DNA from: an uncultured archaeon
Lineage (GTDB): Archaea > Aenigmatarchaeota > Aenigmatarchaeia > QMZP01
Reading direction: 5' to 3'
DNA length: 64,000 nucleotides
Assembly (NCBI GenBank): GCA_964389315.1
Contig: CAYMDJ010000001.1
Coordinates: 543 to 64,542 of the forward strand
Numbering within the stretch: position 1 is the stretch's first letter; each line of letters starts with the position of its first letter. A program made the position numbers and the translations under genes. A model generated the notes under the pieces. That model did no database searches, was not told where the DNA came from, and saw nothing but the letters and a program-made list of their open reading frames with translations. Shown piece after piece: positions 1 through 64,000 of the stretch.

Positions 1-3000
1 GCGGGCCGAGTTGTTGAACTCTCCTTCCCCGCTTGTCCTGTTCCCCCAGCCCGACCAGATTAAATTGTCCTCAGAGGTCCTGGTCTGGATTGTTATGGAG
101 GTGTCTTCAGGCTCTGTCGAGCTCCAGGTCATGTTGATGAAAGAGGACAGGGAACCTGTGTCAAAGACCTGGGAGGTATAGGTCCCGTTGTGCGTGTAGG
201 TTGTGGTGTAGGCGACGTCGAATCCCCTGTAGTTGTAATTGTTGGAGAAGTCGCTCTCCAGGTTCAGGAGGTTGCCCCAACCAGAGCCGTTCCAGGACTG
301 GCTCCACACCTCCTGGGAGCCTGATGTGTCGGATGTAACGAGGAACATGTTGTCGGTGTTGTAGTCCCTCTCTAACCGAAGGAAGAGCGGCATGGCACCT
401 AAGCTCTCTATCTGCCCCTCTGCCTCCCATGATGCTCCGTTCCATACCCTGTATTCCCCGCGGGAGTTGCCCTGGTCTGCCCAGACAGCGATTGCGCGGC
501 TAGAGTTGTCGAACTCAACGTCCATAGGAAAGTAGTATTGGGATAGGTAGCTGTCTGCCTCAAGCTCTGTCGGGCCTGACCAGGAGGAGCCGTCCCAGAC
601 CCAGCCGTTTATCTCGTCTGCGTCATCCCAGTCAACAAGGACCATGTTCCCTGAGTTGGGGTCTGCCGCGAGCTCAATTGCACGTGGAGCGCCCACGGAG
701 CCGAAAGCCGTTCCAGATTCCCAGTAATAGCCGTTCCAGATGGTGTAATTGAGCTTTGCATCGTCATATATTCCCCATACCAACATTGCCCTGGATTCGT
801 TGTCATATTCGACGTCGATTCCCTTGTATGTATAGCTATCATATGTCTCCAGGAAGACATGGTCGTGCCATCCTGTCCCGTCCCAGATCTGGGCCTCAAC
901 GTCATTAGAGGCGTCCTGCGTAAGCAGGATGACCTCATCAGATGAAGGGTCAGAGGCGAGCCTTACCCAGAGCATGTCGTCTGTTATGTCAGACGCGTAT
1001 CCAACAGAGCTCCAGGAGGAGCCGTCCCATATCTTGTAGTTGGGTATTGAAGCATCGCTTCCGTCGCGGTAGACAACCATGACGTGGGTATCGTTTATGT
1101 AGACAGCGTCAAACCTCTCATAGTCGCAGTGGGAGTTTGCCGTAATCAGGTCTGCCGAGCCCCACTTGTCACCGTCCCAGCGCTGCGCGTATATGTCGTG
1201 TGACGTGTCCATCGTAATCATCATGGCCTCTGACCTGTCAGGGTTCGAGGCTATCCTTACCCAGGCAATGTTTCCTGTAGTGTCGGTTGCAGTCCCCGCT
1301 GATGAGTAGCCCATCTGCCCGTCCCAGAGCCTGTATTCGGGAAGGGAGCGGTCTGCCTGGCCTATCCAGGATGTCAGGACTCTTCCAAATTTGTCAAGGG
1401 ATATCGCCCCGTTGCTGATATTGATGTTCTCCCGGGTTCCCAGGTCCCAAGATGAGAACGTGTGGTTTGAGGACCAGTTGGTGTGGGAGAGGTCGTCGGA
1501 GGGCTGGCAGTTCCATGTGAATTCCTTGTCTATCAAGCCCCCTGCCGGATGGATGTTGAGGGTCCAGTTTGAGAAGTTCCAGTAGCCGGTCATGTTCGAG
1601 TAGTTGATGATTTGCCATGTCCCTGGATAGTCTGACCAGAGGGTCATGTTCTCGAGGTTACCTGATGCCTGGGAGGCAGAGCAGTTGAACGGGACAGAGG
1701 TGAAGTGGACGGAATTGTTGTTGTCATCTGGGGTGGTCAGGTCGACGGAGTGCGGATAAAGTGTTATGAACCTGTCCTCTGTGACGTTCATCAGGCCGCT
1801 CGTCTCGTTCGCGTAAACCCGGAAGTAGGCGTCGTGCTCTGTTACCGAGGTCAGGTTTATGTAGCAATAGAACCCGTCAACTGTCATCGTTATGTTGTTC
1901 TGCGTCCCGTTGGCCCAAGTCATGTCCAGGATGCATTCGTCGAGCATCTCTCCGCCGGAGACGTTCACGTATATCCAGTCGTCCTCTGAGTTGGTTTCAT
2001 TGGGTAGGGTTGGAGAAACGAATGATGGGTAGAGGACGTTGGAGTATGTCATGTTCACCCAGTTGAGGTTCGGCTTGTAAAGCGAATTGTCAGTGGAGAG
2101 GATTGCCCGGTACTGGATGAACCGGGCACTGGTGTATATCACACCGCCCGGGTTTGTGTGATTGCTTCCTGCTGTCTGGTAATGCTCGGATATCTCCTCT
2201 TTTGAGAGCGTCCTGTTGTATATCATCAGCGAGTCAATCCTGCCGTCGAGGTAGCCATTATCTCCCGAGGTCTTGCTTATCGTGACAGCGTTGCCTGTCG
2301 CGCTCGGTGAGAAGTAGCTTTCCGTCTGGTTTGAGAGAGAGCCGTCAATGTAGAGCCTCTGTGTCGTGCCGTTCCAGGTCGCGGCGATGTAATACCACCT
2401 CCCGGTTTCAGGAACAATTGAGCTGGATTTGGGAAGCCATTCCGAGCCGTCGTTCAGAAGGAAGGATATCTTCCCACCCTCCGCTGTCTTGTCCATCCTC
2501 AGCCAGTATTCTCCGTCCTTCTGGAGTATCGTCGGGTATTCCTCAAGTGACGTGTTCCTGTCGAAATAGACCCAAGTCTCTATGGATATCTGGTTATTAA
2601 GCTGGAGGGTCGGGCTGCTCGGGACGCTCATGTAGTCGTTGATGCCGTCAAAGGAAAGGGAATTCCCGAAATGGCCATGATAAGCGTATGCGCCTGAGAC
2701 AGAGCCGTGGTTGTTGTTGCCCGACTCGTCCTGCGTCCAGCCAGAGGCGTTGACTGACTCAAGGCGCCAGAACGCCATTATATCCGACTCGTCCGAGAAG
2801 TTCCCCCCTGCCCAGCCAGTCCAGACAGAGTTGTCATCTGAGGTCCGGCTCTGGACGTCCAGCCGCAGGGCCCCCCTCTTGTAGATGTCAAGTATCTCTT
2901 CGGAGGAGAGGCTCCGGTTCCAGATTGAAAGCTCGTCTATGAGACCGCTCCAGTATTCGCTGGAATCATCTGTTCTCTTGGCTACGTGCAGGTCAGACGC

Positions 3001-6000
3001 AAAGTTCATGCTAATAGGCGAGAAAGATGCAGAGTTTGACAGAATTCCGTCAATATAAACCTTCAATGTCCCGCTGTTTTCCCTCACACCGGCGACATGA
3101 TGCCACATTCCATCATTTATGCCCCCGCCCACTACAGCTTCTCCTCCAGTGGCAATATCTAATGCTTCAAGAGATATGTTCCCATTCTTTACATCAAGCT
3201 TCCAGATGTAGGCGGCATTTCTTTTCCCGGCAATTACATGATATCCACTTCCCACACTCGTTGTCTTTATCCATGCCGATATGCTGAACCCGGACGTGCC
3301 GAAACTGAAATCAGAGCTATCGCTTATACTGATGTAATCGCCGCTCCCGTCAAACTCGAAAGCGCCGTTCAGCTTGCCTGATGCTGTGGGCGCGGCGTTG
3401 TCATGACCGGTCCCGTTGTTCCCTTCCCCGGAGAAGTCGTATACGTGGGTGTTGTTCTCGCCATAGGTGGAGTCGTTATTCAGGTGGAGGAGCAGGACAT
3501 TGCCGGTCATGTTGGCCCAGCCGTCTTCCTGGCTGTCCGGGAGCTCTGATTCGGTGTCGTTCCAGCAGTTGGTGCAGTTCCATGAGATGTTGGTGAAGGA
3601 AGAGAGTGAGCCCGTGTCGAATACCTGGGAAGTGTAAAGGCCAGTCAGGTTGGAGCCGTAAAGGGTTATGTTGGTTACGTTCGTGATTGTCTTGTCATGG
3701 GTCCCGAGGTCCCAGGAGGAGAATGTGTAGTTTGAGTCGGCCCAGTCGTCATCTGACTTGCTGTCATTGACGTAGCAGTTCCAGATGAAGGACCTGTCTA
3801 TGAAGCCGCCCGGGGGATGGAGGGCTTTGGTCCATGTGGAGAAGTTCCAGATTCCTGTCTTGGTCCGGGTGCCTATCTCCTGCCAGGAACCGGGATAGTC
3901 AGACCAGAGGGAGAAGGATTCGAGTGAGAAGGCCTCGTCGGTGAGGGCAGAGCAGTTGAAGAAGACTGAGGTGAACAGGACTGAGTCGTTGTAGTCCTCT
4001 GGCTCGTGGAGGGTCGTGACGACGTCGCTGTATTCGTATGTTATGTTGACATGATTGAGGTAGGGCGTGGAGCCGCCATAGAAGGTTGCCTTGTACTGGA
4101 TGCACCTGGCAGAGGTGTTTATCAGGCCGGATGGGTTAGTGTGGTTGCTGCTCCATGAGGTCCACCCGCCAGAGCAGCTTCCATCATTGGATGTGCGGGT
4201 CTGGACGGTTATGTTCGTAGTTCCTGGTTTCGTTTCTTCCCAGGAGATGTTCGACCACAGGGAGAGGGAGCCTGAATCAAAGGTATGGGACGTGTAAAGG
4301 CCAGTCAGGTTGTTTCCGTAGAGGGTCACGTTGGTCCCGTTTGCTGTCGTGTTTTCGTGGGTTCCGAGGTTCCAGGATGAGAAGGTGAAATTGTAGTCTG
4401 CCCAGTTGCAGTTGTCCTGGACGTCGCAGACATGGCAGTTCCAGAGATAGCCGGCATCGATGAAGTAGTAGTCGGATGGGTTTATGGTCTCTGTCCAGTT
4501 GGAGAAGTCCCATGTCCCTGAGACGTCCCTGCTCCCTATCTCCTCCCAGACTCCAGTATAATTGGACCAGAGGGACATGTTCTTGAGGTCGTATACCTGG
4601 CTGAGGGCAGAGCAGTTGAAGAATTCAGGGGAGGTGAAGTTTATCGTGTGGTTGTTATCAACAGGCTCTACGAGGGTGACGTTGAGGAGCTCTTCCCAGG
4701 TCCCTGACTGGCATATTTCTGCCTCTCCATCCGAGTCAGGGTCTCCCACGTAGCTGCTGTCATAGCATACGTCATTGTATACGCACATATCAGAGGCGTT
4801 GCAGCAGTAATTGTCTGCTGCGCTGGTCGTGCATGCCTCTGGATAGCAGACCCTGGTTATGGTGTATTCGCCTGCGTCGTCCTGGCAGCAGCTTCCTGTC
4901 GTCCCTGATGAGAAGCCTATGTCCCAGTTCGTGGATGCGCCTGTATAGCATTCGCACCAGTCGCTGTCAGAGTCCCATTCTATCGTGTAGAGGGTGAAGT
5001 TGTCTGACCTCTCCCATATCCAGGAGTCTCCCTCTGCATAGGCATCCGCGCTAGCGTTGTATGTCCCCTCAACGTCGCATACAGTGAAGCCGAGGCTGTA
5101 GGTCCAGTCGGTTGTGTTGGGGCTTCCTGCCGTGCATCCGCCTGACTGGCTGTCAAAGGTCATGGAATAGTCAGAGAATATGACGGTTCCATTCGGCCAG
5201 TAGAGGGTTAGGTTCATTCCATCAACCTCGCAGTCATGGCATTCAGAATCCCCACCAACAACCGCCCTGCAATCGTTTCCCTCGTAGAGGAATTCGCTGG
5301 CCGAGACGTATCCGGTGCTGTTCTTGCTCTTGCCGCAGAAGTCCTGGTTGGTTTCTGTTGTCCAGAAGGAGATTCCGCTGCAGTATCCCTCGTTCGGGCA
5401 TCCTATATCGCTTCCCATGAACGTGCAGGATGAGGAGCCTGAGGTCACTGAGCTTCCTGTGCAGAGCAGCCTGGATTTTGACGTGCTGTTGTAGACCAGT
5501 ATACTGATGTAGTCTGACTCCGGGTCTGATACAGTGGCGCTGGCGGTGACGTTGTCCAGGCCCTTTATGTAGCTTGACGGTGATATGGATTGTGAAGCTG
5601 GGTTGTTGGGGGTGAGGTTGTAGAGGGAGGTCCCTCCCTCGCAATAGGTGCAATTGAGGTTGGAGCTTGAGTTCTCAAAGGTGTCCATCACCCCGACTCC
5701 GCCGTCGTCGCCGCAGCACAGGCTTGCCCCGGTCATCCAGTCGAAAGCATTGCAGCCTGAACCATCGGTGCAGTAGGATTCCTGGGTGTCCCTGTCGATA
5801 TAGAAACAGGTCTCGTTGCAGATGTAGCCGTCAACAGGGCATGTGAGATTCTCATACTCGTCGCACTGGGAAGATGCGCCGCAGGCTGTTTCGCACTGGA
5901 GGCCTGACTTGCCTCCAAGGCCCGATTCAAAGCCGCCCGAGGCCTGCTGGTGGCTTGCGGGGTCACACTCCACGCAGTCGCCCTCTGACTCGTCCCACCT

Positions 6001-9000
6001 GAAGAACTCGTCTGTCCATGAGTCCGAATCATCGTCTGCTGAATCCGCGCATTCATCGTTTTCTGTCGTGGATGCCCAGCCAGACGGGTCCCTGTCAGCG
6101 CAGAAGGTTGGTGGGTTCACTCCAAGAACAGAGTATCCGGTGCAGTACTGGCCGTCCTGGTCGCCTGCAGGGTTGTTTATGAGGATTGAGTAGCTGTAGG
6201 AGCCTGCGTCCCATAGGTCGCTGGTCCCAGAGGATTCGTCGTCCACAATGTAGTAGGCGTTGAGGTCTGTGCATATGCCGGCTGTCCCCCCGGCAGCGCA
6301 GACGCCCCTGTCTCCTGTCCAGGACATCTCCTCGCACATGTCACCGTAGTCACCGACCCCTCCGTCTGTGCAGATGTTGTCTGCAGTGGTGTTGTAGTAG
6401 TCCCAGCCGGTCCATCTTGTTGAATCCTCGCCTGCATTGTCGTCATCAACCTGGTAAGTGCAGCCGGAAGCGGACTGGTCAGAGTTCCAGTCTCCGTCTG
6501 TCCCGCACCAGTATGAACCGCGCAGTGTGCAGGTCGTATCGTCCGTATCAAGGGTGAGGTTTCCTGCATCACTGCAGGAGTAAAGCTGGCCATCCAGGCA
6601 GAGTAGGGTTCCTGAGGCAGAATCGCTTGAGAGCTCAGAGGCGTAGAGGCAGCATGACGAGCCAGATGCTGTTCCGTTCTCGAAAGTGTCGCTTGTGCCG
6701 TCGTCGCCGCAGCATTTGCTTCCTGTTCCTGAGGAGCCTGACATCCAAACCAAACCGCCGCAGGTGCACCAGTTCTCATCAGTGTCGTAGGTTACTGTGT
6801 AGAGCTCGAACTGGGGCTGGTCCCAGTCAGACCACTCCCATACCCAGGTGCTGCTCTGATTCTCAGCCTTTGCAACGGCAGTTGCGTTGTAGGTTCCCTC
6901 CACGTCGCAGACAGTGTAACCAAGATTATATGTCCAGTTCTCATACTTCGGGTCGCCGGCTCCTGTGCAGCCTCCTGTCTGGCTGTCAAAGGACATGGAA
7001 TAGTTGTTGGGGTTGACAGAGGTCCCGTTGGGCCAGTAAAGGGTGAAGTTCATTGCATCCACATCACAGATATCACACTGACCGTCCCCGCCCACCTCTG
7101 CCGTGCAGTTGGCATATACTGCGTTCTCTGCGTATTCTGTATCCTCGCCGAACGTGAATTCAAGGACGTGCTTCCCGTAGGTGAGTGCCTGGCTGACCTC
7201 GTATCCGGTCTCGTTGCAGGAATAGTTCTCATAGAAGACTGCTGTGGTGGCATCGAGCCAAGTGATGTTAAGGACCTTGTCCCCGCAGCGCAGCTCAAGG
7301 AAGAGGAGGTCTTCGGTGGTATTCAGGTTGTGCCACGCAGTCCCGTTGGAGGCGCGGATTGAGAGGTTAGCCTCGCCCGTGGTGTTGAATCTGACAGTCC
7401 AGTTTCCCCCCAATTCAGGATAGCTTTTTACGTTGATTATGGTTATGTCCAGCTCATAGCTCTCGTTGGATAGGTGCGGGACAATCCAAGAGATGCGGTC
7501 TGTGAGCGTGTCGTTGTCCTTGTCTATGTAGGTCAGGTTCATGACGCGGCTCCTTGTCCCGTTCACGAGGCGGTAGAGCTTGTATGCCTCTTCAGGCAAT
7601 TCAGGGACGTCTGTGTAGGCCGTTATGTTCTCGTAGTGCAGCTCTGAGGAGATGGTTATGGTCTTCCTGTAGGGGGTTTCCTGGGCTTCTGAGGATTCGG
7701 GTGCAGGGGTCTCATAATAGACCTCAAAGTTTTTTCCTTGCCTTGTTATGGTGAGGGATATGGCATCGGGAATCCTCCTTTCTTGGGAGGCAGGCTCCCT
7801 GAAGGTTTTGTTGCTCAGGTCTTCCGGTATGCTCCCGCTGCTCATGTCTGTCATGCTGCCAGTAAGCCCGGTGCTCAGAGCATTGGTGCCTGTTTCGTTG
7901 AGGGTGACGTCATCGGATTGGCTAATGAAGGAAGATAGGATGCCCCTATACAGAATGGTTTCTGAAAGCTTTGATGGACTTACGGTTTCCCTGCTCTGGT
8001 TCCCTATTGCAAAGACACTTATGTTGGAGGCCTGCGGGGGGAGGAGGGTGGTGATTCTTTCAAGAGGGACAGAGGAGCTTATGCTCCTGAGCCACCGGAC
8101 AGGCTTGTTTATCTCAGCAGGAAGCTGAACGGTCTCCTCAAGGGCTTCGGTTATTTCAGACATTTTTTCAACGACCAGGAGCTCTACATGGCCGGATTCA
8201 GATGCGTTCATGGAATCTTCTGCAACAAAGGTTATTTTTCTCGTTCCTGTGAAATTGGTGTCCGGTATCAGAGTGGCCGCTGTGCCCGATATCTCCACGG
8301 TGATGTTTTCCGGCCGGGTTGATGAGAATGTAAGGTTGTCTCCATCCGGGTCCTGGCAGTAGTTATCCAGATAGATTGTCCTTTCTGAGTTCATGCCCCA
8401 GAGCTGATTCGGGATTGGAGACCATTCCGGGGGGAGGTTTGTCATGTTGGTTGTGTTCTCTGTGACGTTCTTGGGCAGACCGTGGACGACCGAGTAAGTG
8501 AGGTAATCTATCCGGAGGGTAGTGTTGCCGTGGGTCTCTATGAGGATGGTGTATTCGTCCTGCTCAGGGACATTGATGGAGCAGGTCTCCTCGCAGATGT
8601 CAGTGAAGAGGGTCATGATTGGTGTTGGGGCAGTAATGTTGGTCATGTTGGTTGTTATGTTCTTCTCTGTGACATTGGTGAGGTTCTCTGGGAGGGTCAG
8701 GTTCTCCTGGATTGTGATGTTGGTTTCGTTTGGTGGGAGGGTGACATTCCTTGGAGTGGTGAGATTTATAGAGACGTTCTCGGTGATGTTGGCTGTCAGG
8801 ATTTCACTGATGTTGAGAGAGACGTTCTCGGGGAGAGTGATGTTCTCGGTGGTTTCGTTGGGCGTTTGGTTTGTTGCACTACCAGTTACCCTACGCTCGG
8901 AGGCGTTCGACAGGTCGTAACCCTCCGCCGACTGGTCGGGTTGGGTGAGATTCGTCAGGGTTTCGGGGATTTCGGGGGTTTCTGAGAAGTTTTGCGACTC

Positions 9001-9546
9001 GTTGGGTGCTACATTGGTAACAGAATGGGAGTCGTTTGATGGGGGAGGAGTAAGGGGTTGGCTAGAAGAAGATGGTGAATCAGACATGTTGGTGCCGGCC
9101 AGCATGCCTGTTATGGGAGTATCGGGCGGTGGGGTGTGTCGAAGGTGGGTTGAATCGAAAATGAGAAGGGGTTCGTCGGTGGCAAGAAGCCACACCTTTA
9201 CGTCACCTTCTCCGACAACCGAACCGCTGAGGGAGACAGAGCTCAGGTCTCCAGCCGTCTCCGCTGAAAGGACAAGCGTCCCGTTCTGGAAGGACTGGTT
9301 TATCTTCTGCGTGTGGTAGGTCTCTGTCCCGAGAAAGAAGCCCGTCATGTTGGCGAACCCGAAGAAGAGGGCAAGGAGGATGCAGAGACCCAGCGCCGTT
9401 ATCACAGGCACCTTGCTTGAGGATTGCTCATCTGGTTCGTTCCCGAGGAAGACCTCATTCTCTCCAGTCTCGATGGAGTCATAGTAGAAGGATTCGCCAA
9501 GCTTCCCTTCGTCAGGCTTTTTCCTGGGAGGTTTAGTTTGGGTCAA
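1..9546 (-). CDS. Giant secreted/cell-surface glycoprotein, 5' part only (over 3,100 codons; the stop lies beyond the window). It has an N-terminal signal anchor, a region very dense in N-x-S/T sequons, a Cys-rich module region, three roughly 125-aa homologous modules, two LamG/ConA-like domains, and a C-terminal array of roughly 58-aa W-D-G-x-x-W repeats (beta-propeller-like). The start is probably TTG at 9546 or GTG at 9411.
   Basis: The minus-strand frame (codons on 3k+1..3k+3) was translated by eye at 1-60, about 2,900, about 5,000, about 7,500 and 9,340-9,606. All are in one frame with no stop between the TAG at 9606-9608 and position 1. No other minus ORF in this frame appears in the track across 9.4 kb. 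A hydrophobic stretch VPVITALGLCILLALFFGFANMTGFF follows an SSSK segment. Motifs include DELSIWNRSLSSEEI and DSLMIYNRTLSKEEI (LamG-like), plus recurring QTRTSxD..WxGW and SARxIQY modules. It is absent from the ORF track only because it has no in-window stop and no ATG start. Confidence 0.8.
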   Translation of the reverse strand, partial: MTQTKPPRKKPDEGKLGESFYYDSIETGENEVFLGNEPDEQSSSKVPVITALGLCILLALFFGFANMTGFFLGTETYHTQKINQSFQNGTLVLSAETAGDLSSVSLSGSVVGEGDVKVWLLATDEPLLIFDSTHLRHTPPPDTPITGMLAGTNMSDSPSSSSQPLTPPPSNDSHSVTNVAPNESQNFSETPEIPETLTNLTQPDQSAEGYDLSNASERRVTGSATNQTPNETTENITLPENVSLNISEILTANITENVSINLTTPRNVTLPPNETNITIQENLTLPENLTNVTEKNITTNMTNITAPTPIMTLFTDICEETCSINVPEQDEYTILIETHGNTTLRIDYLTYSVVHGLPKNVTENTTNMTNLPPEWSPIPNQLWGMNSERTIYLDNYCQDPDGDNLTFSSTRPENITVEISGTAATLIPDTNFTGTRKITFVAEDSMNASESGHVELLVVEKMSEITEALEETVQLPAEINKPVRWLRSISSSVPLERITTLLPPQASNISVFAIGNQSRETVSPSKLSETILYRGILSSFISQSDDVTLNETGTNALSTGLTGSMTDMSSGSIPEDLSNKTFREPASQERRIPDAISLTITRQGKNFEVYYETPAPESSEAQETPYRKTITISSELHYENITAYTDVPELPEEAYKLYRLVNGTRSRVMNLTYIDKDNDTLTDRISWIVPHLSNESYELDITIINVKSYPELGGNWTVRFNTTGEANLSIRASNGTAWHNLNTTEDLLFLELRCGDKVLNITWLDATTAVFYENYSCNETGYEVSQALTYGKHVLEFTFGEDTEYAENAVYANCTAEVGGDGQCDICDVDAMNFTLYWPNGTSVNPNNYSMSFDSQTGGCTGAGDPKYENWTYNLGYTVCDVEGTYNATAVAKAENQSSTWVWEWSDWDQPQFELYTVTYDTDENWCTCGGLVWMSGSSGTGSKCCGDDGTSDTFENGTASGSSCCLYASELSSDSASGTLLCLDGQLYSCSDAGNLTLDTDDTTCTLRGSYWCGTDGDWNSDQSASGCTYQVDDDNAGEDSTRWTGWDYYNTTADNICTDGGVGDYGDMCEEMSWTGDRGVCAAGGTAGICTDLNAYYIVDDESSGTSDLWDAGSYSYSILINNPAGDQDGQYCTGYSVLGVNPPTFCADRDPSGWASTTENDECADSADDDSDSWTDEFFRWDESEGDCVECDPASHQQASGGFESGLGGKSGLQCETACGASSQCDEYENLTCPVDGYICNETCFYIDRDTQESYCTDGSGCNAFDWMTGASLCCGDDGGVGVMDTFENSSSNLNCTYCEGGTSLYNLTPNNPASQSISPSSYIKGLDNVTASATVSDPESDYISILVYNSTSKSRLLCTGSSVTSGSSSCTFMGSDIGCPNEGYCSGISFWTTETNQDFCGKSKNSTGYVSASEFLYEGNDCRAVVGGDSECHDCEVDGMNLTLYWPNGTVIFSDYSMTFDSQSGGCTAGSPNTTDWTYSLGFTVCDVEGTYNASADAYAEGDSWIWERSDNFTLYTIEWDSDSDWCECYTGASTNWDIGFSSGTTGSCCQDDAGEYTITRVCYPEACTTSAADNYCCNASDMCVYNDVCYDSSYVGDPDSDGEAEICQSGTWEELLNVTLVEPVDNNHTINFTSPEFFNCSALSQVYDLKNMSLWSNYTGVWEEIGSRDVSGTWDFSNWTETINPSDYYFIDAGYLWNCHVCDVQDNCNWADYNFTFSSWNLGTHENTTANGTNVTLYGNNLTGLYTSHTFDSGSLSLWSNISWEETKPGTTNITVQTRTSNDGSCSGGWTSWSSNHTNPSGLINTSARCIQYKATFYGGSTPYLNHVNITYEYSDVVTTLHEPEDYNDSVLFTSVFFNCSALTDEAFSLESFSLWSDYPGSWQEIGTRTKTGIWNFSTWTKALHPPGGFIDRSFIWNCYVNDSKSDDDWADSNYTFSSWDLGTHDKTITNVTNITLYGSNLTGLYTSQVFDTGSLSSFTNISWNCTNCWNDTESELPDSQEDGWANMTGNVLLLHLNNDSTYGENNTHVYDFSGEGNNGTGHDNAAPTASGKLNGAFEFDGSGDYISISDSSDFSFGTSGFSISAWIKTTSVGSGYHVIAGKRNAAYIWKLDVKNGNISLEALDIATGGEAVVGGGINDGMWHHVAGVRENSGTLKVYIDGILSNSASFSPISMNFASDLHVAKRTDDSSEYWSGLIDELSIWNRSLSSEEILDIYKRGALRLDVQSRTSDDNSVWTGWAGGNFSDESDIMAFWRLESVNASGWTQDESGNNNHGSVSGAYAYHGHFGNSLSFDGINDYMSVPSSPTLQLNNQISIETWVYFDRNTSLEEYPTILQKDGEYWLRMDKTAEGGKISFLLNDGSEWLPKSSSIVPETGRWYYIAATWNGTTQRLYIDGSLSNQTESYFSPSATGNAVTISKTSGDNGYLDGRIDSLMIYNRTLSKEEISEHYQTAGSNHTNPGGVIYTSARFIQYRAILSTDNSLYKPNLNWVNMTYSNVLYPSFVSPTLPNETNSEDDWIYVNVSGGEMLDECILDMTWANGTQNNITMTVDGFYCYINLTSVTEHDAYFRVYANETSGLMNVTEDRFITLYPHSVDLTTPDDNNNSVHFTSVPFNCSASQASGNLENMTLWSDYPGTWQIINYSNMTGYWNFSNWTLNIHPAGGLIDKEFTWNCQPSDDLSHTNWSSNHTFSSWDLGTRENINISNGAISLDKFGRVLTSWIGQADRSLPEYRLWDGQMGYSSAGTATDTTGNIAWVRIASNPDRSEAMMITMDTSHDIYAQRWDGDKWGSADLITANSHCDYERFDAVYINDTHVMVVYRDGSDASIPNYKIWDGSSWSSVGYASDITDDMLWVRLASDPSSDEVILLTQDASNDVEAQIWDGTGWHDHVFLETYDSYTYKGIDVEYDNESRAMLVWGIYDDAKLNYTIWNGYYWESGTAFGSVGAPRAIELAADPNSGNMVLVDWDDADEINGWVWDGSSWSGPTELEADSYLSQYYFPMDVEFDNSSRAIAVWADQGNSRGEYRVWNGASWEAEGQIESLGAMPLFLRLERDYNTDNMFLVTSDTSGSQEVWSQSWNGSGWGNLLNLESDFSNNYNYRGFDVAYTTTYTHNGTYTSQVFDTGSLSSFINMTWSSTEPEDTSITIQTRTSEDNLIWSGWGNRTSGEGEFNNSAR

Positions 9547-9600
9547 GAAACCAGCCCCCGGAGTATTTCTGGGAGTGGAAAAGAAGCAAGTAACATGGTA

Positions 9601-9715
9601 GTTACCCTACAAAAAACTCCCATGTTATATAATATATGTATTGGTTATATTTATAGTTACCCTACAAATAGCTATCCTATTGGTCAGTAGGGTAATTAAT
9701 TCTTGGTGTAGGGTA
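9601..9715 (-). promoter_or_regulatory. Promoter/operator region of the giant gene. A 13-bp direct repeat GTTACCCTACAAA occurs twice (9601-9613, 9656-9668), and its inverted core GTAGGGTAA occurs twice (9687-9695, 9707-9715), in AT-rich DNA with TATA-like TATATAATATAT.
   Basis: The repeats are read directly from the sequence. They lie between the upstream gene end (9750) and the candidate start (9546) of the giant ORF. Confidence 0.45.
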
Positions 9716-9749
9716 AAAGTAGTGCAACTAGGTTTGAGTGTGGTGGTTA

Positions 9750-10211
9750 TCAATAGATGAGGGCGAGGTCAGCTGATATGTTTGTCATGTAGGTGTCTGA
9801 ACACTCATCACCGCAGCACCAGACAAGCCAGACTTTTTCTGTATCCATGTCTTCTGTGCATGGGACCGTTGTCAGCGTGCCTGCGGATTCTGATTCAAGC
9901 GTCTCGTTGCAATTGTAGATGTCAACGTCCTCACCATCACGGAAATTCATGCTGACGCTTGTCAGGGCCTCGGTTCCAGGATTGTAGAAGGACGTGACCA
10001 GGTTGCCGTCAATGCACTCAGATGGGCCATACTCAATATGGCAGCCTTCATAGGACTCTAGGGAATGGTATTTCCCCGGTGCCGGTGAATTGTAATCTGT
10101 GAACAGGACAGCCGCCCAGATAAGGATTACTGCTGCGATGAGGGATACTGATATGAGCTTCTCATTCCTCTTGATGAATCCTCTGTTCATAAGACTCTCA
10201 GACCGGGACAA
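9750..10211 (-). CDS. Small membrane-anchored extracytoplasmic Cys-rich protein (153 aa). It overlaps the upstream radical-SAM gene by 14 bp.
   Basis: ORF track. It has a charged N-terminus, the TM segment LISVSLIAAVILIWAAVLF, and an ectodomain with 10 Cys plus sequons (NCNET, NIS). Confidence 0.55.
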   Translation of the reverse strand: MSRSESLMNRGFIKRNEKLISVSLIAAVILIWAAVLFTDYNSPAPGKYHSLESYEGCHIEYGPSECIDGNLVTSFYNPGTEALTSVSMNFRDGEDVDIYNCNETLESESAGTLTTVPCTEDMDTEKVWLVWCCGDECSDTYMTNISADLALIY

Positions 10212-11106
10212 GCTCTCTGAACCCCCTTCTATCAGCGTATTCCTTGAATATTCCCTCGCAGATATTAAAGTGTTTGCAGGCCCTGCACTGGGGACCCTTT
10301 ACCCTCCCATGCTTTGCCCTGTTCTTCTCCACATCAAGGTCCCTGAACTCAGGGCCTGCATGATGCTCCTTCATTCTTCCTCTGGTGCTGAACTCGCTCA
10401 GGTGCTTCAGGTCAAAGAGCATGTAGCACATGGGAACGTATCTTATCATGCTGTGATTTATGCCGTGCCTCAGGCCCGCCTGGACAGTGGGCTTCAGGTA
10501 ATCCTTTATCTCCGTGAGTGTGGGAACCACCTCGTCAAAATGCTTCAGGGCATTGCCCCTGGGATGGATGAACATGAATTCCATCCCGTCTGCCCCTAGC
10601 CTGGCATTGTTATCTGCTATCTGGGGAAGGAAGCGGTAATTGTCCTTAACTATCACCGTGTTCGTGCAGATATAGATGTCATTGGAAAGCTCCTTTAGGT
10701 TCCTGAGGCCCTGGGTGGCGTATCTGTAGGAATTTGACCGGGTCAAGTAATCATGAAGCTCCGGGGTGTGGCCGTGTATGGAGAAGACCGCGGAATTAAG
10801 GCCGGCATCAAGAATTCTCTCTGCAAAATCCCTGTAGTAGAACATCTTCCCGTTGGTGGTGAGGCTTATGGTCTCGAATCCGAGCTTCTTTGCATATCTG
10901 ACCAGCGGGATTATGTCCCTCCTTATGGTTGGCTCGCCCCCGAGGAGGTCAACGAAAGTAGAGCCTCTCTTCATGGCCTCAAGAAGCTCCTTCTTGACCT
11001 GCTCGGTGCTCATGGGAGGGAGCGTCCTCTTGTAGCCGCCGTCGTAGCAGAACCTGCAGTTGTTGTTGCATTCATATCCCATTATTATAGAGGTCTTTAT
11101 CTCCAT
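10198..11106 (-). CDS. Radical SAM protein of the CNNNCxxC type, with a C-terminal Cys cluster CRACKHFNIC. It is a paralog of 12813-13652 and 21996-22943.
   Basis: ECNNNCRFC cluster at residues 13-20, a GGEPT motif, and a conserved C-terminus ICEGIFKEYADRRGFRELVPV. The RBS GGAGG sits 5 nt before the ATG. Confidence 0.8.
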   Translation of the reverse strand: MEIKTSIIMGYECNNNCRFCYDGGYKRTLPPMSTEQVKKELLEAMKRGSTFVDLLGGEPTIRRDIIPLVRYAKKLGFETISLTTNGKMFYYRDFAERILDAGLNSAVFSIHGHTPELHDYLTRSNSYRYATQGLRNLKELSNDIYICTNTVIVKDNYRFLPQIADNNARLGADGMEFMFIHPRGNALKHFDEVVPTLTEIKDYLKPTVQAGLRHGINHSMIRYVPMCYMLFDLKHLSEFSTRGRMKEHHAGPEFRDLDVEKNRAKHGRVKGPQCRACKHFNICEGIFKEYADRRGFRELVPV

Positions 11107-11189
11107 GGTTCCTCCGGGCGGGTTTTCTGTGATGGTGTTTCTTTTGTGTTATGGTTTGGATTCAAAAGCAGGATCTTCATACCCCTCTA

Positions 11190-11215
11190 TTGATATTTAA
11201 ATATTAATATCCATT
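11190..11215 (-). promoter_or_regulatory. Archaeal TATA box (TTTAAATA) with a BRE-like context upstream of the radical-SAM gene 10198-11106.
   Basis: The sequence GATATTTAAATATTAATATC lies in the 230-bp intergenic gap. It indicates the 23-kb minus-strand run is more than one transcription unit. Confidence 0.35.
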
Positions 11216-11335
11216 TCTTAATGTGCTACCAACAGCTGATTCTGTGATGATAAGCCAGGTCGTTCTGACTTTTATAGGGGCTGTGTTTCTTATAGAGATG
11301 GGAAAGATTAGGAAAGAGTTGAGTAAAGTTAAGCT

Positions 11336-12787
11336 TTAGACCAGATGCCCAAGACCCCTAAGTGTATCCATTGTTTTATTTTCCACTTCTATCGCGGGGT
11401 TCGAATACATGACGGACATTCTTCTGTTATTCTCTGACCATTCGAACAATTCACCCTTTAGTTCCAGGGTAACTTTTTTCTCGTTATCTATTATGTTAGA
11501 TTGCTCTTTTGGATCGGCCAGTATATCAAACAGCTCTTCTGATTGACTAACTGATGATATATATTTCCACCCATTTCTTCTCACGCTCTGTTTTTGACCC
11601 GATTCTGTCAATTCGCTAAATATCGCATAATCTGATATCAGACTATCATTAATCATTAGTGGAGTCATGCTATTGCCTTGGAACGCATCGCTGGTTTTTA
11701 TTTCAACGATATCTAAAAGCGTTGGCATTATATCGATAAGCGAAACGCTGCTCGATATTCTTGCCGGATGCTGTCCAGGTATTCTAATCAAAAGCGGTAC
11801 ATGTATTATTTCGTCATATAGCTCAATATGCAAAAAACCCCCATGGTCGAGGAACTCCTCGCCGTGGTCAGCAGTGAAGACTATTATGGTCTGGTTTTGC
11901 AATCCAGATTCTTGCAGTGTTTTTATTATCTTGCCGACAGAATCATCCATGTATCTTATCGAGCCGTCATAAAGTGCTACAAGATGATTGAAATCATTGA
12001 TGGAAGATTTGTTGAATCCTGACCAAAAAATGTTCCTCACTACACCAAAGGCCTCGTCTTCGGGGTTGGACCATTTTGAATCAATGTTCATGAACAAATC
12101 CGTTTGTGTCTCCACCAAGCTTCCGTCATATCCAACGTCAAAGAGATTATTATACGGCTCTGGCGGTAAATATGGATCGTGCGTTATATAGGTGTGGAAG
12201 AACATGAAGAATTTTTCATGCTTTCCTCTCAGCCAAGCAAGAGTTTCTTTCAGTATTTCCTCGTTCGTAAAGACGGTGTTTTTGTAGATTTTGTATTCGT
12301 CAAAACCATCCCCGAACCCCAGCATGGGGTCAACGTTTCCTCCCCCCGTGAATGCCACTGTCCGATATCCATTATCCTTCAGTATTTCGGGGAGCGTTGA
12401 TATTGAATCATTCAATCGTTTTATGTTCGTGTTTTGTATGTTTATAATTCCGTGAACAGATGGGTACATGGATGTGAACATGGACATATGAGAAGACGCG
12501 GTAAGTGAGGATTGACTGAAGGCGTTCTCAAACAAAATACTTCCGTTAGCCAGAGCATCTATGTTGGGGCTGGTGTCTCTGTGGTAACCATAACAACCAA
12601 GATGGTCTGCCCTGAGAGTGTCAATTGATATAAGGATGATGTTACAGTCCGGGCATTTGTAGCTTTGATTTTCTGGTATGATTATGAAACCTGAAAGGCT
12701 CAGGGTAAAAAAGTATGAAAAGAGAGCTATGAATATGATAAGCAGCATAAAACCCGCAAGATGATATTCATCCATGTACCTGAACAA
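11336..12787 (-). CDS. Membrane-anchored sulfatase-fold (alkaline-phosphatase superfamily) enzyme with Thr at the nucleophile position. It is likely a phospho-alcohol (phosphoglycerol or phosphoethanolamine type) transferase rather than an FGly sulfatase.
   Basis: N-terminal TM segment, then DTLRADHLGCYGY ... LTASSHMSMFTSMYPSVHG ... TADHGEEF. The C/S-x-P-x-R FGly motif is replaced by T-A-S-S-H. Confidence 0.7.
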   Translation of the reverse strand: MFRYMDEYHLAGFMLLIIFIALFSYFFTLSLSGFIIIPENQSYKCPDCNIILISIDTLRADHLGCYGYHRDTSPNIDALANGSILFENAFSQSSLTASSHMSMFTSMYPSVHGIINIQNTNIKRLNDSISTLPEILKDNGYRTVAFTGGGNVDPMLGFGDGFDEYKIYKNTVFTNEEILKETLAWLRGKHEKFFMFFHTYITHDPYLPPEPYNNLFDVGYDGSLVETQTDLFMNIDSKWSNPEDEAFGVVRNIFWSGFNKSSINDFNHLVALYDGSIRYMDDSVGKIIKTLQESGLQNQTIIVFTADHGEEFLDHGGFLHIELYDEIIHVPLLIRIPGQHPARISSSVSLIDIMPTLLDIVEIKTSDAFQGNSMTPLMINDSLISDYAIFSELTESGQKQSVRRNGWKYISSVSQSEELFDILADPKEQSNIIDNEKKVTLELKGELFEWSENNRRMSVMYSNPAIEVENKTMDTLRGLGHLV

Positions 12788-12812
12788 TGATTTATTTCAA
12801 TCTTTAAATAGG

Positions 12813-13652
12813 TTATTGAATGGGGGTGAATTCCTTTTCCCCTGACAGGTTCAGGTAGCTCTTCCATATCATGGGGCAGTCCTGCCTGGAGCCACATGTC
12901 TTGCAGGCCTTGGCAAAGGCGAGCTCTGGCCCCTGCTTTGTTACTCCCTTTGCAATCTCCCTGTATCCCTCTGGTAGCGTGCAGAGGGGAAAGTGGAAGA
13001 GTTTTACAGGGATGCCTGCATTGAGGAGGGTGTCTGCTGCCCGGGATGTGTGGGGGACCAGTTTGCTGTATCTGATGAATATCCTTTTCAGGTTAATGAG
13101 GGCGTTCCCGGTGTATTTCATGTTTATGAAGACAACTCGCTCGACTCCAGCAAGGTTTCTGGATATGAAGCGGGCGGTCTCGTCCAGGCTGGCGTAGTTG
13201 AGCCTGCTGACTATTACTCTTAGCTCTACCCTGATTCCCAGGGATGTCAGGGCTTTAATTCCGCGCAGGGTCTGTTCCCAGCTTCCCTTGACCATGGTTA
13301 CTGAGTCGTGGACGGAAGGTAGGTGGCTGTATATCGCTATCCCAACCCTGAAGTTCTTTATTCTCAGATTGGAGAGTCTTTCAGCGAATTCCGGGTAGCT
13401 GAACATCCTGCCGTTGGAGACCAGGAAAAGGAGGGTGTCCGGACGGGTGTCCCTGATGTATGACATCGCCCTGAAGAAGTTTGGGGATATTGTTGGCTCA
13501 CCGCCGCTTATTCCAACGGTATGGCAGTCTTTCGGCAGCCTGTCTATGCACTGTTTTATCGTTTTCCAATGCACGTGGCCGGAAGGTTGGCTGCGGTCTC
13601 TTATGCAGGATATGCAGTTGTTGTTGCAAACCAATGTAAGGGGAATCTCCAT
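12813..13652 (-). CDS. Radical SAM protein of the CNNNCxxC type (paralog family).
   Basis: VCNNNCISC cluster at residues 9-16, GGEPT motif, C-terminal AKACKTCGSRQDCP. Confidence 0.75.
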   Translation of the reverse strand: MEIPLTLVCNNNCISCIRDRSQPSGHVHWKTIKQCIDRLPKDCHTVGISGGEPTISPNFFRAMSYIRDTRPDTLLFLVSNGRMFSYPEFAERLSNLRIKNFRVGIAIYSHLPSVHDSVTMVKGSWEQTLRGIKALTSLGIRVELRVIVSRLNYASLDETARFISRNLAGVERVVFINMKYTGNALINLKRIFIRYSKLVPHTSRAADTLLNAGIPVKLFHFPLCTLPEGYREIAKGVTKQGPELAFAKACKTCGSRQDCPMIWKSYLNLSGEKEFTPIQ

Positions 13653-13711
13653 AACACTTTTTTGCAGGAAGGATTTAAGTTAATGCGGTTGGTGAAACCC
13701 GTGAGCCGGCA

Positions 13712-15412
13712 TCATTCCTGGGTATGGTTGTGTGCCCATATGGGATAGGGATATGCCCACGGAGGATAGAGATATATCCTGTCCATGGAAGCGTTAAGGC
13801 CGGGGATTCTTCCTTTTACAGAGTAGAGCGTGTAGGTCAGGTTTTCCAGTGAATATTCGGCGACGGGTACTGTTTCATAAACCCTCAGGAATTCCAGGCA
13901 GGACTGGTTATATGGTGGTATCCTGCATATATAGCCGTCGTAGAAGAAAGCCATGCCCCTGTTTCCGATTATCTCTTCAACCGCGTTGCCATAAAAGGCA
14001 CCATGAAGGGGGACGGGGTTTGCTCCTGGAACGACTGATAGTGCATGATAACTCATGCTGAAAACATAGGCATTGTCAGGGAGTTCGCTGCCTAACATTC
14101 CCATGGCCTTTGTCTCAAGAATCCTTGGTTCGCTATAAAACCCGTATTTTTTTGTCCCAATGGTGTAGCAGCATGTGTTCTCAAGATAATCTCCTCCGGC
14201 AAGCGGGGGGATTGCGAATGATATCAACAGGAGCAGTGAAATTAGGGCCGTAATGAACCTTTTTTTGGTCAGATAAACATCCTGGACCAAAGAAATTCCC
14301 GATGACACAAATAAAAAGAGGAAGGATATTGCAAAGACCAGAAGCATGGGCTGCAGGAACCCGGATACTGCATAAAGACCAATAAAGGATATCGGTATCA
14401 GGCCAATGCTCCAGGGAAAGGGAGTTTTTTTCTGGAGGCCGAGAAAGATTCCTGCTGCTATCAGGATGTTGAACAGAAGTGGGTAATATAAGCCCGAAGC
14501 CATTCCTGCAAGAATCTCTGCTATACCGTTGCTCATGCCAGGGCAGGCTTGAAACTCTCCCAAAACCGAAAAAATTTGCTCATTAAGAACCTGTTGATTA
14601 AGCACGAATTCCGTGTTTATCTGCGTCCACAAGCGCTGCAAATATATTATAAAAAAGGATGAAGAGAGAATAATAGCTGCCCTGAACCTGTAGTCATGGA
14701 GCCTTTTAAGGAGGCTCCTCCTTGAATGGAGCATGATGATTATTGTAGGCAGCATGGCTATGAATTCTATCCTCGCATTCAGTGTGAATGCCAGGGTTAA
14801 CAGAAAGAGGTAAAGGGATTTCTGGTCATCATTCCTTAGGTAAAGGCACAGGCTGGAAAGGGATAGGAGAGCGAAGAAAAGGGCTATCGTGAAATCCTCG
14901 CCCATGGCAGAGGCTGCGACCAGAAAAGGATAGGCAGAAAACAGCGCCGAAGCGTAAAGGGCCGGGCGGGTGTCCTTCATGATCAGATACAGAAGAATGA
15001 AGGCAAGCGGTATGCATAACGTCCCGAAAAGGATTGACGTGTATATGGCAGTGTAATTTCCAAGCCCGAACACCAGGAAGGAGATTGAAAATATTATAAC
15101 AGAACCGAATGGCTTGAAATAGGGATGGCAATCCTCTGTTTCATATCCAGTGCAATAGCATATTTCCGCGTTCCCGTGCATCATCAGGTTCTTTGCAGCA
15201 TTCAGCCTGTAATCCTCGTCGATGAAATTGTGCTGCATCGGGGACGAGAGCCTTAGGAAAAGGCCTGCCGTGGTTATCAGTATCAGCAAAACCCACACCT
15301 CCTTTCTAATCCCCTTCAGGGAAGATGCAAGCGTTCCCCTGTCCATGAAAAGGAGAATGAAAACCAGTACGAGATTCAGCACAGTGCCCAGCATCAAGAA
15401 CGTCATCAGCAT
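13712..15412 (-). CDS. GT-C fold membrane glycosyltransferase (PMT/ArnT-like, multi-pass, 566 aa). It is not AglB, since no WWDYG motif is present.
   Basis: Roughly 12 predicted TM helices. The first extracytoplasmic loop carries the DEDYR acidic motif typical of GT-C enzymes. Confidence 0.55.
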   Translation of the reverse strand: MLMTFLMLGTVLNLVLVFILLFMDRGTLASSLKGIRKEVWVLLILITTAGLFLRLSSPMQHNFIDEDYRLNAAKNLMMHGNAEICYCTGYETEDCHPYFKPFGSVIIFSISFLVFGLGNYTAIYTSILFGTLCIPLAFILLYLIMKDTRPALYASALFSAYPFLVAASAMGEDFTIALFFALLSLSSLCLYLRNDDQKSLYLFLLTLAFTLNARIEFIAMLPTIIIMLHSRRSLLKRLHDYRFRAAIILSSSFFIIYLQRLWTQINTEFVLNQQVLNEQIFSVLGEFQACPGMSNGIAEILAGMASGLYYPLLFNILIAAGIFLGLQKKTPFPWSIGLIPISFIGLYAVSGFLQPMLLVFAISFLFLFVSSGISLVQDVYLTKKRFITALISLLLLISFAIPPLAGGDYLENTCCYTIGTKKYGFYSEPRILETKAMGMLGSELPDNAYVFSMSYHALSVVPGANPVPLHGAFYGNAVEEIIGNRGMAFFYDGYICRIPPYNQSCLEFLRVYETVPVAEYSLENLTYTLYSVKGRIPGLNASMDRIYLYPPWAYPYPIWAHNHTQE

Positions 15413-15485
15413 CTTATCTTCCCTTTAAAGGTTTAGTATCATAGAGCTTTATGTTAATCGGACTTTCCAGTGGTTGGGTCGCATA

Positions 15486-16517
15486 TTAAAGTGGCATGAG
15501 TGGATCAGGGGAGGAATAATCCCCACCAACGAGCTTTGCGATGAACCTTGAGCCTCCCTTGCATTTCCAGAGGTAGTCGCACTGCCTGCATGCATCCGGA
15601 ACGAATCTCAGGTATCTCAATTTCAGCATCAGGTCGCTGTTCCAGCATCCCATTATGTCAAGTGGATTCCCTATGTTCTCGCCTATATAATAGCTTGGCT
15701 TTGCAAACCCCCTTGGATCAATCACAAACCTGGAGTGCCCATCATCTGTTATGCCGCCGAGGGAAACGCTTTCCACTCTGGCAGCATCATAGAAGCAGAA
15801 GGGGATTGGATTAGCTATCACATAATTTGTCCCGCTGGTTCTGTTTATATTAATCAGCCTGTCAACAAGGGCCTTGAGGCCTTTTACTGAGGATGTTGCA
15901 TGCTGCTTTGTGGTTGGAATTGTTCTGTAGAGTCCCCAGTGGTCAAGGTCAAGTTCCTGGACGATTGCAGTGAAATAATCAAGATTCGTTATGTTTTCAG
16001 GTGTTGCAACGGTCCCTGCCCTAAGCATCCATATTCCAGTCTTTCTGACCATCCTGAATGAATCTATCTTCCTTCTGAAGGATTCGGCCGTTCCGCCGAG
16101 CCTTGCCTCGCTCTCAGGCGAGAAAGAATTGAGTGAGATGAGCAGGTTGTCTATGTATCTGCCTATTCTTACTGCAGCCTTCTTGTCAATGAGCGTCCCG
16201 TTGCTGTTCAGCAACACATCCATTCCAATGGATTTTGCATGGCGTGCCAGAACGAAGAGGTCCTTCCTAAGGAGCGGCTCCCCGCCCGTAAACCTTATAA
16301 TGTCTACTCCATTGTCATAGACGGCGTCTATTATTTCCTTTATATGACTGGCTGGCATTTCTGGAAGTGTCCTTCCAGCGCTGGCGAATGTGCTCCTGTT
16401 GAAGCAGAACTTACAGGAAAGGTTGCATCGTGCAGTAACTTCTATAATAATCTCGCTGGGCTTCTTTAGGACGCTGGGTACGGATGCATGGCGTTCTTCC
16501 GTAATTTCGTTTTCCAT
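15486..16517 (-). CDS. Radical SAM/SPASM-type peptide-modifying enzyme. It is the candidate maturase for the adjacent His-Xaa-Ser peptide.
   Basis: CNLSCKFC cluster, FTGGEPLL motif, C-terminal CRQCDYLWKCKGG (SPASM-like CxxCx5C). It lies 29 bp downstream of the peptide ORF on the same strand. Confidence 0.8.
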   Translation of the reverse strand: MENEITEERHASVPSVLKKPSEIIIEVTARCNLSCKFCFNRSTFASAGRTLPEMPASHIKEIIDAVYDNGVDIIRFTGGEPLLRKDLFVLARHAKSIGMDVLLNSNGTLIDKKAAVRIGRYIDNLLISLNSFSPESEARLGGTAESFRRKIDSFRMVRKTGIWMLRAGTVATPENITNLDYFTAIVQELDLDHWGLYRTIPTTKQHATSSVKGLKALVDRLININRTSGTNYVIANPIPFCFYDAARVESVSLGGITDDGHSRFVIDPRGFAKPSYYIGENIGNPLDIMGCWNSDLMLKLRYLRFVPDACRQCDYLWKCKGGSRFIAKLVGGDYSSPDPLMPL

Positions 16518-16546
16518 GTTTCTGATTGGTTTGCAGATTTAAACTA

Positions 16547-16819
16547 TCAGTATGATTCGTGGCTTGCGTGGGAGGAGTGGGAGGAGTGGGAGCCGTGGCT
16601 GGCGTGGTGGCCGTGCTGGGCGGTGACAGTGCCTGCATTCCAGGATATGTCAAAGCTGTTGGTGTGGTCGGCGGCAACCTCGGGCAGGAATGAGAGTATT
16701 GATATCGATGCCAGGAAGGCGCCAAGGCTGGCTGCCTTGTGCTTGGCAACCCTCCCCCTGTTGTCCAGGAGGAAGTCTGAGAACGTGTTCTTTATCTTGG
16801 GCAGGATTTCCCTCTTCAT
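16547..16819 (-). CDS. Putative precursor peptide or small protein (90 aa) whose C-terminus carries six tandem His-Xaa-Ser triplets (HAS-HGS-HSS-HSS-HAS-HES-Y), following a hydrophobic segment.
   Basis: Translated by hand: MKREILPKIKNTFSDFLLDNRGRVAKHKAASLGAFLASISILSFLPEVAADHTNSFDISWNAGTVTAQHGHHASHGSHSSHSSHASHESY. The RBS AAGGGAG sits 4 nt before the ATG. Confidence 0.6.
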   Translation of the reverse strand: MKREILPKIKNTFSDFLLDNRGRVAKHKAASLGAFLASISILSFLPEVAADHTNSFDISWNAGTVTAQHGHHASHGSHSSHSSHASHESY

Positions 16820-16883
16820 TCAACTCCCTTATTATTTGGGAACCTTCAAATAAATAGCTGAGTGGCGATTCGGTAAACGTCGC

Positions 16884-17351
16884 TCATGTCTTGGTGGTTT
16901 TCCTGCCCTGAGGGACTGCTTCTGAACGTCCTGGTTTCTCTGTCCCCTTGGCCCTGTCCGGGGTCCAGGGCTTTGCTATCCCCTCCGGGTCATCCAGCCA
17001 ATCGGATTCCTCAGGCTCCTCTGTTTCATCGGCCAATGTGTTTGTGGCAAGAGCCCTCCTTATTATGGCCTCCCTTATTGGCTGCTTCTTTGCGGCCTGT
17101 ATGACGTAGACAGAGTAGTTTATGAGCTCGTTGCTGAAGTCGAGGCAGAGCCTCTTCAGGTCAAGTCCCTTTTCCTTGGGCTTTATTGTGACGATAATCT
17201 GCTTCTTGGGTTCGCCCTCGAACAGGAAGTGAGCCTTGTCGAGGAAGACATAGGCAGCAGAGTAAATGACCTCCGGGGGATAGAGTTTCGTGTTAACGAG
17301 GACTGTGGCTTCCTTCCCCCCTGGAGCAATCCTTATTGTTTTGTGCAGCAT
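16884..17351 (-). CDS. Hypothetical protein (155 aa) with an acidic, Pro-rich C-terminal tail. It is the first gene of the peptide/maturase sub-cluster.
   Basis: ORF track. A TATA-like TATTTAAA lies about 25 bp upstream, and no family was recognised. The motif LCLDFSNELINY is only weakly reminiscent of the HxsD LLNDYxLRE motif. Confidence 0.4.
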   Translation of the reverse strand: MLHKTIRIAPGGKEATVLVNTKLYPPEVIYSAAYVFLDKAHFLFEGEPKKQIIVTIKPKEKGLDLKRLCLDFSNELINYSVYVIQAAKKQPIREAIIRRALATNTLADETEEPEESDWLDDPEGIAKPWTPDRAKGTEKPGRSEAVPQGRKTTKT

Positions 17352-17373
17352 GGAAATATTTTGTATACGGCGT

Positions 17374-18411
17374 TTAAATAGGAATGATTCCTCCCTGAAA
17401 AACGAGCGTGAGGACGTATCCTATAAGGATAAAGGCAGCGAAAGGCTGGGTCTGGCAGACCCTGACCGTAGCGAAGCCTATACTCCCCTGCTTCCTGAGG
17501 CGCTTTATCCTTTCAACGTCCGCCTTCGTGAGCTCATCCAGGCCGTGGACAAACCTTCTCTTCTTCTGCTGGAGGAATTCAACAAGGCTCGAGTTCAGGA
17601 AGCTTATCCTTGAATATTCTTTTCCCTTGCGGTATATTCCCTCTGCCATAATCATGCCCGGCACGAGTTTCTCTATTCGCACCTCGCTGGTGAACGTGTA
17701 GTATGCAAGGTGTATGAGGAAGAACCTGAAGAAAACGAATACACCGGCAACGAGGAGGAAGAACTGAAGGCTCGCCAGGGTGAAGAGGCCCTGGAAATCC
17801 AGGAGGGCCCTCAGGACTGCAAGGAGTGCGAAGAATGCCTCTGCCTTTGCGCTTATCGTGACTGAGAAGAGCTCATATACAGCAAAGAGGATAAGGATGG
17901 TTATGAAGTAGTCTGCCTCTATCCCGGCAAGCCTTATAAGGCCTGTGAAGAACCACATGAAGCCTATCAGGATGATGAATATGAACGATATCCTGTAGGG
18001 GTTGAGCGAATGGGTGATGGCTTTCTTTATGGAGGATGCCTTGCTTCTGATAATGACATAGGCAACCATGAACGCAAAGACCGGGATGAAGATGTTCGCC
18101 ATGTATGGGAGAACAAGGCTTTCTGAATAGAGTCCCTGCGGGAAGAGGAGCAGGAGGGCAGTGAAGAGCTTGGCATCCCCTCCTGGCCAGAGGCCGAGCC
18201 ACCAGAAGAGGAAGGCTATGAAGAAGCCATAGAGGAACGTGGAGGCTATAGCAAGTGTGTCTGTCAAGAGCGCGCCTGAAAGGGCCTGGTAGGCAATGCC
18301 CAGGAGCAGCAGGGCGAGGATGAGCCTGTTCCTTATTATCCCGTGCCTTATGTCCTGGTAGCATATGTATATGCCCAGCAACAGGACAGGGAGAAGAATC
18401 AGGTCCAGCAT
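17374..18411 (-). CDS. Archaeal prepilin/preflagellin peptidase (A24 family, PibD/FlaK-like) with extra C-terminal TM helices.
   Basis: Polytopic membrane protein with an N-terminal Asp region (YQDIRHG) and GLWPGGDAKLF (the GGDxKL second catalytic Asp motif). Confidence 0.7.
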   Translation of the reverse strand: MLDLILLPVLLLGIYICYQDIRHGIIRNRLILALLLLGIAYQALSGALLTDTLAIASTFLYGFFIAFLFWWLGLWPGGDAKLFTALLLLFPQGLYSESLVLPYMANIFIPVFAFMVAYVIIRSKASSIKKAITHSLNPYRISFIFIILIGFMWFFTGLIRLAGIEADYFITILILFAVYELFSVTISAKAEAFFALLAVLRALLDFQGLFTLASLQFFLLVAGVFVFFRFFLIHLAYYTFTSEVRIEKLVPGMIMAEGIYRKGKEYSRISFLNSSLVEFLQQKKRRFVHGLDELTKADVERIKRLRKQGSIGFATVRVCQTQPFAAFILIGYVLTLVFQGGIIPI

Positions 18412-18446
18412 TTTATGTTATTGGGGATTGGGATTAATAACCTGAC

Positions 18447-19886
18447 CTATTTCATTATGTTATCGTTCCTGTACCAGCTTAGGAAGGTTTTCCTGTCCCT
18501 TTCTGAGAAGACCAGCCTCCTGGTTATTGATTCCAGAACGTGGTTGTTAATCTTGCAGCGGTCATCCATGGCGAGCTTGGAGATTATTGTTCCCTGGGCA
18601 GCGTGTGTGTATATCGGACAGATGCCGCAGAACGGGTTCCATGCGCAGTTGTCGCAGAGGTATCCCTGCTTTGAGGATACGTCAATCATGCTGGTAGCAG
18701 TCTTGTTGTTGAAGACCCTGTTGTAGGGTGTGGTCTTTGCGTTTCCGAGCCTCAGCTCCTTGAAGAGCTTGCCCTCATCGCAGGTGTGTATGTCTCCCTT
18801 GTAGTTATAGAACAGCTGCCCGATAGCAGCTCCGCAGGGTGACTGTATGTCAACGAACATCGGATCCCATCTCTGCAGCAGCTTCTTGAGGAAGATGACT
18901 GTCAGATGCTCAAAGAACGGGGTCCTGGCATTGGTCTCTATTATGTAATCCAGCGTTTCGTCCCAGAACTTCAGGTATTCCTCGGGTGTGTAGCCTATGC
19001 TGTTCCATGCCTTGCCTGCAAGGCCTATGTTGTTCATGAACCTCAGGAAGATTCCGTCGAACCCGAGCCTGATATATTCGTCCACCATCTCCCTGCCATA
19101 ACCGAGTGAATGCCTGGTTATGGTGGTAAGGGCCCTGAGGTTGAAGTCGTGCTTCCATTCGTTCTTCATTCTCCCTATCCAGTATACAACGTCATCGTAA
19201 GTTCCCTTGCCATCGATGTATTTCCTGTTCCTGTTGTGGAGCTCCCTGGGGCCGTCCAGGGATGTTGCAATTCCCATAAGCCTCCTCTTGGCCAGGCTTC
19301 TGAGTATGTCCTCGTCCATTAGCGTGAGGTTTGTTACGAGCCTGAAATTCATTTTCTTGCCCGCTTTTCTGGATTTCTCCCTGGCGTAGTCAATTATGTA
19401 TTCCACCATAGGGAAGTTCATGAGGCAGTCCCCTCCCTGGAACTCTATCACGAGGCTGTCAGATGGGGTTTTCAGTATGAAGTCGACCACAGACCTTGCG
19501 GTTTCCTGGTCCATGTCATGCCCCCGCGATCCCTCACTGACCATGGAATGGCAGTATACGCAGGCGGAGTTGCACCTCATCGTGGGTGTGATTATATGGA
19601 GCGTGGGCGGCCTGAAGAGGAAGTGGTTCCTTTCTGCATAGGACCTGACGACATCCCTTACATTCCTCTCGGTGAGGATTATTCCCTTCTGTTCAAGGAA
19701 GGAGAAGAGAGTCGGGTCTTCCTCAACCCTCTCCAGCCTGAGGAGTTCATGCTCTTGCTCAGATAGGACTGCCCATGCACCGTGGTCTGTGGTCACAAGA
19801 TAACAATCTTCCAGCTTCTTGGAAACGAAATAGTTCGATGTATATTGCTTATCAGAGAAATCTGAGCTGAGGTGGGTTATTTCCAT
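18447..19886 (-). CDS. Radical SAM/SPASM enzyme with a roughly 100-aa N-terminal extension, which may be a peptide-recognition (RRE-like) domain.
   Basis: CNSACVYCHS cluster at about residue 105, GGDCLMNF motif, C-terminal CDNCAWNPFCGICP and a further Cys. Confidence 0.75.
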   Translation of the reverse strand: MEITHLSSDFSDKQYTSNYFVSKKLEDCYLVTTDHGAWAVLSEQEHELLRLERVEEDPTLFSFLEQKGIILTERNVRDVVRSYAERNHFLFRPPTLHIITPTMRCNSACVYCHSMVSEGSRGHDMDQETARSVVDFILKTPSDSLVIEFQGGDCLMNFPMVEYIIDYAREKSRKAGKKMNFRLVTNLTLMDEDILRSLAKRRLMGIATSLDGPRELHNRNRKYIDGKGTYDDVVYWIGRMKNEWKHDFNLRALTTITRHSLGYGREMVDEYIRLGFDGIFLRFMNNIGLAGKAWNSIGYTPEEYLKFWDETLDYIIETNARTPFFEHLTVIFLKKLLQRWDPMFVDIQSPCGAAIGQLFYNYKGDIHTCDEGKLFKELRLGNAKTTPYNRVFNNKTATSMIDVSSKQGYLCDNCAWNPFCGICPIYTHAAQGTIISKLAMDDRCKINNHVLESITRRLVFSERDRKTFLSWYRNDNIMK

Positions 19887-19966
19887 TTTATCACATTTTA
19901 GATTGTCGGGATTATATTTAAATCCGGTTAAACATGAACAGGACCTGGTGGATATTTAGCGTGGTG

Positions 19967-22003
19967 TTAATTATAGGAGGCGTCTGATATGCACCTCTCC
20001 ATTATTGAGGGGTCTATTATCTGGTGGCAGGCATCGGGATTCTTTTCTGCAAGGGCATTGCATAGTATTCTTATGTCAGGCTCGGTTATGTTTGTGCATA
20101 GTTCATTTTTGCCTGTTGAGGAGGCGAACTCAAGTATGCAGGAATCCCTGCCAGCCTCGCCCAGGAGCATGCATTCCTCAGGGTTGCCACCAATCAGGGC
20201 GAGGCAGTTGGACCTATACCAGTCAAGGTCTATGTAATTGCAGTATTGCATGTTCTTCGTGAGGAAGGCCAGGCAGAACATCTTCTCGTTGATTGGCCTG
20301 CCCCCACACTCCTGAGAGCCTGTCTCGACGCCCTCTCTGCAGAGGGAGGCTTCTTTGCTGCCTTCTATTCCCTCGCAGAAAGAGGTGTTATAATTATCAA
20401 CTGCCATGGCTATATAGTAATTATCATCAACCGTTATCTGCATTGTCTTGCTTGCAGGAGAGCCTGTGCGGCCGCTGGAATCGATGGGTGTGTATTCTAT
20501 CTTTAGAAAGTCTCCCTCCTCCAGTCCGCTAAGTTTTGTCTGGCTTCCCTCTCCGAAAAGTTTGCCGTTAACATACCATCTGTATTCTGATTCTCCTTCT
20601 ATGCTCAGGCCGAAATAAATTCCCTTTGCAGAGACCTGGGAACCCGGGTATAAAATCTTCGGGTTTGTTACTATGCCCCTGGCAAACGGGGGCAGGTCCG
20701 TTATCTTGATGGTTTCTGAATTTACTGGCTCGCCCTCGAGCCCTGTAAAGTCTATCGGATGGTATGCGGCTCTTATCTCGTCGCCATCCTTTACTGGAAC
20801 CAGTGAGAGGTCCAGGGGATTTGAGCGGGCGTTTTCTATGGGCTGGTTGTTCTTATACCAGACAAGTGGGGATATTGGTTCCGGCATCCTCTCAATGTCG
20901 TTCGGTGAGTGGTATTCAGTATGGAGATGGACATAACCGTTATTTGCGTCGAACCGGAGGGAAATGTATGCGCTCGGTCTTTTTGTGTTGGTAAGTAAGC
21001 CATATGTCTTTGTGCTGGTGTTCGTTCCCTGGTATTCGACCATTAAGGATATGTTGTGTATCCCGTCTCCCCTGCAGAAATCGCTTGTTATGAACGTCTC
21101 CGCATACCTTCCATTAGCGGGACGGGGTTCCCATGGTCCATCATCGCAGCGGAACCAAATCCTGTCCATGCTGTCATTGTATTCGGCCCTTATTATGATG
21201 TAATCGTAAAGCGTCATGTTCATGGAATTTTTCTCCTCCTGTGGGAAAATCAGGTCCTTAAGGTTCGGGTTATACAATTCTGTATATGGCTGGTCTGTCT
21301 TGGAGACTGAATAGGATGTGTATTCACCACCAGGTGTTTTGAATGCAAGAGTATTCTCCCCTTCGGAGAGTGAGTCGCTGCTTATGGAAACCGAACCTGA
21401 ATCGTAGCATGTCCATTCCTGCGGATGCTGCTCTGTGCCGTATATGATTTTGTCATGGTTCAGCGCAATCCGCAGCTTGATGCTGTTATTCACTGTATTC
21501 ATGTAAAGATTGATTGGATAATCCTCTGTAAAACCGTAGAGGGTGCTGCCGAGGATCTTGGTGTATTTGAAATGGTCGCTCCCGGATGGGAGGGCCGAGT
21601 TATCAAAGAAAGTGTATGATGTTATGAATTCTGTTATGGTGGCGTTGTTGATGAATTCGATGGAGTTGTTCGTTATCTTAATGTCGCTTTCATTGCTACA
21701 GGGCCCTGCAACGCCCTTGTCAAGGTCATAGCACATATTGTCCCTGAAAACCATCTCGTATAGCGGGGACCATGGCTCGTATTGTGAAATGCATATCCCA
21801 TTGGCTGACTTGTTTATGAGGGAGAATGTGATTGACTGTCCTTGAAAGAGCACATCGAGATTGTTGGGATTCTCTATATCGAGCCATTCATTAATCCCGC
21901 CCCCTGCAGAGCCTGTTTCCGTGGGCAACGGTTGCAGAACATGAAGGAGCATGATGATTATAAGCACGGCCAGTGGAAGCATTGCATACGTGAGCTTATT
22001 CAT
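19967..22003 (-). CDS. Secreted N-glycosylated protein (678 aa) with a Cys-rich C-terminal region.
   Basis: Signal peptide MNKLTYAMLPLAVLIIIMLLHVL, many N-x-S/T sites, and about 18 Cys in the last 140 aa. It overlaps the upstream rSAM gene by 8 bp. Confidence 0.6.
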   Translation of the reverse strand: MNKLTYAMLPLAVLIIIMLLHVLQPLPTETGSAGGGINEWLDIENPNNLDVLFQGQSITFSLINKSANGICISQYEPWSPLYEMVFRDNMCYDLDKGVAGPCSNESDIKITNNSIEFINNATITEFITSYTFFDNSALPSGSDHFKYTKILGSTLYGFTEDYPINLYMNTVNNSIKLRIALNHDKIIYGTEQHPQEWTCYDSGSVSISSDSLSEGENTLAFKTPGGEYTSYSVSKTDQPYTELYNPNLKDLIFPQEEKNSMNMTLYDYIIIRAEYNDSMDRIWFRCDDGPWEPRPANGRYAETFITSDFCRGDGIHNISLMVEYQGTNTSTKTYGLLTNTKRPSAYISLRFDANNGYVHLHTEYHSPNDIERMPEPISPLVWYKNNQPIENARSNPLDLSLVPVKDGDEIRAAYHPIDFTGLEGEPVNSETIKITDLPPFARGIVTNPKILYPGSQVSAKGIYFGLSIEGESEYRWYVNGKLFGEGSQTKLSGLEEGDFLKIEYTPIDSSGRTGSPASKTMQITVDDNYYIAMAVDNYNTSFCEGIEGSKEASLCREGVETGSQECGGRPINEKMFCLAFLTKNMQYCNYIDLDWYRSNCLALIGGNPEECMLLGEAGRDSCILEFASSTGKNELCTNITEPDIRILCNALAEKNPDACHQIIDPSIMERCISDASYN

Positions 22004-22943
22004 GCTCTATTATTTGTTTCGAATCTTTAATCACCTTTCCCATTACAGGAACGAATTCTGAAGGACCATATCTTTCTGCATACTCCTTCCAGGGGCCTTC
22101 ACATATCAGATCAAAGCGGCATCTCTTGCACTGGTCGAACTTGGCCTTTCCCTGGGTTTTCCTCAGCCGGTCGAAGTTCCTTGTTATTCTCTTTGCATCG
22201 ATTATCTCTGAAGGTGGCATGTATAGCTCTGAGCAATGCCTCTCATAGCCCTTCATGAAGCAGAAGGGATAGGCCTCTATCATGACAGGAGCCTCGTTCG
22301 AGACCGCAATATCTATTGCATCGTGGACGTATTTCATGACCTCTGATTTCCTGGGCACGAGCAGATTGAAGTTCTTCCATGCGTTGCCTACAGGGTGTAT
22401 GAAGGCCAGCTGGAACTGGTCCACCCTGAGGTCTGTAAATAGCTGGACGATATCCTGGAGGTGCCTGGAGTTTGGCTTGGTTATTACGGAGTTCATTACG
22501 ACTCGCTGCCCGAACTCCTTGAGGTTCCTTATTCCCCGGACCGCCTGGTCAAAGGCGCCGGGAGACCTCGTTATATAGTCATGTATTTCCTGAGTGTGCC
22601 CATGGATTGCAGGGGCGAACTCTGTCACACCCGCCCCGATCAGGCTGCGGACAAAGGGTTTATAGCACAGCCTCCTTCCGTTGGTCTGGATCTGGACGTG
22701 TTCGTATCCGATGTCCCTTGCGTGCCTTATTATCTCACAAAGGTCATTCCTCATGGTTGGTTCTCCGCCTGTAAGGACCACCTCATTTGCGCCGTGCGAG
22801 AAGCCAATCTCGAGGTTCCTCTTGACCTGTTCTGTGGAGAGGTCTCCTAGGTGCTTGTTGTGAGCCTGGGGGCATGAGAGGCAGTTGTTGTTGCAGGAAA
22901 ATCCCACCTTCAGGTCAAGGCGCTTTGTTTTTTCTTTGGCCAT
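21996..22943 (-). CDS. Radical SAM protein of the CNNNCxxC type. It is the closest paralog of 10198-11106.
   Basis: SCNNNCLSC cluster, GGEPT motif, C-terminus CKRCRFDLICEGPWKEYAERYGPSEFVPV. Confidence 0.8.
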   Translation of the reverse strand: MAKEKTKRLDLKVGFSCNNNCLSCPQAHNKHLGDLSTEQVKRNLEIGFSHGANEVVLTGGEPTMRNDLCEIIRHARDIGYEHVQIQTNGRRLCYKPFVRSLIGAGVTEFAPAIHGHTQEIHDYITRSPGAFDQAVRGIRNLKEFGQRVVMNSVITKPNSRHLQDIVQLFTDLRVDQFQLAFIHPVGNAWKNFNLLVPRKSEVMKYVHDAIDIAVSNEAPVMIEAYPFCFMKGYERHCSELYMPPSEIIDAKRITRNFDRLRKTQGKAKFDQCKRCRFDLICEGPWKEYAERYGPSEFVPVMGKVIKDSKQIIEHE

Positions 22944-23001
22944 GATAATAGTTTGGGTTAGTTTTAAAATACAGGGTGTTCGCCTGATTTTTTAGCCACG
23001 G

Positions 23002-24015
23002 TTAAAATCTGAGCATCCTCCTAAAGGATTCATGCAGCTTGTTTATTAAAAATCTGATGATTTTCCTTTTTTTAAGGACCAGCGGGTTCGATAGTCCGAG
23101 CATGCTCATTGGAAGGAAGGCCTTCTTTCTGAATCTGATCGCTATCATAATCTCAATTAGCTTTATTTTTAGAAACGCGGGCAAGGAAACATTCTTGTAT
23201 CTTGATGTTCCCCCGGTCGATATTATGACCGACCTGCAGAAACCGTGATTAATCATATCATAATACACGAATAGCCTGCTTAGATAGCAATTCGTGTCAA
23301 CCGGATCAATTTCTTTGATGAGGCGCTCTTCCATGACTCGCTTTCCTATAAAGGATGGTGACAGAGCAGGCATGACATGGAGGGGGAAAAGAATCCGTGG
23401 CCGACTGCTTTTTGTGTTTATTTCAATTCCCCTGCAAATGTCATTAATCTCTCGCCTCGGGAGTTCGTAGAAAGCATCACCCTGATCGATGACGAATCCA
23501 GTGACTATTAGTGGTATGTTTTCTCTTGCTGCAATCCTTATAAACTCTTCATATTTGCTTCTGAAGCATACCTTGCACAATCTGTTTTCAAGGCTCTGTC
23601 CTCGCTCGAGAAATTTTTGACGAAGAATTTTTCTTAATCCATCATCCTGGTAGTAAAGGGAATCAAGGCCGAGAATCTCGATTGTTCTCTTGATGTTTTC
23701 AATCGCAGCGGGCGGGAGAAATCCGTTGTCTATAGTCACGGCAAGAACCCTTAATTTGTATTTTCTCGATAGGATATACGCAAGATAGGCGCTGTCCTTT
23801 CCGCCGCTTAACCCAAGCAGACAATGATATTTGTAAGGCCTGCCCTTTATCTTATTTATGGTTTTTTCCCAGTTCTTTCTGTAAAGATTCTTTAGTTTTT
23901 TATCGTCCCTGTGCTCCTTGCAAACGTGGCAGAAGTCGCCCCTGGGTATGCCAGATACGTATGTAGGGATTAGGCATTTCCTGCATTCTTCAGCGGAGTC
24001 TCTCATGATAGACAA
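23002..24015 (-). CDS. PP-loop ATP pyrophosphatase with an N-terminal zinc ribbon (TtuA/NcsA-like sulfurtransferase family).
   Basis: CRKC...CHVC at the N-terminus, LSGGKDS PP-loop, internal CKVC. The C-terminal roughly 80 aa is low-complexity, so the true stop may lie earlier. Confidence 0.6.
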   Translation of the reverse strand: MSIMRDSAEECRKCLIPTYVSGIPRGDFCHVCKEHRDDKKLKNLYRKNWEKTINKIKGRPYKYHCLLGLSGGKDSAYLAYILSRKYKLRVLAVTIDNGFLPPAAIENIKRTIEILGLDSLYYQDDGLRKILRQKFLERGQSLENRLCKVCFRSKYEEFIRIAARENIPLIVTGFVIDQGDAFYELPRREINDICRGIEINTKSSRPRILFPLHVMPALSPSFIGKRVMEERLIKEIDPVDTNCYLSRLFVYYDMINHGFCRSVIISTGGTSRYKNVSLPAFLKIKLIEIMIAIRFRKKAFLPMSMLGLSNPLVLKKRKIIRFLINKLHESFRRMLRF

Positions 24016-24085
24016 TTTCTTTTGTTATTTAAAACGTCATGCTTAAGTGTCCATGATAAGAAGCTTTGAGTTGGTTTTTTAATGA

Positions 24086-26029
24086 TTGTTGCTCAGAACT
24101 TTAATAGATTGTATGGGAGCCATATTCGGATATGTCGGTTTTGAAGACAACAATCTTGTTAGGAAAATGTCCAGACCAATGAGACATAGGTCAATGGATG
24201 GGTATAGGTATTACAAGAACAAGGACTTGGTCTTTGGCCAGGGGATTTCTAAGATCGGTGCTGATTGCTCTCCTGGACCAATCATAAGCGAGGATGGTGA
24301 TATCGTCCTTCTTTTTGACGGGCGCGTTTTTAGAGCAGATAAAATCAGGTCATCCCTTGAATCAGAAGGGCATGAATTCAAGACCGGTTTTAGCGGAGAG
24401 GTAATCCTTCATTTGTATGAGGAATGTGGGATGAAATTCCTTAACAGGATAAACGGTGATTTTGGGTTCTGTTTGTATGATTCCGGTAAAAGGAAACTTT
24501 TTTTGTGTTCTGATAACTCGGGGTCAAGGCCCATATATTACCATGAAAACGGCAGGGCGCTTGTTTTTGCGTCTGACATTAAACCTATCTTACAGTACGA
24601 TGTGTTTGAGAGGAAACTTGATGAGTACGCATTCAATTTGTTCTTGACCTATCTCTTTCTGCCAACAGAGAAGACCATGTTGCAGGGAATTAGGAGGGTC
24701 ATGCCATCCACTTATGTTGTTTTTGATTCGGGTTCTTTAGAGACCGTTAGATATTTTGAAATAAAAGAGAATATTGACAACACGAAGAGTGAGGAATATT
24801 TCATTAAGAAAACAAGAGCGGGGCTGGAAAGGGCCATAGATGACAGGTTTATTGATGGCGTTCCAATACACATGAGCCTGGGCGGCCTTGATTCCAGTGC
24901 AGTTGTAGGAATCCTCTCATCAAGAGCGGACGTCATCAATACGCATACGATAAGGTTTGATAACGAATTTGATGAGGGCGGGTTTGCAAGAGAGGTTTCG
25001 GAAATGCACGGAACAAGCCATCATGAATTTTATGTTGATGGTGATTCAATAGAGGGCTTTTACAAAAAAATGCTGGCAAATTTCAACTCACCCTCTGTCA
25101 TAAACATGGTTGCAATTAGCCTATATAGTATATTTTCAAAGATGGCTGGTAAGAGGTCGCTTTTTTTCAATGGAGAGGGTGCAGATGAGGTCTTTGGTGG
25201 CTTAAAGAACGAAAGTATGCTAAAATACAGGAGCCTTCTGAATATGCCTAAACCTGTAAGGAATTTTATAAGCAAGTCTTTTATTGCATCGGCCAACGGG
25301 ATGGGGGGTTTTGCTGATTTCATGCGGCTCAATAAGGGCCGGTTTGAGAGATCTACCATCAATGAATATGCTAAATTCCTCAAGGAATTGGTTTCCATGG
25401 ACAGGAGCTATGCGAACCTCACGCCAACCTTTTATTTTGATGGGTATGAAGCCGGTGTAAATTGTGATGGCAAAGACCTGTTTTTATACAGGAAAGGCCT
25501 CAATGACAAGCGTTTTTGTTATGTGAACAGACTAATGAAAATGGACACCGAATCCAGGGCGTATCTTGATGGTTTGGCAAGAAACGAAATAATATGCAGT
25601 TCTCGCGGACTGCTTAACAACTGCCCGTTCCTGGACAAGGAACTGATAATTTTTTCTTTCAAGGTTCCCATGAGGTATAAATTCAGAAGGAATTCAAATA
25701 AAGCGCTTTTGGCGAAGGCCACAAAAAATCTTTTTCCGAAGAGAGATTTGATTGGTAAGGGTTTGTTTACCAGGGGGGCACTTAGTGTTTATAACGACTA
25801 TTTTACTCAAAACCGCTCGCTTTTAGAGAACCTATTTGAGAAATCAGAGGTGTTCAACATGTTCAGAAGGGATTTTCTTGATAAAAACGTCAATCAACTT
25901 GCTAGGAGGTCCAGCGATTGCTTCAGCACAAAGGGTTTTTATAGAATCTCAAAAATACATACGCTGCTCTCGCTTGGTTTATGGTATGAACATTATTTCA
26001 ACGACGAGAAGATAAGCAATTTTTTCTGA
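24086..26029 (+). CDS. Asparagine-synthetase-B-like adenylating enzyme. The Ntn glutaminase Cys at position 2 is missing (TTG start; the N-terminus reads ..DCMGAIFGY).
   Basis: HRSMDG (similar to HRGPDG), and the SLGGLDSS PP-motif of the synthetase domain. It is about 640 aa, as in AsnB and the lasso-cyclase/amidotransferase relatives. Confidence 0.7.
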   Translation: MLLRTLIDCMGAIFGYVGFEDNNLVRKMSRPMRHRSMDGYRYYKNKDLVFGQGISKIGADCSPGPIISEDGDIVLLFDGRVFRADKIRSSLESEGHEFKTGFSGEVILHLYEECGMKFLNRINGDFGFCLYDSGKRKLFLCSDNSGSRPIYYHENGRALVFASDIKPILQYDVFERKLDEYAFNLFLTYLFLPTEKTMLQGIRRVMPSTYVVFDSGSLETVRYFEIKENIDNTKSEEYFIKKTRAGLERAIDDRFIDGVPIHMSLGGLDSSAVVGILSSRADVINTHTIRFDNEFDEGGFAREVSEMHGTSHHEFYVDGDSIEGFYKKMLANFNSPSVINMVAISLYSIFSKMAGKRSLFFNGEGADEVFGGLKNESMLKYRSLLNMPKPVRNFISKSFIASANGMGGFADFMRLNKGRFERSTINEYAKFLKELVSMDRSYANLTPTFYFDGYEAGVNCDGKDLFLYRKGLNDKRFCYVNRLMKMDTESRAYLDGLARNEIICSSRGLLNNCPFLDKELIIFSFKVPMRYKFRRNSNKALLAKATKNLFPKRDLIGKGLFTRGALSVYNDYFTQNRSLLENLFEKSEVFNMFRRDFLDKNVNQLARRSSDCFSTKGFYRISKIHTLLSLGLWYEHYFNDEKISNFF

Positions 26030-26049
26030 AGGCCCATTGGGACAACTTC

Positions 26050-27180
26050 CTAAGTCATTTTTTTAATAATGTCCATTGGTCTTGGAGGACAGCCCGGAAC
26101 CCATATAAGGTTATGCTTCCTAGCGAGTTCCCTTGTGCAGTTCCCTACACATACGACCTTGCCGTGCTTCTCTGGGACGTCGCTTTTTCCTGATAGGATG
26201 TCAACCCTCCTGAGGATTCCGTTATAGAAGAATATCGGCCACAATAAAGGGTTTCTCATTATCTGGATATTTAAGTCGATAAGTGCGCGGGTGCAACCCG
26301 AACATGTTTCGTCTGTGAACCAGTAATAGAAGTTGAATTTCCTGTCATGATCTGTCGGTTTCTTGAATTTCATCTTATGCGCAGATAGCTCGTTAAGAAC
26401 TTCCTTTGGGAAGGATATTCGCCTTTTCCCTGAAGCGATTCTGAGGTGCTCTATCTTCATTGGGTCCATTCCCATGAGCATAGAGGACAGGAAATCCACC
26501 TTAAGGGCGTCTGTTCCTATGACAAGCAGGTTTATGTTTTTTACTGGATTGCCTGTAGAACCGGGGCCATTCCCTTCAACGCCGCTAGTTGCATCCACCA
26601 TGGAAAGGTCTGGCTTTATGGCAGAATATAGCTTTGCTATGTTCCTGTGAAGGTCTCTGTGAGAAGACCGCTTTTCCTGAAGTGTCAGGAGCCCTTTCTG
26701 GTTCTTAAGGCAAAGGGTAACCCCTGTTTGTGAATGGGTCTTGAGCTTGGATATGTTTATGTATTCTGAGTTAAGAACCAGTCTCGGTATTGATATCTTG
26801 CGGCCGGCTGCATTGAGGTATATCCTCTCGGTCTCATATAAGTCTACTAGGGCCACGCCGGTCTTTTTGCAGAGTTTCTTGTATCCTGTTTTATTGAAAA
26901 CGTGGCGGGTGTTTTCTGATACAGGACCCTCTCCCACGGCTATTTCATCTATATCAATGTCTTGGAGGTATTCTATAAGACCTTCCACTACCTTTAGGTT
27001 TGTTATGTAAGGTGTCCCGGGGCGGTATTCGCCGACTATGTTAGGCTTTATGAAAACCTTTTTTTTCTTTGGTCTGTAACCAAAACTGGCGAGTGATTCG
27101 TATACGTCTTGTCTGGTTTTCCTTCCTAGTTTGAATATTTCAGGGTTCATGAAATCACTAGATGTTATTATATTTTTCAT
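26050..27180 (-). CDS. DUF362-family protein (function unknown, frequently Fe-S associated).
   Basis: Motifs IKPNIV, LKTHSQTGVTLCLKNQKG and VDATSGVEGNGP. It overlaps the upstream rSAM gene by 23 bp. Confidence 0.55.
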   Translation of the reverse strand: MKNIITSSDFMNPEIFKLGRKTRQDVYESLASFGYRPKKKKVFIKPNIVGEYRPGTPYITNLKVVEGLIEYLQDIDIDEIAVGEGPVSENTRHVFNKTGYKKLCKKTGVALVDLYETERIYLNAAGRKISIPRLVLNSEYINISKLKTHSQTGVTLCLKNQKGLLTLQEKRSSHRDLHRNIAKLYSAIKPDLSMVDATSGVEGNGPGSTGNPVKNINLLVIGTDALKVDFLSSMLMGMDPMKIEHLRIASGKRRISFPKEVLNELSAHKMKFKKPTDHDRKFNFYYWFTDETCSGCTRALIDLNIQIMRNPLLWPIFFYNGILRRVDILSGKSDVPEKHGKVVCVGNCTRELARKHNLIWVPGCPPRPMDIIKKMT

Positions 27181-28384
27181 TCATCACAAGCGAATAACAG
27201 AAAGGGACGATTCTGTTGTCTTTTGTCAGCTGCGCGGTCATACACCTTTCTATGTTATCAATATCTAATGTGTATTTATCTGGCCATGACCTGATATAGA
27301 CATTCAGTTCGCGCGGGCTCTTGTTTTTTAGCACTCTTTTTGCTATAAGTTTCAGTGTAATGGCCTTTCTTCTCTTTAATATGTTTCCCAAAAACATCAG
27401 GTTTTTTGACCTTGATTTCTTGAATACCTCAAAATCGATACCCTCTGACAGGAACTCTATCTTTTTGTTGTTTATAAAAATTGTTATTCTCAGTGAGCAG
27501 GGAAGTATTGTGCTATGGTTTTTAATTAACCTTTTTATTTTCTCCTGCAGAACACACTCCAAAAGAAGCTGTTTCTTACCTATATGTATAGCATTGCTTA
27601 ATACTTTTATTATTTCGGACAGGAATATCCTTTCTGGGTTGCCATGCCTTCCGATATGAACGGCGCTTCTTATTCTAAGTTCGTTTATGTTTCTTTTCAT
27701 GAGGCAGAAATCTATGATATTGGGGATTTCTTTTTCATTCCAGTTTTTTATGGCCATGAAAGAAAATATTGTCATTATTTTCGAATGCTTGAGGTTATCC
27801 ATGGCTGCCATCTTGGCAGGGAGGTTGTCTCCTTCTATCTTTTTCATCAATTTCCTGTCAAGCGAATTGATTGACAGATGAACTGCACCGAGGCCTGCAT
27901 CCTTTAGCTTCCCGACATACCCGGGGCTCGAAAGCTTTATACCGTTTGTGAGAAGGCTTACCGTCTTTCCATTTTTTGATGCGAACCTTATTATCTCAGA
28001 AAGTTCTTTCCTCAGGGCAGGTTCGCCGCCAGAGAGCCTTATGTATTTGCCTCCGAATCTTGCTATCTCTGACTTTATATCTTGCAGGCTCTTTTCCTTC
28101 TCCTTTTTTTTCGGAAGATAACAGAAAAAGCAGTTGTTGTTGCAGTCGTGTGTGAGTGTTATGGTCAGGGAATCAAAAAACTTTCTCTTTCCAGGTTTGT
28201 GGTTGAGTATTTCCCTGTATAACCAGGCATCCTTTTCTATAAGCGACCTTGTTTTCCCATGTGAAGGACATGTTTTAACCATATATATCTTTCCACCCTC
28301 TTCTAAGATGTCTGAATCTATTTTTTCCATGCACACCGGGCAAATGCTTGTTGTCTTTTTTAAAGCTTTTATATTAATCACCAA
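27158..28384 (-). CDS. Radical SAM protein with an N-terminal zinc-ribbon-like motif (CPVC...CPSHG) and a CNNNCxxC cluster.
   Basis: THDCNNNCFFCY cluster, LSGGEPAL motif. It overlaps the upstream B12-rSAM gene by 11 bp. Confidence 0.7.
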   Translation of the reverse strand: MVINIKALKKTTSICPVCMEKIDSDILEEGGKIYMVKTCPSHGKTRSLIEKDAWLYREILNHKPGKRKFFDSLTITLTHDCNNNCFFCYLPKKKEKEKSLQDIKSEIARFGGKYIRLSGGEPALRKELSEIIRFASKNGKTVSLLTNGIKLSSPGYVGKLKDAGLGAVHLSINSLDRKLMKKIEGDNLPAKMAAMDNLKHSKIMTIFSFMAIKNWNEKEIPNIIDFCLMKRNINELRIRSAVHIGRHGNPERIFLSEIIKVLSNAIHIGKKQLLLECVLQEKIKRLIKNHSTILPCSLRITIFINNKKIEFLSEGIDFEVFKKSRSKNLMFLGNILKRRKAITLKLIAKRVLKNKSPRELNVYIRSWPDKYTLDIDNIERCMTAQLTKDNRIVPFCYSLVMNEKYNNI

Positions 28385-29888
28385 GCGACCGTCTATTAAA
28401 AATTCTTTTCAATGTAAAGTATATATAAAGGCGCGGCAGGCACATCTTCTTCCTTCCGCTGAAATTTATCCTTCTTTTCCTCGATAAGAAATCCCTTGGT
28501 TTCCTTACAACCAACATGAACGTGTAAAGGGGTTTCGGAGGCAGGAACCTGTGGATGTTGTGCCTTATGAGGAATGATGATAGCCTGCCGGGAACCATAT
28601 TCAGGACGTAGAGCGAATTGACAGACTTGGCAAGTTCCCTGTTGAAGGTGTCCCCCTTATGTGTGAAGAAGCTCGTATTCTCTGATTCCTCTATCCTATT
28701 CATCATCTCATCGTCCAGAAGGCCCATCTGCCTTGCTATCTTCACTATCTCTGTCTTGGGGAAATACCTGAGCCAGTATGTCTGGACGAATTCCACGCCG
28801 TTCTCGCTGTAGAACCTGGCCATCTCAAGCACGTCATCGCTCTTCTGCAGCGGGAGGCCTACCATGTTGTCAGTGGTTATGTGTATGCTCTCCTTCTTGA
28901 ACAGCCTTATTGCCTTCCTGGTGTCTTTTGTGGAGCATCTCCTGTTGAGGATGTTTCTTCCCAACTCCTTGTTGTGGGTCTGGACGCCCATCTCGATGGC
29001 CACACAACCTGCTTTTCTAAGCATGGATGCTGTGTCTTCCCTGACATTAGCAGGGTATATCCAGCAAAAGAAGGGGAGGCCAATCTCCTTCCCGTATCTT
29101 TCTGAGAACTCCCTCAGCCAGGCATGGTCGTGATTGAAGGTCTCGTCGTGGAATATTATCTCCCTGAATCCCGCCCTCTTGGCCAGCCTGAGCTCCTCTA
29201 TGACATTGCCTACGCTCCGCCTGCGCAGGTATTTGCCCTTGCCCATGTAAAGCTTCTTCATGTAGGAGTTGTTGCAGTAGGTGCACGAGAACGGGCACCC
29301 CCTACTCGTTATGGTGGTATACCTGTCAAAGAATCTGGGGACTATCTCGCTGAATATGGACTTGTCAGGGAACGGGAGGGAATCGAGGTCTTGTATAAGG
29401 GGCCTTACCGGATTCCTGTATATCTTTCTGCCCTTTTTGGACCAGACGTTGGCTATCCTTCGGGTGGAGCGTCCTGACTCGAGTGCGTCCGTGAGTTCCA
29501 GAAGGGCATGCTCGCCCTCACCTACCACTACGAAATCAACGAAATCCTTCCTTATAACCCGCCCGGGAACGGACGTAGGGTGTATGCCGCCGAACACTAT
29601 CGGGACTTTGGTGTGTTTCTTTATCTCCCTTGCAATCCTGCATGCCCAGGAATAGTTGTCTGATATTACAGAGAAGCACACCAAATCCGGATTAAGTTCC
29701 TTAATCTCTTTTAGCAGGATTTTTTTGAAACCAATGACCCTATGGAGCCACCCGGCCCTTATTACAGAGTCCATGAAGAGCATGGGATCGAAAACGAGCT
29801 CTGTCTGGTGGCCGGCTTGCTTCAGGACCGCTGAGAGATACTCGACCCCCAGGCAGTCTGTCTCCGGGTGCACAAAAACCACCTTCAT
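28374..29888 (-). CDS. Cobalamin (B12)-binding radical SAM enzyme (class B, methyltransferase-like).
   Basis: N-terminal Rossmann-like B12-binding region (MKVVFVHPETDCLGVEYLSAVLKQAGH ... VVVGEGEH), then the CPFSCTYC rSAM cluster. Confidence 0.75.
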   Translation of the reverse strand: MKVVFVHPETDCLGVEYLSAVLKQAGHQTELVFDPMLFMDSVIRAGWLHRVIGFKKILLKEIKELNPDLVCFSVISDNYSWACRIAREIKKHTKVPIVFGGIHPTSVPGRVIRKDFVDFVVVGEGEHALLELTDALESGRSTRRIANVWSKKGRKIYRNPVRPLIQDLDSLPFPDKSIFSEIVPRFFDRYTTITSRGCPFSCTYCNNSYMKKLYMGKGKYLRRRSVGNVIEELRLAKRAGFREIIFHDETFNHDHAWLREFSERYGKEIGLPFFCWIYPANVREDTASMLRKAGCVAIEMGVQTHNKELGRNILNRRCSTKDTRKAIRLFKKESIHITTDNMVGLPLQKSDDVLEMARFYSENGVEFVQTYWLRYFPKTEIVKIARQMGLLDDEMMNRIEESENTSFFTHKGDTFNRELAKSVNSLYVLNMVPGRLSSFLIRHNIHRFLPPKPLYTFMLVVRKPRDFLSRKRRINFSGRKKMCLPRLYIYFTLKRIFNRRSLGD

Positions 29889-30989
29889 CTGACCACTGAT
29901 ATAAGATATAAACGTTTGTTATTAATCTTTAATATGAAGGCTTCCCATGTTTTCTGGACAGGTTTGAGGGTCGCTGGTTATAAAATGGGGAGGAGATTCT
30001 CGTTCCCTCTTCCGATGCCGGTAAACCTTGCCATTGTTCCCACAGGCAGGTGCAACTCCATGTGCAGGACATGTAACATATGGAAGACTCCTGTTAGTGA
30101 TGAGCTCGATGCTGGTGAGTGGGACAGGATATTCAAATCCATCGGGAGGTCTCATCCCTGGGTAACGGCTTCTGAAGGCGAGCCCTTCCTGTCAAAGGAC
30201 CTTGTCGAGATAACAAGGAACCTCGTGGAGCACACGGACCCGCAGATAATGGTTTTTCCCACCAACGGGATTCTGACCGAGAAGATAACGGATGACGTCA
30301 GGGAGATTTTGGGGTTTTATGGCGGCATACTCATAATAAATTTCTCCCTTGACGGCGTCGGGAATCTGCATGACGAGATACGTGGGGTCAGGGGGAATTT
30401 CAGGAGGGTTGTTGACAGCGTATCTGCAATGAAGGACGTCAAAAGGGGTTCTGATAACCTGGTGGTTGGGATAAACACGGTGGTATCCAAACACAACATA
30501 AAAAAAATTGATGAGATATCTGACTTCGTTAAGAATGAGCTGAAGCCGGACTCTCATATCTTTGAGATTGCAGATAACAGGGAGGCTCTCAACAACGCCG
30601 GGATGGACCTGAGGCCTGGTTGCCAGGAGTATCTGGATGCCATTGGCAGGGTATCTGGAGATTCCAACGTCTTCCCTACAGGGTTCTTCAGGAAGAGATA
30701 CTACAGGCTGGTTGAAGAGATGCTCCTGAAAGGCAGGGGGATTATCCCGTGCTATGCGGGCATCGCATCAGCGCAGATATCATCAACAGGAGAGGTATGG
30801 GCATGCTGCAGGATGTGCGAGTCAATGGGGAACCTGAGGGAGAATGGTTATGATTTCAGGAAGGTGTGGAAAAGCAGGCAGGCAATGGATGTGAGGAGGG
30901 GCATAAAGGAGAGGAAGTGCTGGTGCACATCAGCCAACGCGAACTACACGAACATATTATGTAGTTTCATAAGGCTTGCCGGAGTTTAG
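29868..30989 (+). CDS. Radical SAM/SPASM enzyme. The true start is probably the internal Met near 29934 or 29987, which would avoid the divergent overlap with the B12-rSAM gene.
   Basis: GRCNSMCRTC cluster, SEGEPFL motif, and C-terminal CCRMCESMGN ... CWCTSANANY. An AT-rich divergent promoter (ATAAGATATAAAC, TTATTAATCTTTAAT) lies at 29889-29935. Confidence 0.75.
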   Translation: MHKNHLHLTTDIRYKRLLLIFNMKASHVFWTGLRVAGYKMGRRFSFPLPMPVNLAIVPTGRCNSMCRTCNIWKTPVSDELDAGEWDRIFKSIGRSHPWVTASEGEPFLSKDLVEITRNLVEHTDPQIMVFPTNGILTEKITDDVREILGFYGGILIINFSLDGVGNLHDEIRGVRGNFRRVVDSVSAMKDVKRGSDNLVVGINTVVSKHNIKKIDEISDFVKNELKPDSHIFEIADNREALNNAGMDLRPGCQEYLDAIGRVSGDSNVFPTGFFRKRYYRLVEEMLLKGRGIIPCYAGIASAQISSTGEVWACCRMCESMGNLRENGYDFRKVWKSRQAMDVRRGIKERKCWCTSANANYTNILCSFIRLAGV

Positions 30990-31833
30990 GATTATGGATG
31001 TATCAGTAGGTGTGATGGCTCACAACGAGGAGAAAAACATAGGCAGTCTTCTGGATTCGCTTATAAACCAGGAAGAGGAGATTGTGAGGATAATGGAGAT
31101 TATCGTTGTGAGCTCCGGCTCTGTTGACAGGACGGACAGAATAGTTGAGAGCTTTTGCAGGGCTGACCGGAGGGTCAGGCTTGTAAAGGAGCCTGAGAGG
31201 AGGGGGAAATCGAATGCGATAAACCTTTTTCTGGAGAGGAGCAGAGGTGATGTCAACGTTCTTGTCAGCGGCGATGTTGTTCCAGGAAGGAATTCTGTTG
31301 AAAGGGTGTGCTCTATGCTTGTTGGAAATGTTGGAATCGCTGTCGGTAGGGTGGTACCAGAGGAGAGCGGAAGCTTGTTGGGGAGGGTTGTTGGCCTTGA
31401 GTGGAGGATTCATCATGAAGTTTCACTGAAAAGGCCGAAGTTCGGTGAGATGATAGCCTTCAGGGGGGTTGGCAAGATTGCAGAAACATCGGTTGATGAG
31501 GAATTCATAGGTATGCTCGTAGTAAAGTCAGGGCTTGAATCGGTGTATGTCCCCGGAGCCGTGGTAATGAACCGAGGCCCCAGGACAATGAAGGATTTCA
31601 TAAAGCAGAGGAGGAGAATCTATTCCGGTCATTTGGAGCTTTTCAGGACAGGGTATGAACCGGCAACCGTGAAACTCCTTCCTGTGCTGAGGGGGTTCAT
31701 GAAGTCAGGCGGCGCCGGGGCGGGTGTATTAATTTCAGCAGTGCTTCTGGAGGCAGTTTCCAGGGCGCTTGGCTTCTACGATTTTGTGTTCAACAGGGGG
31801 AGGCACATGGTCTGGGATATGGTAAAGAGGTGA
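30976..31833 (+). CDS. Glycosyltransferase family 2.
   Basis: VGVMAHNEEKNIGSLLDSL ... IIVVSSGSVDRTDRI. GT-A fold with DxD-type motifs. Confidence 0.7.
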   Translation: MPEFRIMDVSVGVMAHNEEKNIGSLLDSLINQEEEIVRIMEIIVVSSGSVDRTDRIVESFCRADRRVRLVKEPERRGKSNAINLFLERSRGDVNVLVSGDVVPGRNSVERVCSMLVGNVGIAVGRVVPEESGSLLGRVVGLEWRIHHEVSLKRPKFGEMIAFRGVGKIAETSVDEEFIGMLVVKSGLESVYVPGAVVMNRGPRTMKDFIKQRRRIYSGHLELFRTGYEPATVKLLPVLRGFMKSGGAGAGVLISAVLLEAVSRALGFYDFVFNRGRHMVWDMVKR

Positions 31834-31839
31834 GGGCTT

Positions 31840-32742
31840 ATGAAAAAACCGGTTGTTAGCGTTATTGTTGTGGTTTATAATGAAGAAACGTATATCGGGA
31901 AGTGCATCGAATCTATCCTGCGCCAGTCGTTTGGTGATTTTGAACTTATAGTTGTTGATGCCGCCTCAACGGACAGGACGCAGGAGATAGTCCGGGGGTT
32001 CGGAGACAAGAGGATAAGATATTTCAGGCTAAGTGAAAGGGTCAATATAGCAAAATCCAGAAACTTCGGGATAGGGGCATCAAGAGGGGGATATGTTTTC
32101 TTTACAGATGGGGATTGCTCACCCGCAAGAGGATGGATCAAGGAAGGCGTCAGGTGCCTGAAGGAGCAGGGGGTTGTAGGCTGTGAGGGCAGGACTGTTT
32201 ATGTTTCAAGCCGATACCGGCCCGGCCTGATGGAGAACGTGGTGTATAACAATGGGGGTGGTTTTTTTCCAACGAACAACGTGGCATACAAGAGGGCGGT
32301 CTTTGACGAGGCGGGCTTCTTTGACGAATCCCTGGATGTGGCAGAGGACACTGATATGGGTACGAGGGCATCCAGGCTGGGTGAAATTGTTTTTGTAAAT
32401 GAAATGCTGGTCATTCATGAAAAGAAGACGCTTTCCATGGGGTCGTTTTTCAGGAGGGTATACGTGACAGATAGCGTAGTCAGGATGGTTAAAAGGCATG
32501 GCAGATGCCGGGTTCGCGGACCGCGCGGGATTCCTTTTTATAATATTGGGAGGGTGGTTTTCCCATTCTATTATTTCGTTATGTTTTTCCCCCCGCTGCT
32601 CATAATTGTTCTAATGTTCAGAAAAATTAAAATGGGCAGCCTGAAGGATTTCCTGATGATTCCGCTGTATTATGTGCGGGTTGTTTTTTTCAGGTTTTTT
32701 GTCTGGAAAACGGCAATAAAGGAAAGGTCCTTTTTTATATGA
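31840..32742 (+). CDS. Glycosyltransferase family 2 with a C-terminal hydrophobic segment.
   Basis: VSVIVVVYNEETYIGKCIESIL ... LIVVDAASTDRTQEI ... FFTDGDCSP. Confidence 0.7.
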   Translation: MKKPVVSVIVVVYNEETYIGKCIESILRQSFGDFELIVVDAASTDRTQEIVRGFGDKRIRYFRLSERVNIAKSRNFGIGASRGGYVFFTDGDCSPARGWIKEGVRCLKEQGVVGCEGRTVYVSSRYRPGLMENVVYNNGGGFFPTNNVAYKRAVFDEAGFFDESLDVAEDTDMGTRASRLGEIVFVNEMLVIHEKKTLSMGSFFRRVYVTDSVVRMVKRHGRCRVRGPRGIPFYNIGRVVFPFYYFVMFFPPLLIIVLMFRKIKMGSLKDFLMIPLYYVRVVFFRFFVWKTAIKERSFFI

Positions 32743-33790
32743 GAGCTGTCCTCAGAAGTGTTTTTGGATTATAAACTATGCGATGCACCAGGAAGCATGG
32801 GTGTATGCAGCTGCAATTCCTAATCTCCCTCCTCCTCTTTTCAGCCATTTCGGAGAACCAGAGCCTCCTGAAATCATAGTTGAAATCCCTCAGGTTGCCG
32901 ACCGGCCCCGTTGATTCGCAAAGCCTAACGTCCCCGTCAGGTTCAATGACGCCTATAGTGTTTCCTGCCAGGCACCTGAAACCAAACCCCTGTCCCATGA
33001 TTCCCGTTTCTATAAGACTGTAAATTTTTCGCTTGCCCTTCAGGTTAAGCCCAAGGAAATGCACTTTTTCTTTTGAAAGATAATAAATGTCATATCCGAG
33101 AAGAATCTTGTAAAGGGTTGCCCATTGCCGGGGCGTGGGGGATTCCTCCGAGGCTCTGCCTGCCTTGTTCCTTATTGGTGAGACCGAGTGGTAATTGATG
33201 CCTTGCCTTGTCTTTATGAAATCCATCAGTTTCGGTATCTCACTGTAATTCCTTCTGGAGACCACTGTGTTTATCATGATGGAGAGGTTCGGGTATCTCT
33301 CCTTAAGTTTAACAGCGCCCTCGATGGTTTTTAATGTTTTTCTGAATCCTCCCCGAACACCCCTTATATCATCATGGGTCTTTCCCACACCGTCAAGGGA
33401 TGGTGCCAGGATTATCCTGGTTCTGGCGCAGGTTTTCAACATTCCCTCTGTTTTTTCCAGTATGTTTCTTGTGGCGAGGCCGTTGGTTGGTATGAATATC
33501 AAATTCGGTCTGTTGTTTCTGTAGAAAGCGTGGCAGATTTCCGGTAGGTCTTCCCTCAGGAATGGTTCCCCGCCCGAGACGAGAAGAGAGTAGAATCTGC
33601 CCATTCCTGTGGATGTCATTCTTATCTCTTCCAGGGAGAGCTCTTTGATTGGTTTGTTGATTCTGTCCCTGTAAAAACATCCACTGCATGATGAGTTGCA
33701 CTTGTTCGTAACGAAAAAAATGACCTCGTGTGGAAGGTGTCCCTTTCTGATCAGGGTGAGATGACCCGAGGTTACGTTTTTTATGTTCAT
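32735..33790 (-). CDS. Radical SAM/SPASM enzyme.
   Basis: CNSSCSGCFY cluster, VSGGEPFL motif, C-terminal CSCIHPCFLV. It is convergent with the GT2 gene and overlaps it by 8 bp. Confidence 0.75.
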   Translation of the reverse strand: MNIKNVTSGHLTLIRKGHLPHEVIFFVTNKCNSSCSGCFYRDRINKPIKELSLEEIRMTSTGMGRFYSLLVSGGEPFLREDLPEICHAFYRNNRPNLIFIPTNGLATRNILEKTEGMLKTCARTRIILAPSLDGVGKTHDDIRGVRGGFRKTLKTIEGAVKLKERYPNLSIMINTVVSRRNYSEIPKLMDFIKTRQGINYHSVSPIRNKAGRASEESPTPRQWATLYKILLGYDIYYLSKEKVHFLGLNLKGKRKIYSLIETGIMGQGFGFRCLAGNTIGVIEPDGDVRLCESTGPVGNLRDFNYDFRRLWFSEMAEKRRREIRNCSCIHPCFLVHRIVYNPKTLLRTALI

Positions 33791-33860
33791 ATAATGCTAT
33801 TAAAAAGAAATCATAAAAACGGCTCCCAGACCGTGGTGTAAGCCGTTAAACACAATGCGA

Positions 33861-34712
33861 CTAACCCAATATTGATTTAAGGACCCTTGGTATCGAGCTT
33901 ATGATGTCAGAGGCTATCAGGCCCGGACCGATCTCCCTTTCTGCCATGTCCCCTGCCAGCCCTGTCAGATGTGCGCCAGCGCATGCTGCATTGAGCGGGG
34001 GGTTGCCCATTGCGAGAAAGCCTCCGCAGACGCCGGCAAGGATGTCGCCGGTCCCGCCCTTTGTCATCCACGGGTTCCCGGTCCTGTTTAGGAGGGTCTC
34101 CCTTCCGTTGGATATCACGTCAACCCTTCCCTTGAGGAGGATTGTCGTGCTGAGCTTCCTCGCGAGCTTCATTGTTTCCTGCTCCCGTTTCTTGAGGTCA
34201 GCACTCGGTTGGGAACCGGAAAGCAGGGAGAACTCCCTTGCGTGGGGTGTCAGTATGAAGCTCCTCTTTATGACGCCAGGATTCCCTGAGGCAGCGGATA
34301 TGGCATCGGCGTCAACGACGCAGGGTTTTTCAAGGAGATTAAGGAAGTTCTGGACGAAAACCGCCGTGTCAGACCTGTTGTCCAGGCCGCCCCCTATTAC
34401 GACAGCATCGAAGTTCTCTGCCTCATCGAGGAGGAATTTCGTGTGCCAGTTGTTCAGGTAGTCGGTCCGTATGGGGTCTGCTATGAGGTCAGGCGAGAAT
34501 GAGGATATCACATCCGCTGCCCGCTCTGGCGCACAAACGTGGACGAGGTCTGTTCCCATGCGCATTGCCGCGAGGGCAGAGAGCGCCGGAGCGCCCGAAT
34601 ACGTCCTGCTCCCGCCTATGACGACCAGCCTTCCGAAGTCTCCCTTGTGTGACCAGTCTTTCTTCTTAGGATAGCATGCCTTCAGCATCTGGGGCGTTAC
34701 ATATTTTGGCAC
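33861..34712 (-). CDS. ADP-dependent NAD(P)H-hydrate dehydratase (YjeF C-terminal domain / Nnr).
   Basis: GDFGRLVVIGGSRTYSGAPALSALAAMRMG ... KGGTGDILAGVCGG. Confidence 0.75.
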   Translation of the reverse strand: MPKYVTPQMLKACYPKKKDWSHKGDFGRLVVIGGSRTYSGAPALSALAAMRMGTDLVHVCAPERAADVISSFSPDLIADPIRTDYLNNWHTKFLLDEAENFDAVVIGGGLDNRSDTAVFVQNFLNLLEKPCVVDADAISAASGNPGVIKRSFILTPHAREFSLLSGSQPSADLKKREQETMKLARKLSTTILLKGRVDVISNGRETLLNRTGNPWMTKGGTGDILAGVCGGFLAMGNPPLNAACAGAHLTGLAGDMAEREIGPGLIASDIISSIPRVLKSILG

Positions 34713-34720
34713 GTCATCAC

Positions 34721-36187
34721 CTATTTCACTTTGTCTATCTGGGCCTTCTGGAGGCGGTTGGAATAATCGAAATAGACTGTCTTGACCTCAGAGAACTCCT
34801 CAATTCCCAGCATGCCGGCTTCGCGTCCGTGGCCGGTCTCCTTCACGCCACCGAAGGGAAGGTGGACCTCCGAGCCTATGGTGCTGGAATTGACATAGGT
34901 CAGTCCTGCCTCTATCCTCTGGACGGCAAGGAAGGCGTTCCTGATGTTGCTGGTATATATTGCCGAGCTGAGACCGTATGTAACGGTGTTGGCGCAGTCT
35001 ATCGCTTCATCGAGGCTGTTAACAGGTGTTATGGAGAGGGTCGGCCCGAATATCTCCTCCTGCGCAATCCTCATGTCATTGTCAACGTTTGTGAAGATGG
35101 TTGGTTTGTAGAAGAACCCCCTTCCCGGAAGAGACGAGCCGCCCGTGAGGAGCTTTGCGCCCTCCTCCTTTCCGACACCGGTGTAGTAATGGATCTTCTT
35201 GAGGGCAGTTCTGTTTATCACAGGCCCAACGTCTGTCTCTGGCCTCAGGCCATCACCCAGGCGGAGCTTCCTGGCCTTCCCGACCAGCATCCTCTCGAAC
35301 CTGTTCTTTACCTTCCTGTGGATTATCACGCGGGAGGCGGCAGTGCACCTCTGGCCTGTCGTCCCGAAGGCGCCCCATATCACGCCGTCCAGCGCTAGGT
35401 CAAGGTCTGCGTCATCCATTATTATTATGGGGTTCTTTCCTCCGAGCTCGAGCCCCACCTTCTTTATTCCCGCGCACCTCATGGTGGAGAGCCCCACGTC
35501 CCTGGAGCCTGTGAAGGAGATTCCCCTGACCTTCCTGTGCTTGACCATGGTCTCGCCGACCGTGCTGCCCGGTCCTGTGACCAGGTTTATCACGCCCGGG
35601 GGAACGCCTGCCTTCTCGAATATCTTGACAAGCTCTATCGCGCAGAGCGGAGTGTCTGATGCCGGCTTAAGTATCATGGTGTTGCCGCATATGAGGGCAG
35701 GGGCAATCTTCCATGCAGGTATCGCCATGGGGAAATTCCATGGTGTTATCAGGCCGCAGACACCTATCGGCATCCTTGTGGTCATGCAGAACTTTTCCCT
35801 GAGCTCCGAGGGCGTCGTGAAGCCGAAGAGTCTCCTTCCCTCGCCTGCCATGTATTCCGTGACGTCAATCGCTTCCTGGACGTCTCCTCTCCCTTCTGCC
35901 AGGACCTTGCCCATCTCCATTGTGACCAGCCTCGCGAGCCTCTCCTTTTCCTTTTCCATGAGCAGGGCGGCCTTTAGGAGGATGTCCCCCCTCCTTGGGG
36001 CAGGGAGGCTGCTCCATCCCTCCAGGGCCCTTTCCGCCGCATCAACCGCCCTTTCTGCGTCGTTGGGCGTCCCGAGCTCGAACTTTCCCAGGGTCTTTTC
36101 CGTGGCAGGGTTCAGACTCTGGAAGGTTTCCCCTGAGTCTGATTTCTGCCATTTCCCGCCAATGAGTATTCCGTGAGTTTTCATCAT
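34721..36187 (-). CDS. NAD(P)-dependent aldehyde dehydrogenase. The start is probably MMKTHGILIGG at 36187; the track's longer version runs into the upstream gene.
   Basis: ALDH superfamily motifs: FTGS, LELGGKNP, EEIFGPTL, catalytic Cys context. Confidence 0.75.
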   Translation of the reverse strand: MMKTHGILIGGKWQKSDSGETFQSLNPATEKTLGKFELGTPNDAERAVDAAERALEGWSSLPAPRRGDILLKAALLMEKEKERLARLVTMEMGKVLAEGRGDVQEAIDVTEYMAGEGRRLFGFTTPSELREKFCMTTRMPIGVCGLITPWNFPMAIPAWKIAPALICGNTMILKPASDTPLCAIELVKIFEKAGVPPGVINLVTGPGSTVGETMVKHRKVRGISFTGSRDVGLSTMRCAGIKKVGLELGGKNPIIIMDDADLDLALDGVIWGAFGTTGQRCTAASRVIIHRKVKNRFERMLVGKARKLRLGDGLRPETDVGPVINRTALKKIHYYTGVGKEEGAKLLTGGSSLPGRGFFYKPTIFTNVDNDMRIAQEEIFGPTLSITPVNSLDEAIDCANTVTYGLSSAIYTSNIRNAFLAVQRIEAGLTYVNSSTIGSEVHLPFGGVKETGHGREAGMLGIEEFSEVKTVYFDYSNRLQKAQIDKVK

Positions 36188-36188
36188 G

Positions 36189-37571
36189 TCACCTCCCGAA
36201 TTCATAAAGCGCAGCAAGCGCCTTTGCCGCCTTCTCTGGGTAGGAGAAGGTCGGCGTCCCGAAATCCTCAATGCTCTTCTTGAGGACCTCTGTGAACCTT
36301 CCGCCAGCGGCCACCACCACCAACGGCTTGCTGCAGGTGTCAGCGATTGCGGAAACCACGTCCGTTATCTCCGCAGTCAGGGTCGGTATCTGGAAGAGGG
36401 TTATGACCATCATCATGTCAACGTTGCTGTCCGCAGCGGCTGCCTCCATGGCTATCCTGTATCTCTCGACCGTTGCGTCTCCTGTCAGGTCGAGCGGGTT
36501 CTTTATCACTACATGGGGCGGGTATCTCTTTTTCAGGTTCCTGGTTGTTGCCCTGTCCATCTGAGCGAGCCGGAGGCCGTTGCCTATTATCCAGTCTGTT
36601 GCAAGGACGCCGAAGCCCCCGCCGTCTGTTATCACCTGGACGCGGTTGCCTTTTGGCCTTGGCTGGGTAGAGAAAAGCCGCGCGAAGTCAAAGAGCTCCT
36701 CGAGGTTGTCTGCTGTTATTATGCCGGACTGCTTCATTGCCGCGCTGAATATCTCATACTCACCTGCAAGGGAGCCTGTGTGGGAGGAGACGGCGGAGGA
36801 GCCTTCTGAGGTTATCCCCCCCTTAAGGACTATTATGGGCTTCTTCTTTGAGACCCTGGTCGCGATGTCATAGAATTTCCTTCCCTGCTTGACGCCCTCG
36901 AAGTATGCGCATATGACGCTCGTCCTGGGGTCGTTGGCCAGGTATTCTATGAGGTCTGCCTCGTCAACGTCTATCGCGTTGCCGTAGGAAACGAACTTTG
37001 ATATCTTGTAGTTCTTCATTGCCATCCAGTCCAGAATTACCGAGCCGAGCGCACCTGACTGGGATATGAATGCTATAGAGCCTTCGCCAGGGCGCTCCAG
37101 CTTGTAGCGGGGGAGGAAGAACGTGTCAACCTCTGAATATGGGTCGAAGATTCCTATGCAGTTCGGTCCTATGGCACGCATGCCGTATTTCCTGATGATT
37201 TTCCTGCAGTCCTCCTCCAGCTCAATGTTCCCTATCTCACCGAAGCCCCCGGATATTATTATGACAGCACGGACGCCCTTCCTTCCGCACTCATCCAGGG
37301 TCTTTGGAACGACCGGTGCTGGGATGCAGACAACGGCAAGGTCTATCCCTCCGGGAACCTTGGTTACAGAGGGGTATGCTTTCAGGCCGAACATATCATC
37401 GGCATTGGGGTTTATTGGATAGATTTTGCCTGCGAACCTTCCCTCTATGAAGTTCCTGAGAATGACGTGACCTACCTTCTTGGGATTCCTTGAGGCTCCT
37501 ATGACTGCGACTGACCTGGGCTGGAAAAAATAGTCAAGTTTCTTCATGTTATTTATTATGGAAAGGCGCAA
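36189..37571 (-). CDS. Acyl-CoA synthetase (ADP-forming) alpha subunit / CoA-binding domain protein.
   Basis: PRSVAVIGASRNPKKVGH ... KIYPINP ... and a succinyl-CoA-synthetase-like flavodoxin domain. Confidence 0.7.
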   Translation of the reverse strand: MRLSIINNMKKLDYFFQPRSVAVIGASRNPKKVGHVILRNFIEGRFAGKIYPINPNADDMFGLKAYPSVTKVPGGIDLAVVCIPAPVVPKTLDECGRKGVRAVIIISGGFGEIGNIELEEDCRKIIRKYGMRAIGPNCIGIFDPYSEVDTFFLPRYKLERPGEGSIAFISQSGALGSVILDWMAMKNYKISKFVSYGNAIDVDEADLIEYLANDPRTSVICAYFEGVKQGRKFYDIATRVSKKKPIIVLKGGITSEGSSAVSSHTGSLAGEYEIFSAAMKQSGIITADNLEELFDFARLFSTQPRPKGNRVQVITDGGGFGVLATDWIIGNGLRLAQMDRATTRNLKKRYPPHVVIKNPLDLTGDATVERYRIAMEAAAADSNVDMMMVITLFQIPTLTAEITDVVSAIADTCSKPLVVVAAGGRFTEVLKKSIEDFGTPTFSYPEKAAKALAALYEFGR

Positions 37572-37579
37572 TATAAAAT

Positions 37580-38749
37580 ATGCTGAGGAACATCATTTCT
37601 GAAAGGGAGCAGGATCTCCCCGAATCCACGATAGGGCAGATGTTGAAGCTTTGCGCAGAATCAAAGGATGTGATTTCACTCGGGCCTGGTGAGCCCGACT
37701 TCTCGTCGCCTCCTAATGTGATAAGGGCAGCGAAGAAGGCGCTTGATAGGAAGATGACTCATTATTCGCCGATATCCGGGAGGACGGATTTCAAGGAAGC
37801 GGTTGTTAAGAAGCTTAAGAGGGATAATGGGATAGTTGCTTCTCCTGAGAACATAATCGTTACGTGCGGCTCCACAGAGGCAATCCTCCTTGCGCTCATC
37901 GCGACGGTTGACCCCGGGGAGGGGGTGATGGTCCCTGATCCAGGGTTTCTCTCATACCTTCCGACCGTGGAGGTCCTCAACGGCATGCCGATAACAATCC
38001 CCCTTACAGAGGAGGAGGGATTCCAGCTCAACGTTGACGTGATGAGGAAGAGGGTGATAAAGAAAAAGACCAGGGCAATCATAATAAACACCCCATCGAA
38101 CCCCACGGGGACCGTATTCACAAAGAGTGTCCTGGAGGAGGTTGCTGATTTCGCTGTCGAGAACGGCCTTCTCATAATCTCTGATGAGGCGTATGAGAAG
38201 CTGGTTTACGGTGACGCAAGACACGTTTCCATCGGCTCTCTCAACGGCATGGACAAGCATGTGATGACCCTGCAGAGCTTCTCGAAGACATATGCGATGC
38301 CCGGCTTCCGGCTGGGTTATGCGTGCGGCCCCAAGGACATAATCGGGGCGATGACGAAACTGCATATATTCTCGTCGCTCTGCGCGCCAACCATCTCTCA
38401 GGTCGCCGGGATAGAAGCTCTCAATGGGCGCCAGTCTGCGGTTGAGAGGATGAGAAGGGAGTATGACAGGAGGAGAATGATGATAGTGAAGAGGTGCAAC
38501 GAGATTCCTGGAATGGAATGTGTGGAGCCAAAGGGTGCTTTTTATGCCTTCCCTAACATCAAATCTTATGGGATGTGCTCTTACGACCTGTCCATGAAGC
38601 TGCTCAGGGAGGCGAAGGTGGCGACCATACCTGGAACAGAATTCGGCTCCTGTGGGGAGGGGTACATAAGGCTCTCATATGCAACCGCTTACGGGAAGAT
38701 AGAGAAAGCAATGGATAGGATTGAGAGGGTGGTTAGGAAGAGCAAGTGA
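37580..38749 (+). CDS. Class I/II pyridoxal-phosphate aminotransferase (aspartate/aromatic aminotransferase-like).
   Basis: LGPGEPDF, NPTG, FSKTYAMPGFRLGY (Lys-PLP context). Confidence 0.75.
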   Translation: MLRNIISEREQDLPESTIGQMLKLCAESKDVISLGPGEPDFSSPPNVIRAAKKALDRKMTHYSPISGRTDFKEAVVKKLKRDNGIVASPENIIVTCGSTEAILLALIATVDPGEGVMVPDPGFLSYLPTVEVLNGMPITIPLTEEEGFQLNVDVMRKRVIKKKTRAIIINTPSNPTGTVFTKSVLEEVADFAVENGLLIISDEAYEKLVYGDARHVSIGSLNGMDKHVMTLQSFSKTYAMPGFRLGYACGPKDIIGAMTKLHIFSSLCAPTISQVAGIEALNGRQSAVERMRREYDRRRMMIVKRCNEIPGMECVEPKGAFYAFPNIKSYGMCSYDLSMKLLREAKVATIPGTEFGSCGEGYIRLSYATAYGKIEKAMDRIERVVRKSK

Positions 38750-38810
38750 TGCCTTTGCGGGCGCGGTGTTTTCAGCATCATGTTATATGCCTTTTATATA
38801 ATTCTTATAC

Positions 38811-39827
38811 ATGATGGTCCTGAATGTGTTGAGGGTTTTTTGGGGAGGCTTAAAATATTACGCTTTTGGTTTGAGAACTCCCCTGAATGTTGGTTTGAGA
38901 ATAACCAACCAATGCAATTCTAAATGCAAGTATTGCTTTGTCCGTGACAGGCCACAGAGGGAGATGACAACAGAAGAGATAAAGAAGGTCATTGATGGCA
39001 TGCACTCCATGGGAACCCAGAGGGTTGGGATTCAGGGTGGTGAGGTGTTTCTCAGGGATGATGCTGAAGAAATAGTCAGGTACATAAAGTCCTGTGGAAT
39101 GCACCTGTCCCTGGTGACCAATGGTCTTCTCGTTCCTGATAACATGAAAGTGGTGAGGATGGTTGACTGCCTTGTTGTAAGTTTTGATGGGCGCGAAAAG
39201 GGCCATGAGAATAACAGGATTGTGGGTGGACATAAAGCGGCGCTGAATGCCATCAGGGCTGCCCGGTCAAATGGTGTTCTGGTGCTCACTATAACAGTTA
39301 TTACCAAAAACAATATAAATGATATTGATTACATACTAGAAACCGCAAAAGAGCGCGGGTTTGCGTGCATGTTCAATCTCTTGCATGGAGCAGACGTTTT
39401 TCCTGAAATGGGCGGGATGCTTCCAACAAAAGGCCAATATAGAAGGGCTATTCTGAATATCATGAAAAAGAAGCGTGAGGGTTATCCTGTCGTGCTGTCA
39501 TACAAGTCCCTTCGCCACATGCTGAACTGGGAGGATTACAGGAGGACGTGTAAGTTTGGCGGCCCCGGTGAAGGGAGATGCCTTGCCGGAAAGCTGTTTT
39601 GCAACATAGATACGGACGGGACGCTCTCTGCCTGCGATATCTCAAAACACTTTTCAGAAAAGATAGACATCACGAAACATGGATTCAGAAGCGCGTGGTT
39701 GAGGCTTGGAAAACAAAAACTACCATGTTCTTCCTGTGCTTGCTCGGCGCTGACAGATTATAATAACATGCTCCTGCCCGATGTTGGGACCGTCGGTAGC
39801 TGGCTGCGTTTTTTGTTCCGTCTGTAG
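38811..39827 (+). CDS. Radical SAM/SPASM enzyme.
   Basis: CNSKCKYCFV cluster, QGGEVFL motif, C-terminal CSSCACSALTD plus CNIDTDGTLSACD. A TATA-like TTTTATATAA lies upstream. Confidence 0.75.
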   Translation: MMVLNVLRVFWGGLKYYAFGLRTPLNVGLRITNQCNSKCKYCFVRDRPQREMTTEEIKKVIDGMHSMGTQRVGIQGGEVFLRDDAEEIVRYIKSCGMHLSLVTNGLLVPDNMKVVRMVDCLVVSFDGREKGHENNRIVGGHKAALNAIRAARSNGVLVLTITVITKNNINDIDYILETAKERGFACMFNLLHGADVFPEMGGMLPTKGQYRRAILNIMKKKREGYPVVLSYKSLRHMLNWEDYRRTCKFGGPGEGRCLAGKLFCNIDTDGTLSACDISKHFSEKIDITKHGFRSAWLRLGKQKLPCSSCACSALTDYNNMLLPDVGTVGSWLRFLFRL

Positions 39828-39835
39828 GCCCGGGG

Positions 39836-40186
39836 GTGCCCCGGCGTATTTTGGGACACGGTTGTAATAAATTTGACCTCATCAAAGTATATATCATGGT
39901 GAGGTTCTACAGGAACACCGTGGTCAATGTTGTGAGGATATTCCGTTTTCTGAAGCAGGCGCATGAAGAGGACAGGGGACACCTGACCGTGAGCGAGATT
40001 GCAAGGGAGCTGGGAATGCACAAGTGGACGGTCTCGCGGACGCTTGACATATGGATGGAGCCCATAGTTGACATGGTCATACCAGAAGAGCTGGAGGACG
40101 TTGGCCTGAAGATAAAGCTGGTTTCCCTCAAGAACCCCGACATCAAAGAGGAGCAGGTCGTGAAGATGCTTTCGGTCAGGAGCTAG
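39836..40186 (+). CDS. Small winged-helix DNA-binding protein (putative transcription regulator). The start is possibly the internal Met at about 39896.
   Basis: HTH-like LTVSEIARELGMHKWTVSRTLD. Confidence 0.45.
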   Translation: MPRRILGHGCNKFDLIKVYIMVRFYRNTVVNVVRIFRFLKQAHEEDRGHLTVSEIARELGMHKWTVSRTLDIWMEPIVDMVIPEELEDVGLKIKLVSLKNPDIKEEQVVKMLSVRS

Positions 40187-40545
40187 ATGAAGACCCTGAG
40201 GAATGCTTCCAGTCCTATCCAGTTCTCGTCATCAAATCTCCTGGCCTCGGCGTCCTTGATGGGAAGGAACCTCCACTGGTTCTTATTATACCAAGCAAGA
40301 AAGCCCATTGCCTGGGCGGTTTTGCACCATGATATGAAAGGGTCTAGTTTTTTCATGCTCAGGACCGGCTTCTTTGACCAGGACTTTATCTCAAAGCAGA
40401 GTATCCTTCCACCCTTTATTGCCACGAGGTCAGCCGGTGTGTGCAGCCCCCCAGAAGAGGCGGCTCTGATGCAGGAATAGCCCCTGGTTGAGAGGAAGCT
40501 GAGCAGTTGCCTCTCTGCGCGGTAGCCCTTCGCGTATATCTTCAT
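40183..40545 (-). CDS. hjc: Holliday junction resolvase Hjc.
   Basis: KGYRAERQLLSFL ... GYSCIRAASSG ... DLVAIK ... LCFEIK catalytic motif layout. Confidence 0.75.
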   Translation of the reverse strand: MKIYAKGYRAERQLLSFLSTRGYSCIRAASSGGLHTPADLVAIKGGRILCFEIKSWSKKPVLSMKKLDPFISWCKTAQAMGFLAWYNKNQWRFLPIKDAEARRFDDENWIGLEAFLRVFI

Positions 40546-40632
40546 GTTTATAATATACCCTTGTTGTTTTTAGGGTTTTGGTGGAGCAGAAAGATATTTA
40601 AACGGTGGTTATAAGATAATTCCAGTGGTTTC

Positions 40633-41322
40633 ATGAGGATACTTGTGATAGCGGATATGCATGGCTATATTGATGAGGTGTCTGAGTTCTTCAGGAAGAT
40701 TGACGCCTCTGGGTTTGACCTGATAATCTCCCCCGGGGACTTCACGGACATGTTCAACCAGCCACCAGGCTTCTCACAGACGCATATAGCGGACCTGATG
40801 ATGCAGAAGCTCATCGCATACAACACGCCGCTCGTCTGCCTTCCTGGGAACCATGACCCCTATGAGATAATCGATTTGTTCAGGGAGTATGGAGTGAACA
40901 TCCACGGCAAGCATAGGGAAATTAAGGGAGAATCCTTCGTTGGCTGGGGTGGGGCGCTGACCCATTTCGGGACGGCGTTCGAACCGAGCGAGGAGGAGAC
41001 AAAGGCCTCCCTGGATGCGCTCTCGGAAAGGGTCAAGAAGGGGGACTTCACTCTCATTCTACACAACCCACCCCATGGAACGGACGCAGACCTGACGATT
41101 TCCGGTGAGCATGTCGGCTCGAAGGCGATAAGGGAGTTCGTGGACAGGATGCATCCAAAGCTGGTAATATCCGCACACATACATGAGGCGAGGGGGGTGT
41201 CAAAGCTGGGCGATATCACCATATTCAATCCCGGACCATTCTATGCGGGATGTTATGGTGTAATAGAGATTGATGGAAAAAACGTTAAGTGTGAATGTAA
41301 AAAGGTAGAGCTTGACGTCTAG
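40633..41322 (+). CDS. Calcineurin-like metallophosphoesterase.
   Basis: ILVIADMHGY, SPGDFTD, LPGNHD, ISAHIHE. Confidence 0.7.
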   Translation: MRILVIADMHGYIDEVSEFFRKIDASGFDLIISPGDFTDMFNQPPGFSQTHIADLMMQKLIAYNTPLVCLPGNHDPYEIIDLFREYGVNIHGKHREIKGESFVGWGGALTHFGTAFEPSEEETKASLDALSERVKKGDFTLILHNPPHGTDADLTISGEHVGSKAIREFVDRMHPKLVISAHIHEARGVSKLGDITIFNPGPFYAGCYGVIEIDGKNVKCECKKVELDV

Positions 41323-42056
41323 TCCCTCGGCTGGGCTGTGTTTTTCAGGTTGGTTATTATATTGTCAACAGAATCCATCCTGCAGATTGCCAGGGGTATA
41401 TTCTCAACCTCAGCTATCCTCTTCGCGACCTCGTTGATCGTGTGAAGGCCGTGGACTATCACCAGGCCGGGGTGCAGGTTTGTCAGCTTTATCGCGACCA
41501 TTGGCGTCTTCCCTGTCGAGGTCTTTGTGAATATCAGTGCGCGCTGTGTCGTTATCCCATACATCTTCACGAGCTCTGTGAACGGGAGTTCTGTTATCGC
41601 CTTGAGGGAATCTATAATGGTGTAGCCGTATATCTCCTTATCTATCCCTCCCCTGACTATCAGGGTGCTGTTCGTGAGCCTGCAAAACTCCTCTATTGGC
41701 ATGGGCGACGAGAATTCCTTTATATCTATTATCGCGCTCGAGACCGTGAGTGGGGAGGATTCCTTGGAAAAGCTTCTCAGAACATTGCCGCCCCTGCTCT
41801 CATCTATCTTAAGCAGGGCGCCTACGTATTTATTGACCATCTTTATTCCGGGCGACCTCCTCCTGCCCGACTCGTAATCAGAGATGACAGAGGGTGTGAT
41901 GCCAAGCTCGTTTGCAAGGGTCTTTTGTGATATCTTGAATATGTTCCTCCATTTCTTTATGGCCCTGTCCGAATTATCTGTGAGGACTATCTCACCAACG
42001 ATGTCCTTGGCGAGTTTCTGTTTGGCAAGGAAAAACTCGTCAGTTATATTATCCAT
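41319..42056 (-). CDS. XRE-family HTH transcriptional regulator with a C-terminal domain of unknown function.
   Basis: ISQKTLANELGITPSVISDYESGRR helix-turn-helix. Confidence 0.6.
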   Translation of the reverse strand: MDNITDEFFLAKQKLAKDIVGEIVLTDNSDRAIKKWRNIFKISQKTLANELGITPSVISDYESGRRRSPGIKMVNKYVGALLKIDESRGGNVLRSFSKESSPLTVSSAIIDIKEFSSPMPIEEFCRLTNSTLIVRGGIDKEIYGYTIIDSLKAITELPFTELVKMYGITTQRALIFTKTSTGKTPMVAIKLTNLHPGLVIVHGLHTINEVAKRIAEVENIPLAICRMDSVDNIITNLKNTAQPRD

Positions 42057-42059
42057 ATC

Positions 42060-42311
42060 CGTTTATTGTTAGAGTGGTATTTAAGTGTTGTTTTGGTGTT
42101 CGACCCCCGTTTCATATGGAGGTTTGAAAACCTCACCACAACCCTACCATTTCCTGTGGAGATTGTCTTTTTTGTGAATCAACAACAAGAAAGATGTATA
42201 ACATTGTTATATTATAATAAATAAATTTTTATGACAAACAAACCTTTTATAAACAACATTCCAATAGAAACAATGGGGTTGGGGTCTATAATTTAGGTTT
42301 GGTGTGTTTCA
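42060..42311. other. Candidate replication origin (oriC). It is an AT-rich unwinding region with an ORB-like element TTTCCTGTGGAG (42150-42161), immediately upstream of orc1/cdc6.
   Basis: A 250-bp non-coding gap with an ATAACATTGTTATATTATAATAAATAAATTTTTATGACAAAC stretch. The ORB-like core is the reverse complement of CTCCACAGGAAA. Position next to orc1 is canonical for archaea. Confidence 0.4.
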
Positions 42312-43514
42312 ATGCAGGGCTCGCTTAAGGATATATTTGATAGTTATGTTAAGGGGGGGCGTGTCTTTAAAAACAAGGAAACGCTCTCCATAAGGTTTGC
42401 GCCAGACAACATACCACACAGGGACAGGCAGTTGAAGCAGATTGGTTTAATAATCGCGCCCGTACTGAGGAACGAGAAGCCATCCAACATATTCGTATAC
42501 GGGAAGACGGGGACGGGAAAGACGCTCGTTGTCTCCAATGTTATAAACACACTACTCAAATCAGCGGACGGGTCTGATTCACGGCTTAGGATAATATATG
42601 TAAACTGTAAGATGAAGAAGACGACAGACACGGAATACAGGCTGCTGGCTCACCTACTATCTTACTTCGGTGAGACGGTCCCATACACAGGCCTTCCTAC
42701 AAATGAGCTCTACTCAAAATTCTATAAATACCTAGATTCAAGGAACCAGAACGTAATAATAGTCCTGGATGAGGTGGATTCCCTTATAAGGAAGATAGGT
42801 GATGACATACTCTACAACCTGACCAGGGTAAACCAGGAGCTTGACAACTCCCAGCTTACGATAATAGGCATATCAAACAACATATCCTTTATAGAGACTC
42901 TCGACCCCAGGGTGAGGTCCTCCCTGTCCGAGGAGGAGATTATATTCCCTCCGTACAATGCTTCCGAGCTGAGGGACATACTGACAGAGAGGACGGGCCA
43001 GGCGTTCAGCCCCGGAGCCGTCCCTACGGGAGTTGTCGCGAAATGCGCAGCGCTTGCCGCGCAGGAGCATGGGGATGCGAGGAAAGCGCTGGACCTACTG
43101 AGGGTTGCCGGTGAGATAGCAGAGAGGAACGGCAGCCCCGTGGTTGAGGAGAAACATGTTGACATGGCAGAAAAGAAGCTGGACACGGACAAGATAATGG
43201 AGACCATACATTCCCAACCAAAACAGTCGCAGGCTGTCCTGAAGGCGATTCTCTCCCTTTACGGGGACGGTGAGAAGAACATACAGACCGGGGACGTTTA
43301 TGATTCGTATTCAAGGATATGCCGCTCCAACGGAATCACCCCGCTTACGCAGAGGAGGGTATCGGATCTCATATCAGAGCTTGACATGTTCGGCGTAATC
43401 AACGCGAGGGTTACCTCAAAGGGGAGATACGGCAGGACTCGCGTGATAAATATAAACCACCCGGAAACGCTCATAAGAAAGATGGGGGACTTCCTGGTGG
43501 GGGAGTTTGGCTAG
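42312..43514 (+). CDS. orc1: Orc1/Cdc6 replication initiator (AAA+ ATPase with a C-terminal winged helix).
   Basis: Walker A VYGKTGTGKT, Walker B IIVLDEVD, ORC1-type organisation, 400 aa. Confidence 0.85.
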   Translation: MQGSLKDIFDSYVKGGRVFKNKETLSIRFAPDNIPHRDRQLKQIGLIIAPVLRNEKPSNIFVYGKTGTGKTLVVSNVINTLLKSADGSDSRLRIIYVNCKMKKTTDTEYRLLAHLLSYFGETVPYTGLPTNELYSKFYKYLDSRNQNVIIVLDEVDSLIRKIGDDILYNLTRVNQELDNSQLTIIGISNNISFIETLDPRVRSSLSEEEIIFPPYNASELRDILTERTGQAFSPGAVPTGVVAKCAALAAQEHGDARKALDLLRVAGEIAERNGSPVVEEKHVDMAEKKLDTDKIMETIHSQPKQSQAVLKAILSLYGDGEKNIQTGDVYDSYSRICRSNGITPLTQRRVSDLISELDMFGVINARVTSKGRYGRTRVININHPETLIRKMGDFLVGEFG

Positions 43515-44402
43515 ATGGACAGGAAGGGGGCTGTGAGGGAACTGATATCCCGGGGAGAAATACCCACACCAGAGCTTATAGACAGGATGGTTTCCGGGAG
43601 GGGGGGTGGTAAACCCGAAGAGAGGGGGGCTGAAAATAAACGGGGCGAAGAAAGGATTGGGGTGAAGGTTCTTTCGCCCGAGAAAAAGGAAAGGCTCTCG
43701 GCCCAGGATTTCACGGCGTATTACAATAACAAGTATGAGGGGTTGAGGGAGATTCTCTCCTCAAAAATCAGCGCGATATCCATAAACAAGGCCACGGAGA
43801 CCTTCGGTGAGGTTGGTGTTATCGGAATGGTTAGGGAGAAGACACCCACCGGTTATATTATAGAGGATACCACGGGCTCGATAGAGCTTGTCCAGAAAGG
43901 CAGCAACATGGTGACGGGTGATGTCATAGGGGTTTCCGGCCAGGTAAAGGAAAACCGGCTATTTGGAAATGGCGTCGTGCTTCCAGACGTCTCACTAACC
44001 CAAAAATATGGCACCGTAAAGGGGGTCAGGATAACACTCTCCAGGAAGCCGCCCAAAAAGAGGGAAGAGGGAACGCTCCATTTCCATGCGGAGGGAAACG
44101 GGGGGCTCCCAAACGGCAGCCGGATAGAGATATCTGGTGGAGGGAAGGTCAGGATACTCTTTTATTCCCCCTTGGGGAAGGCAGGGCCCCAGGAATGCAC
44201 AGAGTGCTTGAAGAAGAGGCACCTCACCATCTCAAATAAGGAGATAATTTCACCCAAGGACGATTTCATAATAAGAGAGGTCCCTGACATGCTGTGGTCG
44301 AATTCGGACAACCGTTTTGTGGAGAGTTATAAGGGGGTCCTCATAATATCGCCGGGCAGCGAGACCGTCAGCGTTGACCTGGGAACCAGGAGAGTCTATT
44401 AA
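43515..44402 (+). CDS. Hypothetical protein with an OB-fold-like segment, co-located with the replication genes.
   Basis: ORF track. Lys/Glu-rich N-terminus, then EVGVIGMVREKTPTGYIIEDTTGSIELV (OB-like). No catalytic motifs were recognised. Confidence 0.35.
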   Translation: MDRKGAVRELISRGEIPTPELIDRMVSGRGGGKPEERGAENKRGEERIGVKVLSPEKKERLSAQDFTAYYNNKYEGLREILSSKISAISINKATETFGEVGVIGMVREKTPTGYIIEDTTGSIELVQKGSNMVTGDVIGVSGQVKENRLFGNGVVLPDVSLTQKYGTVKGVRITLSRKPPKKREEGTLHFHAEGNGGLPNGSRIEISGGGKVRILFYSPLGKAGPQECTECLKKRHLTISNKEIISPKDDFIIREVPDMLWSNSDNRFVESYKGVLIISPGSETVSVDLGTRRVY

Positions 44403-44425
44403 TACAAGAAAACAAACATAAAAGG

Positions 44426-45640
44426 ATGTTTGTCTACATCCTGGCTGCCCTTCTTTTGGGGATTGCCATAGGCACCCTGACTGGTTTGATTCCGGGCGTC
44501 CATCCAAACACGGTGTTCGTGTTTCTTCTCAGCGTTGTCGTGTTCCTCCCACTGAGCCCCGAAATACTTCTGGTTTTCATAATCTCTGTGGCGGTCTCGA
44601 ACACGTTCACGGATTTCCTTCCCTCCCTGATATTCGGCGTGCCAGACCCGGCCACTGCACTTTCTGTCCTGCCCGGGCACAAAATGGTTCTGGAGGGGAA
44701 CGCACACGAAGCGCTGTTCCTGACGGTCGTTGGTGGCCTGGGCTCAATATTCCTGATAATCCTCACCCTGCCGCTGCTGTTCCTGGTCCTCCCTGCTCTC
44801 TATGGGACGATAAGCCCGTTCATGCACATAATCCTGTCGGGGATTGTTGCCTGGATGGTGTTCGGTGAGAGTAACAGGAAGGCCGCCCTGCTGGTCATTG
44901 CGCTGTCCGGGGCGCTGGGGTTCGTGTCACTTAATGCGTTCTCTGATGCTGCCCTGTTCCCTGCATTCACGGGGCTGTTTGCGCTGAGCACGCTCTTTGC
45001 TAGCGTGAGGAGAGAGGGAGAAATCCCCCCGCAGAAGAAACCCACTGATGTTAAGGGGCCATTCAGGAGAGGGATAATCACGGGCTGGCTTGCCGGCTGG
45101 TTCTCTGGAATGCTTCCTGGCATAGGAGCGGCCCAGGCAGGGGTCCTTGCTGCTCAGGTACTGAAGGCGAAGACCAGGGACTTCCTGACTGCGCTCGGTG
45201 GTATAAACACGTCCAATATCGTGTTTACGTTGATAATGCTCTACCTGATTGGCAGGACAAGGTCCGGTGCAGCAGTGGCGGTCTCACAAACAATCGGATT
45301 AATGGGACCAGGCCACTTGGTGCTGGCGATAATCACAGTCCTTGTGGTAGGGTGCGTTTCCGCGCCCCTTACACTCTTCCTGGGAAAGAGGTTCATATCG
45401 CTGGTGGAGAGGATTGATTACGTGAAGATGAACAAAACCATCATAATAGGACTGATAGTGATGGTGGTTGCCTTCTCCGGCCTGGTTGGGATAATCATAA
45501 CATTCGCGGCGGCGTGTATAGGGATAATAACGATAAATTCCGGAGTAAGGAGGTCGCATCTAATGGGTTTCCTGTTGGTGCCAACGATTCTATACTTCTC
45601 TTCGGTTGGGGTTTATATGAAGGTTTTTGCGGGGATGTGA
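44426..45640 (+). CDS. Polytopic membrane protein, possibly TctA/DUF112-family transporter subunit.
   Basis: About 11 TM helices, Gly/Pro-rich loops (GLIPGVHP, GMLPGIGAAQAG). Confidence 0.45.
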   Translation: MFVYILAALLLGIAIGTLTGLIPGVHPNTVFVFLLSVVVFLPLSPEILLVFIISVAVSNTFTDFLPSLIFGVPDPATALSVLPGHKMVLEGNAHEALFLTVVGGLGSIFLIILTLPLLFLVLPALYGTISPFMHIILSGIVAWMVFGESNRKAALLVIALSGALGFVSLNAFSDAALFPAFTGLFALSTLFASVRREGEIPPQKKPTDVKGPFRRGIITGWLAGWFSGMLPGIGAAQAGVLAAQVLKAKTRDFLTALGGINTSNIVFTLIMLYLIGRTRSGAAVAVSQTIGLMGPGHLVLAIITVLVVGCVSAPLTLFLGKRFISLVERIDYVKMNKTIIIGLIVMVVAFSGLVGIIITFAAACIGIITINSGVRRSHLMGFLLVPTILYFSSVGVYMKVFAGM

Positions 45641-45647
45641 AGGTTGC

Positions 45648-45693
45648 CATGTCCCATTGGGGGTAGACGTTAACTTCATGTGGAGTTCATATA
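45648..45693. repeat. 46-bp perfect direct repeat, copy 1 (CATGTCCCATTGGGGGTAGACGTTAACTTCATGTGGAGTTCATAT).
   Basis: An identical string recurs at 46389-46434. The two copies bracket the LAGLIDADG gene. Confidence 0.8.
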
Positions 45694-45729
45694 AAAACGA
45701 CCCAAACTTCACGTGTTTATACTAAATAT

Positions 45730-46401
45730 CTATACAGAAAGAGGATCAAGCGCTTCATCAAGAAGGTCTATCTTATATCCCAGCGTGAAGCCGACCCTGT
45801 CTTTAAAGAGGTCCAGCCGGGTCTTCCCCTCTATATCAAGGCAGAAATAAGAACCACTGCTGTAGAGGGACGAGCGAATGCCAACCCCCTTAAGGAGAGA
45901 ACCGACACCCTCCAGTCCCCTCTGGTTGGCAGACGTGCACCTGACCCTTCTTATCTTATGCTTCCCCCTTTTTGTCTTCTTGACGTAATGGGTCACGATA
46001 CCTTCACAATCAAAGAAACCCCTCAGGAACATCACACCGAGCCCTTTGTCCTCGGCGCATCTCCTGGGAATCACCCAGGAAGAGGTTCCTGCGACCATTC
46101 CCCACCTTGACACAAACGATTCAACAACATCCTTCCCGTATTTAACGACCCTGTAAGAGACGCGCGACTCGTTTCCATGCTCCCTCATGCTGGTATAAAC
46201 TCCCGGCTTTCCCAAACATCTCATGAGCGCGTCTGAGAAAACCTTCACGAGTTCCCACCTTGACGTGCCCAGCGATATGTAGTAGTTTCCAGCTTCATGG
46301 TTGAGCTCTATCCTGCCTGCGGCGCAGAGGAGACCGCATAGGTAGGCGCCTGTTTTCTCCATGCGTGATATTTGGAGGCAGGTTTTATAAGCATGTCCCA
46401 T
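45730..46401 (-). CDS. Free-standing double-motif LAGLIDADG homing endonuclease. The first motif is degenerate (lacks the acidic residue) and the second is intact.
   Basis: YLCGLLCAAGRI (motif 1, D replaced by A) and FLRGFFDCEGIV (motif 2). 223 aa. The start codon lies inside repeat copy 2. Confidence 0.65.
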   Translation of the reverse strand: MGHAYKTCLQISRMEKTGAYLCGLLCAAGRIELNHEAGNYYISLGTSRWELVKVFSDALMRCLGKPGVYTSMREHGNESRVSYRVVKYGKDVVESFVSRWGMVAGTSSWVIPRRCAEDKGLGVMFLRGFFDCEGIVTHYVKKTKRGKHKIRRVRCTSANQRGLEGVGSLLKGVGIRSSLYSSGSYFCLDIEGKTRLDLFKDRVGFTLGYKIDLLDEALDPLSV

Positions 46402-46434
46402 TGGGGGTAGACGTTAACTTCATGTGGAGTTCAT
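46389..46434. repeat. 46-bp perfect direct repeat, copy 2.
   Basis: Identical to 45648-45693. Confidence 0.8.
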
Positions 46435-46562
46435 ATGAAACACCACAACCAAACCCTGCGTAGGAAGCAAAGGCACATGAAATTCACGCCAGTCACGTCA
46501 AGACGCTCCGGGCTTTGTCTGGGGGAACGGGTATATGTTTTTAATTTGCACATCCCATCACT

Positions 46563-49238
46563 TCAGTGGCGGGCACTTAACGGGCACGTCATCACACACT
46601 CAACCGGTCCCTTTGACGAGCCTATCAGGAGAGCCTTCCCACATTCACATGTCCCCGAAAGGGACGAGCCCTCATAGAACCTTCCACACCCGCTGCACAC
46701 GAATCCGGTCATGTCAGATATCCCAGCCTCCCTCGCAACGTTCTTATCCTCCACACCATTCAGGCCGAACGATGACATCAGGTCCATCTGCTTCCCGTTC
46801 CCAAGGAGCTCTGACTTGCTCACACCAAGGGCCCCGAATATCCTCTCCAGCGGAGGAAGGAGCTGGTTCTCGATATAATACTTGGGGTCCACCTGAACCC
46901 CTTTCTCCTTTATATAGTTCGGGTCCTCTGCCCGCTTTGACAGCAGTGACGTTCCCTTAACTATGACATAACCGACCCTGTCTCCCACACCAGGAGCCTC
47001 CTGCGGGTTCCTTATCCTCATCTTCTTCACGAGTTCTACGTGTGGCTGTATCCCCGCATACCTCTCAGGCGCCCTGGTCAGGGACTTGGTAACGACGAGC
47101 TTCTCCACAGGTATCTTCCCGCTAGTCAGCCCCCTAACTATCTCACCGAACCTCTTCACGGCCTCTTCCTGGTCGTCCCTCTTAACTATGATGTCTATTA
47201 TCTCCTTCATGGTGTCGCTGACCAGCTCGCACCAGTCCCTCCTGACGGTCTCTATTCCCTTCATCTCTATACCCTCCTTCCACCCGCCGTTCGAGGGCTC
47301 GAACTTCCACGCGACATACCTCTTCTTCGTGAGCGGAAGAAATCTCCGGAAGAGTTTCTCGAACTCCAGCTCCATCATACCAGGAAGCTTGTCTGTCACA
47401 TACTCCGATATCTTCTCGGCCTCCCTGCGTATCCTGTTCATGTCATCCATACCCATCTTCACCATGACGGAATCCGTATCACCGTACACCACCCTATGCC
47501 CGAACTCCTTCTCTACCATATCCTTGGTCTTGTGTATCATGTCCCTGCCCGTGGCGGTTATCACGTTGGCTATCCTTATGTCATATATCCTGGCCCTCGA
47601 GTATCCCATGTGCCCGTAGAACGCGTTTGCCATTATCTTCAGTGCCCACTGCTCAGCGTCGTAAACCCTCCTCCTGTTCTCATCCTTGGCATCCACCATC
47701 TTCTTCTTTGCAGCCCCCCTCCTCTTCATCAATTCCTCGAGTATCCCCGGGATTATGCCGTGCCTTACGCCCTTGGGGACGAACGACGTCCCCGTGACCG
47801 TGACTATGGGCTTCTCCACCTTCTTGTCCGTTATCATGGTCGTGGGGCAGACGTTGAAGGTCCTTATTATCGATGGATACATGCTCTTGAAATCAAGGAC
47901 CACCACATTATCGTGAAGCCCCTTGTCTGGCTCGAGGACAAACCCGCCCTTGAGCTCATTCTTTCTCGATGCCTCCCTCTCGGCAACGTCCTCCTCCTTC
48001 GGTCTGCACGGGAAGACGAATCCCCCCTTGTTGAATTCCTGGAGAAGGAAGTTCTCTATCCGTTGTGTCTCCCCGCTGGTCAGTGTGTCCTGTATAAGGG
48101 TCCCCGATATCTTTGAAAGCGCTATGTATTTGTCCATCAGCCTCATCTTCAGCACGAGGTCCAGCGCGAGCCTCGAGTCCTTCTTGCAGTATTCGACGAA
48201 CCTCTCGAACCCCTCCTGGCCTCCTTTCCAGAGGTCTTCCATCTCGCTTATCCGTATGGGAATCTTGCTGTCCCCGAGCAGGTTCTTGACGACCGTCCCG
48301 AGGTCATACCTCATGAAGGAGAAGTCCTTCTTGATGATTTCAAAACTGTCGAATATTATCCTTCCTGTCGCGGATACCCTGTATCTCGCCATCAGCTTCT
48401 TCGCTATGACCGGCTTCTGTGTGCACCTTCCCATCACGGGCCTCATCCTGTATTTTTTCATCCTCTCGAGCAGGTATGGAAAGTCGAAGTTGTTCACGTT
48501 ATACCCGGTTATGACGTCCGGGTCATACTGGGAGACTATATCCAGGAACCTGCTTATGATTTCCTCCTCTGTCGAGACCGCCGTCACCCCCTTGCCGGGC
48601 CTGGTGCTTATAAGCATGGATTTCTCGCCCTTGAACTCCTCGCTGAAGACCACCGATATCATTATCACGGGGTCCCTTACGGCATCTGGGGCGGTCCCGG
48701 AAACGAGCGGTATGCACTCTATGTCAAATGCCATGAACCTCAGGGGAGCGTTTTCCATCCTATCCACGGGCTCTATGCTCCCGGCCTTTATTGACTGGTC
48801 TGTCCTCACGGTGGCTGTTGGCGTTCCCTTACCCTCTTTTACCTTTATCCAACCGAGACCCTTTATACCGAAGTCGTTCATGAACCTGTACTTGAACAGG
48901 ATGTCAGACTCATACGTCCGGAGGCCCTTGCCATGTATCATGTCCCTTATTTCAGGCGTCCTTGACGGGTTCTGCAGGGTTATCTTCCACATATCAACAG
49001 GGTCGCTGAACCCCATGACCCTCTTCCTCCTCACCTTCTCCCTCTTGAGGACGTTGGGGTCGTCCTTGATGAACTCGAGCGCCCTCTCATCATCAACATA
49101 GAAATAAGGAAGATACTTGTCATAGAATACACAGACAGTCTTTCCATCCATCTTCTTGCCGAATATCCTCACGATCGGCTTCTCATCAACCAGCACGTAA
49201 TCGACGTCAAGCACCTGTATCTCCATCATCACACCCAT
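46563..49238 (-). CDS. polB: DNA polymerase B (family B, replicative), intein-free, 891 aa.
   Basis: Motif A DFKSMYPSII, motif C VVYGDTDSVMV, exonuclease motifs FDIE and YNVNNFDFPYL, C-terminal Cys cluster. Confidence 0.9.
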   Translation of the reverse strand: MGVMMEIQVLDVDYVLVDEKPIVRIFGKKMDGKTVCVFYDKYLPYFYVDDERALEFIKDDPNVLKREKVRRKRVMGFSDPVDMWKITLQNPSRTPEIRDMIHGKGLRTYESDILFKYRFMNDFGIKGLGWIKVKEGKGTPTATVRTDQSIKAGSIEPVDRMENAPLRFMAFDIECIPLVSGTAPDAVRDPVIMISVVFSEEFKGEKSMLISTRPGKGVTAVSTEEEIISRFLDIVSQYDPDVITGYNVNNFDFPYLLERMKKYRMRPVMGRCTQKPVIAKKLMARYRVSATGRIIFDSFEIIKKDFSFMRYDLGTVVKNLLGDSKIPIRISEMEDLWKGGQEGFERFVEYCKKDSRLALDLVLKMRLMDKYIALSKISGTLIQDTLTSGETQRIENFLLQEFNKGGFVFPCRPKEEDVAEREASRKNELKGGFVLEPDKGLHDNVVVLDFKSMYPSIIRTFNVCPTTMITDKKVEKPIVTVTGTSFVPKGVRHGIIPGILEELMKRRGAAKKKMVDAKDENRRRVYDAEQWALKIMANAFYGHMGYSRARIYDIRIANVITATGRDMIHKTKDMVEKEFGHRVVYGDTDSVMVKMGMDDMNRIRREAEKISEYVTDKLPGMMELEFEKLFRRFLPLTKKRYVAWKFEPSNGGWKEGIEMKGIETVRRDWCELVSDTMKEIIDIIVKRDDQEEAVKRFGEIVRGLTSGKIPVEKLVVTKSLTRAPERYAGIQPHVELVKKMRIRNPQEAPGVGDRVGYVIVKGTSLLSKRAEDPNYIKEKGVQVDPKYYIENQLLPPLERIFGALGVSKSELLGNGKQMDLMSSFGLNGVEDKNVAREAGISDMTGFVCSGCGRFYEGSSLSGTCECGKALLIGSSKGPVECVMTCPLSARH

Positions 49239-49435
49239 CTTAACAGGGGCAGGCCCCAGCAGGACACATACCCCAATTCAAATCATCCAATAACCCAACG
49301 GAACCCCAGAAATTCCAGATTTCCAACCCTAAATTATTGTCAGCACATAATAAAAAAACACCCTCACCCCAGACATATATTATAGAGGAGATGCTTGCCG
49401 CATAATTTATTTAAAACCCCGGAACAAGTGATATG

Positions 49436-49757
49436 CATGAAAATCAACCCCAAGCAGCTCGAGAAGATGGCAAGGAAGATGGGAATCCAGAGCACGGAGA
49501 TAGACGCAGAGGAGGTCATAATAAGGACGAAGAAGAAGGAAATCATCATCACGAATCCACAAGTGTCAAAGGTCAACATGGCCGGACAGGACACCTTCCA
49601 GATATCCGGCGACATCGAGGAGAAGGACTCCTCAGAGTTCTCAGAAGAGGACCTCCGCCTAATCGTTGAGCAGACCGGCGCCACCCCCCAGGAGGCCGCG
49701 GAGGCCCTGGAAGAAACAGGCGACATCGCCCATGCCATCCTGAAGCTCAAGAAATGA
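49436..49757 (+). CDS. nac: Nascent polypeptide-associated complex protein (archaeal NAC-alpha with a C-terminal UBA domain).
   Basis: MKINPKQLEKMARKMGIQ ... and the C-terminal TGATPQEAAEALEETGDIAHAILKL (UBA-like). The track ORF starts earlier at 49395. Confidence 0.7.
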
Positions 49758-49793
49758 ACTGGTTTTAAGCCGGGGCTGCCATAATATATTAAT

Positions 49794-52484
49794 ATGGACG
49801 AGGGCCAGTGGCACGAGACTGATGCCAAGCGCGTTCTGAAGAAGCTGGGTTCGTCTCCCCATGGAATCTCCCCGCAGGAGGCATCCTCCCGCCTGAGGGA
49901 ATACGGGCCGAACGAGATAAAGTCAGGGAAGAAGATAAACCCCCTTGCCATCTTCCTCGGCCAGTTCAAGAGCACCCTCGTCATCATCCTTATCTTCGCC
50001 ACCTTCTTCTCTGCCCTCATAGGCGAGGTCATAGACGCGATAGCGATACTTATCATAGTAATACTGAATTCGATATTCGGCTTCATGCAGGAATATCGCG
50101 CCGAGAAAACGATAGAGGCGCTCAAGAAGATGACCACCCCGGAATCAATCGTCATCAGGGACGGAAAGAAGCTCAGGATACAGAGCACCGAGCTCGTACC
50201 CGGAGACGTAGTCCTCCTGGAGCAGGGGACCCGCGTCCCTGCTGACATGCGCATCATAGAGACAGCAGAGCTCAAGATAGACGAGGCAATCCTGACAGGA
50301 GAGTCGCAGCCCGTCACCAAGGAAACCTCTCCGCTCAAGGCAGGAGCCCTCGCTGACAGGAAGAACATGTGCTACATGGGAACGGTAGTTTCTTACGGGA
50401 GGGGAATGGGAGTCGTCGTTTCAACTGGCATGAACACAGAGATGGGGAAGATTGCCCACAGGATAGAGGAGACCCCTGAAGAGGAGACGCCCCTCCAGAA
50501 GAAGCTCGCTGCGTTCGGCAAGAAGCTCGGGGCGATAATCCTCGGCATATGCGCTGTGGTCGCAACCACCGGGATACTCAGGGGAAGCCTTCTTACCGGA
50601 GACCCGGTAACAGAGAAGCTGATAACCACGCAGATAATAAACGGCATAGCCCTGGCGGTAGCAGCGGTCCCTGAGGGCCTTCCTGCGGTAGTCACGGTTA
50701 CCCTGGCCCTGGGCCTGAGGAGGCTCGCTAAGAGGAACGCGCTGATGAGGAGGCTCCCGGTCGTTGAGACGCTCGGCTCCACGACAGTCATATGCAGCGA
50801 CAAGACAGGGACCCTCACAAAGAACGAGATGACGATTAGCAGGATATGGCACCCGGGAAGGGACATATCCGTGACAGGGGCAGGATACGAGCCAAAAGGA
50901 GGGTTTCTTGTAAACGGAAAGAAGACCGACCCGTCCAGGGACAAGCAGCTTTCCCTCCTTCTGAAGACCGGCGCGCTCTGCAACAATGCGTCGCTTGATT
51001 TGTCCGGGAAGACATGGAGCATAATAGGCGACCCCACAGAGGGTGCAATCATCGTTGCGGCCCGTAAGGCAGGATATCATAGCGATGACATGGAAAGGGA
51101 GCATCCGAGGAAGAAGGAGTTCCCATTCACGTCAGAGAGGAAGATGATGAGCACCGTGAACTCCTGCGGAGGGATTGTTGTCAACGTCAAGGGCGCGCCT
51201 GAGAACGTGCTCAGGAAATGCACCACGATAATGATTAACGGAAAGGCAGCAAGAATGACACCCAAGCACAGGAAGGAAATCCTCTCAATGAACACGGAAT
51301 TCGCCACAGGGGCCCTGAGGGTGCTCGCCATTGCAATGAAGGAAACCATGAGCATTCCAGGGACACAGGAACAGGCAGAGTCCGGACTCACCTTCCTCGG
51401 CCTCGTCGGCATGATAGACCCGCCCAGGAAGACGGTCAGGGATGACATAGAGCTCTGCAAGAGGGCCGGCATAAAGGTCGTGATGATAACAGGCGACCAC
51501 AGGGACACCGCCATCGCCATATCGAAACAGATAGGCATAGTGGGTGACAGGCCGGTTGCCCTGACAGGCGAGGAGCTCGAAAAGATGTCTGACAAGGAGC
51601 TCTGCGGTAAGGCAAACGACATATCCGTCTATGCCAGGGTTAATCCCGAGCATAAGGTCAGGATAGTCGAGGCCCTCCGTTCCAACGGACATGTAATAGC
51701 AATGACCGGTGACGGCGTGAACGACGCCCCTGCCCTGAAGAGCGCAGACATCGGGATAGCCATGGGTATAAAGGGGACGGACGTTGCAAAGGAGGCCTCG
51801 GACATGATTCTGAGGGATGACAACTTCTCGAGCATAGTGAGCGCCATAAAGGAGGGCAGGGGAATCTATGACAACATAAAGAAGTTCATACAGTACCTCC
51901 TCTCCAGCAATACGGGGGAAGTGCTCATAGTCTTCATCGCGACCCTGATTGCCCTGGTTGACCCGGAAACGGGCCTCATACTCCTCCCGCTCCAGCTGCT
52001 CTGGATAAACATCCTGACCGATGGTTTGCCTGCGCTCGCCCTGGGGGTTGACCCTGCCTCGCCCGGAATAATGGACAAGAGGCCCCGTGACCCCAAGGAG
52101 AGCATACTCACCAGGAGAATGATGACAGACATTCTAATCGTCGGTATAGTGATGTGCGTAGGGACGCTCTTCCTCTTCTGGCTCAACCTCCCGACAGGGG
52201 GGAGGCACGCCATGACGGTCGCCTTCACTGCGATAGTGATGCTAGAGATGGTAAGGGTCCAGACGGTCAGGTCAGACTACAAGATAGGACTCTTCTCGAA
52301 CAAGGCCCTACTCATGGCAATGGGCCTTTCGATAGGGTTACAGGTCATCGTTGTCTACGTGCCGTTCCTCCAGCCAATATTCAGCACGGTACCCATCGGC
52401 CTGGAGGACTGGATTGAAATAATCATGGTCTCGCTGAGCGTAATGGTTATAATGAAGCTGAGGACAATAATTAAGAGTGGTTAG
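49794..52484 (+). CDS. P-type cation-transporting ATPase, type IIA (Ca2+-ATPase-like).
   Basis: DKTGTLT phosphorylation site, TGES, MTGDGVNDAPALK, PEGLPAVVTV in TM4. Confidence 0.85.
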   Translation: MDEGQWHETDAKRVLKKLGSSPHGISPQEASSRLREYGPNEIKSGKKINPLAIFLGQFKSTLVIILIFATFFSALIGEVIDAIAILIIVILNSIFGFMQEYRAEKTIEALKKMTTPESIVIRDGKKLRIQSTELVPGDVVLLEQGTRVPADMRIIETAELKIDEAILTGESQPVTKETSPLKAGALADRKNMCYMGTVVSYGRGMGVVVSTGMNTEMGKIAHRIEETPEEETPLQKKLAAFGKKLGAIILGICAVVATTGILRGSLLTGDPVTEKLITTQIINGIALAVAAVPEGLPAVVTVTLALGLRRLAKRNALMRRLPVVETLGSTTVICSDKTGTLTKNEMTISRIWHPGRDISVTGAGYEPKGGFLVNGKKTDPSRDKQLSLLLKTGALCNNASLDLSGKTWSIIGDPTEGAIIVAARKAGYHSDDMEREHPRKKEFPFTSERKMMSTVNSCGGIVVNVKGAPENVLRKCTTIMINGKAARMTPKHRKEILSMNTEFATGALRVLAIAMKETMSIPGTQEQAESGLTFLGLVGMIDPPRKTVRDDIELCKRAGIKVVMITGDHRDTAIAISKQIGIVGDRPVALTGEELEKMSDKELCGKANDISVYARVNPEHKVRIVEALRSNGHVIAMTGDGVNDAPALKSADIGIAMGIKGTDVAKEASDMILRDDNFSSIVSAIKEGRGIYDNIKKFIQYLLSSNTGEVLIVFIATLIALVDPETGLILLPLQLLWINILTDGLPALALGVDPASPGIMDKRPRDPKESILTRRMMTDILIVGIVMCVGTLFLFWLNLPTGGRHAMTVAFTAIVMLEMVRVQTVRSDYKIGLFSNKALLMAMGLSIGLQVIVVYVPFLQPIFSTVPIGLEDWIEIIMVSLSVMVIMKLRTIIKSG

Positions 52485-53426
52485 ATGTACGAGGCAATGA
52501 ACATCCTGATATTCATCGTCAGCCTTGGAATCCTCATAAAGGGCGCGGACATAATAACGAACTATGCCTCCCGCCTCGCAAAGCTCTGGGGCATCTCCGA
52601 GCTCGTCATAGGCATAACCATAGTAGCAATCTCTACATCCCTCCCTGAGCTCGCGGTCTCCCTCATATCAGTCCTCGGCTCATTGGGAGGGATAGCGGTT
52701 GGAACGATAATAGGCTCCAACATCGCAAACATAGGCCTGATTGTTGGAATCTCCGCCCTCGCCTCCCCGCTCCTGGTGACCAGGAAGTTCATAAGGGAGG
52801 GTATAGTCATGCTCTTCTTCAGCATCGTGACGGCCGCCCTGCTCCTTGACGGCATGTTCTGGTACGAGGGAATTATCCTGATAATAATGCTCTTTGGCTA
52901 CCTCTACTACCTGGTAAAATCGGCAACGTCAGGGGCATCGCACAAGAGAACCAGCAGGGCGGCCGAGGAGAAGAAGCACCGTGCCGTAATCAAGTGCCTC
53001 CTTTTCTGCGCGCTCGGCGCCGCGTTCATCGCAATCGGCGCGGAGGTGCTGGTCTACTCCACGATAAACATAGCGACCTGGCTAGGGATATCAGAGGTCG
53101 TTATAGCGCTGGTCGCAATAGCAATCGGGACATCGCTTCCGGAGTTCGCGACCTCTGTCGTGGCAGCCCTCAAGAAGATGCGCGGGATATCCGTAGGGAA
53201 CATAATAGGCTCGAACATATTCAACGTCTCCATACTGGGCCTGGTTGCCCTGTTCGGTCCCATACCCACAGAGGCCATAATAAACAACATAAACATACCG
53301 ATAATGCTCGTCCTCTCCTTCCTGCTAATCCTCTTCATGCGCAAGGGAATGAAGATAGACAGGACAGAGGCAATAGTCTTGTTCGGCATCTACGTGGTCT
53401 TCCTGATACTACAGTTCGCATATTAG
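52485..53426 (+). CDS. Na+/Ca2+ exchanger family (CaCA/YrbG-like) membrane protein.
   Basis: Two alpha-repeat motifs (GSLPELAVSLIS ... GSNIANIG and GTSLPEFATSVVA ... GSNIFNV). The start codon abuts the ATPase stop. Confidence 0.75.
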   Translation: MYEAMNILIFIVSLGILIKGADIITNYASRLAKLWGISELVIGITIVAISTSLPELAVSLISVLGSLGGIAVGTIIGSNIANIGLIVGISALASPLLVTRKFIREGIVMLFFSIVTAALLLDGMFWYEGIILIIMLFGYLYYLVKSATSGASHKRTSRAAEEKKHRAVIKCLLFCALGAAFIAIGAEVLVYSTINIATWLGISEVVIALVAIAIGTSLPEFATSVVAALKKMRGISVGNIIGSNIFNVSILGLVALFGPIPTEAIINNINIPIMLVLSFLLILFMRKGMKIDRTEAIVLFGIYVVFLILQFAY

Positions 53427-53428
53427 AA

Positions 53429-54937
53429 TCACTTTATAACGACCCCTAGCTTGCTCAGCGGCTTCCCGTTTATGAAGCCTCTCAGGGTTTCCGGGAGGTC
53501 GCTTACCCTGACCCTTATCTGCTTCATGGTGTCCCTGTCCCTCAGGGTGACGTCATTCCCTTTGAGCGAGTCATAATCTATGGTTATCCCCGCAGCAACC
53601 CCTGCCTCGTCAATCCTCCGGTATCTCCTGCCGATGCTACCTGACGAGTCATAGAACACGCTGAATCCGGCTTCCTGGAGAAGCCTCTTCACCCCCCTTG
53701 CCTTCTCCGGGAGGTTGTCCTTGTTTACGAGAGGAAAGATTCCCGCATCGAAGGGAGAGACCCTCCTCGGGAAGAGCATGACGTCCCTTTCCTTCTCTTC
53801 CCTGTAAGCGAGCTCGAAAAGGGCGTATATGTTCCTGTCAACCCCGAAGCTCAGCTCAAGCACGTGAGGGAGAATCTTCTTGCCGTCAACGTCAACCACC
53901 ATGCTGACGCCGGACACCTTCTGGTGACCCGATAGGTCATGGTCTGCCCTGTAGTGGAGGCCGGCAATCTCCCTGTATCCCCCTATACTTTCGAGGTCCA
54001 TCTCAACATCCCAGTGATACTTGTTGTAAAACGCCCTCTCATCCTCATCCAGCTCCCTGAACCGAAACTTCTCTTTCGGTAGGCCAAGCACGTCCAGGTA
54101 GAACTGCTGCATCATTGCCATGTGATAGACGTAGAACTTCGGGAGCTTCAGCACCCTGACAGCATCCTTCGCAGCCACCTCCTTTATCGTCCCCCTCGAG
54201 CGGTTCTTCACCGGAAAGACCCTGATTCTATACCTTTCAATCTCCCTGAACCTGGGGTGCTGCCTTATATTGTCAGGGTCAAAGAATACCTGGAGCTCTG
54301 CCTGCGTGAACTCCCTCTGCCTTATCAGGACATTCCTCGGTGATATCTCGTTCCTGAAGGCCTTCCCCACCACGGCAAGCCCCATGGGAAGCCTCTTCCT
54401 CAGGGCATCGAATTCGTGCTTGAAGTTAACGTAAGCGCCCTGCGCGGTTTCCGGGGAAAGATACCCCGTCCTCTTGGTCTTGCCCGTCCCTATCTCCAGG
54501 GGAAACATCATGTTGAGGATACCGACCTCCGCAAGCTCCCCCTTACATTTCGGGCACCTTATGTTGTTGTCCTTTATCAACTTCTCCATCTTCCTGAGGG
54601 AAACGCCCTCGAACGTCCCTCCCAGTTCTGCCTCTATTATGTGGTCTGCCCTCTCCACGTTAAGGCATTTCTTGCATTTGACTATGGGGTCCACGAAGGA
54701 CTCCAGGTGTCCTGATGCCCTGAACACTTCCTCGGGCATGACCTGGGAGACCTGTATCTCATGGAAGTTGTCGTCCAGTCCCAGGAAATATTCCCTCCAG
54801 ACGTTCTCCCACTTCCTCTTAAGGGACGCCCCCAGGTGGGCATAGTCATAAAACCCCGCTATAGGGCTGTATATCTGGGAGGACTGCCAGAAGAATCCCC
54901 TCCTCTTGGCTATGTCGAGTAGTTTGTCAGTCTTCAT
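53429..54937 (-). CDS. glyS: Glycyl-tRNA synthetase (archaeal/eukaryotic-type class II) with a zinc-ribbon insertion.
   Basis: RRGFFWQSSQIY ... GFYDY, class II motifs, C-terminal anticodon-binding domain, and a CKKC...CPKC insertion. Confidence 0.75.
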   Translation of the reverse strand: MKTDKLLDIAKRRGFFWQSSQIYSPIAGFYDYAHLGASLKRKWENVWREYFLGLDDNFHEIQVSQVMPEEVFRASGHLESFVDPIVKCKKCLNVERADHIIEAELGGTFEGVSLRKMEKLIKDNNIRCPKCKGELAEVGILNMMFPLEIGTGKTKRTGYLSPETAQGAYVNFKHEFDALRKRLPMGLAVVGKAFRNEISPRNVLIRQREFTQAELQVFFDPDNIRQHPRFREIERYRIRVFPVKNRSRGTIKEVAAKDAVRVLKLPKFYVYHMAMMQQFYLDVLGLPKEKFRFRELDEDERAFYNKYHWDVEMDLESIGGYREIAGLHYRADHDLSGHQKVSGVSMVVDVDGKKILPHVLELSFGVDRNIYALFELAYREEKERDVMLFPRRVSPFDAGIFPLVNKDNLPEKARGVKRLLQEAGFSVFYDSSGSIGRRYRRIDEAGVAAGITIDYDSLKGNDVTLRDRDTMKQIRVRVSDLPETLRGFINGKPLSKLGVVIK

Positions 54938-55024
54938 CCAACCACATTCCTATTTGGTATCAACAATTTATAATTGTCCCTGCTCACATAAAAGGCATTT
55001 ATTATCTCGGCACAAGAATAACCC

Positions 55025-55699
55025 ATGGCAGCTCCTGCACGAACCAGGAAACTGAAGGTAGACCTCCACATCCACACCAACCTATCCTCTGACGGTGGAC
55101 AGACACCGGAGGAGCTGGTTGAGACAGCACTCGCCCACGGCTTTGACGCGATAGCGGTAACGGACCACAACACCGTCCAGGGCTCGCTCAGGGCAGAGCG
55201 CCACGCAAGAGGAAGAATAATCATCTTCCCTGGCCAGGAGGTCCTGACAGATAGCGGAGAGATCGTGGTCCTTAATCTTCGGGAGACCCTGCCTGCCGGA
55301 GGGGGCCTCGAGGAGACGGTCAGGCTCGCCAAAGAGAAGGGAGGTTTCGTGATAGCACCACACCCCTTTGACATCATGAGGAGGGGCATAGGGGACAACC
55401 TCAACCGGATAATCGGCCAGGTCGATGCCATAGAGGCCTTCAATTCCAGGACCATATGGACCAGGTTCAACAGGAGGGCTCTGGAATACGCAGAGTCCAA
55501 AGGCAAGCCAATGGTCGCGGCCTCGGATGCCCACTTCCCGGACGAAATCGGAAAGACCTACATGCTGGTCTCATCCAGAAAGGACCCCGCGGACATACTG
55601 AAATCCATACTCGCGGGAAGAGCGGAACTCGTCATGAAGGCCCAGAGCCGCTCCTCAAAGCTCATGAGAGGATTCAGGAAGCTCAGGACATACCTCTGA
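55025..55699 (+). CDS. PHP-domain phosphoesterase.
   Basis: KVDLHIHTNLSSDG ... AIAVTDHNTVQG ... IAPHPFD. Confidence 0.7.
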   Translation: MAAPARTRKLKVDLHIHTNLSSDGGQTPEELVETALAHGFDAIAVTDHNTVQGSLRAERHARGRIIIFPGQEVLTDSGEIVVLNLRETLPAGGGLEETVRLAKEKGGFVIAPHPFDIMRRGIGDNLNRIIGQVDAIEAFNSRTIWTRFNRRALEYAESKGKPMVAASDAHFPDEIGKTYMLVSSRKDPADILKSILAGRAELVMKAQSRSSKLMRGFRKLRTYL

Positions 55700-55734
55700 T
55701 TCGTGCAATATAAAGACAGCTTCCAATATAGATT

Positions 55735-56874
55735 ATGTGGTTGGTCATAACAGTAGGAATCCTCACATTCACCTATCTGGTTCTCGGCCACGCGGGCATA
55801 AAAAGGACAGAGAGGGAGAGGTCCTCGCTCACTGCCCCCAAGAAGCTGCCGCTGGTTTCCATAATAATCCCTGCCTACAGGTCAGAGAAGACCATAGAAT
55901 CCACCCTGAAGTCAATAAAGTCTCTTAGATACCCGAGGAAGGAAATAATAGTGGTCAACGAATACCCGGACAGGACACCTGAAATAGCGAGGAAATACAC
56001 GAGCAAGGTCTACCACAGCAAAGAGAGGACAGGAAAGCCAAACTCCCTGAATTTGGCCCTCACCAAGGCTAGAGGAGATATTCTCTTTTTCCTTGATTCT
56101 GACACCTCGGTCATGCCAGACACGCTCAGCAGGATGGTTCCGTGGTTCTCGAAAAAGGACGTTGCCGCAGTGATGCCGAAATACCTGGTCAGGAACGACA
56201 GAAACGACCTCGCGAGGCTCGCTGGCGTGGAGAACGCGTTCACATTCGCACTGATAAAGATGAACATGTTCTTCGGCTCACTCATAGGATTCCGCGGCTG
56301 CGGGATTGCCATAAGGAGGTCTGTCATCAAGAGGCTGGGCGGGTGGCCTAACACCCTCCTGGAGGACAATGACCTCGCGGCAAGGATTGCAAAGAAGGGG
56401 ATGAAAATCCAGTGGGAGCCGCTCTCCATAATAAAGACCACAGAGCCGCCCGACAGGAAGAGGCTCAGGAACCAGAAGATACGGTGGGGCAAGGGCAGCT
56501 TCTTCAGCTATGCCCACCACTGGAAGTTCTACATGAAGGCGCCGCAGTTCCTGCTGTTCTTCTTCCCCTACCTGCTGCTGAGCATATTCATGATTGACAC
56601 CCTGCTGATAGGGACGGTGATGTCCCTCATCTATGACGCCCCGATGTTCTTCGCCTTCGTCATATACCAGATACTACTAGCCTTCCTGGCCATGCTCCTC
56701 CATTCAGTGATAATGGTCTGGTCAACCGGCGACAGGAGGGACCCACTCGAAATATTCGAGTTCGTGTTCTTCTACTTCCCCCTCACCACATACTACTACT
56801 TCCGCGGCCTCATCAAGGGGATAAGGAAGAAGAAGAGAAAGGAGCCAGAGCTCAGCTTCAAATACTGGCAGTAA
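55735..56874 (+). CDS. Membrane-bound glycosyltransferase family 2 (GT2 domain plus C-terminal TM helices).
   Basis: VSIIIPAYRSEKTIESTL ... FLDSDT ... QKIRWGKG and 4 C-terminal TM helices. Confidence 0.7.
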   Translation: MWLVITVGILTFTYLVLGHAGIKRTERERSSLTAPKKLPLVSIIIPAYRSEKTIESTLKSIKSLRYPRKEIIVVNEYPDRTPEIARKYTSKVYHSKERTGKPNSLNLALTKARGDILFFLDSDTSVMPDTLSRMVPWFSKKDVAAVMPKYLVRNDRNDLARLAGVENAFTFALIKMNMFFGSLIGFRGCGIAIRRSVIKRLGGWPNTLLEDNDLAARIAKKGMKIQWEPLSIIKTTEPPDRKRLRNQKIRWGKGSFFSYAHHWKFYMKAPQFLLFFFPYLLLSIFMIDTLLIGTVMSLIYDAPMFFAFVIYQILLAFLAMLLHSVIMVWSTGDRRDPLEIFEFVFFYFPLTTYYYFRGLIKGIRKKKRKEPELSFKYWQ

Positions 56875-56882
56875 ACCAATGT

Positions 56883-57686
56883 TCATCTACTCAGGTTCTT
56901 ATATGAAGATTTCTTTGTCCAATATGCGAGCTGAAGTATATATCCAGGAACACCACATTTGTTTGCCAAATCCAAGGAAAACTCCTCTGCCTCAATGTAG
57001 GACCTTCCCTTAAGACCAAGTTTTTTCTTTTTTGTTGATATCACGTCTGTTCCCCACCTGGGTCTATCAACCTCGACCCTAGGCATCTCAACAGGATAGC
57101 CAAGAAAATAAAGCATCTCTGCCATCCATGAATCAACCGGAACCAGATATTCTGCTCCGCACATTCTCAAGAAAATGGATGCTGTTTTCCCTCCAAACCC
57201 CCTGACATCCTTTATCATCCCCTTCCTGAGCAAAATCTCTCGCTCCCTGTTAGTTTTGATGCCCTCATTAATCCTTTCCAAAAAATCCAAGCTTTCCCAA
57301 ATCTCAGACAACTCATGAATATTGCTGGGCTTTTGTCTAAACAGCGAAACCCTCCCTTCCCTGAAAATCCTATATAATTTTTCTTCGCTCTCTCTGACAC
57401 TCTCTGGTGAGTCAAGACCCTCACTCATAAGCTGTTCAAAAAGCCTGATATGTCCAGGATAATCCTGTTGTGGGGTTAATAATGAATAAATCGCTCCACG
57501 AAAGACCCCATTGTCTGTGAGCTCTCCGTTTTCACGGACAATTTCTGACTCCCTGCTATATACTTCATGTGCCTCTCTAAAATCGTCCTCAGTAAGAATC
57601 ATATCAGAAAATCCTTCTATTTTATAGAGCCTGCCGGTTTCAGCAATCCGTTTTTCAGCCAGTCCCATGTCATACACTATTGTCAT
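56883..57686 (-). CDS. HhH-GPD DNA glycosylase (archaeal 8-oxoguanine glycosylase-like).
   Basis: KDVRGFGGKTASIFLRMCG ... VPVDSWM helix-hairpin-helix with a Gly/Pro ... Asp motif. Confidence 0.55.
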   Translation of the reverse strand: MTIVYDMGLAEKRIAETGRLYKIEGFSDMILTEDDFREAHEVYSRESEIVRENGELTDNGVFRGAIYSLLTPQQDYPGHIRLFEQLMSEGLDSPESVRESEEKLYRIFREGRVSLFRQKPSNIHELSEIWESLDFLERINEGIKTNREREILLRKGMIKDVRGFGGKTASIFLRMCGAEYLVPVDSWMAEMLYFLGYPVEMPRVEVDRPRWGTDVISTKKKKLGLKGRSYIEAEEFSLDLANKCGVPGYILQLAYWTKKSSYKNLSR

Positions 57687-57732
57687 TTTGAAAAGAAGGA
57701 AAAAAACATTAAATCATTGTATTGTTCTCAGA

Positions 57733-58482
57733 TTACTTCTTTACCCCAACGGCGGCGATAACCCTCCCGAACCTGTTGGCCAGGGGGTTGTCGTAATTGA
57801 GGCGGCTCACCTTCCTGTTCCTCGGCCTGCCTATTGACATTGAAAGGATCCTGCTCTTCATCCATAGCGGGGCGAACGCCCACCCAAAGGAGAACAGGAA
57901 TTCCCCACCTATCATTTTCTCGAACCTCATCCCGGACCTCTCCATCCTCTTCCTCAGCTCTGTCCTGGAATAGGGATACTCGTTGCCATGAATCCACGTC
58001 CCCGTCTTTTCTGCAAGGAGCTTGCCAATCCTGTATGGGGGCGACTTTATCTGGGGGACTGTTATCACAGACCTCCCTCCCCTCTTCAGGGCATTGGCAT
58101 GGACGTCCACGATTCCCTGCCTCCTCTCCCCCCTGAAGTGCTCTATCACACCCTCGCTGTGGGAGATGTCAAACCCACTCAAATCAACATCGAACGCGTC
58201 CCCGAGGACCAGCTCTCCGTCAACGCCCAGGGACCTCATCACGCGCTTCACTATCCCCAGCGCATCCCTGGAATAATCCAGGAACGTGACCTCCGCTCCC
58301 CTCCTTGCCATCATGCAGGTGCTTATCCCTGTCCCGCACCCGATCTCCACCACGCGCTTCCCCCTGTAATCAAACCTTCTCCCGAGAAGGGACTCGTATA
58401 TGCTCCATGTGTAGTTCTCCCTCTCAAACCCAATGTCCTTCATACCTGTCCAGACAGAATCCCACGAAGACTCAGATGACAT
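57733..58482 (-). CDS. SAM-dependent methyltransferase (class I).
   Basis: VVEIGCGTGISTCMMARRGAEVTFLD (motif I) plus acidic motif II. Confidence 0.7.
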   Translation of the reverse strand: MSSESSWDSVWTGMKDIGFERENYTWSIYESLLGRRFDYRGKRVVEIGCGTGISTCMMARRGAEVTFLDYSRDALGIVKRVMRSLGVDGELVLGDAFDVDLSGFDISHSEGVIEHFRGERRQGIVDVHANALKRGGRSVITVPQIKSPPYRIGKLLAEKTGTWIHGNEYPYSRTELRKRMERSGMRFEKMIGGEFLFSFGWAFAPLWMKSRILSMSIGRPRNRKVSRLNYDNPLANRFGRVIAAVGVKK

Positions 58483-58577
58483 GTCTTTAATTAGGGCCAG
58501 TTAATTTAATAACTGTTGCGAATATTGCGGCAGCCAAGAAAAAGAAAAAATTAATAAGCAAGCCGTTAACTAATATT

Positions 58578-58964
58578 ATGTCCGATATGGACGACCAATT
58601 AAAGCAACTGGTTGAAGACAATGTTGGGGCCCTTGCAAGCATAGGCGAATCCGTCAGGCCGCACAACATAGCGGTGGGTTCCTCAAAGGTCGTTTCTGAA
58701 AACCAGATTCTTGTAACTGATAATTTCATGAAGGAAACCATACAAAATATCCTGAAAAACAAAAACGTTTCTTTGTTATTCTGGAACACTGACCGGGAAA
58801 AGAGAAAGGACTGTCCTGGCTGCGAATTCAGAGGCACCGCAGAATACTTCACTTCCGGTAAATGGGTTGAAAATATTAGGGACAGATATAAAAAACAAGG
58901 CAAAACCCTGCCTGCCAAGGGAGCGATTCTCATTAAAGTGGACGATATTAAGAAATTAACATAA
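58578..58964 (+). CDS. Pyridoxamine-5'-phosphate-oxidase-like FMN-binding split-barrel protein.
   Basis: Small (128 aa). Segments ...SVRPHNIAVGSSKVVSEN..ILVTDNFM.. are typical of the PNPOx-like fold. Confidence 0.45.
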   Translation: MSDMDDQLKQLVEDNVGALASIGESVRPHNIAVGSSKVVSENQILVTDNFMKETIQNILKNKNVSLLFWNTDREKRKDCPGCEFRGTAEYFTSGKWVENIRDRYKKQGKTLPAKGAILIKVDDIKKLT

Positions 58965-59024
58965 CATGCCTTATTGCCTTCAGCCAACGCGAAAGGTATA
59001 AATTCGTAACCATGAAATATAAGC

Positions 59025-59741
59025 ATGGCAATCCGTTTTTCAGTGATAATCCCCACCTACATGGAAGAGCGCGCGATAGGAAGGACGCTGAAGCATCTGG
59101 AGCGCGCAGGGCGCGGGTACGGTATGGAAACCATAGTAGTGGATTCTGACTCTCCTGACAGGACGAGGGAGATTGCGTCCGGCCTCGGGGCCAGGGTACT
59201 TAACATCAGCAAGAGAGGCATTTCTGTTGCCAGGAACCACGGAGCCAGGCTGGCCAGCGGAGAGATTCTCATGTTCATAGACGCCGACGCAATAGTTCCC
59301 ACTAACCTCTTCGCAAGGCTTGACTCTGTCTTCTCAGAGCCTTCTGTTGCTGGGGCATCATGCAATATGATGCCAGACCCTTCGGTGAAGCCCACCCTGT
59401 TCGAATACTCCTTCTACAGGGCATGGTCAGGCATCAAGTCACTCGCACACACGATAAAGCCCTGCACGTCAGGGGAGAACGGGATAATGGTAAGGAGGGA
59501 AACCTTCAGCCGCCTGGGAGGGTTCGATGAGAGCCTCCCCGTGATAGAGGACCTGGATTTCGTCTTCCGCGCATCGAGATGCGGCAGCTTTCCCCTCCTG
59601 AGGGACCTCACGATAAAGGACTCAATCCGCAGGTTCAGGGAGCTGGGAGTCCTGGCCTTCTCAAAGACATACCTGACCAACTGGATATACTACACGTTCA
59701 TGAAGAGCAGCAGGGTAAGTGAGTGGCACCCTGTCCGCTGA
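59025..59741 (+). CDS. Glycosyltransferase family 2.
   Basis: FSVIIPTYMEERAIGRTL ... ETIVVDSDSPDRT ... FIDADA. Confidence 0.7.
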   Translation: MAIRFSVIIPTYMEERAIGRTLKHLERAGRGYGMETIVVDSDSPDRTREIASGLGARVLNISKRGISVARNHGARLASGEILMFIDADAIVPTNLFARLDSVFSEPSVAGASCNMMPDPSVKPTLFEYSFYRAWSGIKSLAHTIKPCTSGENGIMVRRETFSRLGGFDESLPVIEDLDFVFRASRCGSFPLLRDLTIKDSIRRFRELGVLAFSKTYLTNWIYYTFMKSSRVSEWHPVR

Positions 59742-61260
59742 CCTTAAACCATTATTAACGACCAAAACCAATAAGGATATAGATAACATGGAAGACGTTG
59801 TCAAGAAGCTTTCCCCGCACGAGAAGAAGGTTCTGCTCGCACTCAAGAAGCTTCAGGAGGCAGCCACGGGCGAGATAGCAAAAGAGACAGGCCTCTCTGA
59901 GGACACTGTCCACAAGGCAGGCCAGTGGGCCAGCATGAAGGGACTTGTGGAGCACAGGGAGGAGGTCGAGACAAAGGCAGAGCTCACCGAAGAGGGGAAG
60001 AGATACTCTGAGGAGGGTGTCCCCGAGAAAAAACTTCTGGAGATAGTTTCAAAGAAGACCATGTCAATACAGGAACTCAACAGGAGCGTTGATAATTTCA
60101 GCATTGCCCTTGCCTGGGCCAAGAAGAAGGGCTGGGTCCAGATGGCAGGGGGAAAGGTGAGCATAACCAAGACAGGAAGGGAAGTCCTCTCCAAGAGCAC
60201 GCCCGTTGAGGAGGGCCTCAGGGGAAACTTCCATGAGAATAATCTGGATGAGCTCAGGGCAAGGAAGCTCGTCACGGTCAGGGAGAAGAAAACGAAGATG
60301 CTCTCCCTCACAGAGAAGGGAAGGCAAATCCTTCCGCACCTCAAGGATATGAAGGCAATAAAGGAGGAGGTGGGTCAGTTGACGCCCTCCCATATAAAGA
60401 CAGGCAAGTGGAAGGACGAGGTATTCAGGGAGTATGACGTCAACACCCCTGTTCCAACGTTATACACGTCCACCATCCATCCATACGTGCAGTTCATAAA
60501 CGAGACCAGGAGGAAGATGATTGCCCTGGGATTCCATGAGATGAAGGGTCCCTTTACAGAGACAGAGTTCTGGAACATGGATGCCCTGTTCATGCCACAG
60601 GACCACCCCGCCAGGGGGATACATGACGTATTCAGGCTGAAGAAGCCCTCTAAAGGCGAGGTGAAGGATAAGATGGCCCTGGAGAGGGTAGGAAAGACGC
60701 ATAAGAATGGCTGGATAACAGGCTCCACCGGATGGGGTCACTGGAACCAGGAGCAGACACTCAATCTGGTATTGAGGAGCCACACGACCTGCGTTTCTGC
60801 CAGGACCCTCGCATCCAGGCCGGAGATTCCCTCGAAGTTCTTCACCATAGACAGGGTTTTCAGGCCGGACGTCCTTGACGCCACCCATTCCTTTGAGTTC
60901 CACCAGATGGAAGGAATAATCCTCGGGGAGAACCTCAACATAAGGAACCTGCTGGGATACCTTGAACTCTTCGGAAGGGAGGTCGCAGGAGCAGAGGACA
61001 TTCGTTTCAGGCCGGGATACTTCCCCTTCACAGAGCCATCCGTTGAGATGGACGCCAAGATAGGGGGGAAATGGGTCGAGATTGGAGGCTCGGGCATATT
61101 CAGGCCAGAGCTCACCAAACCCCTGGGGATTGATGCGAGCGTCCTTGCATGGGGTCTGGGTTTCGGGAGGCTCGCCATGATAAAGCTCGGCATAAGCGAC
61201 ATGAGGGACCTGTTCAACCACGACGTTGAGTGGCTCAGGAAGAGGAGGCTGGTGGTCTGA
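59719..61260 (+). CDS. pheS: Phenylalanyl-tRNA synthetase alpha subunit (archaeal type). The start is possibly the internal Met at about 59785.
   Basis: N-terminal winged-helix repeats, class II core FMPQDHPARG ... FRPGYFPFTEPS ... GSGIFRPE. Confidence 0.85.
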   Translation: MSGTLSADLKPLLTTKTNKDIDNMEDVVKKLSPHEKKVLLALKKLQEAATGEIAKETGLSEDTVHKAGQWASMKGLVEHREEVETKAELTEEGKRYSEEGVPEKKLLEIVSKKTMSIQELNRSVDNFSIALAWAKKKGWVQMAGGKVSITKTGREVLSKSTPVEEGLRGNFHENNLDELRARKLVTVREKKTKMLSLTEKGRQILPHLKDMKAIKEEVGQLTPSHIKTGKWKDEVFREYDVNTPVPTLYTSTIHPYVQFINETRRKMIALGFHEMKGPFTETEFWNMDALFMPQDHPARGIHDVFRLKKPSKGEVKDKMALERVGKTHKNGWITGSTGWGHWNQEQTLNLVLRSHTTCVSARTLASRPEIPSKFFTIDRVFRPDVLDATHSFEFHQMEGIILGENLNIRNLLGYLELFGREVAGAEDIRFRPGYFPFTEPSVEMDAKIGGKWVEIGGSGIFRPELTKPLGIDASVLAWGLGFGRLAMIKLGISDMRDLFNHDVEWLRKRRLVV

Positions 61261-62909
61261 TGCCTGTCATAGAGATAAGCGCCCCTGACCTCAAGGGGAT
61301 GATAGGAAGGAAGGTGGCGGACAGCGAGCTGGAGAGCGTCCTTCCCCTGAACAAGCTCGAGATAGAGGAATGGGACGGTGACAGGATAAAGATTGAGGTC
61401 ACTCCAGACAGGCCAGACCTCATGTGCACAGAGGGCATAGCCAGGCAGGTTTCCGCGTGGCTGGGGATAAGGAGAGGCCTGCCGAGCCATGTTGTCTCGA
61501 AACCAACCATATCCATGGCAGCAGGTCCTGTCAAGGCGAGACCCTGCATAGTCGCAGGCATAGCCCGTGGCCTGAATCTCAATGACGACACCGTCAGGAG
61601 CATAATGCAGCTCCAGGAACTGATTGACCTCACCATAGGAAGGGACAGGGTAAAGACAGCAATAGGCGTGCACGACGTCTCCAAGGTAAAGCCGCCGTTC
61701 TGCTACAAGGAGGTCGACCCCAAGACGGTCAGCTTCGTTCCCCTAGGATTCAAGAAAGAGATGACCATGGAGGAAATCCTCAGGAAGCATCCCAAGGGAA
61801 TCCAGTACAGGCACATCTTCGGGAACGCCAGGAAGCTGCCGATAATCCTTGACAGGAACGGCGATGTTATCTCCTTCCCTCCCATAATAAACGGGGAGCT
61901 GACAAAGGTAACAGAGGGGACCAAGGACATATTCCTTGACATAACGGGTTATGAAGAGACCCCGATAAGCTATGCCCTCAACATCCTGCTCACCTCCATG
62001 GAGATGCGCGGGGGAAGGATAGAGGCTGTCAGGATAAACAAAAAGACCTATCCGAACCTGAGGGCAAGGTCCATGAAGCTCGATACGGGTTATGTCAAGA
62101 GGATGCTCGGCTACAACCTGAAGGACAGCGAGATAAAGTCCCTCCTTGAAAGGATGAACTACGGCGTGAACATGAAGAACAGGACGGTCCTCGTCCCGCC
62201 ATATAGGTATGACATCCTCCACACCGTTGACATCATAGAGGACATAGCGATAGCATACGGCTACAATGATTTCGAGCCAGAGCTTCCAAGGCTCCCGGCC
62301 GTGGGAAGGCCGCACCCTTTCGAGGAGTTCTGCAACAGGATAAGGGAGATGATGATAGGAACGGGATTCCAGGAGGTCGTCAATTACACCCTCACGAACC
62401 CCGAGAAGCAGTTCAGGCTGATGAACGTTCCCGAGGGAGAGACCGTGGAGATAGCCAATCCCATGTCAAAGGAATACTCCCAGGTGAGGGTGTGGGCAAT
62501 CCCCTCGCTCATGGCAAACCTCGTCTCCAACAAGCACAGGAGATACCCCCAGAGGCTGTTTGAGGTCGCTGACTGCGTGCTCCCTGACCCCAAGCAGGAC
62601 GTCAGGACAAGGAACATAAGGAAGCTCGCGGGCGTGGTCAGCCACGCCAACGCCAACTTCTCTGAGATGGCAGCGATAGTCAACTCGATAGACGAGAACC
62701 TGAGTCTAATGGCGTCCAAGCAACCCTCTGACCATCCCTCCTTCATGAAGGGGAGGTGCGGCCAGATAATGAAGGGAAAGAAGACAATCGGATTCTTCGG
62801 AGAGATATCCCCGGCCATCCTCAGCAAGCTCGCGCTCAAGATGCCCGTCACGGCCTTCGAGCTTGAGCTCGACGAAGTCTACAAGCACAAGCAACCCCTT
62901 TACTGCTAA
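61260..62909 (+). CDS. pheT: Phenylalanyl-tRNA synthetase beta subunit (archaeal type). The start overlaps the pheS stop (TGATG).
   Basis: MPVIEIS... N-terminus, B3/B4 and B5 domain layout, about 550 aa. It sits directly downstream of pheS. Confidence 0.85.
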   Translation: MPVIEISAPDLKGMIGRKVADSELESVLPLNKLEIEEWDGDRIKIEVTPDRPDLMCTEGIARQVSAWLGIRRGLPSHVVSKPTISMAAGPVKARPCIVAGIARGLNLNDDTVRSIMQLQELIDLTIGRDRVKTAIGVHDVSKVKPPFCYKEVDPKTVSFVPLGFKKEMTMEEILRKHPKGIQYRHIFGNARKLPIILDRNGDVISFPPIINGELTKVTEGTKDIFLDITGYEETPISYALNILLTSMEMRGGRIEAVRINKKTYPNLRARSMKLDTGYVKRMLGYNLKDSEIKSLLERMNYGVNMKNRTVLVPPYRYDILHTVDIIEDIAIAYGYNDFEPELPRLPAVGRPHPFEEFCNRIREMMIGTGFQEVVNYTLTNPEKQFRLMNVPEGETVEIANPMSKEYSQVRVWAIPSLMANLVSNKHRRYPQRLFEVADCVLPDPKQDVRTRNIRKLAGVVSHANANFSEMAAIVNSIDENLSLMASKQPSDHPSFMKGRCGQIMKGKKTIGFFGEISPAILSKLALKMPVTAFELELDEVYKHKQPLYC

Positions 62910-62910
62910 T

Positions 62911-63025
62911 CCTGCCCCACCAGATAACAACAGGGCAGGTAACAGCAACGAATCTTCGCGTCCAGGAACAACATAATCTATCCTGGGTCCGAAAGGCTTA
63001 ACCAAAAACGGAGTCAGTAAACGAG
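62911..63025. repeat. Roughly 100-bp direct repeat, copy 1 (core CCAGATAACAACAGRGCAKGTAACAGCAACGAATCTTCG...GAACAACATAATCTATCCTGGGTCCGAAAGGCTTAACCAAAAA). It includes a degenerate copy of the 3' end of the downstream MinD-like gene.
   Basis: Aligned by eye to 63718-63840 at roughly 90% identity. The tail GTCAGTAAACGAGCC matches ATCAGTAGACGAACC, the stop and last codons of the minus-strand gene ending at 63827. Confidence 0.7.
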
Positions 63026-63091
63026 CCTGACCAAAAGCTTAAATATATAAGTTTATATATATAATATTATTAATATATATTAGGTGATTTC

Positions 63092-63370
63092 ATGAAGACC
63101 CAGACCCTTCACATGCCGAGACTTGACACCGTTCTGATGGTAGAGGACACCATAAAGAAGTTTGATTACTATCCGACAAAGAACCAGCTCTGGAGGGCCC
63201 TCCCGAAAATGGTCATGTGGCAGACATTTAATTTGATTCTGGAATACCTGGAGAAGAGCAACAAGATACTGATAACAAAGGACAAAAAGATAATGTGGGT
63301 AGCAATGGACAACAAGAAGCTAAGAAAGCTCTTCGAAACATCAGTCAAATGGGAGAAAAAAGGCAAATGA
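63092..63370 (+). CDS. Small protein (92 aa), the candidate antitoxin partner of the downstream RelE-like gene.
   Basis: ORF track. It overlaps the next ORF's start by 4 bp (ATGA). Confidence 0.35.
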   Translation: MKTQTLHMPRLDTVLMVEDTIKKFDYYPTKNQLWRALPKMVMWQTFNLILEYLEKSNKILITKDKKIMWVAMDNKKLRKLFETSVKWEKKGK

Positions 63371-63705
63371 CGACAATAAGATTATCCCAGGAATTCCTTA
63401 AGGATTTTTCTAAACTCGAAAGGCGGCTTGAAAAAGGAAGCGGAGATGCCGAACACATAATCAGGATAATAAACAGGGGTATGACCAAGCTATCCGAGAA
63501 TCCTGAGGCCGGCCAGAAAATACCAAGAAAGCTCTGGCCGGAATATTACATAAGCAAATATGACATAAACAACCTCTGGAGGCTCAGGCTTGATGACAGC
63601 TGGAGAATGATATACACGCTGGGCAAGGAAGGCATAGAAATATTCTGCATAGTTCTAGAAGCAATGGACCACAAGAAATACAACAAGAGGTTCGGATACA
63701 AATAA
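63367..63705 (+). CDS. RelE/ParE-family toxin-like protein (start MTTIRLSQEF...).
   Basis: C-terminal WRMIYTLGKEGIEIFCIVLEAMDHKKY matches the RelE-type signature (W/Y-R-x-I-Y ... hydrophobic strand ... H-R/K-K-x-Y). The track ORF 63295-63705 uses an upstream Met in the same frame. Confidence 0.5.
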   Translation: MTTIRLSQEFLKDFSKLERRLEKGSGDAEHIIRIINRGMTKLSENPEAGQKIPRKLWPEYYISKYDINNLWRLRLDDSWRMIYTLGKEGIEIFCIVLEAMDHKKYNKRFGYK

Positions 63706-63717
63706 CCTTTTTACAGA

Positions 63718-63840
63718 TAACTCTGTCGCCAGATAACAACAGAGCATGTAACAGCAACGAATCTTCGTGCCCATGAACAACATAATCTATCCTGGGTCCG
63801 AAAGGCTTAACCAAAAAAAAACAAAATCAGTAGACGAACC
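63718..63840. repeat. Roughly 100-bp direct repeat, copy 2. It overlaps the 3' end of the MinD-like gene.
   Basis: See copy 1. Confidence 0.7.
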
Positions 63841-64000
63841 GTCCGAAGAACCTGTGCAGGACAGGCCTCTTTATCTTGTATTCCATCCCAAGGATGTTGG
63901 CTGCCACTGCAAGGAACTGCTGCGACGAGAGCGCCCCGGGGTTGTGCGAAACCACAGGAGACTTCTCTGCTATCGCCTTCCTTACGTTCTGGTCCTCGTT
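63827..64000 (-). CDS. C-terminal fragment (57 codons) of a MinD/ParA-family ATPase. The gene continues beyond the window end.
   Basis: Hand translation: ...NVRKAIAEKSPVVSHNPGALSSQQFLAVAANILGMEYKIKRPVLHRFFGRFVY*. The C-terminus resembles MinD. It is not in the track because it has no in-window start. Confidence 0.4.
   Translation of the reverse strand, partial: NEDQNVRKAIAEKSPVVSHNPGALSSQQFLAVAANILGMEYKIKRPVLHRFFGRFVY

Follow-up and report, generated by a model that had tools for sequence, protein, structure and literature searches.

The window, a stretch of 64,000 nucleotides from a metagenome-assembled contig, carries at one edge a very large minus-strand gene for a predicted multi-domain surface protein. 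Judged from its genes, the source is a DPANN archaeon related to Aenigmatarchaeota: the GlyRS encoded in the window shares 94% identity with that of an uncultured archaeon, 70% and 65% with Aenigmatarchaeota MAGs and 51–55% with Woesearchaeota and Nanoarchaeota, and Cdc6, PolB and PolD of archaeal type are also encoded. The giant gene is adjoined by His-Xaa-Ser, radical SAM, sulfatase and PMT_2 genes, an order that is kept at the syntenic locus of another assembly (GCA_975962685.1, hereafter L091). A functional tie between these neighbours and the giant protein was considered for that reason, and none of the results supports one.

Between positions 9606 and 1, the minus strand comprises 3,202 codons and zero stops, so that re-translation bears out the open frame read by hand in an earlier note. 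The gene runs past the window edge, giving a product of at least 3,182 aa, and it was missing from the list of open reading frames (ORFs) because that list omits ORFs crossing the ends of the source. Three plus-strand ORFs (8482–8985, 8522–8920 and 8945–9319) are present and lie antisense within the giant frame, as previously described. Coding along the frame is supported by homology, including two Laminin_G_3 domains, a Big_9 domain, an N-terminal module (best match E = 7.5e-124) and a propeller (E = 8.7e-56).

Translation most likely begins at TTG 9546. This codon was picked independently by gene callers in two other assemblies (L006 and L091), and it is preceded by a GGGGG motif that reads GGAGG in the divergent allele of contigs L002–L004. 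Compared with L091, mismatches are distributed 8/8/22 over the three codon positions, a third-position bias, and indels are multiples of three. Based on these lines of evidence, TTG 9546 is favoured among the non-ATG starts that the earlier note had considered; GTG 9411 is less favoured because the 45 codons upstream of it evolve as coding sequence. In L091 an ATG lies two codons ahead of the hydrophobic helix, from which a classical signal peptide would be made, and internal initiation at a downstream start may occur. Further upstream, a TATA-like box (TATAAATATA) is flanked on each side by an exact copy of the 15-mer TTTGTAGGGTAACTA, and 0 of 100 shuffles contained two such copies. L091 retains both, although one of them differs by a substitution, and the second copy has diverged in alleles L002–L004; the pair is possibly a regulator site.

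Table 1. Features of the giant gene and its upstream region, listed in the direction of transcription
Feature	Position	Strand	Basis or remark
15-mer TTTGTAGGGTAACTA, two exact copies (9668-9654, 9613-9599)	9599..9668	-	Bracket the TATA-like box
TATA-like box TATAAATATA	9646..9655	-	Read directly; identical in L091; putative promoter role
Shine-Dalgarno-like GGGGG	9555..9559	-	8 nt ahead of TTG start
Giant surface protein CDS	1..9546	-	3,182 codons from TTG 9546; 3' end outside window
N-terminal tail, 45 aa, basic cluster PPRKKP	9412..9546	-	Conserved in L006 and L091
Single hydrophobic helix PVITALGLCILLALFFGFA	9352..9408	-	Near-identical in L091
Low-complexity sequon-dense stalk, 211 aa	8482..9114	-	24 N-x-S/T; similar stretch in L091
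Ig-like domain (Pfam Big_9 / cadherin-like)	8182..8367	-	Big_9 33.4 bits, cut-off 23.6
N-domain (family-defining, two beta-sandwiches)	7111..7764	-	aa 550-767 from GTG 9411; without Pfam model
Cys module 1 (beta-rich part, then CCGDD-type Cys-rich part)	6568..7116	-	Self-BLAST
Middle Cys-rich region	5281..6567	-	Cys counts per 100 aa
Cys module 2	4705..5280	-	Self-BLAST
FNCSA module 1, ~110 aa	4339..4683	-	Self-BLAST and local HMM
Cap module 1, complete, QTRTS...IQYKA	4036..4326	-	Self-BLAST
FNCSA module 2	3685..4020	-	Self-BLAST and local HMM
Cap module 2, three pieces (3663-3562, 2874-2800, 2166-2038)	2038..3663	-	Split by inserted LamG domains
LamG domain 1 (Laminin_G_3)	2908..3450	-	Pfam; also matches Toxin_R_bind_N, a related jelly-roll
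LamG domain 2 (Laminin_G_3)	2188..2649	-	Best stretch aa 2255-2408, full profile covered
Probable further Ig-like module	1762..2025	-	aa 2463-2580, 27-31% identity to giant archaeal P0014, P0017, P0019
FNCSA module 3	1420..1749	-	Self-BLAST and local HMM
Beta-propeller, eight blades of ~49 aa each	202..1356	-	AlphaFold model
Cap module 3, ends at window edge ...NNSAR	1..195	-	Translation and alignment

The protein opens with a 45-aa tail, predicted to be cytoplasmic on the positive-inside rule, and a single hydrophobic helix (PVITALGLCILLALFFGFA), in agreement with the signal-anchor N-terminus proposed earlier. The helix is predicted to act either as a signal anchor or as the h-region of a cleavable signal peptide; cleavage (GFA/N) could take place, in which case the tether would not be that helix. 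In the stalk that comes next, the 24 N-x-S/T sequons (11.4 per 100 aa) compare with 6.5 ± 2.1 expected. Across the whole product, 143 sequons were counted versus 52.0 ± 6.2 in composition-preserving shuffles (z = 14.6), and their density of 4.5 per 100 aa is approximately nine-fold that of 37 other ORFs in the window (0.51), so the claim of a sequon density above background holds by both measures. The propeller is sequon-poor and shows no enrichment. The product as a whole is acidic (pI 4.06).

Beyond the stalk and an Ig-like domain lies the N-domain, a tandem beta-sandwich that was confidently modelled and whose fold resembles cohesins and Gram-positive adhesin and pilin domains. Its core of ~215 aa (...LNVQSYPxVGGNWTVxFxTxGxANLTI...) sits near the N-terminus after a hydrophobic segment, and a search with it recovered 3,688 protein clusters at E ≤ 1e-3; of the 150 best matches, 145 span query residues 550–765. 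In these clusters the domain is always near the N-terminus, in host proteins of 400 to 6,700 aa. Among the 151 family members starting with M, the hydrophobic segment is N-terminal in 130 and C-terminal in 13, and named members include Woesearchaeota and Pacearchaeota. By sequence similarity, the window protein is thus a member of a large archaeal family with a common N-terminal beta-sandwich domain.

The Cys-rich stretch reported in the earlier note is built around a repeated module, with 56–64% identity between the two copies in self-BLAST. Relatives of this stretch were detected in three proteins, one of them from an Aenigmatarchaeota MAG: P0119 and P0120 alone have homologues of Cys module 1, and P0118 and P0119 alone gave partial matches to the middle region. 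A Pfam search of these relatives returned no match, and the middle region matched neither Pfam nor PDB. AlphaFold (AF2) gave no fold for Cys module 1 (pLDDT < 50), with an alignment of one good homologue row and one misaligned paralogue row.

Further towards the C-terminus, the three FNCSA modules noticed previously were seen again by self-BLAST. They are probably Ig-like, and a local HMM found 46 copies in 13 proteins: the window protein itself plus 12 out of 24 giant relatives that were searched. Two LamG domains were likewise recovered as claimed (Laminin_G_3, PF13385; 172.8 bits over two stretches against a gathering cut-off of 27.6), but the first reading had overlooked that, by alignment, both are nested within one cap module: when its three pieces are joined, they align to cap module 1 with a score of 294.5, compared with 31 ± 11 for shuffles. 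Rather than the four cap copies counted before, there are three, one split by the LamG domains and the last cut at the window edge. Only Big_9 and LamG were matched in searches of ten sub-modules against Pfam (E ≤ 1) and of NCBIfam, and a whole-protein sequence search of PDB chains gave no match at E ≤ 1.

The C-terminal repeats, which self-BLAST picked out as it did the LamG pair, form a confidently modelled beta-propeller (pLDDT 91.4), as had been suggested, with eight W(D/N)G motifs spaced 47–51 aa apart; the period is therefore ~49 aa and not the 58 aa first estimated. Homologues of the propeller form the heads of pilin-like proteins (E down to 8.7e-56, 25–33% identity), some of which have visible prepilin or class III signal motifs (such as GFSVVEV, GFSLVE, GQAALEY and QGATELL). 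A regular expression found motifs of this kind in 10 of 66 M-starting homologues, and five GFSP(V/E) proteins and P0048 were added by eye. These pilin-like proteins (P0046 from Micrarchaeia, P0048, P0051, P0088 and others; 450–700 aa) carry a homologous multi-blade propeller with its Y(R/K)xW(D/N)GxxW motif. They are ~550 aa long and bear the propeller behind a type IV pilin or class III signal peptide. The giant protein, by contrast, is of Sec type and has the propeller as an internal module that begins only after ~2,700 aa, and no G/A-x-x-x-x-E prepilin motif was found at its N-terminus. Assignment to the PLL/PHL-type lectins was considered and rejected: the lectins of Photorhabdus (PLL/PHL) and of fungi (AAL/AFL) are seven- or six-bladed, as against eight blades here, structural alignment to propeller lectins gave 12–13% identity, and PDB yielded no match at E ≤ 1.

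Next, we compared the locus with that of related genomes. In L091, the giant gene was called at 5,524 aa and is itself cut; its upstream gene order, TTG start, tail, transmembrane helix and sequon stalk are all as in the window. The two proteins share 71% identity over the first ~355 aa and then continue into different module sets. LamG, cap and FNCSA modules are present in L091, with three LamG domains and another module order, but the N-domain is represented by its second half alone, and the Cys modules and propeller are absent from its first 3,120 aa. Contigs from at least eight samples are 98.8–100% identical to the window upstream of the gene and then end or diverge at positions 9368–9800, three of them (L002–L004) continuing with a different allele from ~9612, and all metagenome contigs found via two upstream genes stop at or before position 9368. 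Samples of salt-marsh type in which this population occurs include JGI 3300031585, 3300031364 and 3300031281 as well as SRR8556602 and related runs. Searching genome and metagenome contigs with the last 500 aa gave no match that would extend the gene beyond the window edge; judging from the 5,524 aa of L091, 40% or more of the protein may lie there. A 25-mer from the divergent allele of L002–L004 also found no match, which is a weak negative because the collection missed the 25-mer's own source JGI contigs. A diversity-generating retroelement was rejected as the source of variability, with no reverse transcriptase among the scanned window ORFs and no near-identical (template/variable) repeat pair in positions 1–10,000.

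More distant relatives were identified by a whole-protein search, which returned P0001 (4,962 aa, JGI metagenome 3300017598) and 20 other matches, including Pacearchaeota and Anstonellales proteins. P0001 matches the N-domain region at 44% identity over 203 aa and has FNCSA followed by LamG, the same order as in the window protein. None of these matches spans the Cys-rich region or the propeller, and P0001 and P0002 contain extra parallel beta-helix repeats that are absent here.

The central claim of the earlier note, that one giant gene encodes an N-anchored, multi-domain and sequon-dense surface protein, was upheld in all its testable parts. We consider it reasonably likely that this glycoprotein forms a fibre, anchored at its N-terminus and variable between strains, by which the cell holds on to a host or substrate, a function that we infer from its architecture. 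The protein would be exported by Sec and tethered through the N-terminal helix, and the stalk would carry N-glycans and act as a rigid spacer. A long fibre would then be built from the beta-sandwich, Cys-rich and Ig-like modules, placing carbohydrate-binding-type modules (two LamG jelly-rolls nested in a beta-sandwich, and an unglycosylated, pilin-head-type propeller) distal to the membrane. There they could bind glycans or proteins of a host envelope or another surface and thereby hold the small cell to its partner, and exchange of outer modules among strains and species would alter the binding target. That this archaeon has a host is an assumption based on its lineage. The generic nature of LamG and Ig-like folds counts against the adhesin reading, and the unseen C-terminal part could hold an enzymatic or effector domain that would alter the picture.

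Alternatively, the product could be mainly a structural envelope protein, such as an S-layer-type or sheath glycoprotein, in which the N-domain pair would be a lattice or anchor and the outer modules decoration. We regard this as unlikely, though it has points in its favour: archaeal S-layer proteins are typically heavily N-glycosylated, the breadth of the N-domain family and the constant placing of the domain near the N-terminus fit general envelope building, and a study of ARMAN counted propeller- and PKD-containing proteins among surface-layer components (PMC5498576). However, S-layer proteins that form a lattice usually vary little within a species, whereas the ectodomain here varies among alleles and related genomes; for a lattice protein, both the size (3,182 to >5,500 aa) and the patchwork of binding-type modules would be unusual. 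The S-layer models of Pfam and NCBIfam gave no match to the window protein.

It is less probable still that what is seen is just the delivery stalk of a giant protein linked to secretion or acting as a contact-dependent effector (such as the nanohaloarchaeal SPEARE-type proteins or polymorphic toxins), with its functional C-terminus outside the window. The gene is cut at the window edge, as is its L091 counterpart of at least 5,524 aa, leaving thousands of residues unseen, and DPANN giants with such domains are on record (PMC10266531); those of the SPEARE type have a VirB4/TraG-like ATPase domain and an adjoining VirB4-like ATPase gene (PMC10266531). Against this, neither the 3,182 aa of the window protein nor the 3,120 aa of L091 contain an ATPase, protease, nuclease or toxin domain, and no secretion ATPase gene occurs in the 54 kb upstream. 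Finally, while the source is a MAG contig and assemblers break at the giant gene in many metagenome samples, it is highly improbable that the open frame is an artefact, either an assembly chimera of surface-protein genes or a decaying pseudogene, given that 3,202 stop-free codons at ~54% GC far exceed chance, that module order is collinear with the independent homologues P0001 and P0010, that an independent assembly (L091) has a gene of like kind and size at the same locus, and that internal DNA repeats are short and only 60–87% identical, which also makes unlikely the repeat collapse named earlier as a refuting observation.

Returning to the attachment fibre, a broader and more tentative extension, which we consider possible but rather doubtful, is that the N-domain defines a very large unnamed DPANN superfamily. 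Its members would combine a conserved socket close to the membrane, made up of tail, helix, glycosylated stalk and beta-sandwich pair, with outer cassettes swapped by recombination at one fixed locus, and cassette exchange would set the host range. If this is true, the cassettes would include a propeller head taken over from type IV pilins, along with Cys-rich modules known from three other proteins, and host range would be set much as it is by the swapping of phage tail fibres.

DPANN archaea are presumed to live bound to other cells, and contact molecules are known from few cultivated pairs. The locus provides a clear-cut case, in an uncultivated lineage related to Aenigmatarchaeota, of a conserved anchor and stalk combined with outer binding-type modules that are exchanged among close relatives, and its two LamG domains and propeller are concrete modules for ligand testing. 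It also shows why short-read assemblies systematically miss such genes. The N-domain, with its 3,688 clusters, is unnamed in current domain libraries, an annotation gap worth closing.

Giant and LamG surface proteins of DPANN have been proposed as strain-specific mediators of host attachment (PMC10266531, PMC5498576), and from its DPANN placement the window protein falls into this already described category. Like SVXNc_0300, BNXNv_0298 and the LamG proteins of Nanohaloarchaeota and the LamG/propeller proteins of ARMAN Mia14, which are also DPANN, it has thousands of residues, an N-terminal export signal and an acidic composition, and it shares with them Ig-like and LamG modules, strain specificity and variable regions. 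Within its available 3,182 aa, neither a VirB4/TraG-like ATPase domain nor any other enzymatic domain was found. Compared by described features, it is set apart from the nanohaloarchaeal and ARMAN proteins by its Aenigmatarchaeota-related lineage, its Cys-rich region and its pilin-head propeller.

Re-translation of the minus-strand frame between 9606 and 1 yielded 3,202 codons without a stop, as the earlier note had claimed for this frame. The giant ORF is missing from the ORF listing because the listing excludes, by design, ORFs that run off the source end; the three plus-strand ORFs regarded as antisense shadows all exist and lie inside it on the opposite strand. The frame is coding along its whole length. 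In Pfam, the product matches Laminin_G_3 twice (172.8 bits against a threshold of 27.6) and the Ig-like Big_9 once; the N-terminal module has homologues in the thousands and the C-terminal repeats have 72. Direct DNA repeats within the gene are short and only 60–87% identical, so a collapse of repeats in the assembly is unlikely. The gene may be far longer than its visible part.

Two codons, TTG 9546 and GTG 9411, come first as possible in-frame starts. We prefer TTG based on four lines of evidence: in each of two independent assemblies it was the gene caller's choice (at position 2308 of metagenome contig L006, corresponding to 9546, and the equivalent codon at 11552 of L091, the syntenic locus in GCA_975962685.1); GGGGG lies 8 nt 5' of it, replaced by canonical GGAGG in a divergent allele; indels between the two candidates relative to L006 and L091 are all multiples of three; and mismatches to L091 over the same interval (132 aligned bases) number 8/8/22 at codon positions 1/2/3. 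The non-ATG start preceded by GGGGG proposed earlier is thereby supported, and the product therefore opens with a 45-aa tail that bears a basic cluster. Next comes a single hydrophobic helix (PVITALGLCILLALFFGFA), which is a type II signal anchor, though a cleavable signal peptide (GFA/N) is possible. In the leader, an exact 15-mer (TTTGTAGGGTAACTA) occurs twice on the minus strand within 9599–9668, flanking a TATA-like box on both sides; none of 100 shuffles contained two copies. The 150-nt leader is 88% identical to that of L091, and the first 355 codons are less conserved (71% at the protein level). The paired 15-mer and conserved leader suggest a candidate regulatory site.

Features of the giant gene and of the gene cluster directly 5' of it (residues counted from GTG 9411; add 45 when counting from TTG)
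Feature	Position	Strand	Remark
Low-complexity stalk	aa 100–310	minus	after helix; 24 sequons/211 aa
Big_9 Ig-like domain	aa 349–410	minus	Pfam
N-domain	aa 550–767	minus	conserved
Cys-rich region	aa 766–1569	minus	copy of ~185-aa module at each end, 56–64% identity between copies
FNCSA modules		minus	three copies, ~110 aa each
Cap modules		minus	three copies; last truncated by window edge
LamG domains		minus	two copies; Pfam Laminin_G_3
Further module, probably Ig-like	between LamG domains and propeller	minus
Propeller	aa 2686–3070	minus	repeat array
TATA-like box	9655–9646	minus	upstream of giant gene
HxsC-like radical SAM gene	10198–11106	minus
Sulfatase	11336–12787	minus
HxsC-like radical SAM gene	12813–13652	minus
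PMT_2 membrane glycosyltransferase	13712–15412	minus
HxsA-like precursor	16547–16819	minus	90 aa; C-terminal end HGHHASHGSHSSHSSHASHESY
HxsD-like	16884–17351	minus
Prepilin-type Peptidase_A24	17374–18411	minus
HxsB	18447–19886	minus	TIGR03978, 395.7 bits (cut-off 370)

Two details of the modular architecture differ from the first reading. The C-terminal repeat unit is ~49 aa rather than 58 aa, based on eight W(D/N)G motifs spaced 47–51 aa apart, and three cap modules were found instead of four, the second being split into three pieces by both LamG domains. Once joined, these pieces align to cap 1 with a score of 294.5 (shuffles, 31 ± 11), so the two LamG domains are insertions nested in a host domain. 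The sequon density noted earlier was confirmed: the 143 N-x-S/T sites exceed the 52.0 ± 6.2 found in shuffles that preserve composition (z 14.6), and their density is 4.5 per 100 aa versus 0.51 in 37 other ORFs of the window. Enrichment extends to all regions but the propeller (5 observed, 3.9 expected), and several sequons fall within those N-domain motifs that are best conserved in the family alignment. With a pI of 4.06 the protein is acidic; it contains 79 cysteines. Its Cys-rich region had no match in Pfam or PDB, and a dedicated search recovered only three relatives, one in an Aenigmatarchaeota MAG, which share a CCGDD...CC...C...DxDGDxDxxC repeat type; the model obtained for Cys module 1 was unreliable.

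For the propeller, sequence relatives say more than fold matches. These are proteins of 450–700 aa from bacteria (Phycisphaerae, Caldiserica and candidate phyla) and Micrarchaeia, several of which have a recognisable prepilin or class III signal motif at the N-terminus: a regular expression detected these in 10 of the 66 relatives beginning with M, inspection by eye added five with GFSPVE and an archaeal protein (P0048) with QGATELL, and JGI names two relatives PilX or PilV. The propeller is thus a head module that pilin-like proteins carry elsewhere and that here forms part of a giant Sec-type product.

Across assemblies, at least eight metagenome contigs contain the two genes immediately 5' of the giant gene and match the window at 98.8–100% identity; the contigs recovered through these genes (L002–L010) all stop between 9800 and 9368, a concrete case of a variable giant gene interrupting short-read assembly. 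Three of them carry different sequence from ~9612 onwards, with the TTG start kept. At L091, in a related genome (contig CDLTGG010000001.1), upstream genes retain their order at 79–83% DNA identity and the syntenic gene (11552–20912) was called at 5,524 aa, itself truncated by the contig end. Identity to the window protein is 71% over its first ~355 aa (tail, helix and sequon stalk), but the architecture then diverges: the N-domain is represented by its second half only, LamG domains number three instead of two, cap and FNCSA modules follow another order, and neither Cys modules nor a propeller occur in the first 3,120 aa, which hold 178 sequons. The locus and its membrane-proximal part are thus conserved, and the outer modules are exchanged. 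A diversity-generating retroelement as the source of variation was excluded within the window. A 25-mer from JGI contigs L002/L003 had no match in the metagenome_contigs collection although those contigs contain it, so negatives from this collection are weak and do not equate to absence from JGI metagenomes.

Among relatives, at L001 (1–5034), the gene for P0001 (4,962 aa), the closest full-length one, has a second giant gene (called length 8,123 aa) ~5 kb upstream, with several toxin–antitoxin-type genes (HEPN, nucleotidyltransferase, ParE) in between. Three giant relatives from Pacearchaeota and JGI data (P0015, P0020 and P0021) end in a short tail matching a Sigma70_r4_2-type helix-turn-helix (precomputed Pfam PF08281; for example ...EIAKLLNRDQRNIWT...), unexpected on an otherwise extracellular protein.

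Directly 5' of the giant gene and likewise on the minus strand lies a His-Xaa-Ser (Hxs) RiPP-like cluster (10198–19886) that includes additional radical SAM genes, HxsC-like ones among them; its order is kept in L091, minus the sulfatase. Elsewhere (region 42056–44402), a PolD small subunit-like ORF comes after Cdc6/Orc1 (42312–43514), and a 256-nt intergenic gap preceding Cdc6/Orc1 could hold a replication origin. A free-standing LAGLIDADG_3 ORF (45730–46401) adjoins a family B DNA polymerase gene (46563–49238). The stretch 24001–28000 (GC 0.41 versus ~0.50 elsewhere) encodes asparagine synthase-like, DUF362 and radical SAM proteins in glycosyltransferase-rich surroundings and may be an acquired glycan-biosynthesis island. 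The 64-kb window lacks rRNA and tRNA genes. The glycyl-tRNA synthetase it encodes shares 94% identity with its counterpart in an uncultured archaeon MAG, 70% and 65% with those in two Candidatus Aenigmatarchaeota MAGs and 51–55% with those of Woesearchaeota and Nanoarchaeota; these identities, and the archaeal Cdc6/Orc1, PolB, PheRS and PolD small subunit-like protein also encoded there, place the source as a DPANN archaeon near Aenigmatarchaeota.

The observed sequence features and folds, together with family membership and variability, best support an attachment fibre that is tethered to the membrane and heavily N-glycosylated. We infer that the protein is exported, glycosylated and tethered; its outer binding-type modules (LamG jelly-rolls and a presumably unglycosylated propeller) would attach the cell to the envelope of a host or to another surface, and shuffling of these modules would alter specificity. 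One rival casts the protein as an S-layer-type structural component, and another as a delivery stalk with an effector or secretion-associated domain at the C-terminus beyond the window. An assembly artefact is very unlikely because module order is collinear with independent homologues and L091 carries a syntenic giant gene. The same has been proposed for giant surface proteins and LamG proteins of DPANN archaea (PMC10266531; PMC5498576), whose suggested role is likewise attachment; this kind of protein is therefore already known, and the giant protein adds a member.

Follow-up and report, generated by a model that had tools for sequence, protein, structure and literature searches.

What is the role of the short sequence boxes that lie in front of the gene for a giant surface protein in an uncultured archaeon? 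The gene begins near one end of the 64-kb stretch of DNA analysed here (hereafter the window). The original prediction had described four copies of a short motif in its promoter region, and had read them as a multi-site operator for a dedicated regulator or, alternatively, as an element for the control of phase or expression. Knowledge of gene regulation in DPANN archaea is scant, and the giant surface proteins of these archaea are regarded as the most likely means of attachment to host cells. The box set is new, while the kind of element that it appears to be, a multi-site operator on one promoter, is familiar; its main interest lies in the setting, the giant, strain-variable surface protein of a DPANN archaeon.

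Judged from the sequence, the host is an uncultured, Aenigmatarchaeota-like DPANN archaeon: the best named relatives of the glycyl-tRNA synthetase encoded in the window belong to Candidatus Aenigmatarchaeota, with 64-70% identity. Contigs identical to the window were found in JGI metagenome samples and in Logan assemblies of public SRA runs. The giant ORF lies on the minus strand, an orientation that the original prediction did not mention, and is open from position 1 of the window to a TTG at 9546. This 5' part of the gene (1-9546, 3182 codons) runs off the window. The TTG start is also present in the orthologues. The encoded protein carries a membrane anchor at its N-terminus and very many N-glycosylation sequons, together with two Laminin_G_3 (LamG) domains, one Big_9 domain and one Toxin_R_bind_N-like domain.

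A 203-bp gap (9547-9749) separates the TTG start from the stop codon of a minus-strand ORF at 9750-10211 (146/153 aa), which is a gene for a small Cys-rich membrane protein. This gene is preceded by a long run of genes on the same strand, with radical-SAM, glycosyltransferase, sulfatase and His-Xaa-Ser-system genes. In this run, the minus-strand gene at 16547-16819 (neighbours at 15486-19886) encodes a 90-aa protein that ends in His-Xaa-Ser repeats (HGHHASHGSHSSHSSHASHESY) and stands beside radical-SAM/SPASM genes. The adjoining ORF of 155 aa (16884-17351) has an orthologue in lineage L014 that is annotated as HxsD (PF27806). Together these genes appear to form a His-Xaa-Ser peptide-modification system inside the cluster that precedes the giant gene. 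Two further observations were made on genes elsewhere in the window. A gene for a free-standing LAGLIDADG_3 protein lies directly downstream of a family-B DNA polymerase gene (45730-46401 and 46563-49238, both on the minus strand). A small ORF precedes a gene for a ParE-family toxin (PF05016) at the window's edge (63092-63705), and the two probably form a toxin-antitoxin pair.

The box set and the promoter of the giant gene

Reading of the sequence and a pattern search both confirmed four exact copies of TTACCCTAC, two direct and two inverted, at 9602-9610 and 9657-9665 on the plus strand and at 9687-9695 and 9708-9716 on the minus strand. All four lie in the 203-bp gap, as described at first for a region of about 200 bp. 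The 13-mer GTTACCCTACAAA is found at 9601-9613 and 9656-9668 with the spacing of 55 bp given for it. The last of the four copies, given as 9707-9715, was one base off. The original prediction included neither a fifth promoter box, GTTGCACTAC at 9719-9728, nor an inverted doublet of boxes within the giant gene at 8873-8894.

Five copies of the 8-mer TACCCTAC are present in the window, where 1.0 would be expected; 100 dinucleotide-preserving shuffles all gave fewer than five. The relaxed core TTRYMCTAC gave seven matches in the 64-kb window (1.9 expected), all seven of them in 8874-9727. A weight matrix was constructed from 39 sites pooled from all lineages described below, with the consensus GTTRYMCTAC, in which TT and TAC are invariant. 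At a cut-off of at least 11 bits it gave seven matches across the 64 kb, every one in 8873-9728, and in 86 kb of related loci the matches were again nearly all located at the giant-gene promoter. We also considered an avoidance of the box elsewhere (none found against 5.3 expected from mononucleotide shuffles), but rejected it since the effect was gone with dinucleotide shuffles (1.9 expected). A word search of the literature with the box sequences returned unrelated primer matches only, and a scan of viral contigs for box doublets gave six unrelated matches, which were mostly coding repeats.

A related heptamer, ACCCTACCA (ACCCTAC), had been pointed out beside an ORB-like element at 42141. 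Only this 7-mer is shared, and it occurs 12 times in the window against 5 expected; the match does not reach the matrix threshold, and the orthologous origin region of L021 has not kept it. We regard it as a chance match. The intergenic region in question (42057-42311) precedes cdc6/orc1 (42312-43514), is A/T-rich and is largely conserved in L021, with the ACCCTAC at 42141 in a non-conserved patch. It is probably the replication origin.

The five promoter boxes are referred to here as A', A, B, C and D in the direction of giant-gene transcription, at positions -63, -52, -31, 0 and +55 relative to box C. On the gene strand, A', A and B point rightward. Box A' (GTTGCACTAC, 9719-9728, minus strand) is a matrix match and forms the distal limit of the conserved promoter module. 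Box A (TTTACCCTAC, 9708-9717, minus strand) follows at 11 bp start-to-start, and the two constitute a direct doublet that reads GTTGCACTAC-T-TTTACCCTAC on the gene strand, as 10-mers. Box B (ATTACCCTAC, 9687-9696, minus strand) is located 31 bp upstream of box C and is convergent with it. The 21-bp spacer between them contains the palindrome TAGCTA (9669-9674), 3 nt upstream of box C in gene orientation. Box C, which points leftward (GTAGGGTAAC on the gene strand; 9656-9665, plus strand), is flush with the TATA box TATAAATA (gene strand, 9648-9655), so that it stands at the BRE position. An A/T-rich block with the proximal promoter and predicted start region (CATATATTATATAACATGGG, 9619-9638, minus strand) and an ATG come next. 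They are followed by box D, also leftward (GTAGGGTAAC on the gene strand; 9601-9610, plus strand), a GGGGG run, the TTG start, about 650 nt of coding sequence and the intragenic doublet, both boxes of which are leftward. This doublet reads GTTGCACTAC-CA-GTTACCCTAC on the plus strand (8873-8894), is inverted with respect to A'-A, and falls in codons 218-225 of the giant ORF.

The start of transcription of the giant gene was predicted from promoter geometry. In front of 30 ATG-start genes of the window, 7-mers made up of A and T only are most frequent at two distances from the start codon, about 28 bp and about 12 bp. A TATA box followed by an A/T-rich proximal element is the layout of leaderless archaeal promoters. 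The giant-gene promoter matches this layout relative to a conserved ATG at 9623-9621 and not relative to the TTG: the TATA box lies at -31 to -24 from the ATG, and the conserved block CATATATTATATAAC at -15 to -1. This geometry puts the predicted start of transcription at 9623-9626 on the minus strand. Box C would then stand where the BRE belongs, and box D, which lies 55 bp beyond C, would span +9 to +18 of a leaderless transcript.

The ATG opens a short upstream ORF (uORF) of 26 codons (MGVFCRVTTMLLASFPLPEILRGLVS, 9543-9623, minus strand), which contains box D. Such a uORF of 25-39 codons is open in 12 of 12 lineages, with indels in frame, and its stop codon overlaps or passes the TTG in all 10 lineages in which the TTG position is resolved. 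In the clade of the window, the TGA of the uORF overlaps the TTG of the giant ORF, a rare start codon, as cTTGAc. A Shine-Dalgarno-like GGGGG (9555-9559, minus strand), conserved in alignments A2 and A3, lies 9-11 nt upstream of the TTG. From this arrangement, the giant gene looks as if it were coupled to a leader peptide by termination-reinitiation.

At the RNA level, RNAalifold predicted two hairpins: one at the 5' end, which has box D in the loop, and one of CUCCC with GGGGG, which covers the Shine-Dalgarno-like run. In these hairpins, no pair with compensatory changes was found, and the changes were one-sided and wobble-compatible only. An Rfam search of 9300-9900 gave no match at E values up to 1. 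A scan with a bacterial-type sigma-70 promoter and terminator model, which is not applicable to archaea, gave no match either. A T6 run (9611-9616, minus strand) at +8 to +13 of the predicted transcript, just before box D, is conserved in the clade of the window only. Oligo-T tracts are archaeal termination signals, and early termination at this run is conceivable.

Conservation of the boxes and variation of the gene

Orthologous promoters were collected from about 12 lineages (L005-7, L009, L012-L015, L017-L019, L020/21, L022-24 and L025). Their sources were contigs that carry homologues of the small upstream protein, one scan of a genome collection and one pattern scan of metagenomes, the last of which gave two contigs, a number too small to survey the population. 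When the first 380 aa of the giant protein were used as a query for homologues, one weak match and no additional promoters were obtained. The small upstream protein is just 43-75% identical to that of the window across these lineages. The boxes were nevertheless recovered in all of the approximately 12 lineages, with position and orientation kept and with diverged spacers. Fixed boxes in diverged spacers are the pattern expected of functional protein-binding sites.

Throughout alignment A2, box C reads TGTAGGGTAA and the TATA box is conserved as well; the two adjoin in every case. The sole variant of box C, GTAAGGTAAC, was found in L025. In 8 of the 11 other lineages, the matrix also detects a box B that converges with C from a distance of 30-32 bp upstream, and its sequence is either TTACCCTAC or GTTGCACTAC. 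The exceptions are L018 with the near-match GCTGCACTAC, L025 with a degenerate box, and L013, in which box B was lost to an IS insertion. TAGCTA is kept in six of the eight aligned A2 sequences (L017 has TAACTA, and the IS-disrupted L013 is unclear) as well as in L022, L025 and L020/L021, while the rest of the B-C spacer diverges. Box A' is also present in L014, L019, L021, L013 and L012, and the orthologue of box A is TTTACTCTAC or TTTACCCTAC in L014, L017, L019 and L021. The A/T-rich block downstream of the TATA box is near-invariant in all lineages.

Box D is found at +55 from C in the clade of the window. In the clade of L012, L015, L022 and L025, it is replaced by a 22-bp palindrome, GTTRTMCTAC-AT-GTAGKRCAAY, which provides a pair of boxes at +53/+65 and is followed by up to two further boxes at an exact spacing of 12 bp. 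A spacing of 11-12 bp is thus shared by the A'-A doublet, the intragenic doublet and the D arrays of L015 and L022. The core from C to D is the best-conserved stretch of the region, with 93-100% identity against 80-90% for the flanking coding DNA.

The intragenic doublet is present in L013, L014, L017 and L021, is decayed in L019, where the changes include a synonymous CGT-to-CGC, and is absent from the L012/L015 clade. It forms a local island of conservation (17 of 22 columns invariant), to be read against 13% of the 5' coding windows that are equally conserved. The island also covers the peptide LSNASER, and constraint at the protein level is possible. The first box of the doublet, however, alternates between the canonical variants GTAGGGTAAC and GTAGTGCAAC by lineage. 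This fact favours a role at the DNA level, and it is very improbable that both 10-mers match by chance. The second clade has conserved a single leftward box, GTTACCCTAC or GTTACCTTAC, about 204-228 bp downstream of C (L015 at 5774, L022 at about 2069, L025 at 773). It lies within the first 30 codons of the giant ORF ('GRVT'), a position that differs from that of the doublet.

Two cases show that not every box is indispensable. In L013, a TnpB/Cas12f1-like gene (376 aa, PF07282; 8480-9720) lies between boxes A' and C, and boxes A and B have been removed; C and D are kept, and the giant gene is intact. In the strain variant L005-7, box D carries two mismatches. At the right end of the L013 insertion, an additional box-like sequence, GTAGGGCAAC, was observed 20 bp (start-to-start) before C.

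The L020/L021 contigs, with about 82% nucleotide identity to the window, define the boundary of the module. They lack the whole 24-kb modification cluster (9730-33860 of the window; radical-SAM, glycosyltransferase and sulfatase genes) and retain all five promoter boxes and the intragenic doublet. In L021 (reverse strand, about 7900-8150), the stop codon of an NAD(P)H-hydrate dehydratase gene, whose homologue in the window is located at 33861-34712, meets box A' with no gap. Since a different upstream gene abuts box A' in L021, the box set travels with the giant gene and not with the upstream genes. No box was found at the far end of the cluster in the window (33791-33860). We considered that the 24-kb cluster might be an island inserted by site-specific recombination, and rejected this idea because a box is present at one end only.

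In L005-7 and L009, which belong to the population of the window, the upstream DNA is identical for 2-5 kb and divergence begins at or right after box D. Downstream of box D these variants are strongly divergent, and several contigs stop there. Behind a fixed promoter, the giant gene is hypervariable between co-occurring strains and forms a strain-variable island. Homologous recombination would give rise to breakpoints at the edge of the most conserved patch, and these do not in themselves require a site-specific mechanism.

Readings of the box set

These observations are best explained if the boxes are operator sites through which a single sequence-specific DNA-binding protein governs transcription of the giant gene. 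On the sequence data we consider this probable, with a substantial margin of doubt. The multi-site operator for a dedicated regulator, as proposed in the original prediction, is thereby its best-supported part, given that no other promoter in the 64 kb has the boxes and that about 12 lineages have conserved them. The regulator is probably a repressor, a direction that rests on rules of position. Repressors in archaea typically bind over BRE/TATA or just past the start, and binding upstream of the BRE is typical of activators (PMC5512572). Of all the boxes, C and D are the most conserved, and both sit in repressor positions, which favours a repressor. In the mechanism that we propose, a multimer of the regulator on C and D would block TFB and RNA polymerase. 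This complex may be stabilised by cooperative or looping contacts with B, A and A', which face the other way at distances of roughly whole helical turns, and perhaps with the intragenic doublet. The doublets and arrays with 11-12-bp spacing and the 22-bp palindromic form fit binding by multimerising dimers. Such repression would keep a very costly host-contact gene off until it is needed, and the combination of a conserved box set with a sharply strain-variable gene suggests active control of expression.

It is worth considering what else could preserve these sequences. The invariance of box C could partly reflect the function of the BRE itself. Other constraints could contribute to the conservation of box D and of the intragenic doublet, since both are within sequence that is transcribed or translated. 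As for the regulator, no DNA-binding gene conserved beside the locus was found. Pfam scans of the whole window detected HTH genes at 39836-40186, with weak wHTH matches only, and at 41319-42056 (HTH_3). Both had been named as candidate regulators; neither has boxes upstream, and neither shows a link to the site. A divergent 296-aa gene beside the L012 promoter was considered as a local regulator and rejected, with a weak DUF483 match only and no homologue at 43515-44402. The 10-bp box or the 22-bp palindrome would serve as bait for the regulator, and the motif could be used to search for co-regulated genes.

An activator, or a regulator with a dual role, is a serious alternative to the repressor. 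EarA, Ptr2 and TFB-RF1 are activators that recruit TFB or TBP, and a regulator on A', A, B and C might likewise recruit one of these factors to a promoter with a poor BRE, box D being incidental. Of the five promoter boxes, all but D precede the TATA box, and the sequence at the BRE position, GGTAAC, is unlike the stretches before other TATA boxes in the window. Archaeal activators bind immediately upstream of BRE/TATA, as EarA does with four short boxes (PMC5512572). Box C, however, overlaps the BRE position instead of preceding the BRE, and box D or the palindromic or triple array lies downstream of the predicted start in all lineages, which is a typical position for a repressor. The intact giant gene of L013, in which the IS removed A and B, also argues against a need for upstream activation. 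We therefore consider pure upstream activation unlikely, though by no means negligible. A more distant possibility, which we regard as most unlikely, is that the boxes reflect constraint on RNA or peptide, or a history of duplication, and not DNA-protein binding: box D would be part of a stem-loop or of the uORF, the intragenic doublet would be conserved as coding sequence, and local duplication or a mobile element would have left the upstream copies behind. The position of box D agrees with this, both in the loop of the predicted 5' hairpin, where changes in the arms are wobble-compatible, and inside a uORF conserved in all lineages; the intragenic doublet falls within the conserved peptide LSNASER..TGSATNQ, and a TnpB element does sit in the L013 version of the promoter. 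Yet boxes A', A, B and C lie in untranslated DNA upstream of the predicted start, where a reading at the RNA level cannot explain them, and their sequence, spacing and orientation are kept all the same. The hairpins have neither compensatory double changes nor an Rfam match, and relics of duplication would not hold their spacing within 1 bp while the spacers diverge.

The remaining explanation is an invertible switch, the form that the phase-control alternative of the original prediction takes at this locus. The A'-A doublet (9708-9728) and the intragenic doublet (8873-8894) would be crossover sites of a recombinase encoded elsewhere, which flips the 813-bp (0.8-kb) segment between ON and OFF states. 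The flipped segment would carry the promoter and the first 217 codons and so turn the giant gene off; the junction would read, on the gene strand, CTCAAACCTAGTTGCACTAC-NN(N)-TTACCCTACGCTCGGAGGCG together with its partner. The same boxes might also mark hot spots for the exchange of cassettes between strains. Much in the layout is compatible with this: 21-22-bp composite sites in inverted orientation, 813 bp apart, bracket the promoter and the 5' coding sequence, the same inverted arrangement recurs in L013, L014, L017 and L021, and the upstream boxes all have one polarity while C, D and the intragenic boxes have the opposite one. Strain variants diverge exactly from box D, several contigs end nearby, and a strain-variable surface-protein gene is the usual target of an inverton. 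Archaeal invertons, including the class of 'partial intergenic inverton', have been little explored (PMC10028968). What speaks against the switch is that its parts and products are missing where we looked. Pfam scans of about 55 ORFs across the 64-kb window detected no tyrosine or serine recombinase, integrase or invertase. All of about 17 contigs from 12 lineages have one orientation, although a minority orientation could escape assembly. A search of 5.8 billion protein clusters with the N-terminal 380 aa gave no complete short ORF of an OFF state. The intragenic arm is decayed in L019 and absent from the L012/L015 clade, in both of which the promoter boxes are still there, and doublets of the form GTAGTGCAAC-NN-GTAGTGCAAC also arise as ordinary coding repeats of the SATGSAT / TGSATGSAT type. 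The breakpoints at box D are likewise expected from homologous recombination in the most conserved patch. We consider an inversion switch, and cassette exchange at the boxes with it, very unlikely. In sum, the earlier interpretation is partly supported: the operator idea is its best-supported part, and the link to the origin, the named regulators and phase variation are not supported.

Comparison with known systems

The operator that we propose resembles several known systems in layout. The box sequence matches neither TATCAC-N5-GTGATA of TGM nor GTTN3AAC of SurR. The operators of the archaeal repressors MDR1, Phr, the TrmB family and NrpR overlap BRE/TATA or the start, usually as one or two palindromes. 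The present locus is similar in that box C lies over the BRE and box D just past the predicted start, positions that would allow a block of TFB/TBP or RNA polymerase. It differs in the number and form of its boxes: they are not palindromic, five to seven of them are distributed over about 130 bp, and the doublet at +0.8 kb may be an auxiliary site.

Tandem operators of ribbon-helix-helix (RHH) proteins, namely the metboxes of MetJ, the heptads of omega and the iterons of ParR-parC, flank promoters and are bound cooperatively by multimers. Short boxes about one helical turn apart, in direct and inverted orientation, that bracket a core promoter are common to these and to the giant-gene promoter. 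The length and the sequence of the boxes are different, nothing points to partition, and no RHH domain was detected by Pfam in the window ORFs scanned. The likeness to invertons lies in the inverted repeats on either side of a promoter and the adjoining 5' end of a gene for a surface protein (PMC10028968); here, by contrast, no recombinase is encoded nearby, the contigs have a single orientation, and one arm is dispensable in relatives.

The boxes of EarA at the fla (archaellum) promoter of Methanococcus maripaludis provide the parallel in a cell-surface setting. EarA is a dedicated activator with four 6-bp boxes immediately upstream of the fla BRE (PMC5512572). The boxes of the giant gene are 10 bp long, have another sequence, occur in both orientations, overlap the BRE and are also found downstream of the start. 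The likeness is therefore one of architecture: in both cases, short consensus boxes are placed by the BRE/TATA of a gene for a cell-surface structure (PMC5512572).

What the first reader, a model, noticed from the sequence alone, without database searches (positions are those of the whole stretch)
9750..33790. Ten radical-SAM genes in 24 kb, interleaved with glycosyltransferases, surface glycoproteins and adenylating enzymes: an unusually dense PTM/biosynthetic super-cluster
The radical-SAM ORFs are 10198-11106, 12813-13652, 15486-16517, 18447-19886, 21996-22943, 27158-28384, 28374-29888 (B12-binding), 29868-30989, 32735-33790 and 38811-39827. All carry CxxxCxxC plus a GGEP-type motif. At least five have SPASM-like C-terminal Cys clusters. 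Four (10198, 12813, 21996, 27158) share an uncommon CNNNC-x(1)-xC cluster spelling, and three of those are close paralogs with a conserved ...ICEGxxKEYAxRxGxxExVPV C-terminus. They are co-linear with a GT-C glycosyltransferase, two GT2s, a Thr-type sulfatase-fold ectoenzyme, a prepilin peptidase, a TtuA-like PP-loop ATPase, an AsnB-like enzyme, DUF362 and secreted Cys-rich glycoproteins. Most sit on one strand with 8-23 bp overlaps, which suggests translational coupling. This reads like a pathway that installs radical-mediated modifications (crosslinks, methylations, epimerisations) on secreted proteins, peptides or glycans of an archaeon. Biochemical characterisation of such archaeal systems is scarce.
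Basis: partly seen in the sequence, partly recalled or inferred. Interest (0 to 1): 0.85.

Follow-up and report, generated by a model that had tools for sequence, protein, structure and literature searches.

The report
Expanded archaeal His-Xaa-Ser radical-SAM maturation system

Summary
All ten radical-SAM (rSAM) ORFs are real: nine lie in 9750-33790 and the tenth at 38811. They are not housekeeping enzymes.

The minus-strand block 9750-22943 is an HXS-type system. It contains:
- HxsB (above NCBIfam's cut-off), an HxsC-like rSAM, HxsD, and an unannotated 90-aa HxsA at 16547-16819 that ends in six tandem His-Xaa-Ser repeats.
- Two HxsC4-like paralogs, each overlapping a downstream Cys-rich secreted protein.
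- A further rSAM with C-terminal Cys motifs immediately after HxsA.
- An A24 aspartyl peptidase, a GT-C glycosyltransferase and a non-formylglycine sulfatase-fold enzyme.

This layout recurs in relatives, and one relative also carries ten rSAM genes. Across 84 HxsB loci, HxsD and HxS-repeat peptides recur in DPANN archaea, CPR bacteria and other bacteria. The A24 peptidase is almost archaea-specific (33/45 archaeal loci versus 1/39 others). The B12/HMPTM-like/DUF362 genes are linked to the system in the closest relative. AsnB, the PP-loop enzyme, the GT2s and the sulfatase are not.

The likely mechanism is leader-guided radical maturation of HxsA in the cytoplasm, then export, leader removal and surface display. 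An antiviral role is only an analogy.

Verdict: a new variant of a known kind.

The parts
16547..16819 (-). It has a Lys-rich conserved leader (res 1-33), a hydrophobic segment (34-47), a VAA|D site, and a 40-aa core ending in six tandem His-Xaa-Ser repeats plus Tyr.
   Evidence: ORF with AAGGGAG upstream of the ATG. HxS run. Full-length matches to NCBIfam HxsA4 (37.5 bits, cut-off 55) and HxsA3 (30.7 bits). Called as a gene in six metagenome contigs. 111 cluster representatives at E<=1e-3 among 1.84 billion proteins. Leader consensus LPxIKKxIxxFLxSEEGKIxK shared with 42 homologs.
18447..19886 (-). HxsB: SPASM radical-SAM maturase with an N-terminal three-strand/three-helix domain of the kind that binds precursor leaders (RRE-like).
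   Evidence: TIGR03978 395.7 bits, above the cut-off of 370. Pfam SPASM 22.7 bits. AF2 model pLDDT 87.4. Best fold match is CteB 5WGG over 468 columns, then anSME, TigE, ChlB and SuiB.
16884..17351 (-). HxsD: small partner protein with an archaeal-type conserved C-terminal tail, DDPEGIAxPW.
12813..13652 (-). HxsC-like radical-SAM enzyme (CNNNCISC cluster motif).
   Evidence: Best NCBIfam hit is TIGR03977 HxsC, 205.7 bits, near full length (5-262 against 31-288 of 292) but below the cut-off of 267.9. Orthologs lie next to HxsA in L010 and L019 and in the same position in L007, L089 and L090.
21996..22943 (-). HxsC4-like radical-SAM paralog. It overlaps the start of the 678-aa secreted protein by 8 bp.
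   Evidence: NF038332 HxsC4 170 bits (cut-off 500) and HxsC 113.6 bits. 36% identical to 10198. Homologs in 25/45 archaeal and 23/39 other HxsB loci, often in tandem arrays.
19967..22003 (-). 678-aa exported protein with 18 Cys, 11 N-x-S/T sequons and a Cys-rich C-terminal region. Candidate second substrate.
   Evidence: Translation and counts. Conserved in the same position in L007, L089 and L090. Only a weak IG_AIR9 hit.
17374..18411 (-). A24-family (prepilin-peptidase type) membrane aspartyl protease. Candidate leader peptidase for HxsA and/or the Cys-rich proteins.
   Evidence: PF01478 39.4 bits. D20 and G78-D79 invariant in 29/29 homologs. Present in 33/45 archaeal HxsB loci against 1/39 bacterial/other loci, typically in the order A24-HxsD-HxsB-HxsA.
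15486..16517 (-). Radical-SAM enzyme with C-terminal Cys motifs (SPASM/twitch-like by eye), encoded immediately after HxsA.
   Evidence: PF04055 85 bits and Fer4_12. No NCBIfam family reached. Homologs directly follow HxsA in L029, L035, L048, L049 and L089.
13712..15412 (-). GT-C fold (PMT_2) polytopic glycosyltransferase. Candidate extracytoplasmic glycosylation step.
   Evidence: PF13231 28.3 bits against a cut-off of 26.1. PMT_2 genes recur in L007, L008, L089 and L090 and in 8/45 archaeal loci at >=40 bits.
11336..12787 (-). Membrane-anchored sulfatase-fold (alkaline-phosphatase superfamily) enzyme. It has LTASSH in place of the formylglycine motif. Lineage-specific accessory.
   Evidence: PF00884 182 bits. 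No [CS]x[PA]xR anywhere in the protein. Absent from L089, L090 and L007.
10198..11106 (-). HxsC4-like radical-SAM paralog. It overlaps the start of the 153-aa Cys-rich protein by 14 bp.
   Evidence: NF038332 139 bits. Orthologs (389-629 bits) precede a sec153 homolog in L008, L009, L010, L019, L089, L090, L093, L094 and L095.
9750..10211 (-). 153-aa signal-anchored protein with six invariant Cys. Candidate substrate or partner of the preceding rSAM.
   Evidence: Alignment A2: C57, C66, C118, C132, C133 and C137 invariant. Lies next to an rSAM gene in 11 of the 12 other loci that hold a homolog; the exception is L096. No Pfam or NCBIfam hit.
1..9549 (-). Giant exported protein. It runs off the window, with more than 3,183 aa seen, 143 N-x-S/T sequons and 79 Cys. 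Conserved downstream neighbour; membership of the system is unproven.
   Evidence: Open frame. Start inferred from the L001 gene call. Giant genes of 5,524 aa and 4,076 aa occupy the same position in L089 and L090.
28374..29888 (-). B12-binding radical-SAM enzyme (probable methyltransferase class). First gene of an overlapping trio.
   Evidence: PF02310 65.6 bits and PF04055 83.2 bits. No NCBIfam cut-off reached. B12-rSAMs flank or interrupt the Hxs genes in L007, L089 and L090 and occur in 11/45 archaeal loci.
27158..28384 (-). Zn-ribbon plus radical-SAM enzyme of the HMPTM/Tes/TrsS family.
   Evidence: PF23545 63.7 bits and PF04055 88.3 bits. TrsS 152 bits and Tes 140 bits, far below their cut-offs of 490 and 450. 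Closest solved structure is GDGT-MAS 7TOL, 113 bits. Three copies lie directly upstream of the Hxs genes in L089.
26050..27180 (-). DUF362 protein. Overlaps the previous gene by 23 bp.
   Evidence: PF04015 147.7 bits. Ortholog (585 bits) sits between the HMPTM-like and B12 genes in L089.
23002..26029 (.). PP-loop amidotransferase (WbuX-like, minus strand) and AsnB-type amidotransferase (plus strand). A low-GC insert between the two conserved blocks, probably sugar or glycan chemistry.
   Evidence: WbuX 91 bits and asn_synth_AEB 240 bits, both below cut-off. GC 0.41 against 0.53-0.57 in the flanks. No homolog in any of the 84 related loci.
29868..33790 (.). Two paralogous SPASM-type radical-SAM enzymes (29868-30989 +, 32735-33790 -; 31% identical) bracketing two GT2 glycosyltransferases. 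No room for a precursor peptide gene. Loosely linked accessory module.
   Evidence: Homologs of the 29868 type lie beside the A24 gene in L008, L093 and L094 and beside a sec153 homolog in L091. The GT2s are not found in related loci.
38811..39827 (+). Tenth radical-SAM gene, outside the cluster and separated from it by housekeeping-type genes. Not counted as part of the system.
   Evidence: PF04055 80.4 bits. Best NCBIfam hit is the PTO1314 family, 98.7 bits against a cut-off of 306. Intervening genes.

Best explanation
The block 9750-22943 (minus strand), probably together with the overlapping B12/HMPTM-like/DUF362 trio at 26050-29888, is an expanded archaeal (DPANN-type) His-Xaa-Ser system. 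It is a leader-guided radical-SAM machine that matures exported products.

**Shown here**
- The parts list.
- Family assignments for HxsB, HxsD, the HxsC-like enzyme and HxsA.
- Conservation of this gene set in relatives.
- The conserved leader / hydrophobic segment / HxS-core architecture of HxsA.
- Intact catalytic aspartates in the A24 peptidase.
- Absence of a formylglycine motif in the sulfatase-fold protein.

**Inferred sequence of events**
1. HxsA is made with its Lys-rich leader in the cytoplasm.
2. HxsB binds that leader through its N-terminal RRE-like domain. Together with HxsC-HxsD (a complex shown only for the E. coli proteins) it installs a radical cross-link or similar change in the HxS repeats.
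3. The post-HxsA rSAM, the two HxsC4-like paralogs and the B12/HMPTM-type enzymes add further modifications. They may act on HxsA or on the two Cys-rich secreted proteins whose genes overlap the HxsC4-like genes.
4. The product is exported. The leader is removed at the cytoplasmic face by the A24 peptidase, after the invariant Gly33 just before the hydrophobic segment. Alternatively, signal peptidase cuts after VAA50.
5. Outside the cell, the GT-C transferase and the sulfatase-fold enzyme decorate it.
6. The His/Ser-rich product stays at the cell surface.

**Biological role.** By analogy with bacterial HXS it is a barrier to viral genome entry; I put this at about 0.35. Metal binding or host attachment are alternatives.

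**Not part of the conserved system.** AsnB, the PP-loop enzyme and the GT2s are neighbouring glycan genes in a variable low-GC island.

**What the confidence covers.** The figure of 0.72 refers to the identity of the system and the general maturation-and-export scheme. It does not cover the antiviral role or the A24 cleavage step.
For: **Family membership**
- HxsB scores above its curated cut-off.
- HxsD carries PF27806, and all 112 of its homologs do too.
- The HxsC model is the best hit for 12813 and covers it almost end to end.
- HxsA has six tandem HxS repeats and full-length matches to HxsA3/HxsA4.

**Conservation**
- Synteny holds at 77-81% HxsB identity.
- L089 keeps every gene from the HMPTM-like enzymes to sec153 plus the giant ORF, with ten rSAM genes.
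- In 84 loci at >=40 bits, HxsD is present in 39/45 archaeal and 25/39 other loci. An ORF of <=200 aa with at least three tandem HxS repeats turned up in 38 of the 84 loci. Tandem HxsC-type paralogs are common.

**Mechanistic features**
- The HxsA leader is conserved across archaea and bacteria.
- The HxsB model aligns end to end with CteB, including its N-terminal domain.
- A24 has invariant D20 and D79 and is strongly associated with archaeal loci.
- Gly precedes the hydrophobic segment in 20/20 archaeal HxsA sequences, against 8/23 bacterial ones.
- Gaps along the strand are at most 80 bp, apart from two of 200 and 229 bp.

**Bacterial precedent.** In E. coli HXS, HxsB/C/D-dependent N-terminal processing, a +8 Da change in an HxS repeat and export are all required for defence (PMC13128918).
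Against: **Curated thresholds**
- HxsC (205.7 against 267.9), HxsD (46.6 against 50) and HxsA4 (37.5 against 55) fall below NCBIfam cut-offs.
- TIGR03979 (classic HxsA) does not match.

**Differences from the bacterial prototype**
- Gene order differs from the bacterial D-B-C-A.
- This HxsA has no peptidoglycan-binding domain.
- The predicted core has no Lys or Arg and three acidic residues. The electrostatic DNA-binding model proposed for E. coli HxsA therefore transfers poorly.

**Weak points in the mechanism**
- The HxsA leader is 33 aa, longer than typical class III signal peptides.
- The Gly/A24 correlation is confounded by phylogeny (archaea against bacteria).
- In L008, L093 and L094, HxsB, A24, two HxsC4-like rSAMs and sec153 occur with no HxsA or HxsD within 8-10 kb. 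HxsB may therefore have another substrate.
- The HMPTM-like enzyme's closest solved relative acts on lipids.

Nothing here shows expression, modification or any phenotype.
Confidence: 0.72

Rival explanations
1. The whole 24 kb is one pathway whose rSAM enzymes, glycosyltransferases and amidotransferases jointly modify the large secreted glycoproteins (the 678-aa protein and the giant ORF) or their glycans.
For: Giant ORFs and the 678-aa protein keep their positions in L089, L090 and L007. The giant ORF carries 143 sequons. GT-C genes recur. Two HxsC4-like genes overlap Cys-rich secreted protein genes.
Against: AsnB, the PP-loop enzyme, both GT2s and the sulfatase have no counterpart in any of the 84 related loci. 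They sit in or beside a low-GC insert. The most widely conserved core, HxsD-HxsB-HxsA, needs none of the large proteins; many loci consist only of A24-HxsD-HxsB-HxsA.
Confidence: 0.12
2. This is a RiPP natural-product cluster. After leader and signal removal, HxsA yields a small, freely secreted, modified His/Ser-rich peptide of about 40 aa. The peptide acts as a metallophore or an antimicrobial or signalling molecule, not as a surface barrier.
For: The precursor is short, with a conserved leader and a variable repeat core. An AxA-like site (VAA|D) follows the hydrophobic segment. The maturase is of the CteB type with an RRE-like domain. The core has 9 His in 40 residues and no basic residues. 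B12-rSAM tailoring enzymes are typical of RiPPs.
Against: No transporter/protease (PCAT-type) or immunity gene is present in the conserved block. The dedicated protease is a membrane prepilin-type peptidase, which leaves a hydrophobic N-terminus. The only studied HXS product is a retained envelope protein (PMC13128918).
Confidence: 0.2
3. The B12 / HMPTM-like / DUF362 trio (26050-29888) is a membrane-lipid tailoring module related to tetraether synthase and GDGT-modifying enzymes. It merely neighbours the HXS genes.
For: The closest solved structure for 27158 is GDGT-MAS 7TOL at 113 bits. NCBIfam Tes scores 140 bits. The best hits for the B12 enzyme include HpnJ and the 'lipid biosynthesis B12-binding/radical SAM protein'.
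Against: All scores are far below the family cut-offs. In L089 three HMPTM-like genes, DUF362 and two B12 genes are contiguous and co-directional with the Hxs genes. B12-rSAMs sit inside the Hxs block in L007.
Confidence: 0.25
4. The cluster is a chance accumulation of unrelated or housekeeping radical-SAM genes (MoaA, TYW1, QueE or activase-type enzymes, or an anaerobic sulfatase maturase serving the adjacent sulfatase).
For: Generic low-level similarity of every rSAM core to MoaA, NirJ, AhbD and similar families. A sulfatase-fold gene lies among SPASM-type enzymes.
Against: No housekeeping family cut-off is approached: MoaA scores at most 95 bits against 231-325, TYW1 34 against 318, NrdG at most 31 against 131. 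The sulfatase-fold protein has no C/S-x-P/A-x-R motif. The layout is conserved in relatives.
Confidence: 0.02

Closest known systems
Bacterial HXS antiphage system (HxsA/B/C/D). Predicted by Haft & Basu 2011 (J Bacteriol 193:2745; cited from memory and via PMC13128918). Characterised in E. coli by Li et al., Nat Commun 2026 (PMC13128918).
   Same: Both have an HxsB SPASM rSAM, an HxsC-type rSAM, the small HxsD protein and an exported protein with tandem His-Xaa-Ser repeats encoded together. In both, the precursor needs N-terminal processing and is destined for the cell envelope.
   Different: - This HxsA is 90 aa with a conserved Lys-rich leader and no peptidoglycan-binding domain. [quoted passage not shown]
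- The gene order is different.
- The archaeal version adds an A24 peptidase, a GT-C transferase, two HxsC4-like paralogs paired with Cys-rich secreted proteins, another rSAM with C-terminal Cys motifs, and B12- and HMPTM-type rSAMs.
- The host is a DPANN-like archaeon with no murein or periplasm.
- That paper's HxsA-based survey placed 99.7% of systems in Pseudomonadota.
NCBIfam variant families HxsA3 (NF038309), HxsA4 (NF038313) and HxsC4 (NF038332)
   Same: These are the best matches for the window's HxsA (full-length alignment) and for the two paralogs 10198 and 21996. They show that short-leader HxsA variants and extra HxsC types are already catalogued.
   Different: All scores are well below the narrow curated cut-offs (37.5 against 55; 139 and 170 against 500). 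The window proteins are therefore relatives, not members, of those specific families.
SPASM/RRE radical-SAM RiPP maturases such as CteB (SCIFF thioether synthase, PDB 5WGG), SuiB and anSME
   Same: The HxsB model superposes on CteB over its whole length, including the N-terminal three-strand/three-helix domain. It has the C-terminal Cys clusters of a SPASM domain.
   Different: Sequence identity is only 19%. The HxS core contains no Cys, so the chemistry cannot be a Cys-to-C-alpha thioether. The reaction is unknown; E. coli HxsA shows +8 Da.
Archaeal class III signal peptidases (FlaK, PibD, EppA; peptidase family A24)
   Same: Two invariant catalytic aspartates, including a G-D motif. The enzyme is a polytopic membrane protein. 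The candidate substrate has a charged N-terminal leader, then a small residue, then a hydrophobic helix.
   Different: The enzyme is dedicated to an rSAM maturation locus rather than to a pilus or archaellum locus. The candidate leader is 33 aa and strongly conserved. No cleavage has been demonstrated.

Membership tests
His-Xaa-Ser (HXS) system | HxsB: SPASM radical-SAM maturase matching TIGR03978 at or above its cut-off | tested here: met
   395.7 bits against a cut-off of 370, covering residues 19-471. Relatives are named HxsB by NCBI and JGI.
His-Xaa-Ser (HXS) system | HxsC: second radical-SAM enzyme matching TIGR03977 at or above its cut-off | tested here: inconclusive
   Protein 12813-13652 has HxsC as its best hit, near full length, but at 205.7 bits against 267.9. 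Paralogs 10198 and 21996 score 83 and 114 bits.
His-Xaa-Ser (HXS) system | HxsD small protein (TIGR03976 / Pfam PF27806) | tested here: met
   TIGR03976 scores 46.6 bits against 50, just below cut-off. PF27806 is recorded on the identical protein and on all 112 homologs.
His-Xaa-Ser (HXS) system | Adjacent exported protein with tandem His-Xaa-Ser repeats (HxsA) | tested here: met
   Six consecutive HxS repeats at the C-terminus of the 90-aa ORF 16547-16819, located between HxsD and the next rSAM. Models HxsA4 and HxsA3 match below cut-off. The classic HxsA model (TIGR03979) does not appear among the hits.
His-Xaa-Ser (HXS) system | [quoted passage not shown] | tested here: not met
   The order here is HxsB-A24-HxsD-HxsA-rSAM-GT-C-HxsC. 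There are at least 12 co-directional genes. HxsA is 90 aa with no room for such a domain.
His-Xaa-Ser (HXS) system | rSAM-dependent +8 Da modification in an HxS repeat, and antiviral activity | not testable with these tools
   This needs mass spectrometry and infection assays. The SHRSS motif of E. coli HxsA is absent; the nearest sequence is SHSSHSS.
Leader-guided rSAM RiPP pathway | Short precursor with a conserved leader and a variable core, plus a leader-binding (RRE-type) domain in a maturase | tested here: met
   Leader consensus across 43 sequences. HxsB N-terminal strands 20-25, 28-33 and 38-42 plus three helices, aligned with CteB end to end. HxsD itself is not PqqD-like. Actual binding was not tested.
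Class III signal peptide / A24 prepilin peptidase pair | Two catalytic Asp in the peptidase; substrate with a charged leader, a small residue at -1 and a hydrophobic helix | tested here: inconclusive
   D20 and D79 are invariant in 29/29 homologs. Gly at the predicted -1 position in 20/20 archaeal HxsA sequences. However, the leader is unusually long, the correlation is confounded by phylogeny, and there is no cleavage assay.
Anaerobic sulfatase maturase (anSME) plus formylglycine sulfatase pair | C/S-x-P/A-x-R formylglycine motif in the sulfatase | tested here: not met
   No such motif anywhere in the protein. LTASSH occupies the equivalent position. The anSME model scores 89 bits against 349 for HxsB.
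Housekeeping radical-SAM families (MoaA, TYW1, NrdG/PflA-type activases) | Score at or above the curated NCBIfam cut-off | tested here: not met
   Best MoaA score is 95 bits against a cut-off of 231. TYW1 scores 34 against 318. NrdG scores at most 31 against 131. QueE is not among the best 25 families listed per protein.
Tetraether lipid synthase Tes / GDGT-MAS | NF045702 at or above 450 bits | tested here: not met
   Protein 27158-28384 scores 140 bits in three stretches. The match to 7TOL covers only the rSAM core, residues 74-228.

The most novel reading that the evidence does not exclude
In DPANN archaea the HxS-repeat precursor is a prepilin-like substrate. The locus-encoded A24 peptidase removes the conserved 33-residue leader after it has guided radical-SAM modification. 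What remains is a 57-residue, cross-linked and possibly glycosylated His/Ser-rich 'mini-pilin' or membrane-anchored brush on the cell surface. It acts as an antiviral entry barrier or as a metal- or host-binding structure. The HxsC4-like enzymes separately cross-link dedicated Cys-rich surface proteins. This would be the first radical-SAM-matured surface filament or effector in archaea. It would also extend HXS immunity to archaea and CPR bacteria, which lack a murein-containing periplasm of the kind the E. coli effector anchors to.
Probability: 0.2. Interest if true: 0.8.

Novelty: new variant of a known kind. Interest (0 to 1): 0.6.

Why it matters
HXS has only just been shown, in E. coli, to be an immune system that stops phage DNA at the envelope. 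That study's HxsA-based survey placed it almost entirely in Pseudomonadota. Its chemistry (+8 Da) and its processing protease are unknown.

This window and the 84 related loci show a much larger, differently built branch of the family in DPANN archaea, CPR bacteria and other uncultured groups. These are organisms with small genomes, yet they spend 15-20 kb and up to ten radical-SAM genes on it.

The archaeal version supplies several testable leads:
- a clear leader/core precursor;
- a candidate dedicated leader peptidase;
- candidate glycosylation steps;
- extra maturase-substrate pairs.

If the function is antiviral, it would be an envelope-level defence in archaea. If it is not, it shows that HxS-repeat maturation has a broader role than defence.

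Tried and rejected
- **Genome scan with HxsB alone.** The single-protein scan of genome contigs found nothing. The scan with the alignment worked.
- **PADLOC 2023.** It has no HXS models. It gave only weak rSAM-core matches to prokaryotic viperins (pVip, at most 90 bits). I do not read these as viperin membership.
- **Shared repeat or domain in sec153, sec678, the giant ORF and HxsA.** Rejected: no significant pairwise similarity.
- **anSME-sulfatase pairing.** Rejected because the formylglycine motif is absent.
- **HxsA in the Iainarchaeota-type locus L008.** None found within 10 kb. This is what led to the two-module view.
- **Haft & Basu 2011 (PMC3133131).** Not held in the library. No paper on archaeal HXS was found.
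- **tRNA scan.** No tRNA genes in the window.

Full report

The ORF map and translations reproduce all ten ORFs. Each has a single CxxxCxxC motif, and each passes Pfam's Radical_SAM cut-off. Nine lie within 9750-33790. The tenth (38811-39827) is separated from them by four housekeeping-type genes: an NAD(P)HX dehydratase by NCBIfam, and an aldehyde dehydrogenase, an acyl-CoA synthetase-like protein and an aminotransferase that I identified by eye from their translations.

- a sulfatase-fold protein;
- a PMT_2 GT-C glycosyltransferase;
- an A24 peptidase;
- AsnB;
- DUF362;
- two GT2s;
- a B12-binding domain.

The PP-loop protein resembles WbuX sugar amidotransferases more than TtuA. The window is archaeal. 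It holds Orc1/Cdc6, family-B DNA polymerase, archaeal-type PheRS and an Hjc-like resolvase. The closest named PolB relatives are Aenigmatarchaeota at 53-59% identity, so this is a DPANN-type organism. GC falls from 0.53-0.57 in the flanks to 0.41-0.50 across the cluster.

**2.

NCBIfam placed 18447-19886 in HxsB at 395.7 bits, above the cut-off of 370. HxsC was the best hit for 12813-13652, and HxsC4 was the best hit for 10198 and 21996. HxsD was the only hit for the 155-aa protein at 16884-17351.

A six-frame search for H-x-S runs then found one place in the whole window. It lies in the 366-bp 'intergenic' gap between HxsD and the next rSAM. There a 90-aa ORF (16547-16819, minus strand, with AAGGGAG upstream of its ATG) ends in HAS-HGS-HSS-HSS-HAS-HES-Y.

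This ORF is supported in three ways:
- It aligns end to end with NCBIfam HxsA4 and HxsA3.
- It is called as a gene on six metagenome contigs that carry the identical locus.
- It has 111 relatives among 1.84 billion cluster representatives.

The core of the finding is therefore a His-Xaa-Ser system. Haft and Basu predicted this system in 2011. In 2026 it was shown in E. coli to block phage DNA entry. [quoted passage not shown]

**3. Conservation**

The closest relatives (HxsB 77-81% identical; L007, L089, L090) keep the same co-directional order. That order is: HxsC4-like rSAM, 678-aa protein, HxsB, A24, HxsD, HxsA, (rSAM), GT-C, HxsC, HxsC4-like rSAM, sec153, giant ORF.

L089 also has three HMPTM-like rSAMs, DUF362 and two B12-rSAMs directly upstream. 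That again makes ten rSAM genes, within about 19 kb.

A scan of one genome per species returned 80 further HxsB loci. They come from Iainarchaeota, Aenigmatarchaeota, Woesearchaeota, Nanoarchaeota and Nanohaloarchaea, and also from Saccharibacteria, Parcubacteria, Elusimicrobia, Myxococcota and other bacteria. I searched the window's proteins against all ORFs of these loci. The table shows how many loci hold a homolog at >=40 bits.

| Window gene | Archaeal loci (of 45) | Other loci (of 39) |
|---|---|---|
| HxsD | 39 | 25 |
| A24 peptidase | 33 | 1 |
| HxsC4-like rSAM, 21996 type | 25 | 23 |
| HxsC4-like rSAM, 10198 type | 15 | 16 |
| B12-rSAM | 11 | 5 |
| GT-C | 8 | 1 |
| AsnB, PP-loop, GT2s, sulfatase | 0 | 0 |

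HxS-repeat peptides appear in 38 of the 84 loci. The HxsC4-type paralogs often form arrays of three to six.

A high rSAM density is thus a property of this branch of the HXS family. The conserved unit runs from about 9750 to 22943, plus 26050-29888. The low-GC AsnB/PP-loop insert and the GT2 genes are local additions.

**4. Anatomy of the precursor and its enzymes**

*HxsA.* Forty-three HxsA sequences share a leader, LPxIKKxIxxFLxSEEGKIxK. After it come a small residue, a hydrophobic stretch of about 18 residues, an AxA-like site, a short linker and the HxS repeats. The repeats usually end in Tyr or Trp.

*HxsB.* The model (pLDDT 87.4) superposes on the sactipeptide synthase CteB over 468 columns. 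This includes an N-terminal three-strand/three-helix domain of the type that binds precursor leaders.

*A24 peptidase.* Both catalytic aspartates are kept in all 29 homologs. All 20 archaeal HxsA sequences have Gly just before the hydrophobic segment, against 8 of 23 bacterial ones; the rest have Ala or Ser. This fits prepilin-type cleavage at the cytoplasmic face. However, the leader is long for a class III signal, and the correlation is confounded by phylogeny.

*Sulfatase-fold protein.* It has no formylglycine motif, so none of the SPASM enzymes is needed as a sulfatase maturase.

*sec153 family.* Six Cys are invariant. In 11 of the 12 other loci that hold a homolog, it lies next to an rSAM gene, usually the 10198 type just upstream.

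*Two modules.* In L008, L093 and L094, HxsB, A24, two HxsC4-like genes and sec153 occur without HxsA or HxsD nearby. In L010 and L019, an HxsD-HxsC-HxsA set lies a few kilobases away on the other strand. The window therefore looks like a fusion of two modules, and HxsB may serve more than one substrate.

**5. Mechanism and its limits**

I take the most likely course to be the following:
1. Leader-guided radical modification of the HxS core in the cytoplasm by HxsB and HxsC-HxsD.
2. Additional tailoring by the other rSAMs.
3. Export.
4. Leader removal by the A24 peptidase, or by signal peptidase after VAA50.
5. Extracellular decoration by the GT-C and sulfatase-fold enzymes.
6. Retention at the surface.

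Only the parts list, family assignments, conservation and motifs are shown here. Every step of the course above is inferred.

The antiviral role is an analogy and rests on weak ground:
- This HxsA lacks a peptidoglycan-binding domain.
- Its core has no Lys or Arg and three acidic residues, so the electrostatic DNA-binding idea proposed for E. coli does not carry over directly.
- Nine His in 40 residues would equally suit metal binding.
- PADLOC (2023) has no HXS models and gave only rSAM-core level matches.

**6. Comparison with known systems, and novelty**

The system is a member of the HXS kind. HxsB, HxsD and an HxS-repeat protein are all met. HxsC is a best hit but below cut-off. It does not have the bacterial architecture, because the gene order, the four-gene limit and the peptidoglycan-binding domain are all not met.

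NCBI and JGI already label the archaeal HxsB and HxsD proteins, and NCBIfam lists HxsA3, HxsA4 and HxsC4 variants. I found no paper that treats archaeal, DPANN or CPR HXS systems or their extra components.

I therefore rate it a new variant of a known kind. Its interest is moderate to high. It provides a concrete, conserved and experimentally approachable archaeal counterpart to a newly described bacterial defence system. It also offers a candidate for the unknown processing protease and several new maturase-substrate pairs.

Noticed in passing
window 1-9549 (-): A giant open frame runs off the window start. More than 3,183 aa are visible, with 143 N-x-S/T sequons and 79 Cys. It begins with a signal-anchor-like N-terminus about 200 bp downstream of sec153. 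Genes of 5,524 aa and 4,076 aa occupy the same position in L089 and L090.
   Followed up: partly
window 24001-28000: This is the lowest GC in the window (0.41, against 0.53-0.57 in the flanks). It covers AsnB, DUF362 and the HMPTM-like rSAM. AsnB and the PP-loop gene have no counterpart in relatives, which suggests a recent insertion into the cluster.
   Followed up: partly
window 42312-49238: Orc1/Cdc6 (42312-43514) and family-B DNA polymerase (46563-49238) lie close together. Cumulative GC skew peaks at about 44-46 kb and then falls. A replication origin may lie here.
   Followed up: no
window 16884-17351 (-), residues 118-130: Archaeal HxsD proteins carry a conserved C-terminal tail, LDDPEGIAxPW (D121, G124, I125 and W129 invariant in 48 sequences). 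It lies beyond the region matched by the 90-position TIGR03976 model (residues 20-103). It may be a docking peptide.
   Followed up: partly
L008 14544-14999; L009 8994-9431; L019 14506-14964: Iainarchaeota sec153 homologs start with K/R-rich segments ending in G or A directly before the hydrophobic helix (for example KRYG|LPIAF). These look like class III signal peptides. The A24 peptidase may process these proteins as well as, or instead of, HxsA.
   Followed up: no
L022, L023, L049, L050, L057, L080: Some Woesearchaeota and CPR loci carry five to seven tandem HxsC4-like rSAM paralogs next to HxsD-HxsB-HxsA. Some HxsA homologs have very long repeat tracts: 50 HxS units in a 239-aa protein in L057, and a 504-aa protein in L038.
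   Followed up: no
window 29868-29888: The GTG start listed for the plus-strand rSAM (29868) overlaps the start of the divergent B12-rSAM gene by 21 bp. The true start is probably the internal ATG about 22 codons downstream (MKASHVF...). Likewise, public gene calls give 390 aa rather than 408 aa for the HMPTM-like protein.
   Followed up: no
window 38811-39827 (+) and 39836-40186 (+): The isolated tenth rSAM (best NCBIfam hit the PTO1314 family, far below cut-off) is followed 8 bp later by a small HTH-like protein. Homologs of this rSAM appear in multiple copies near HxsB in L046.
   Followed up: no
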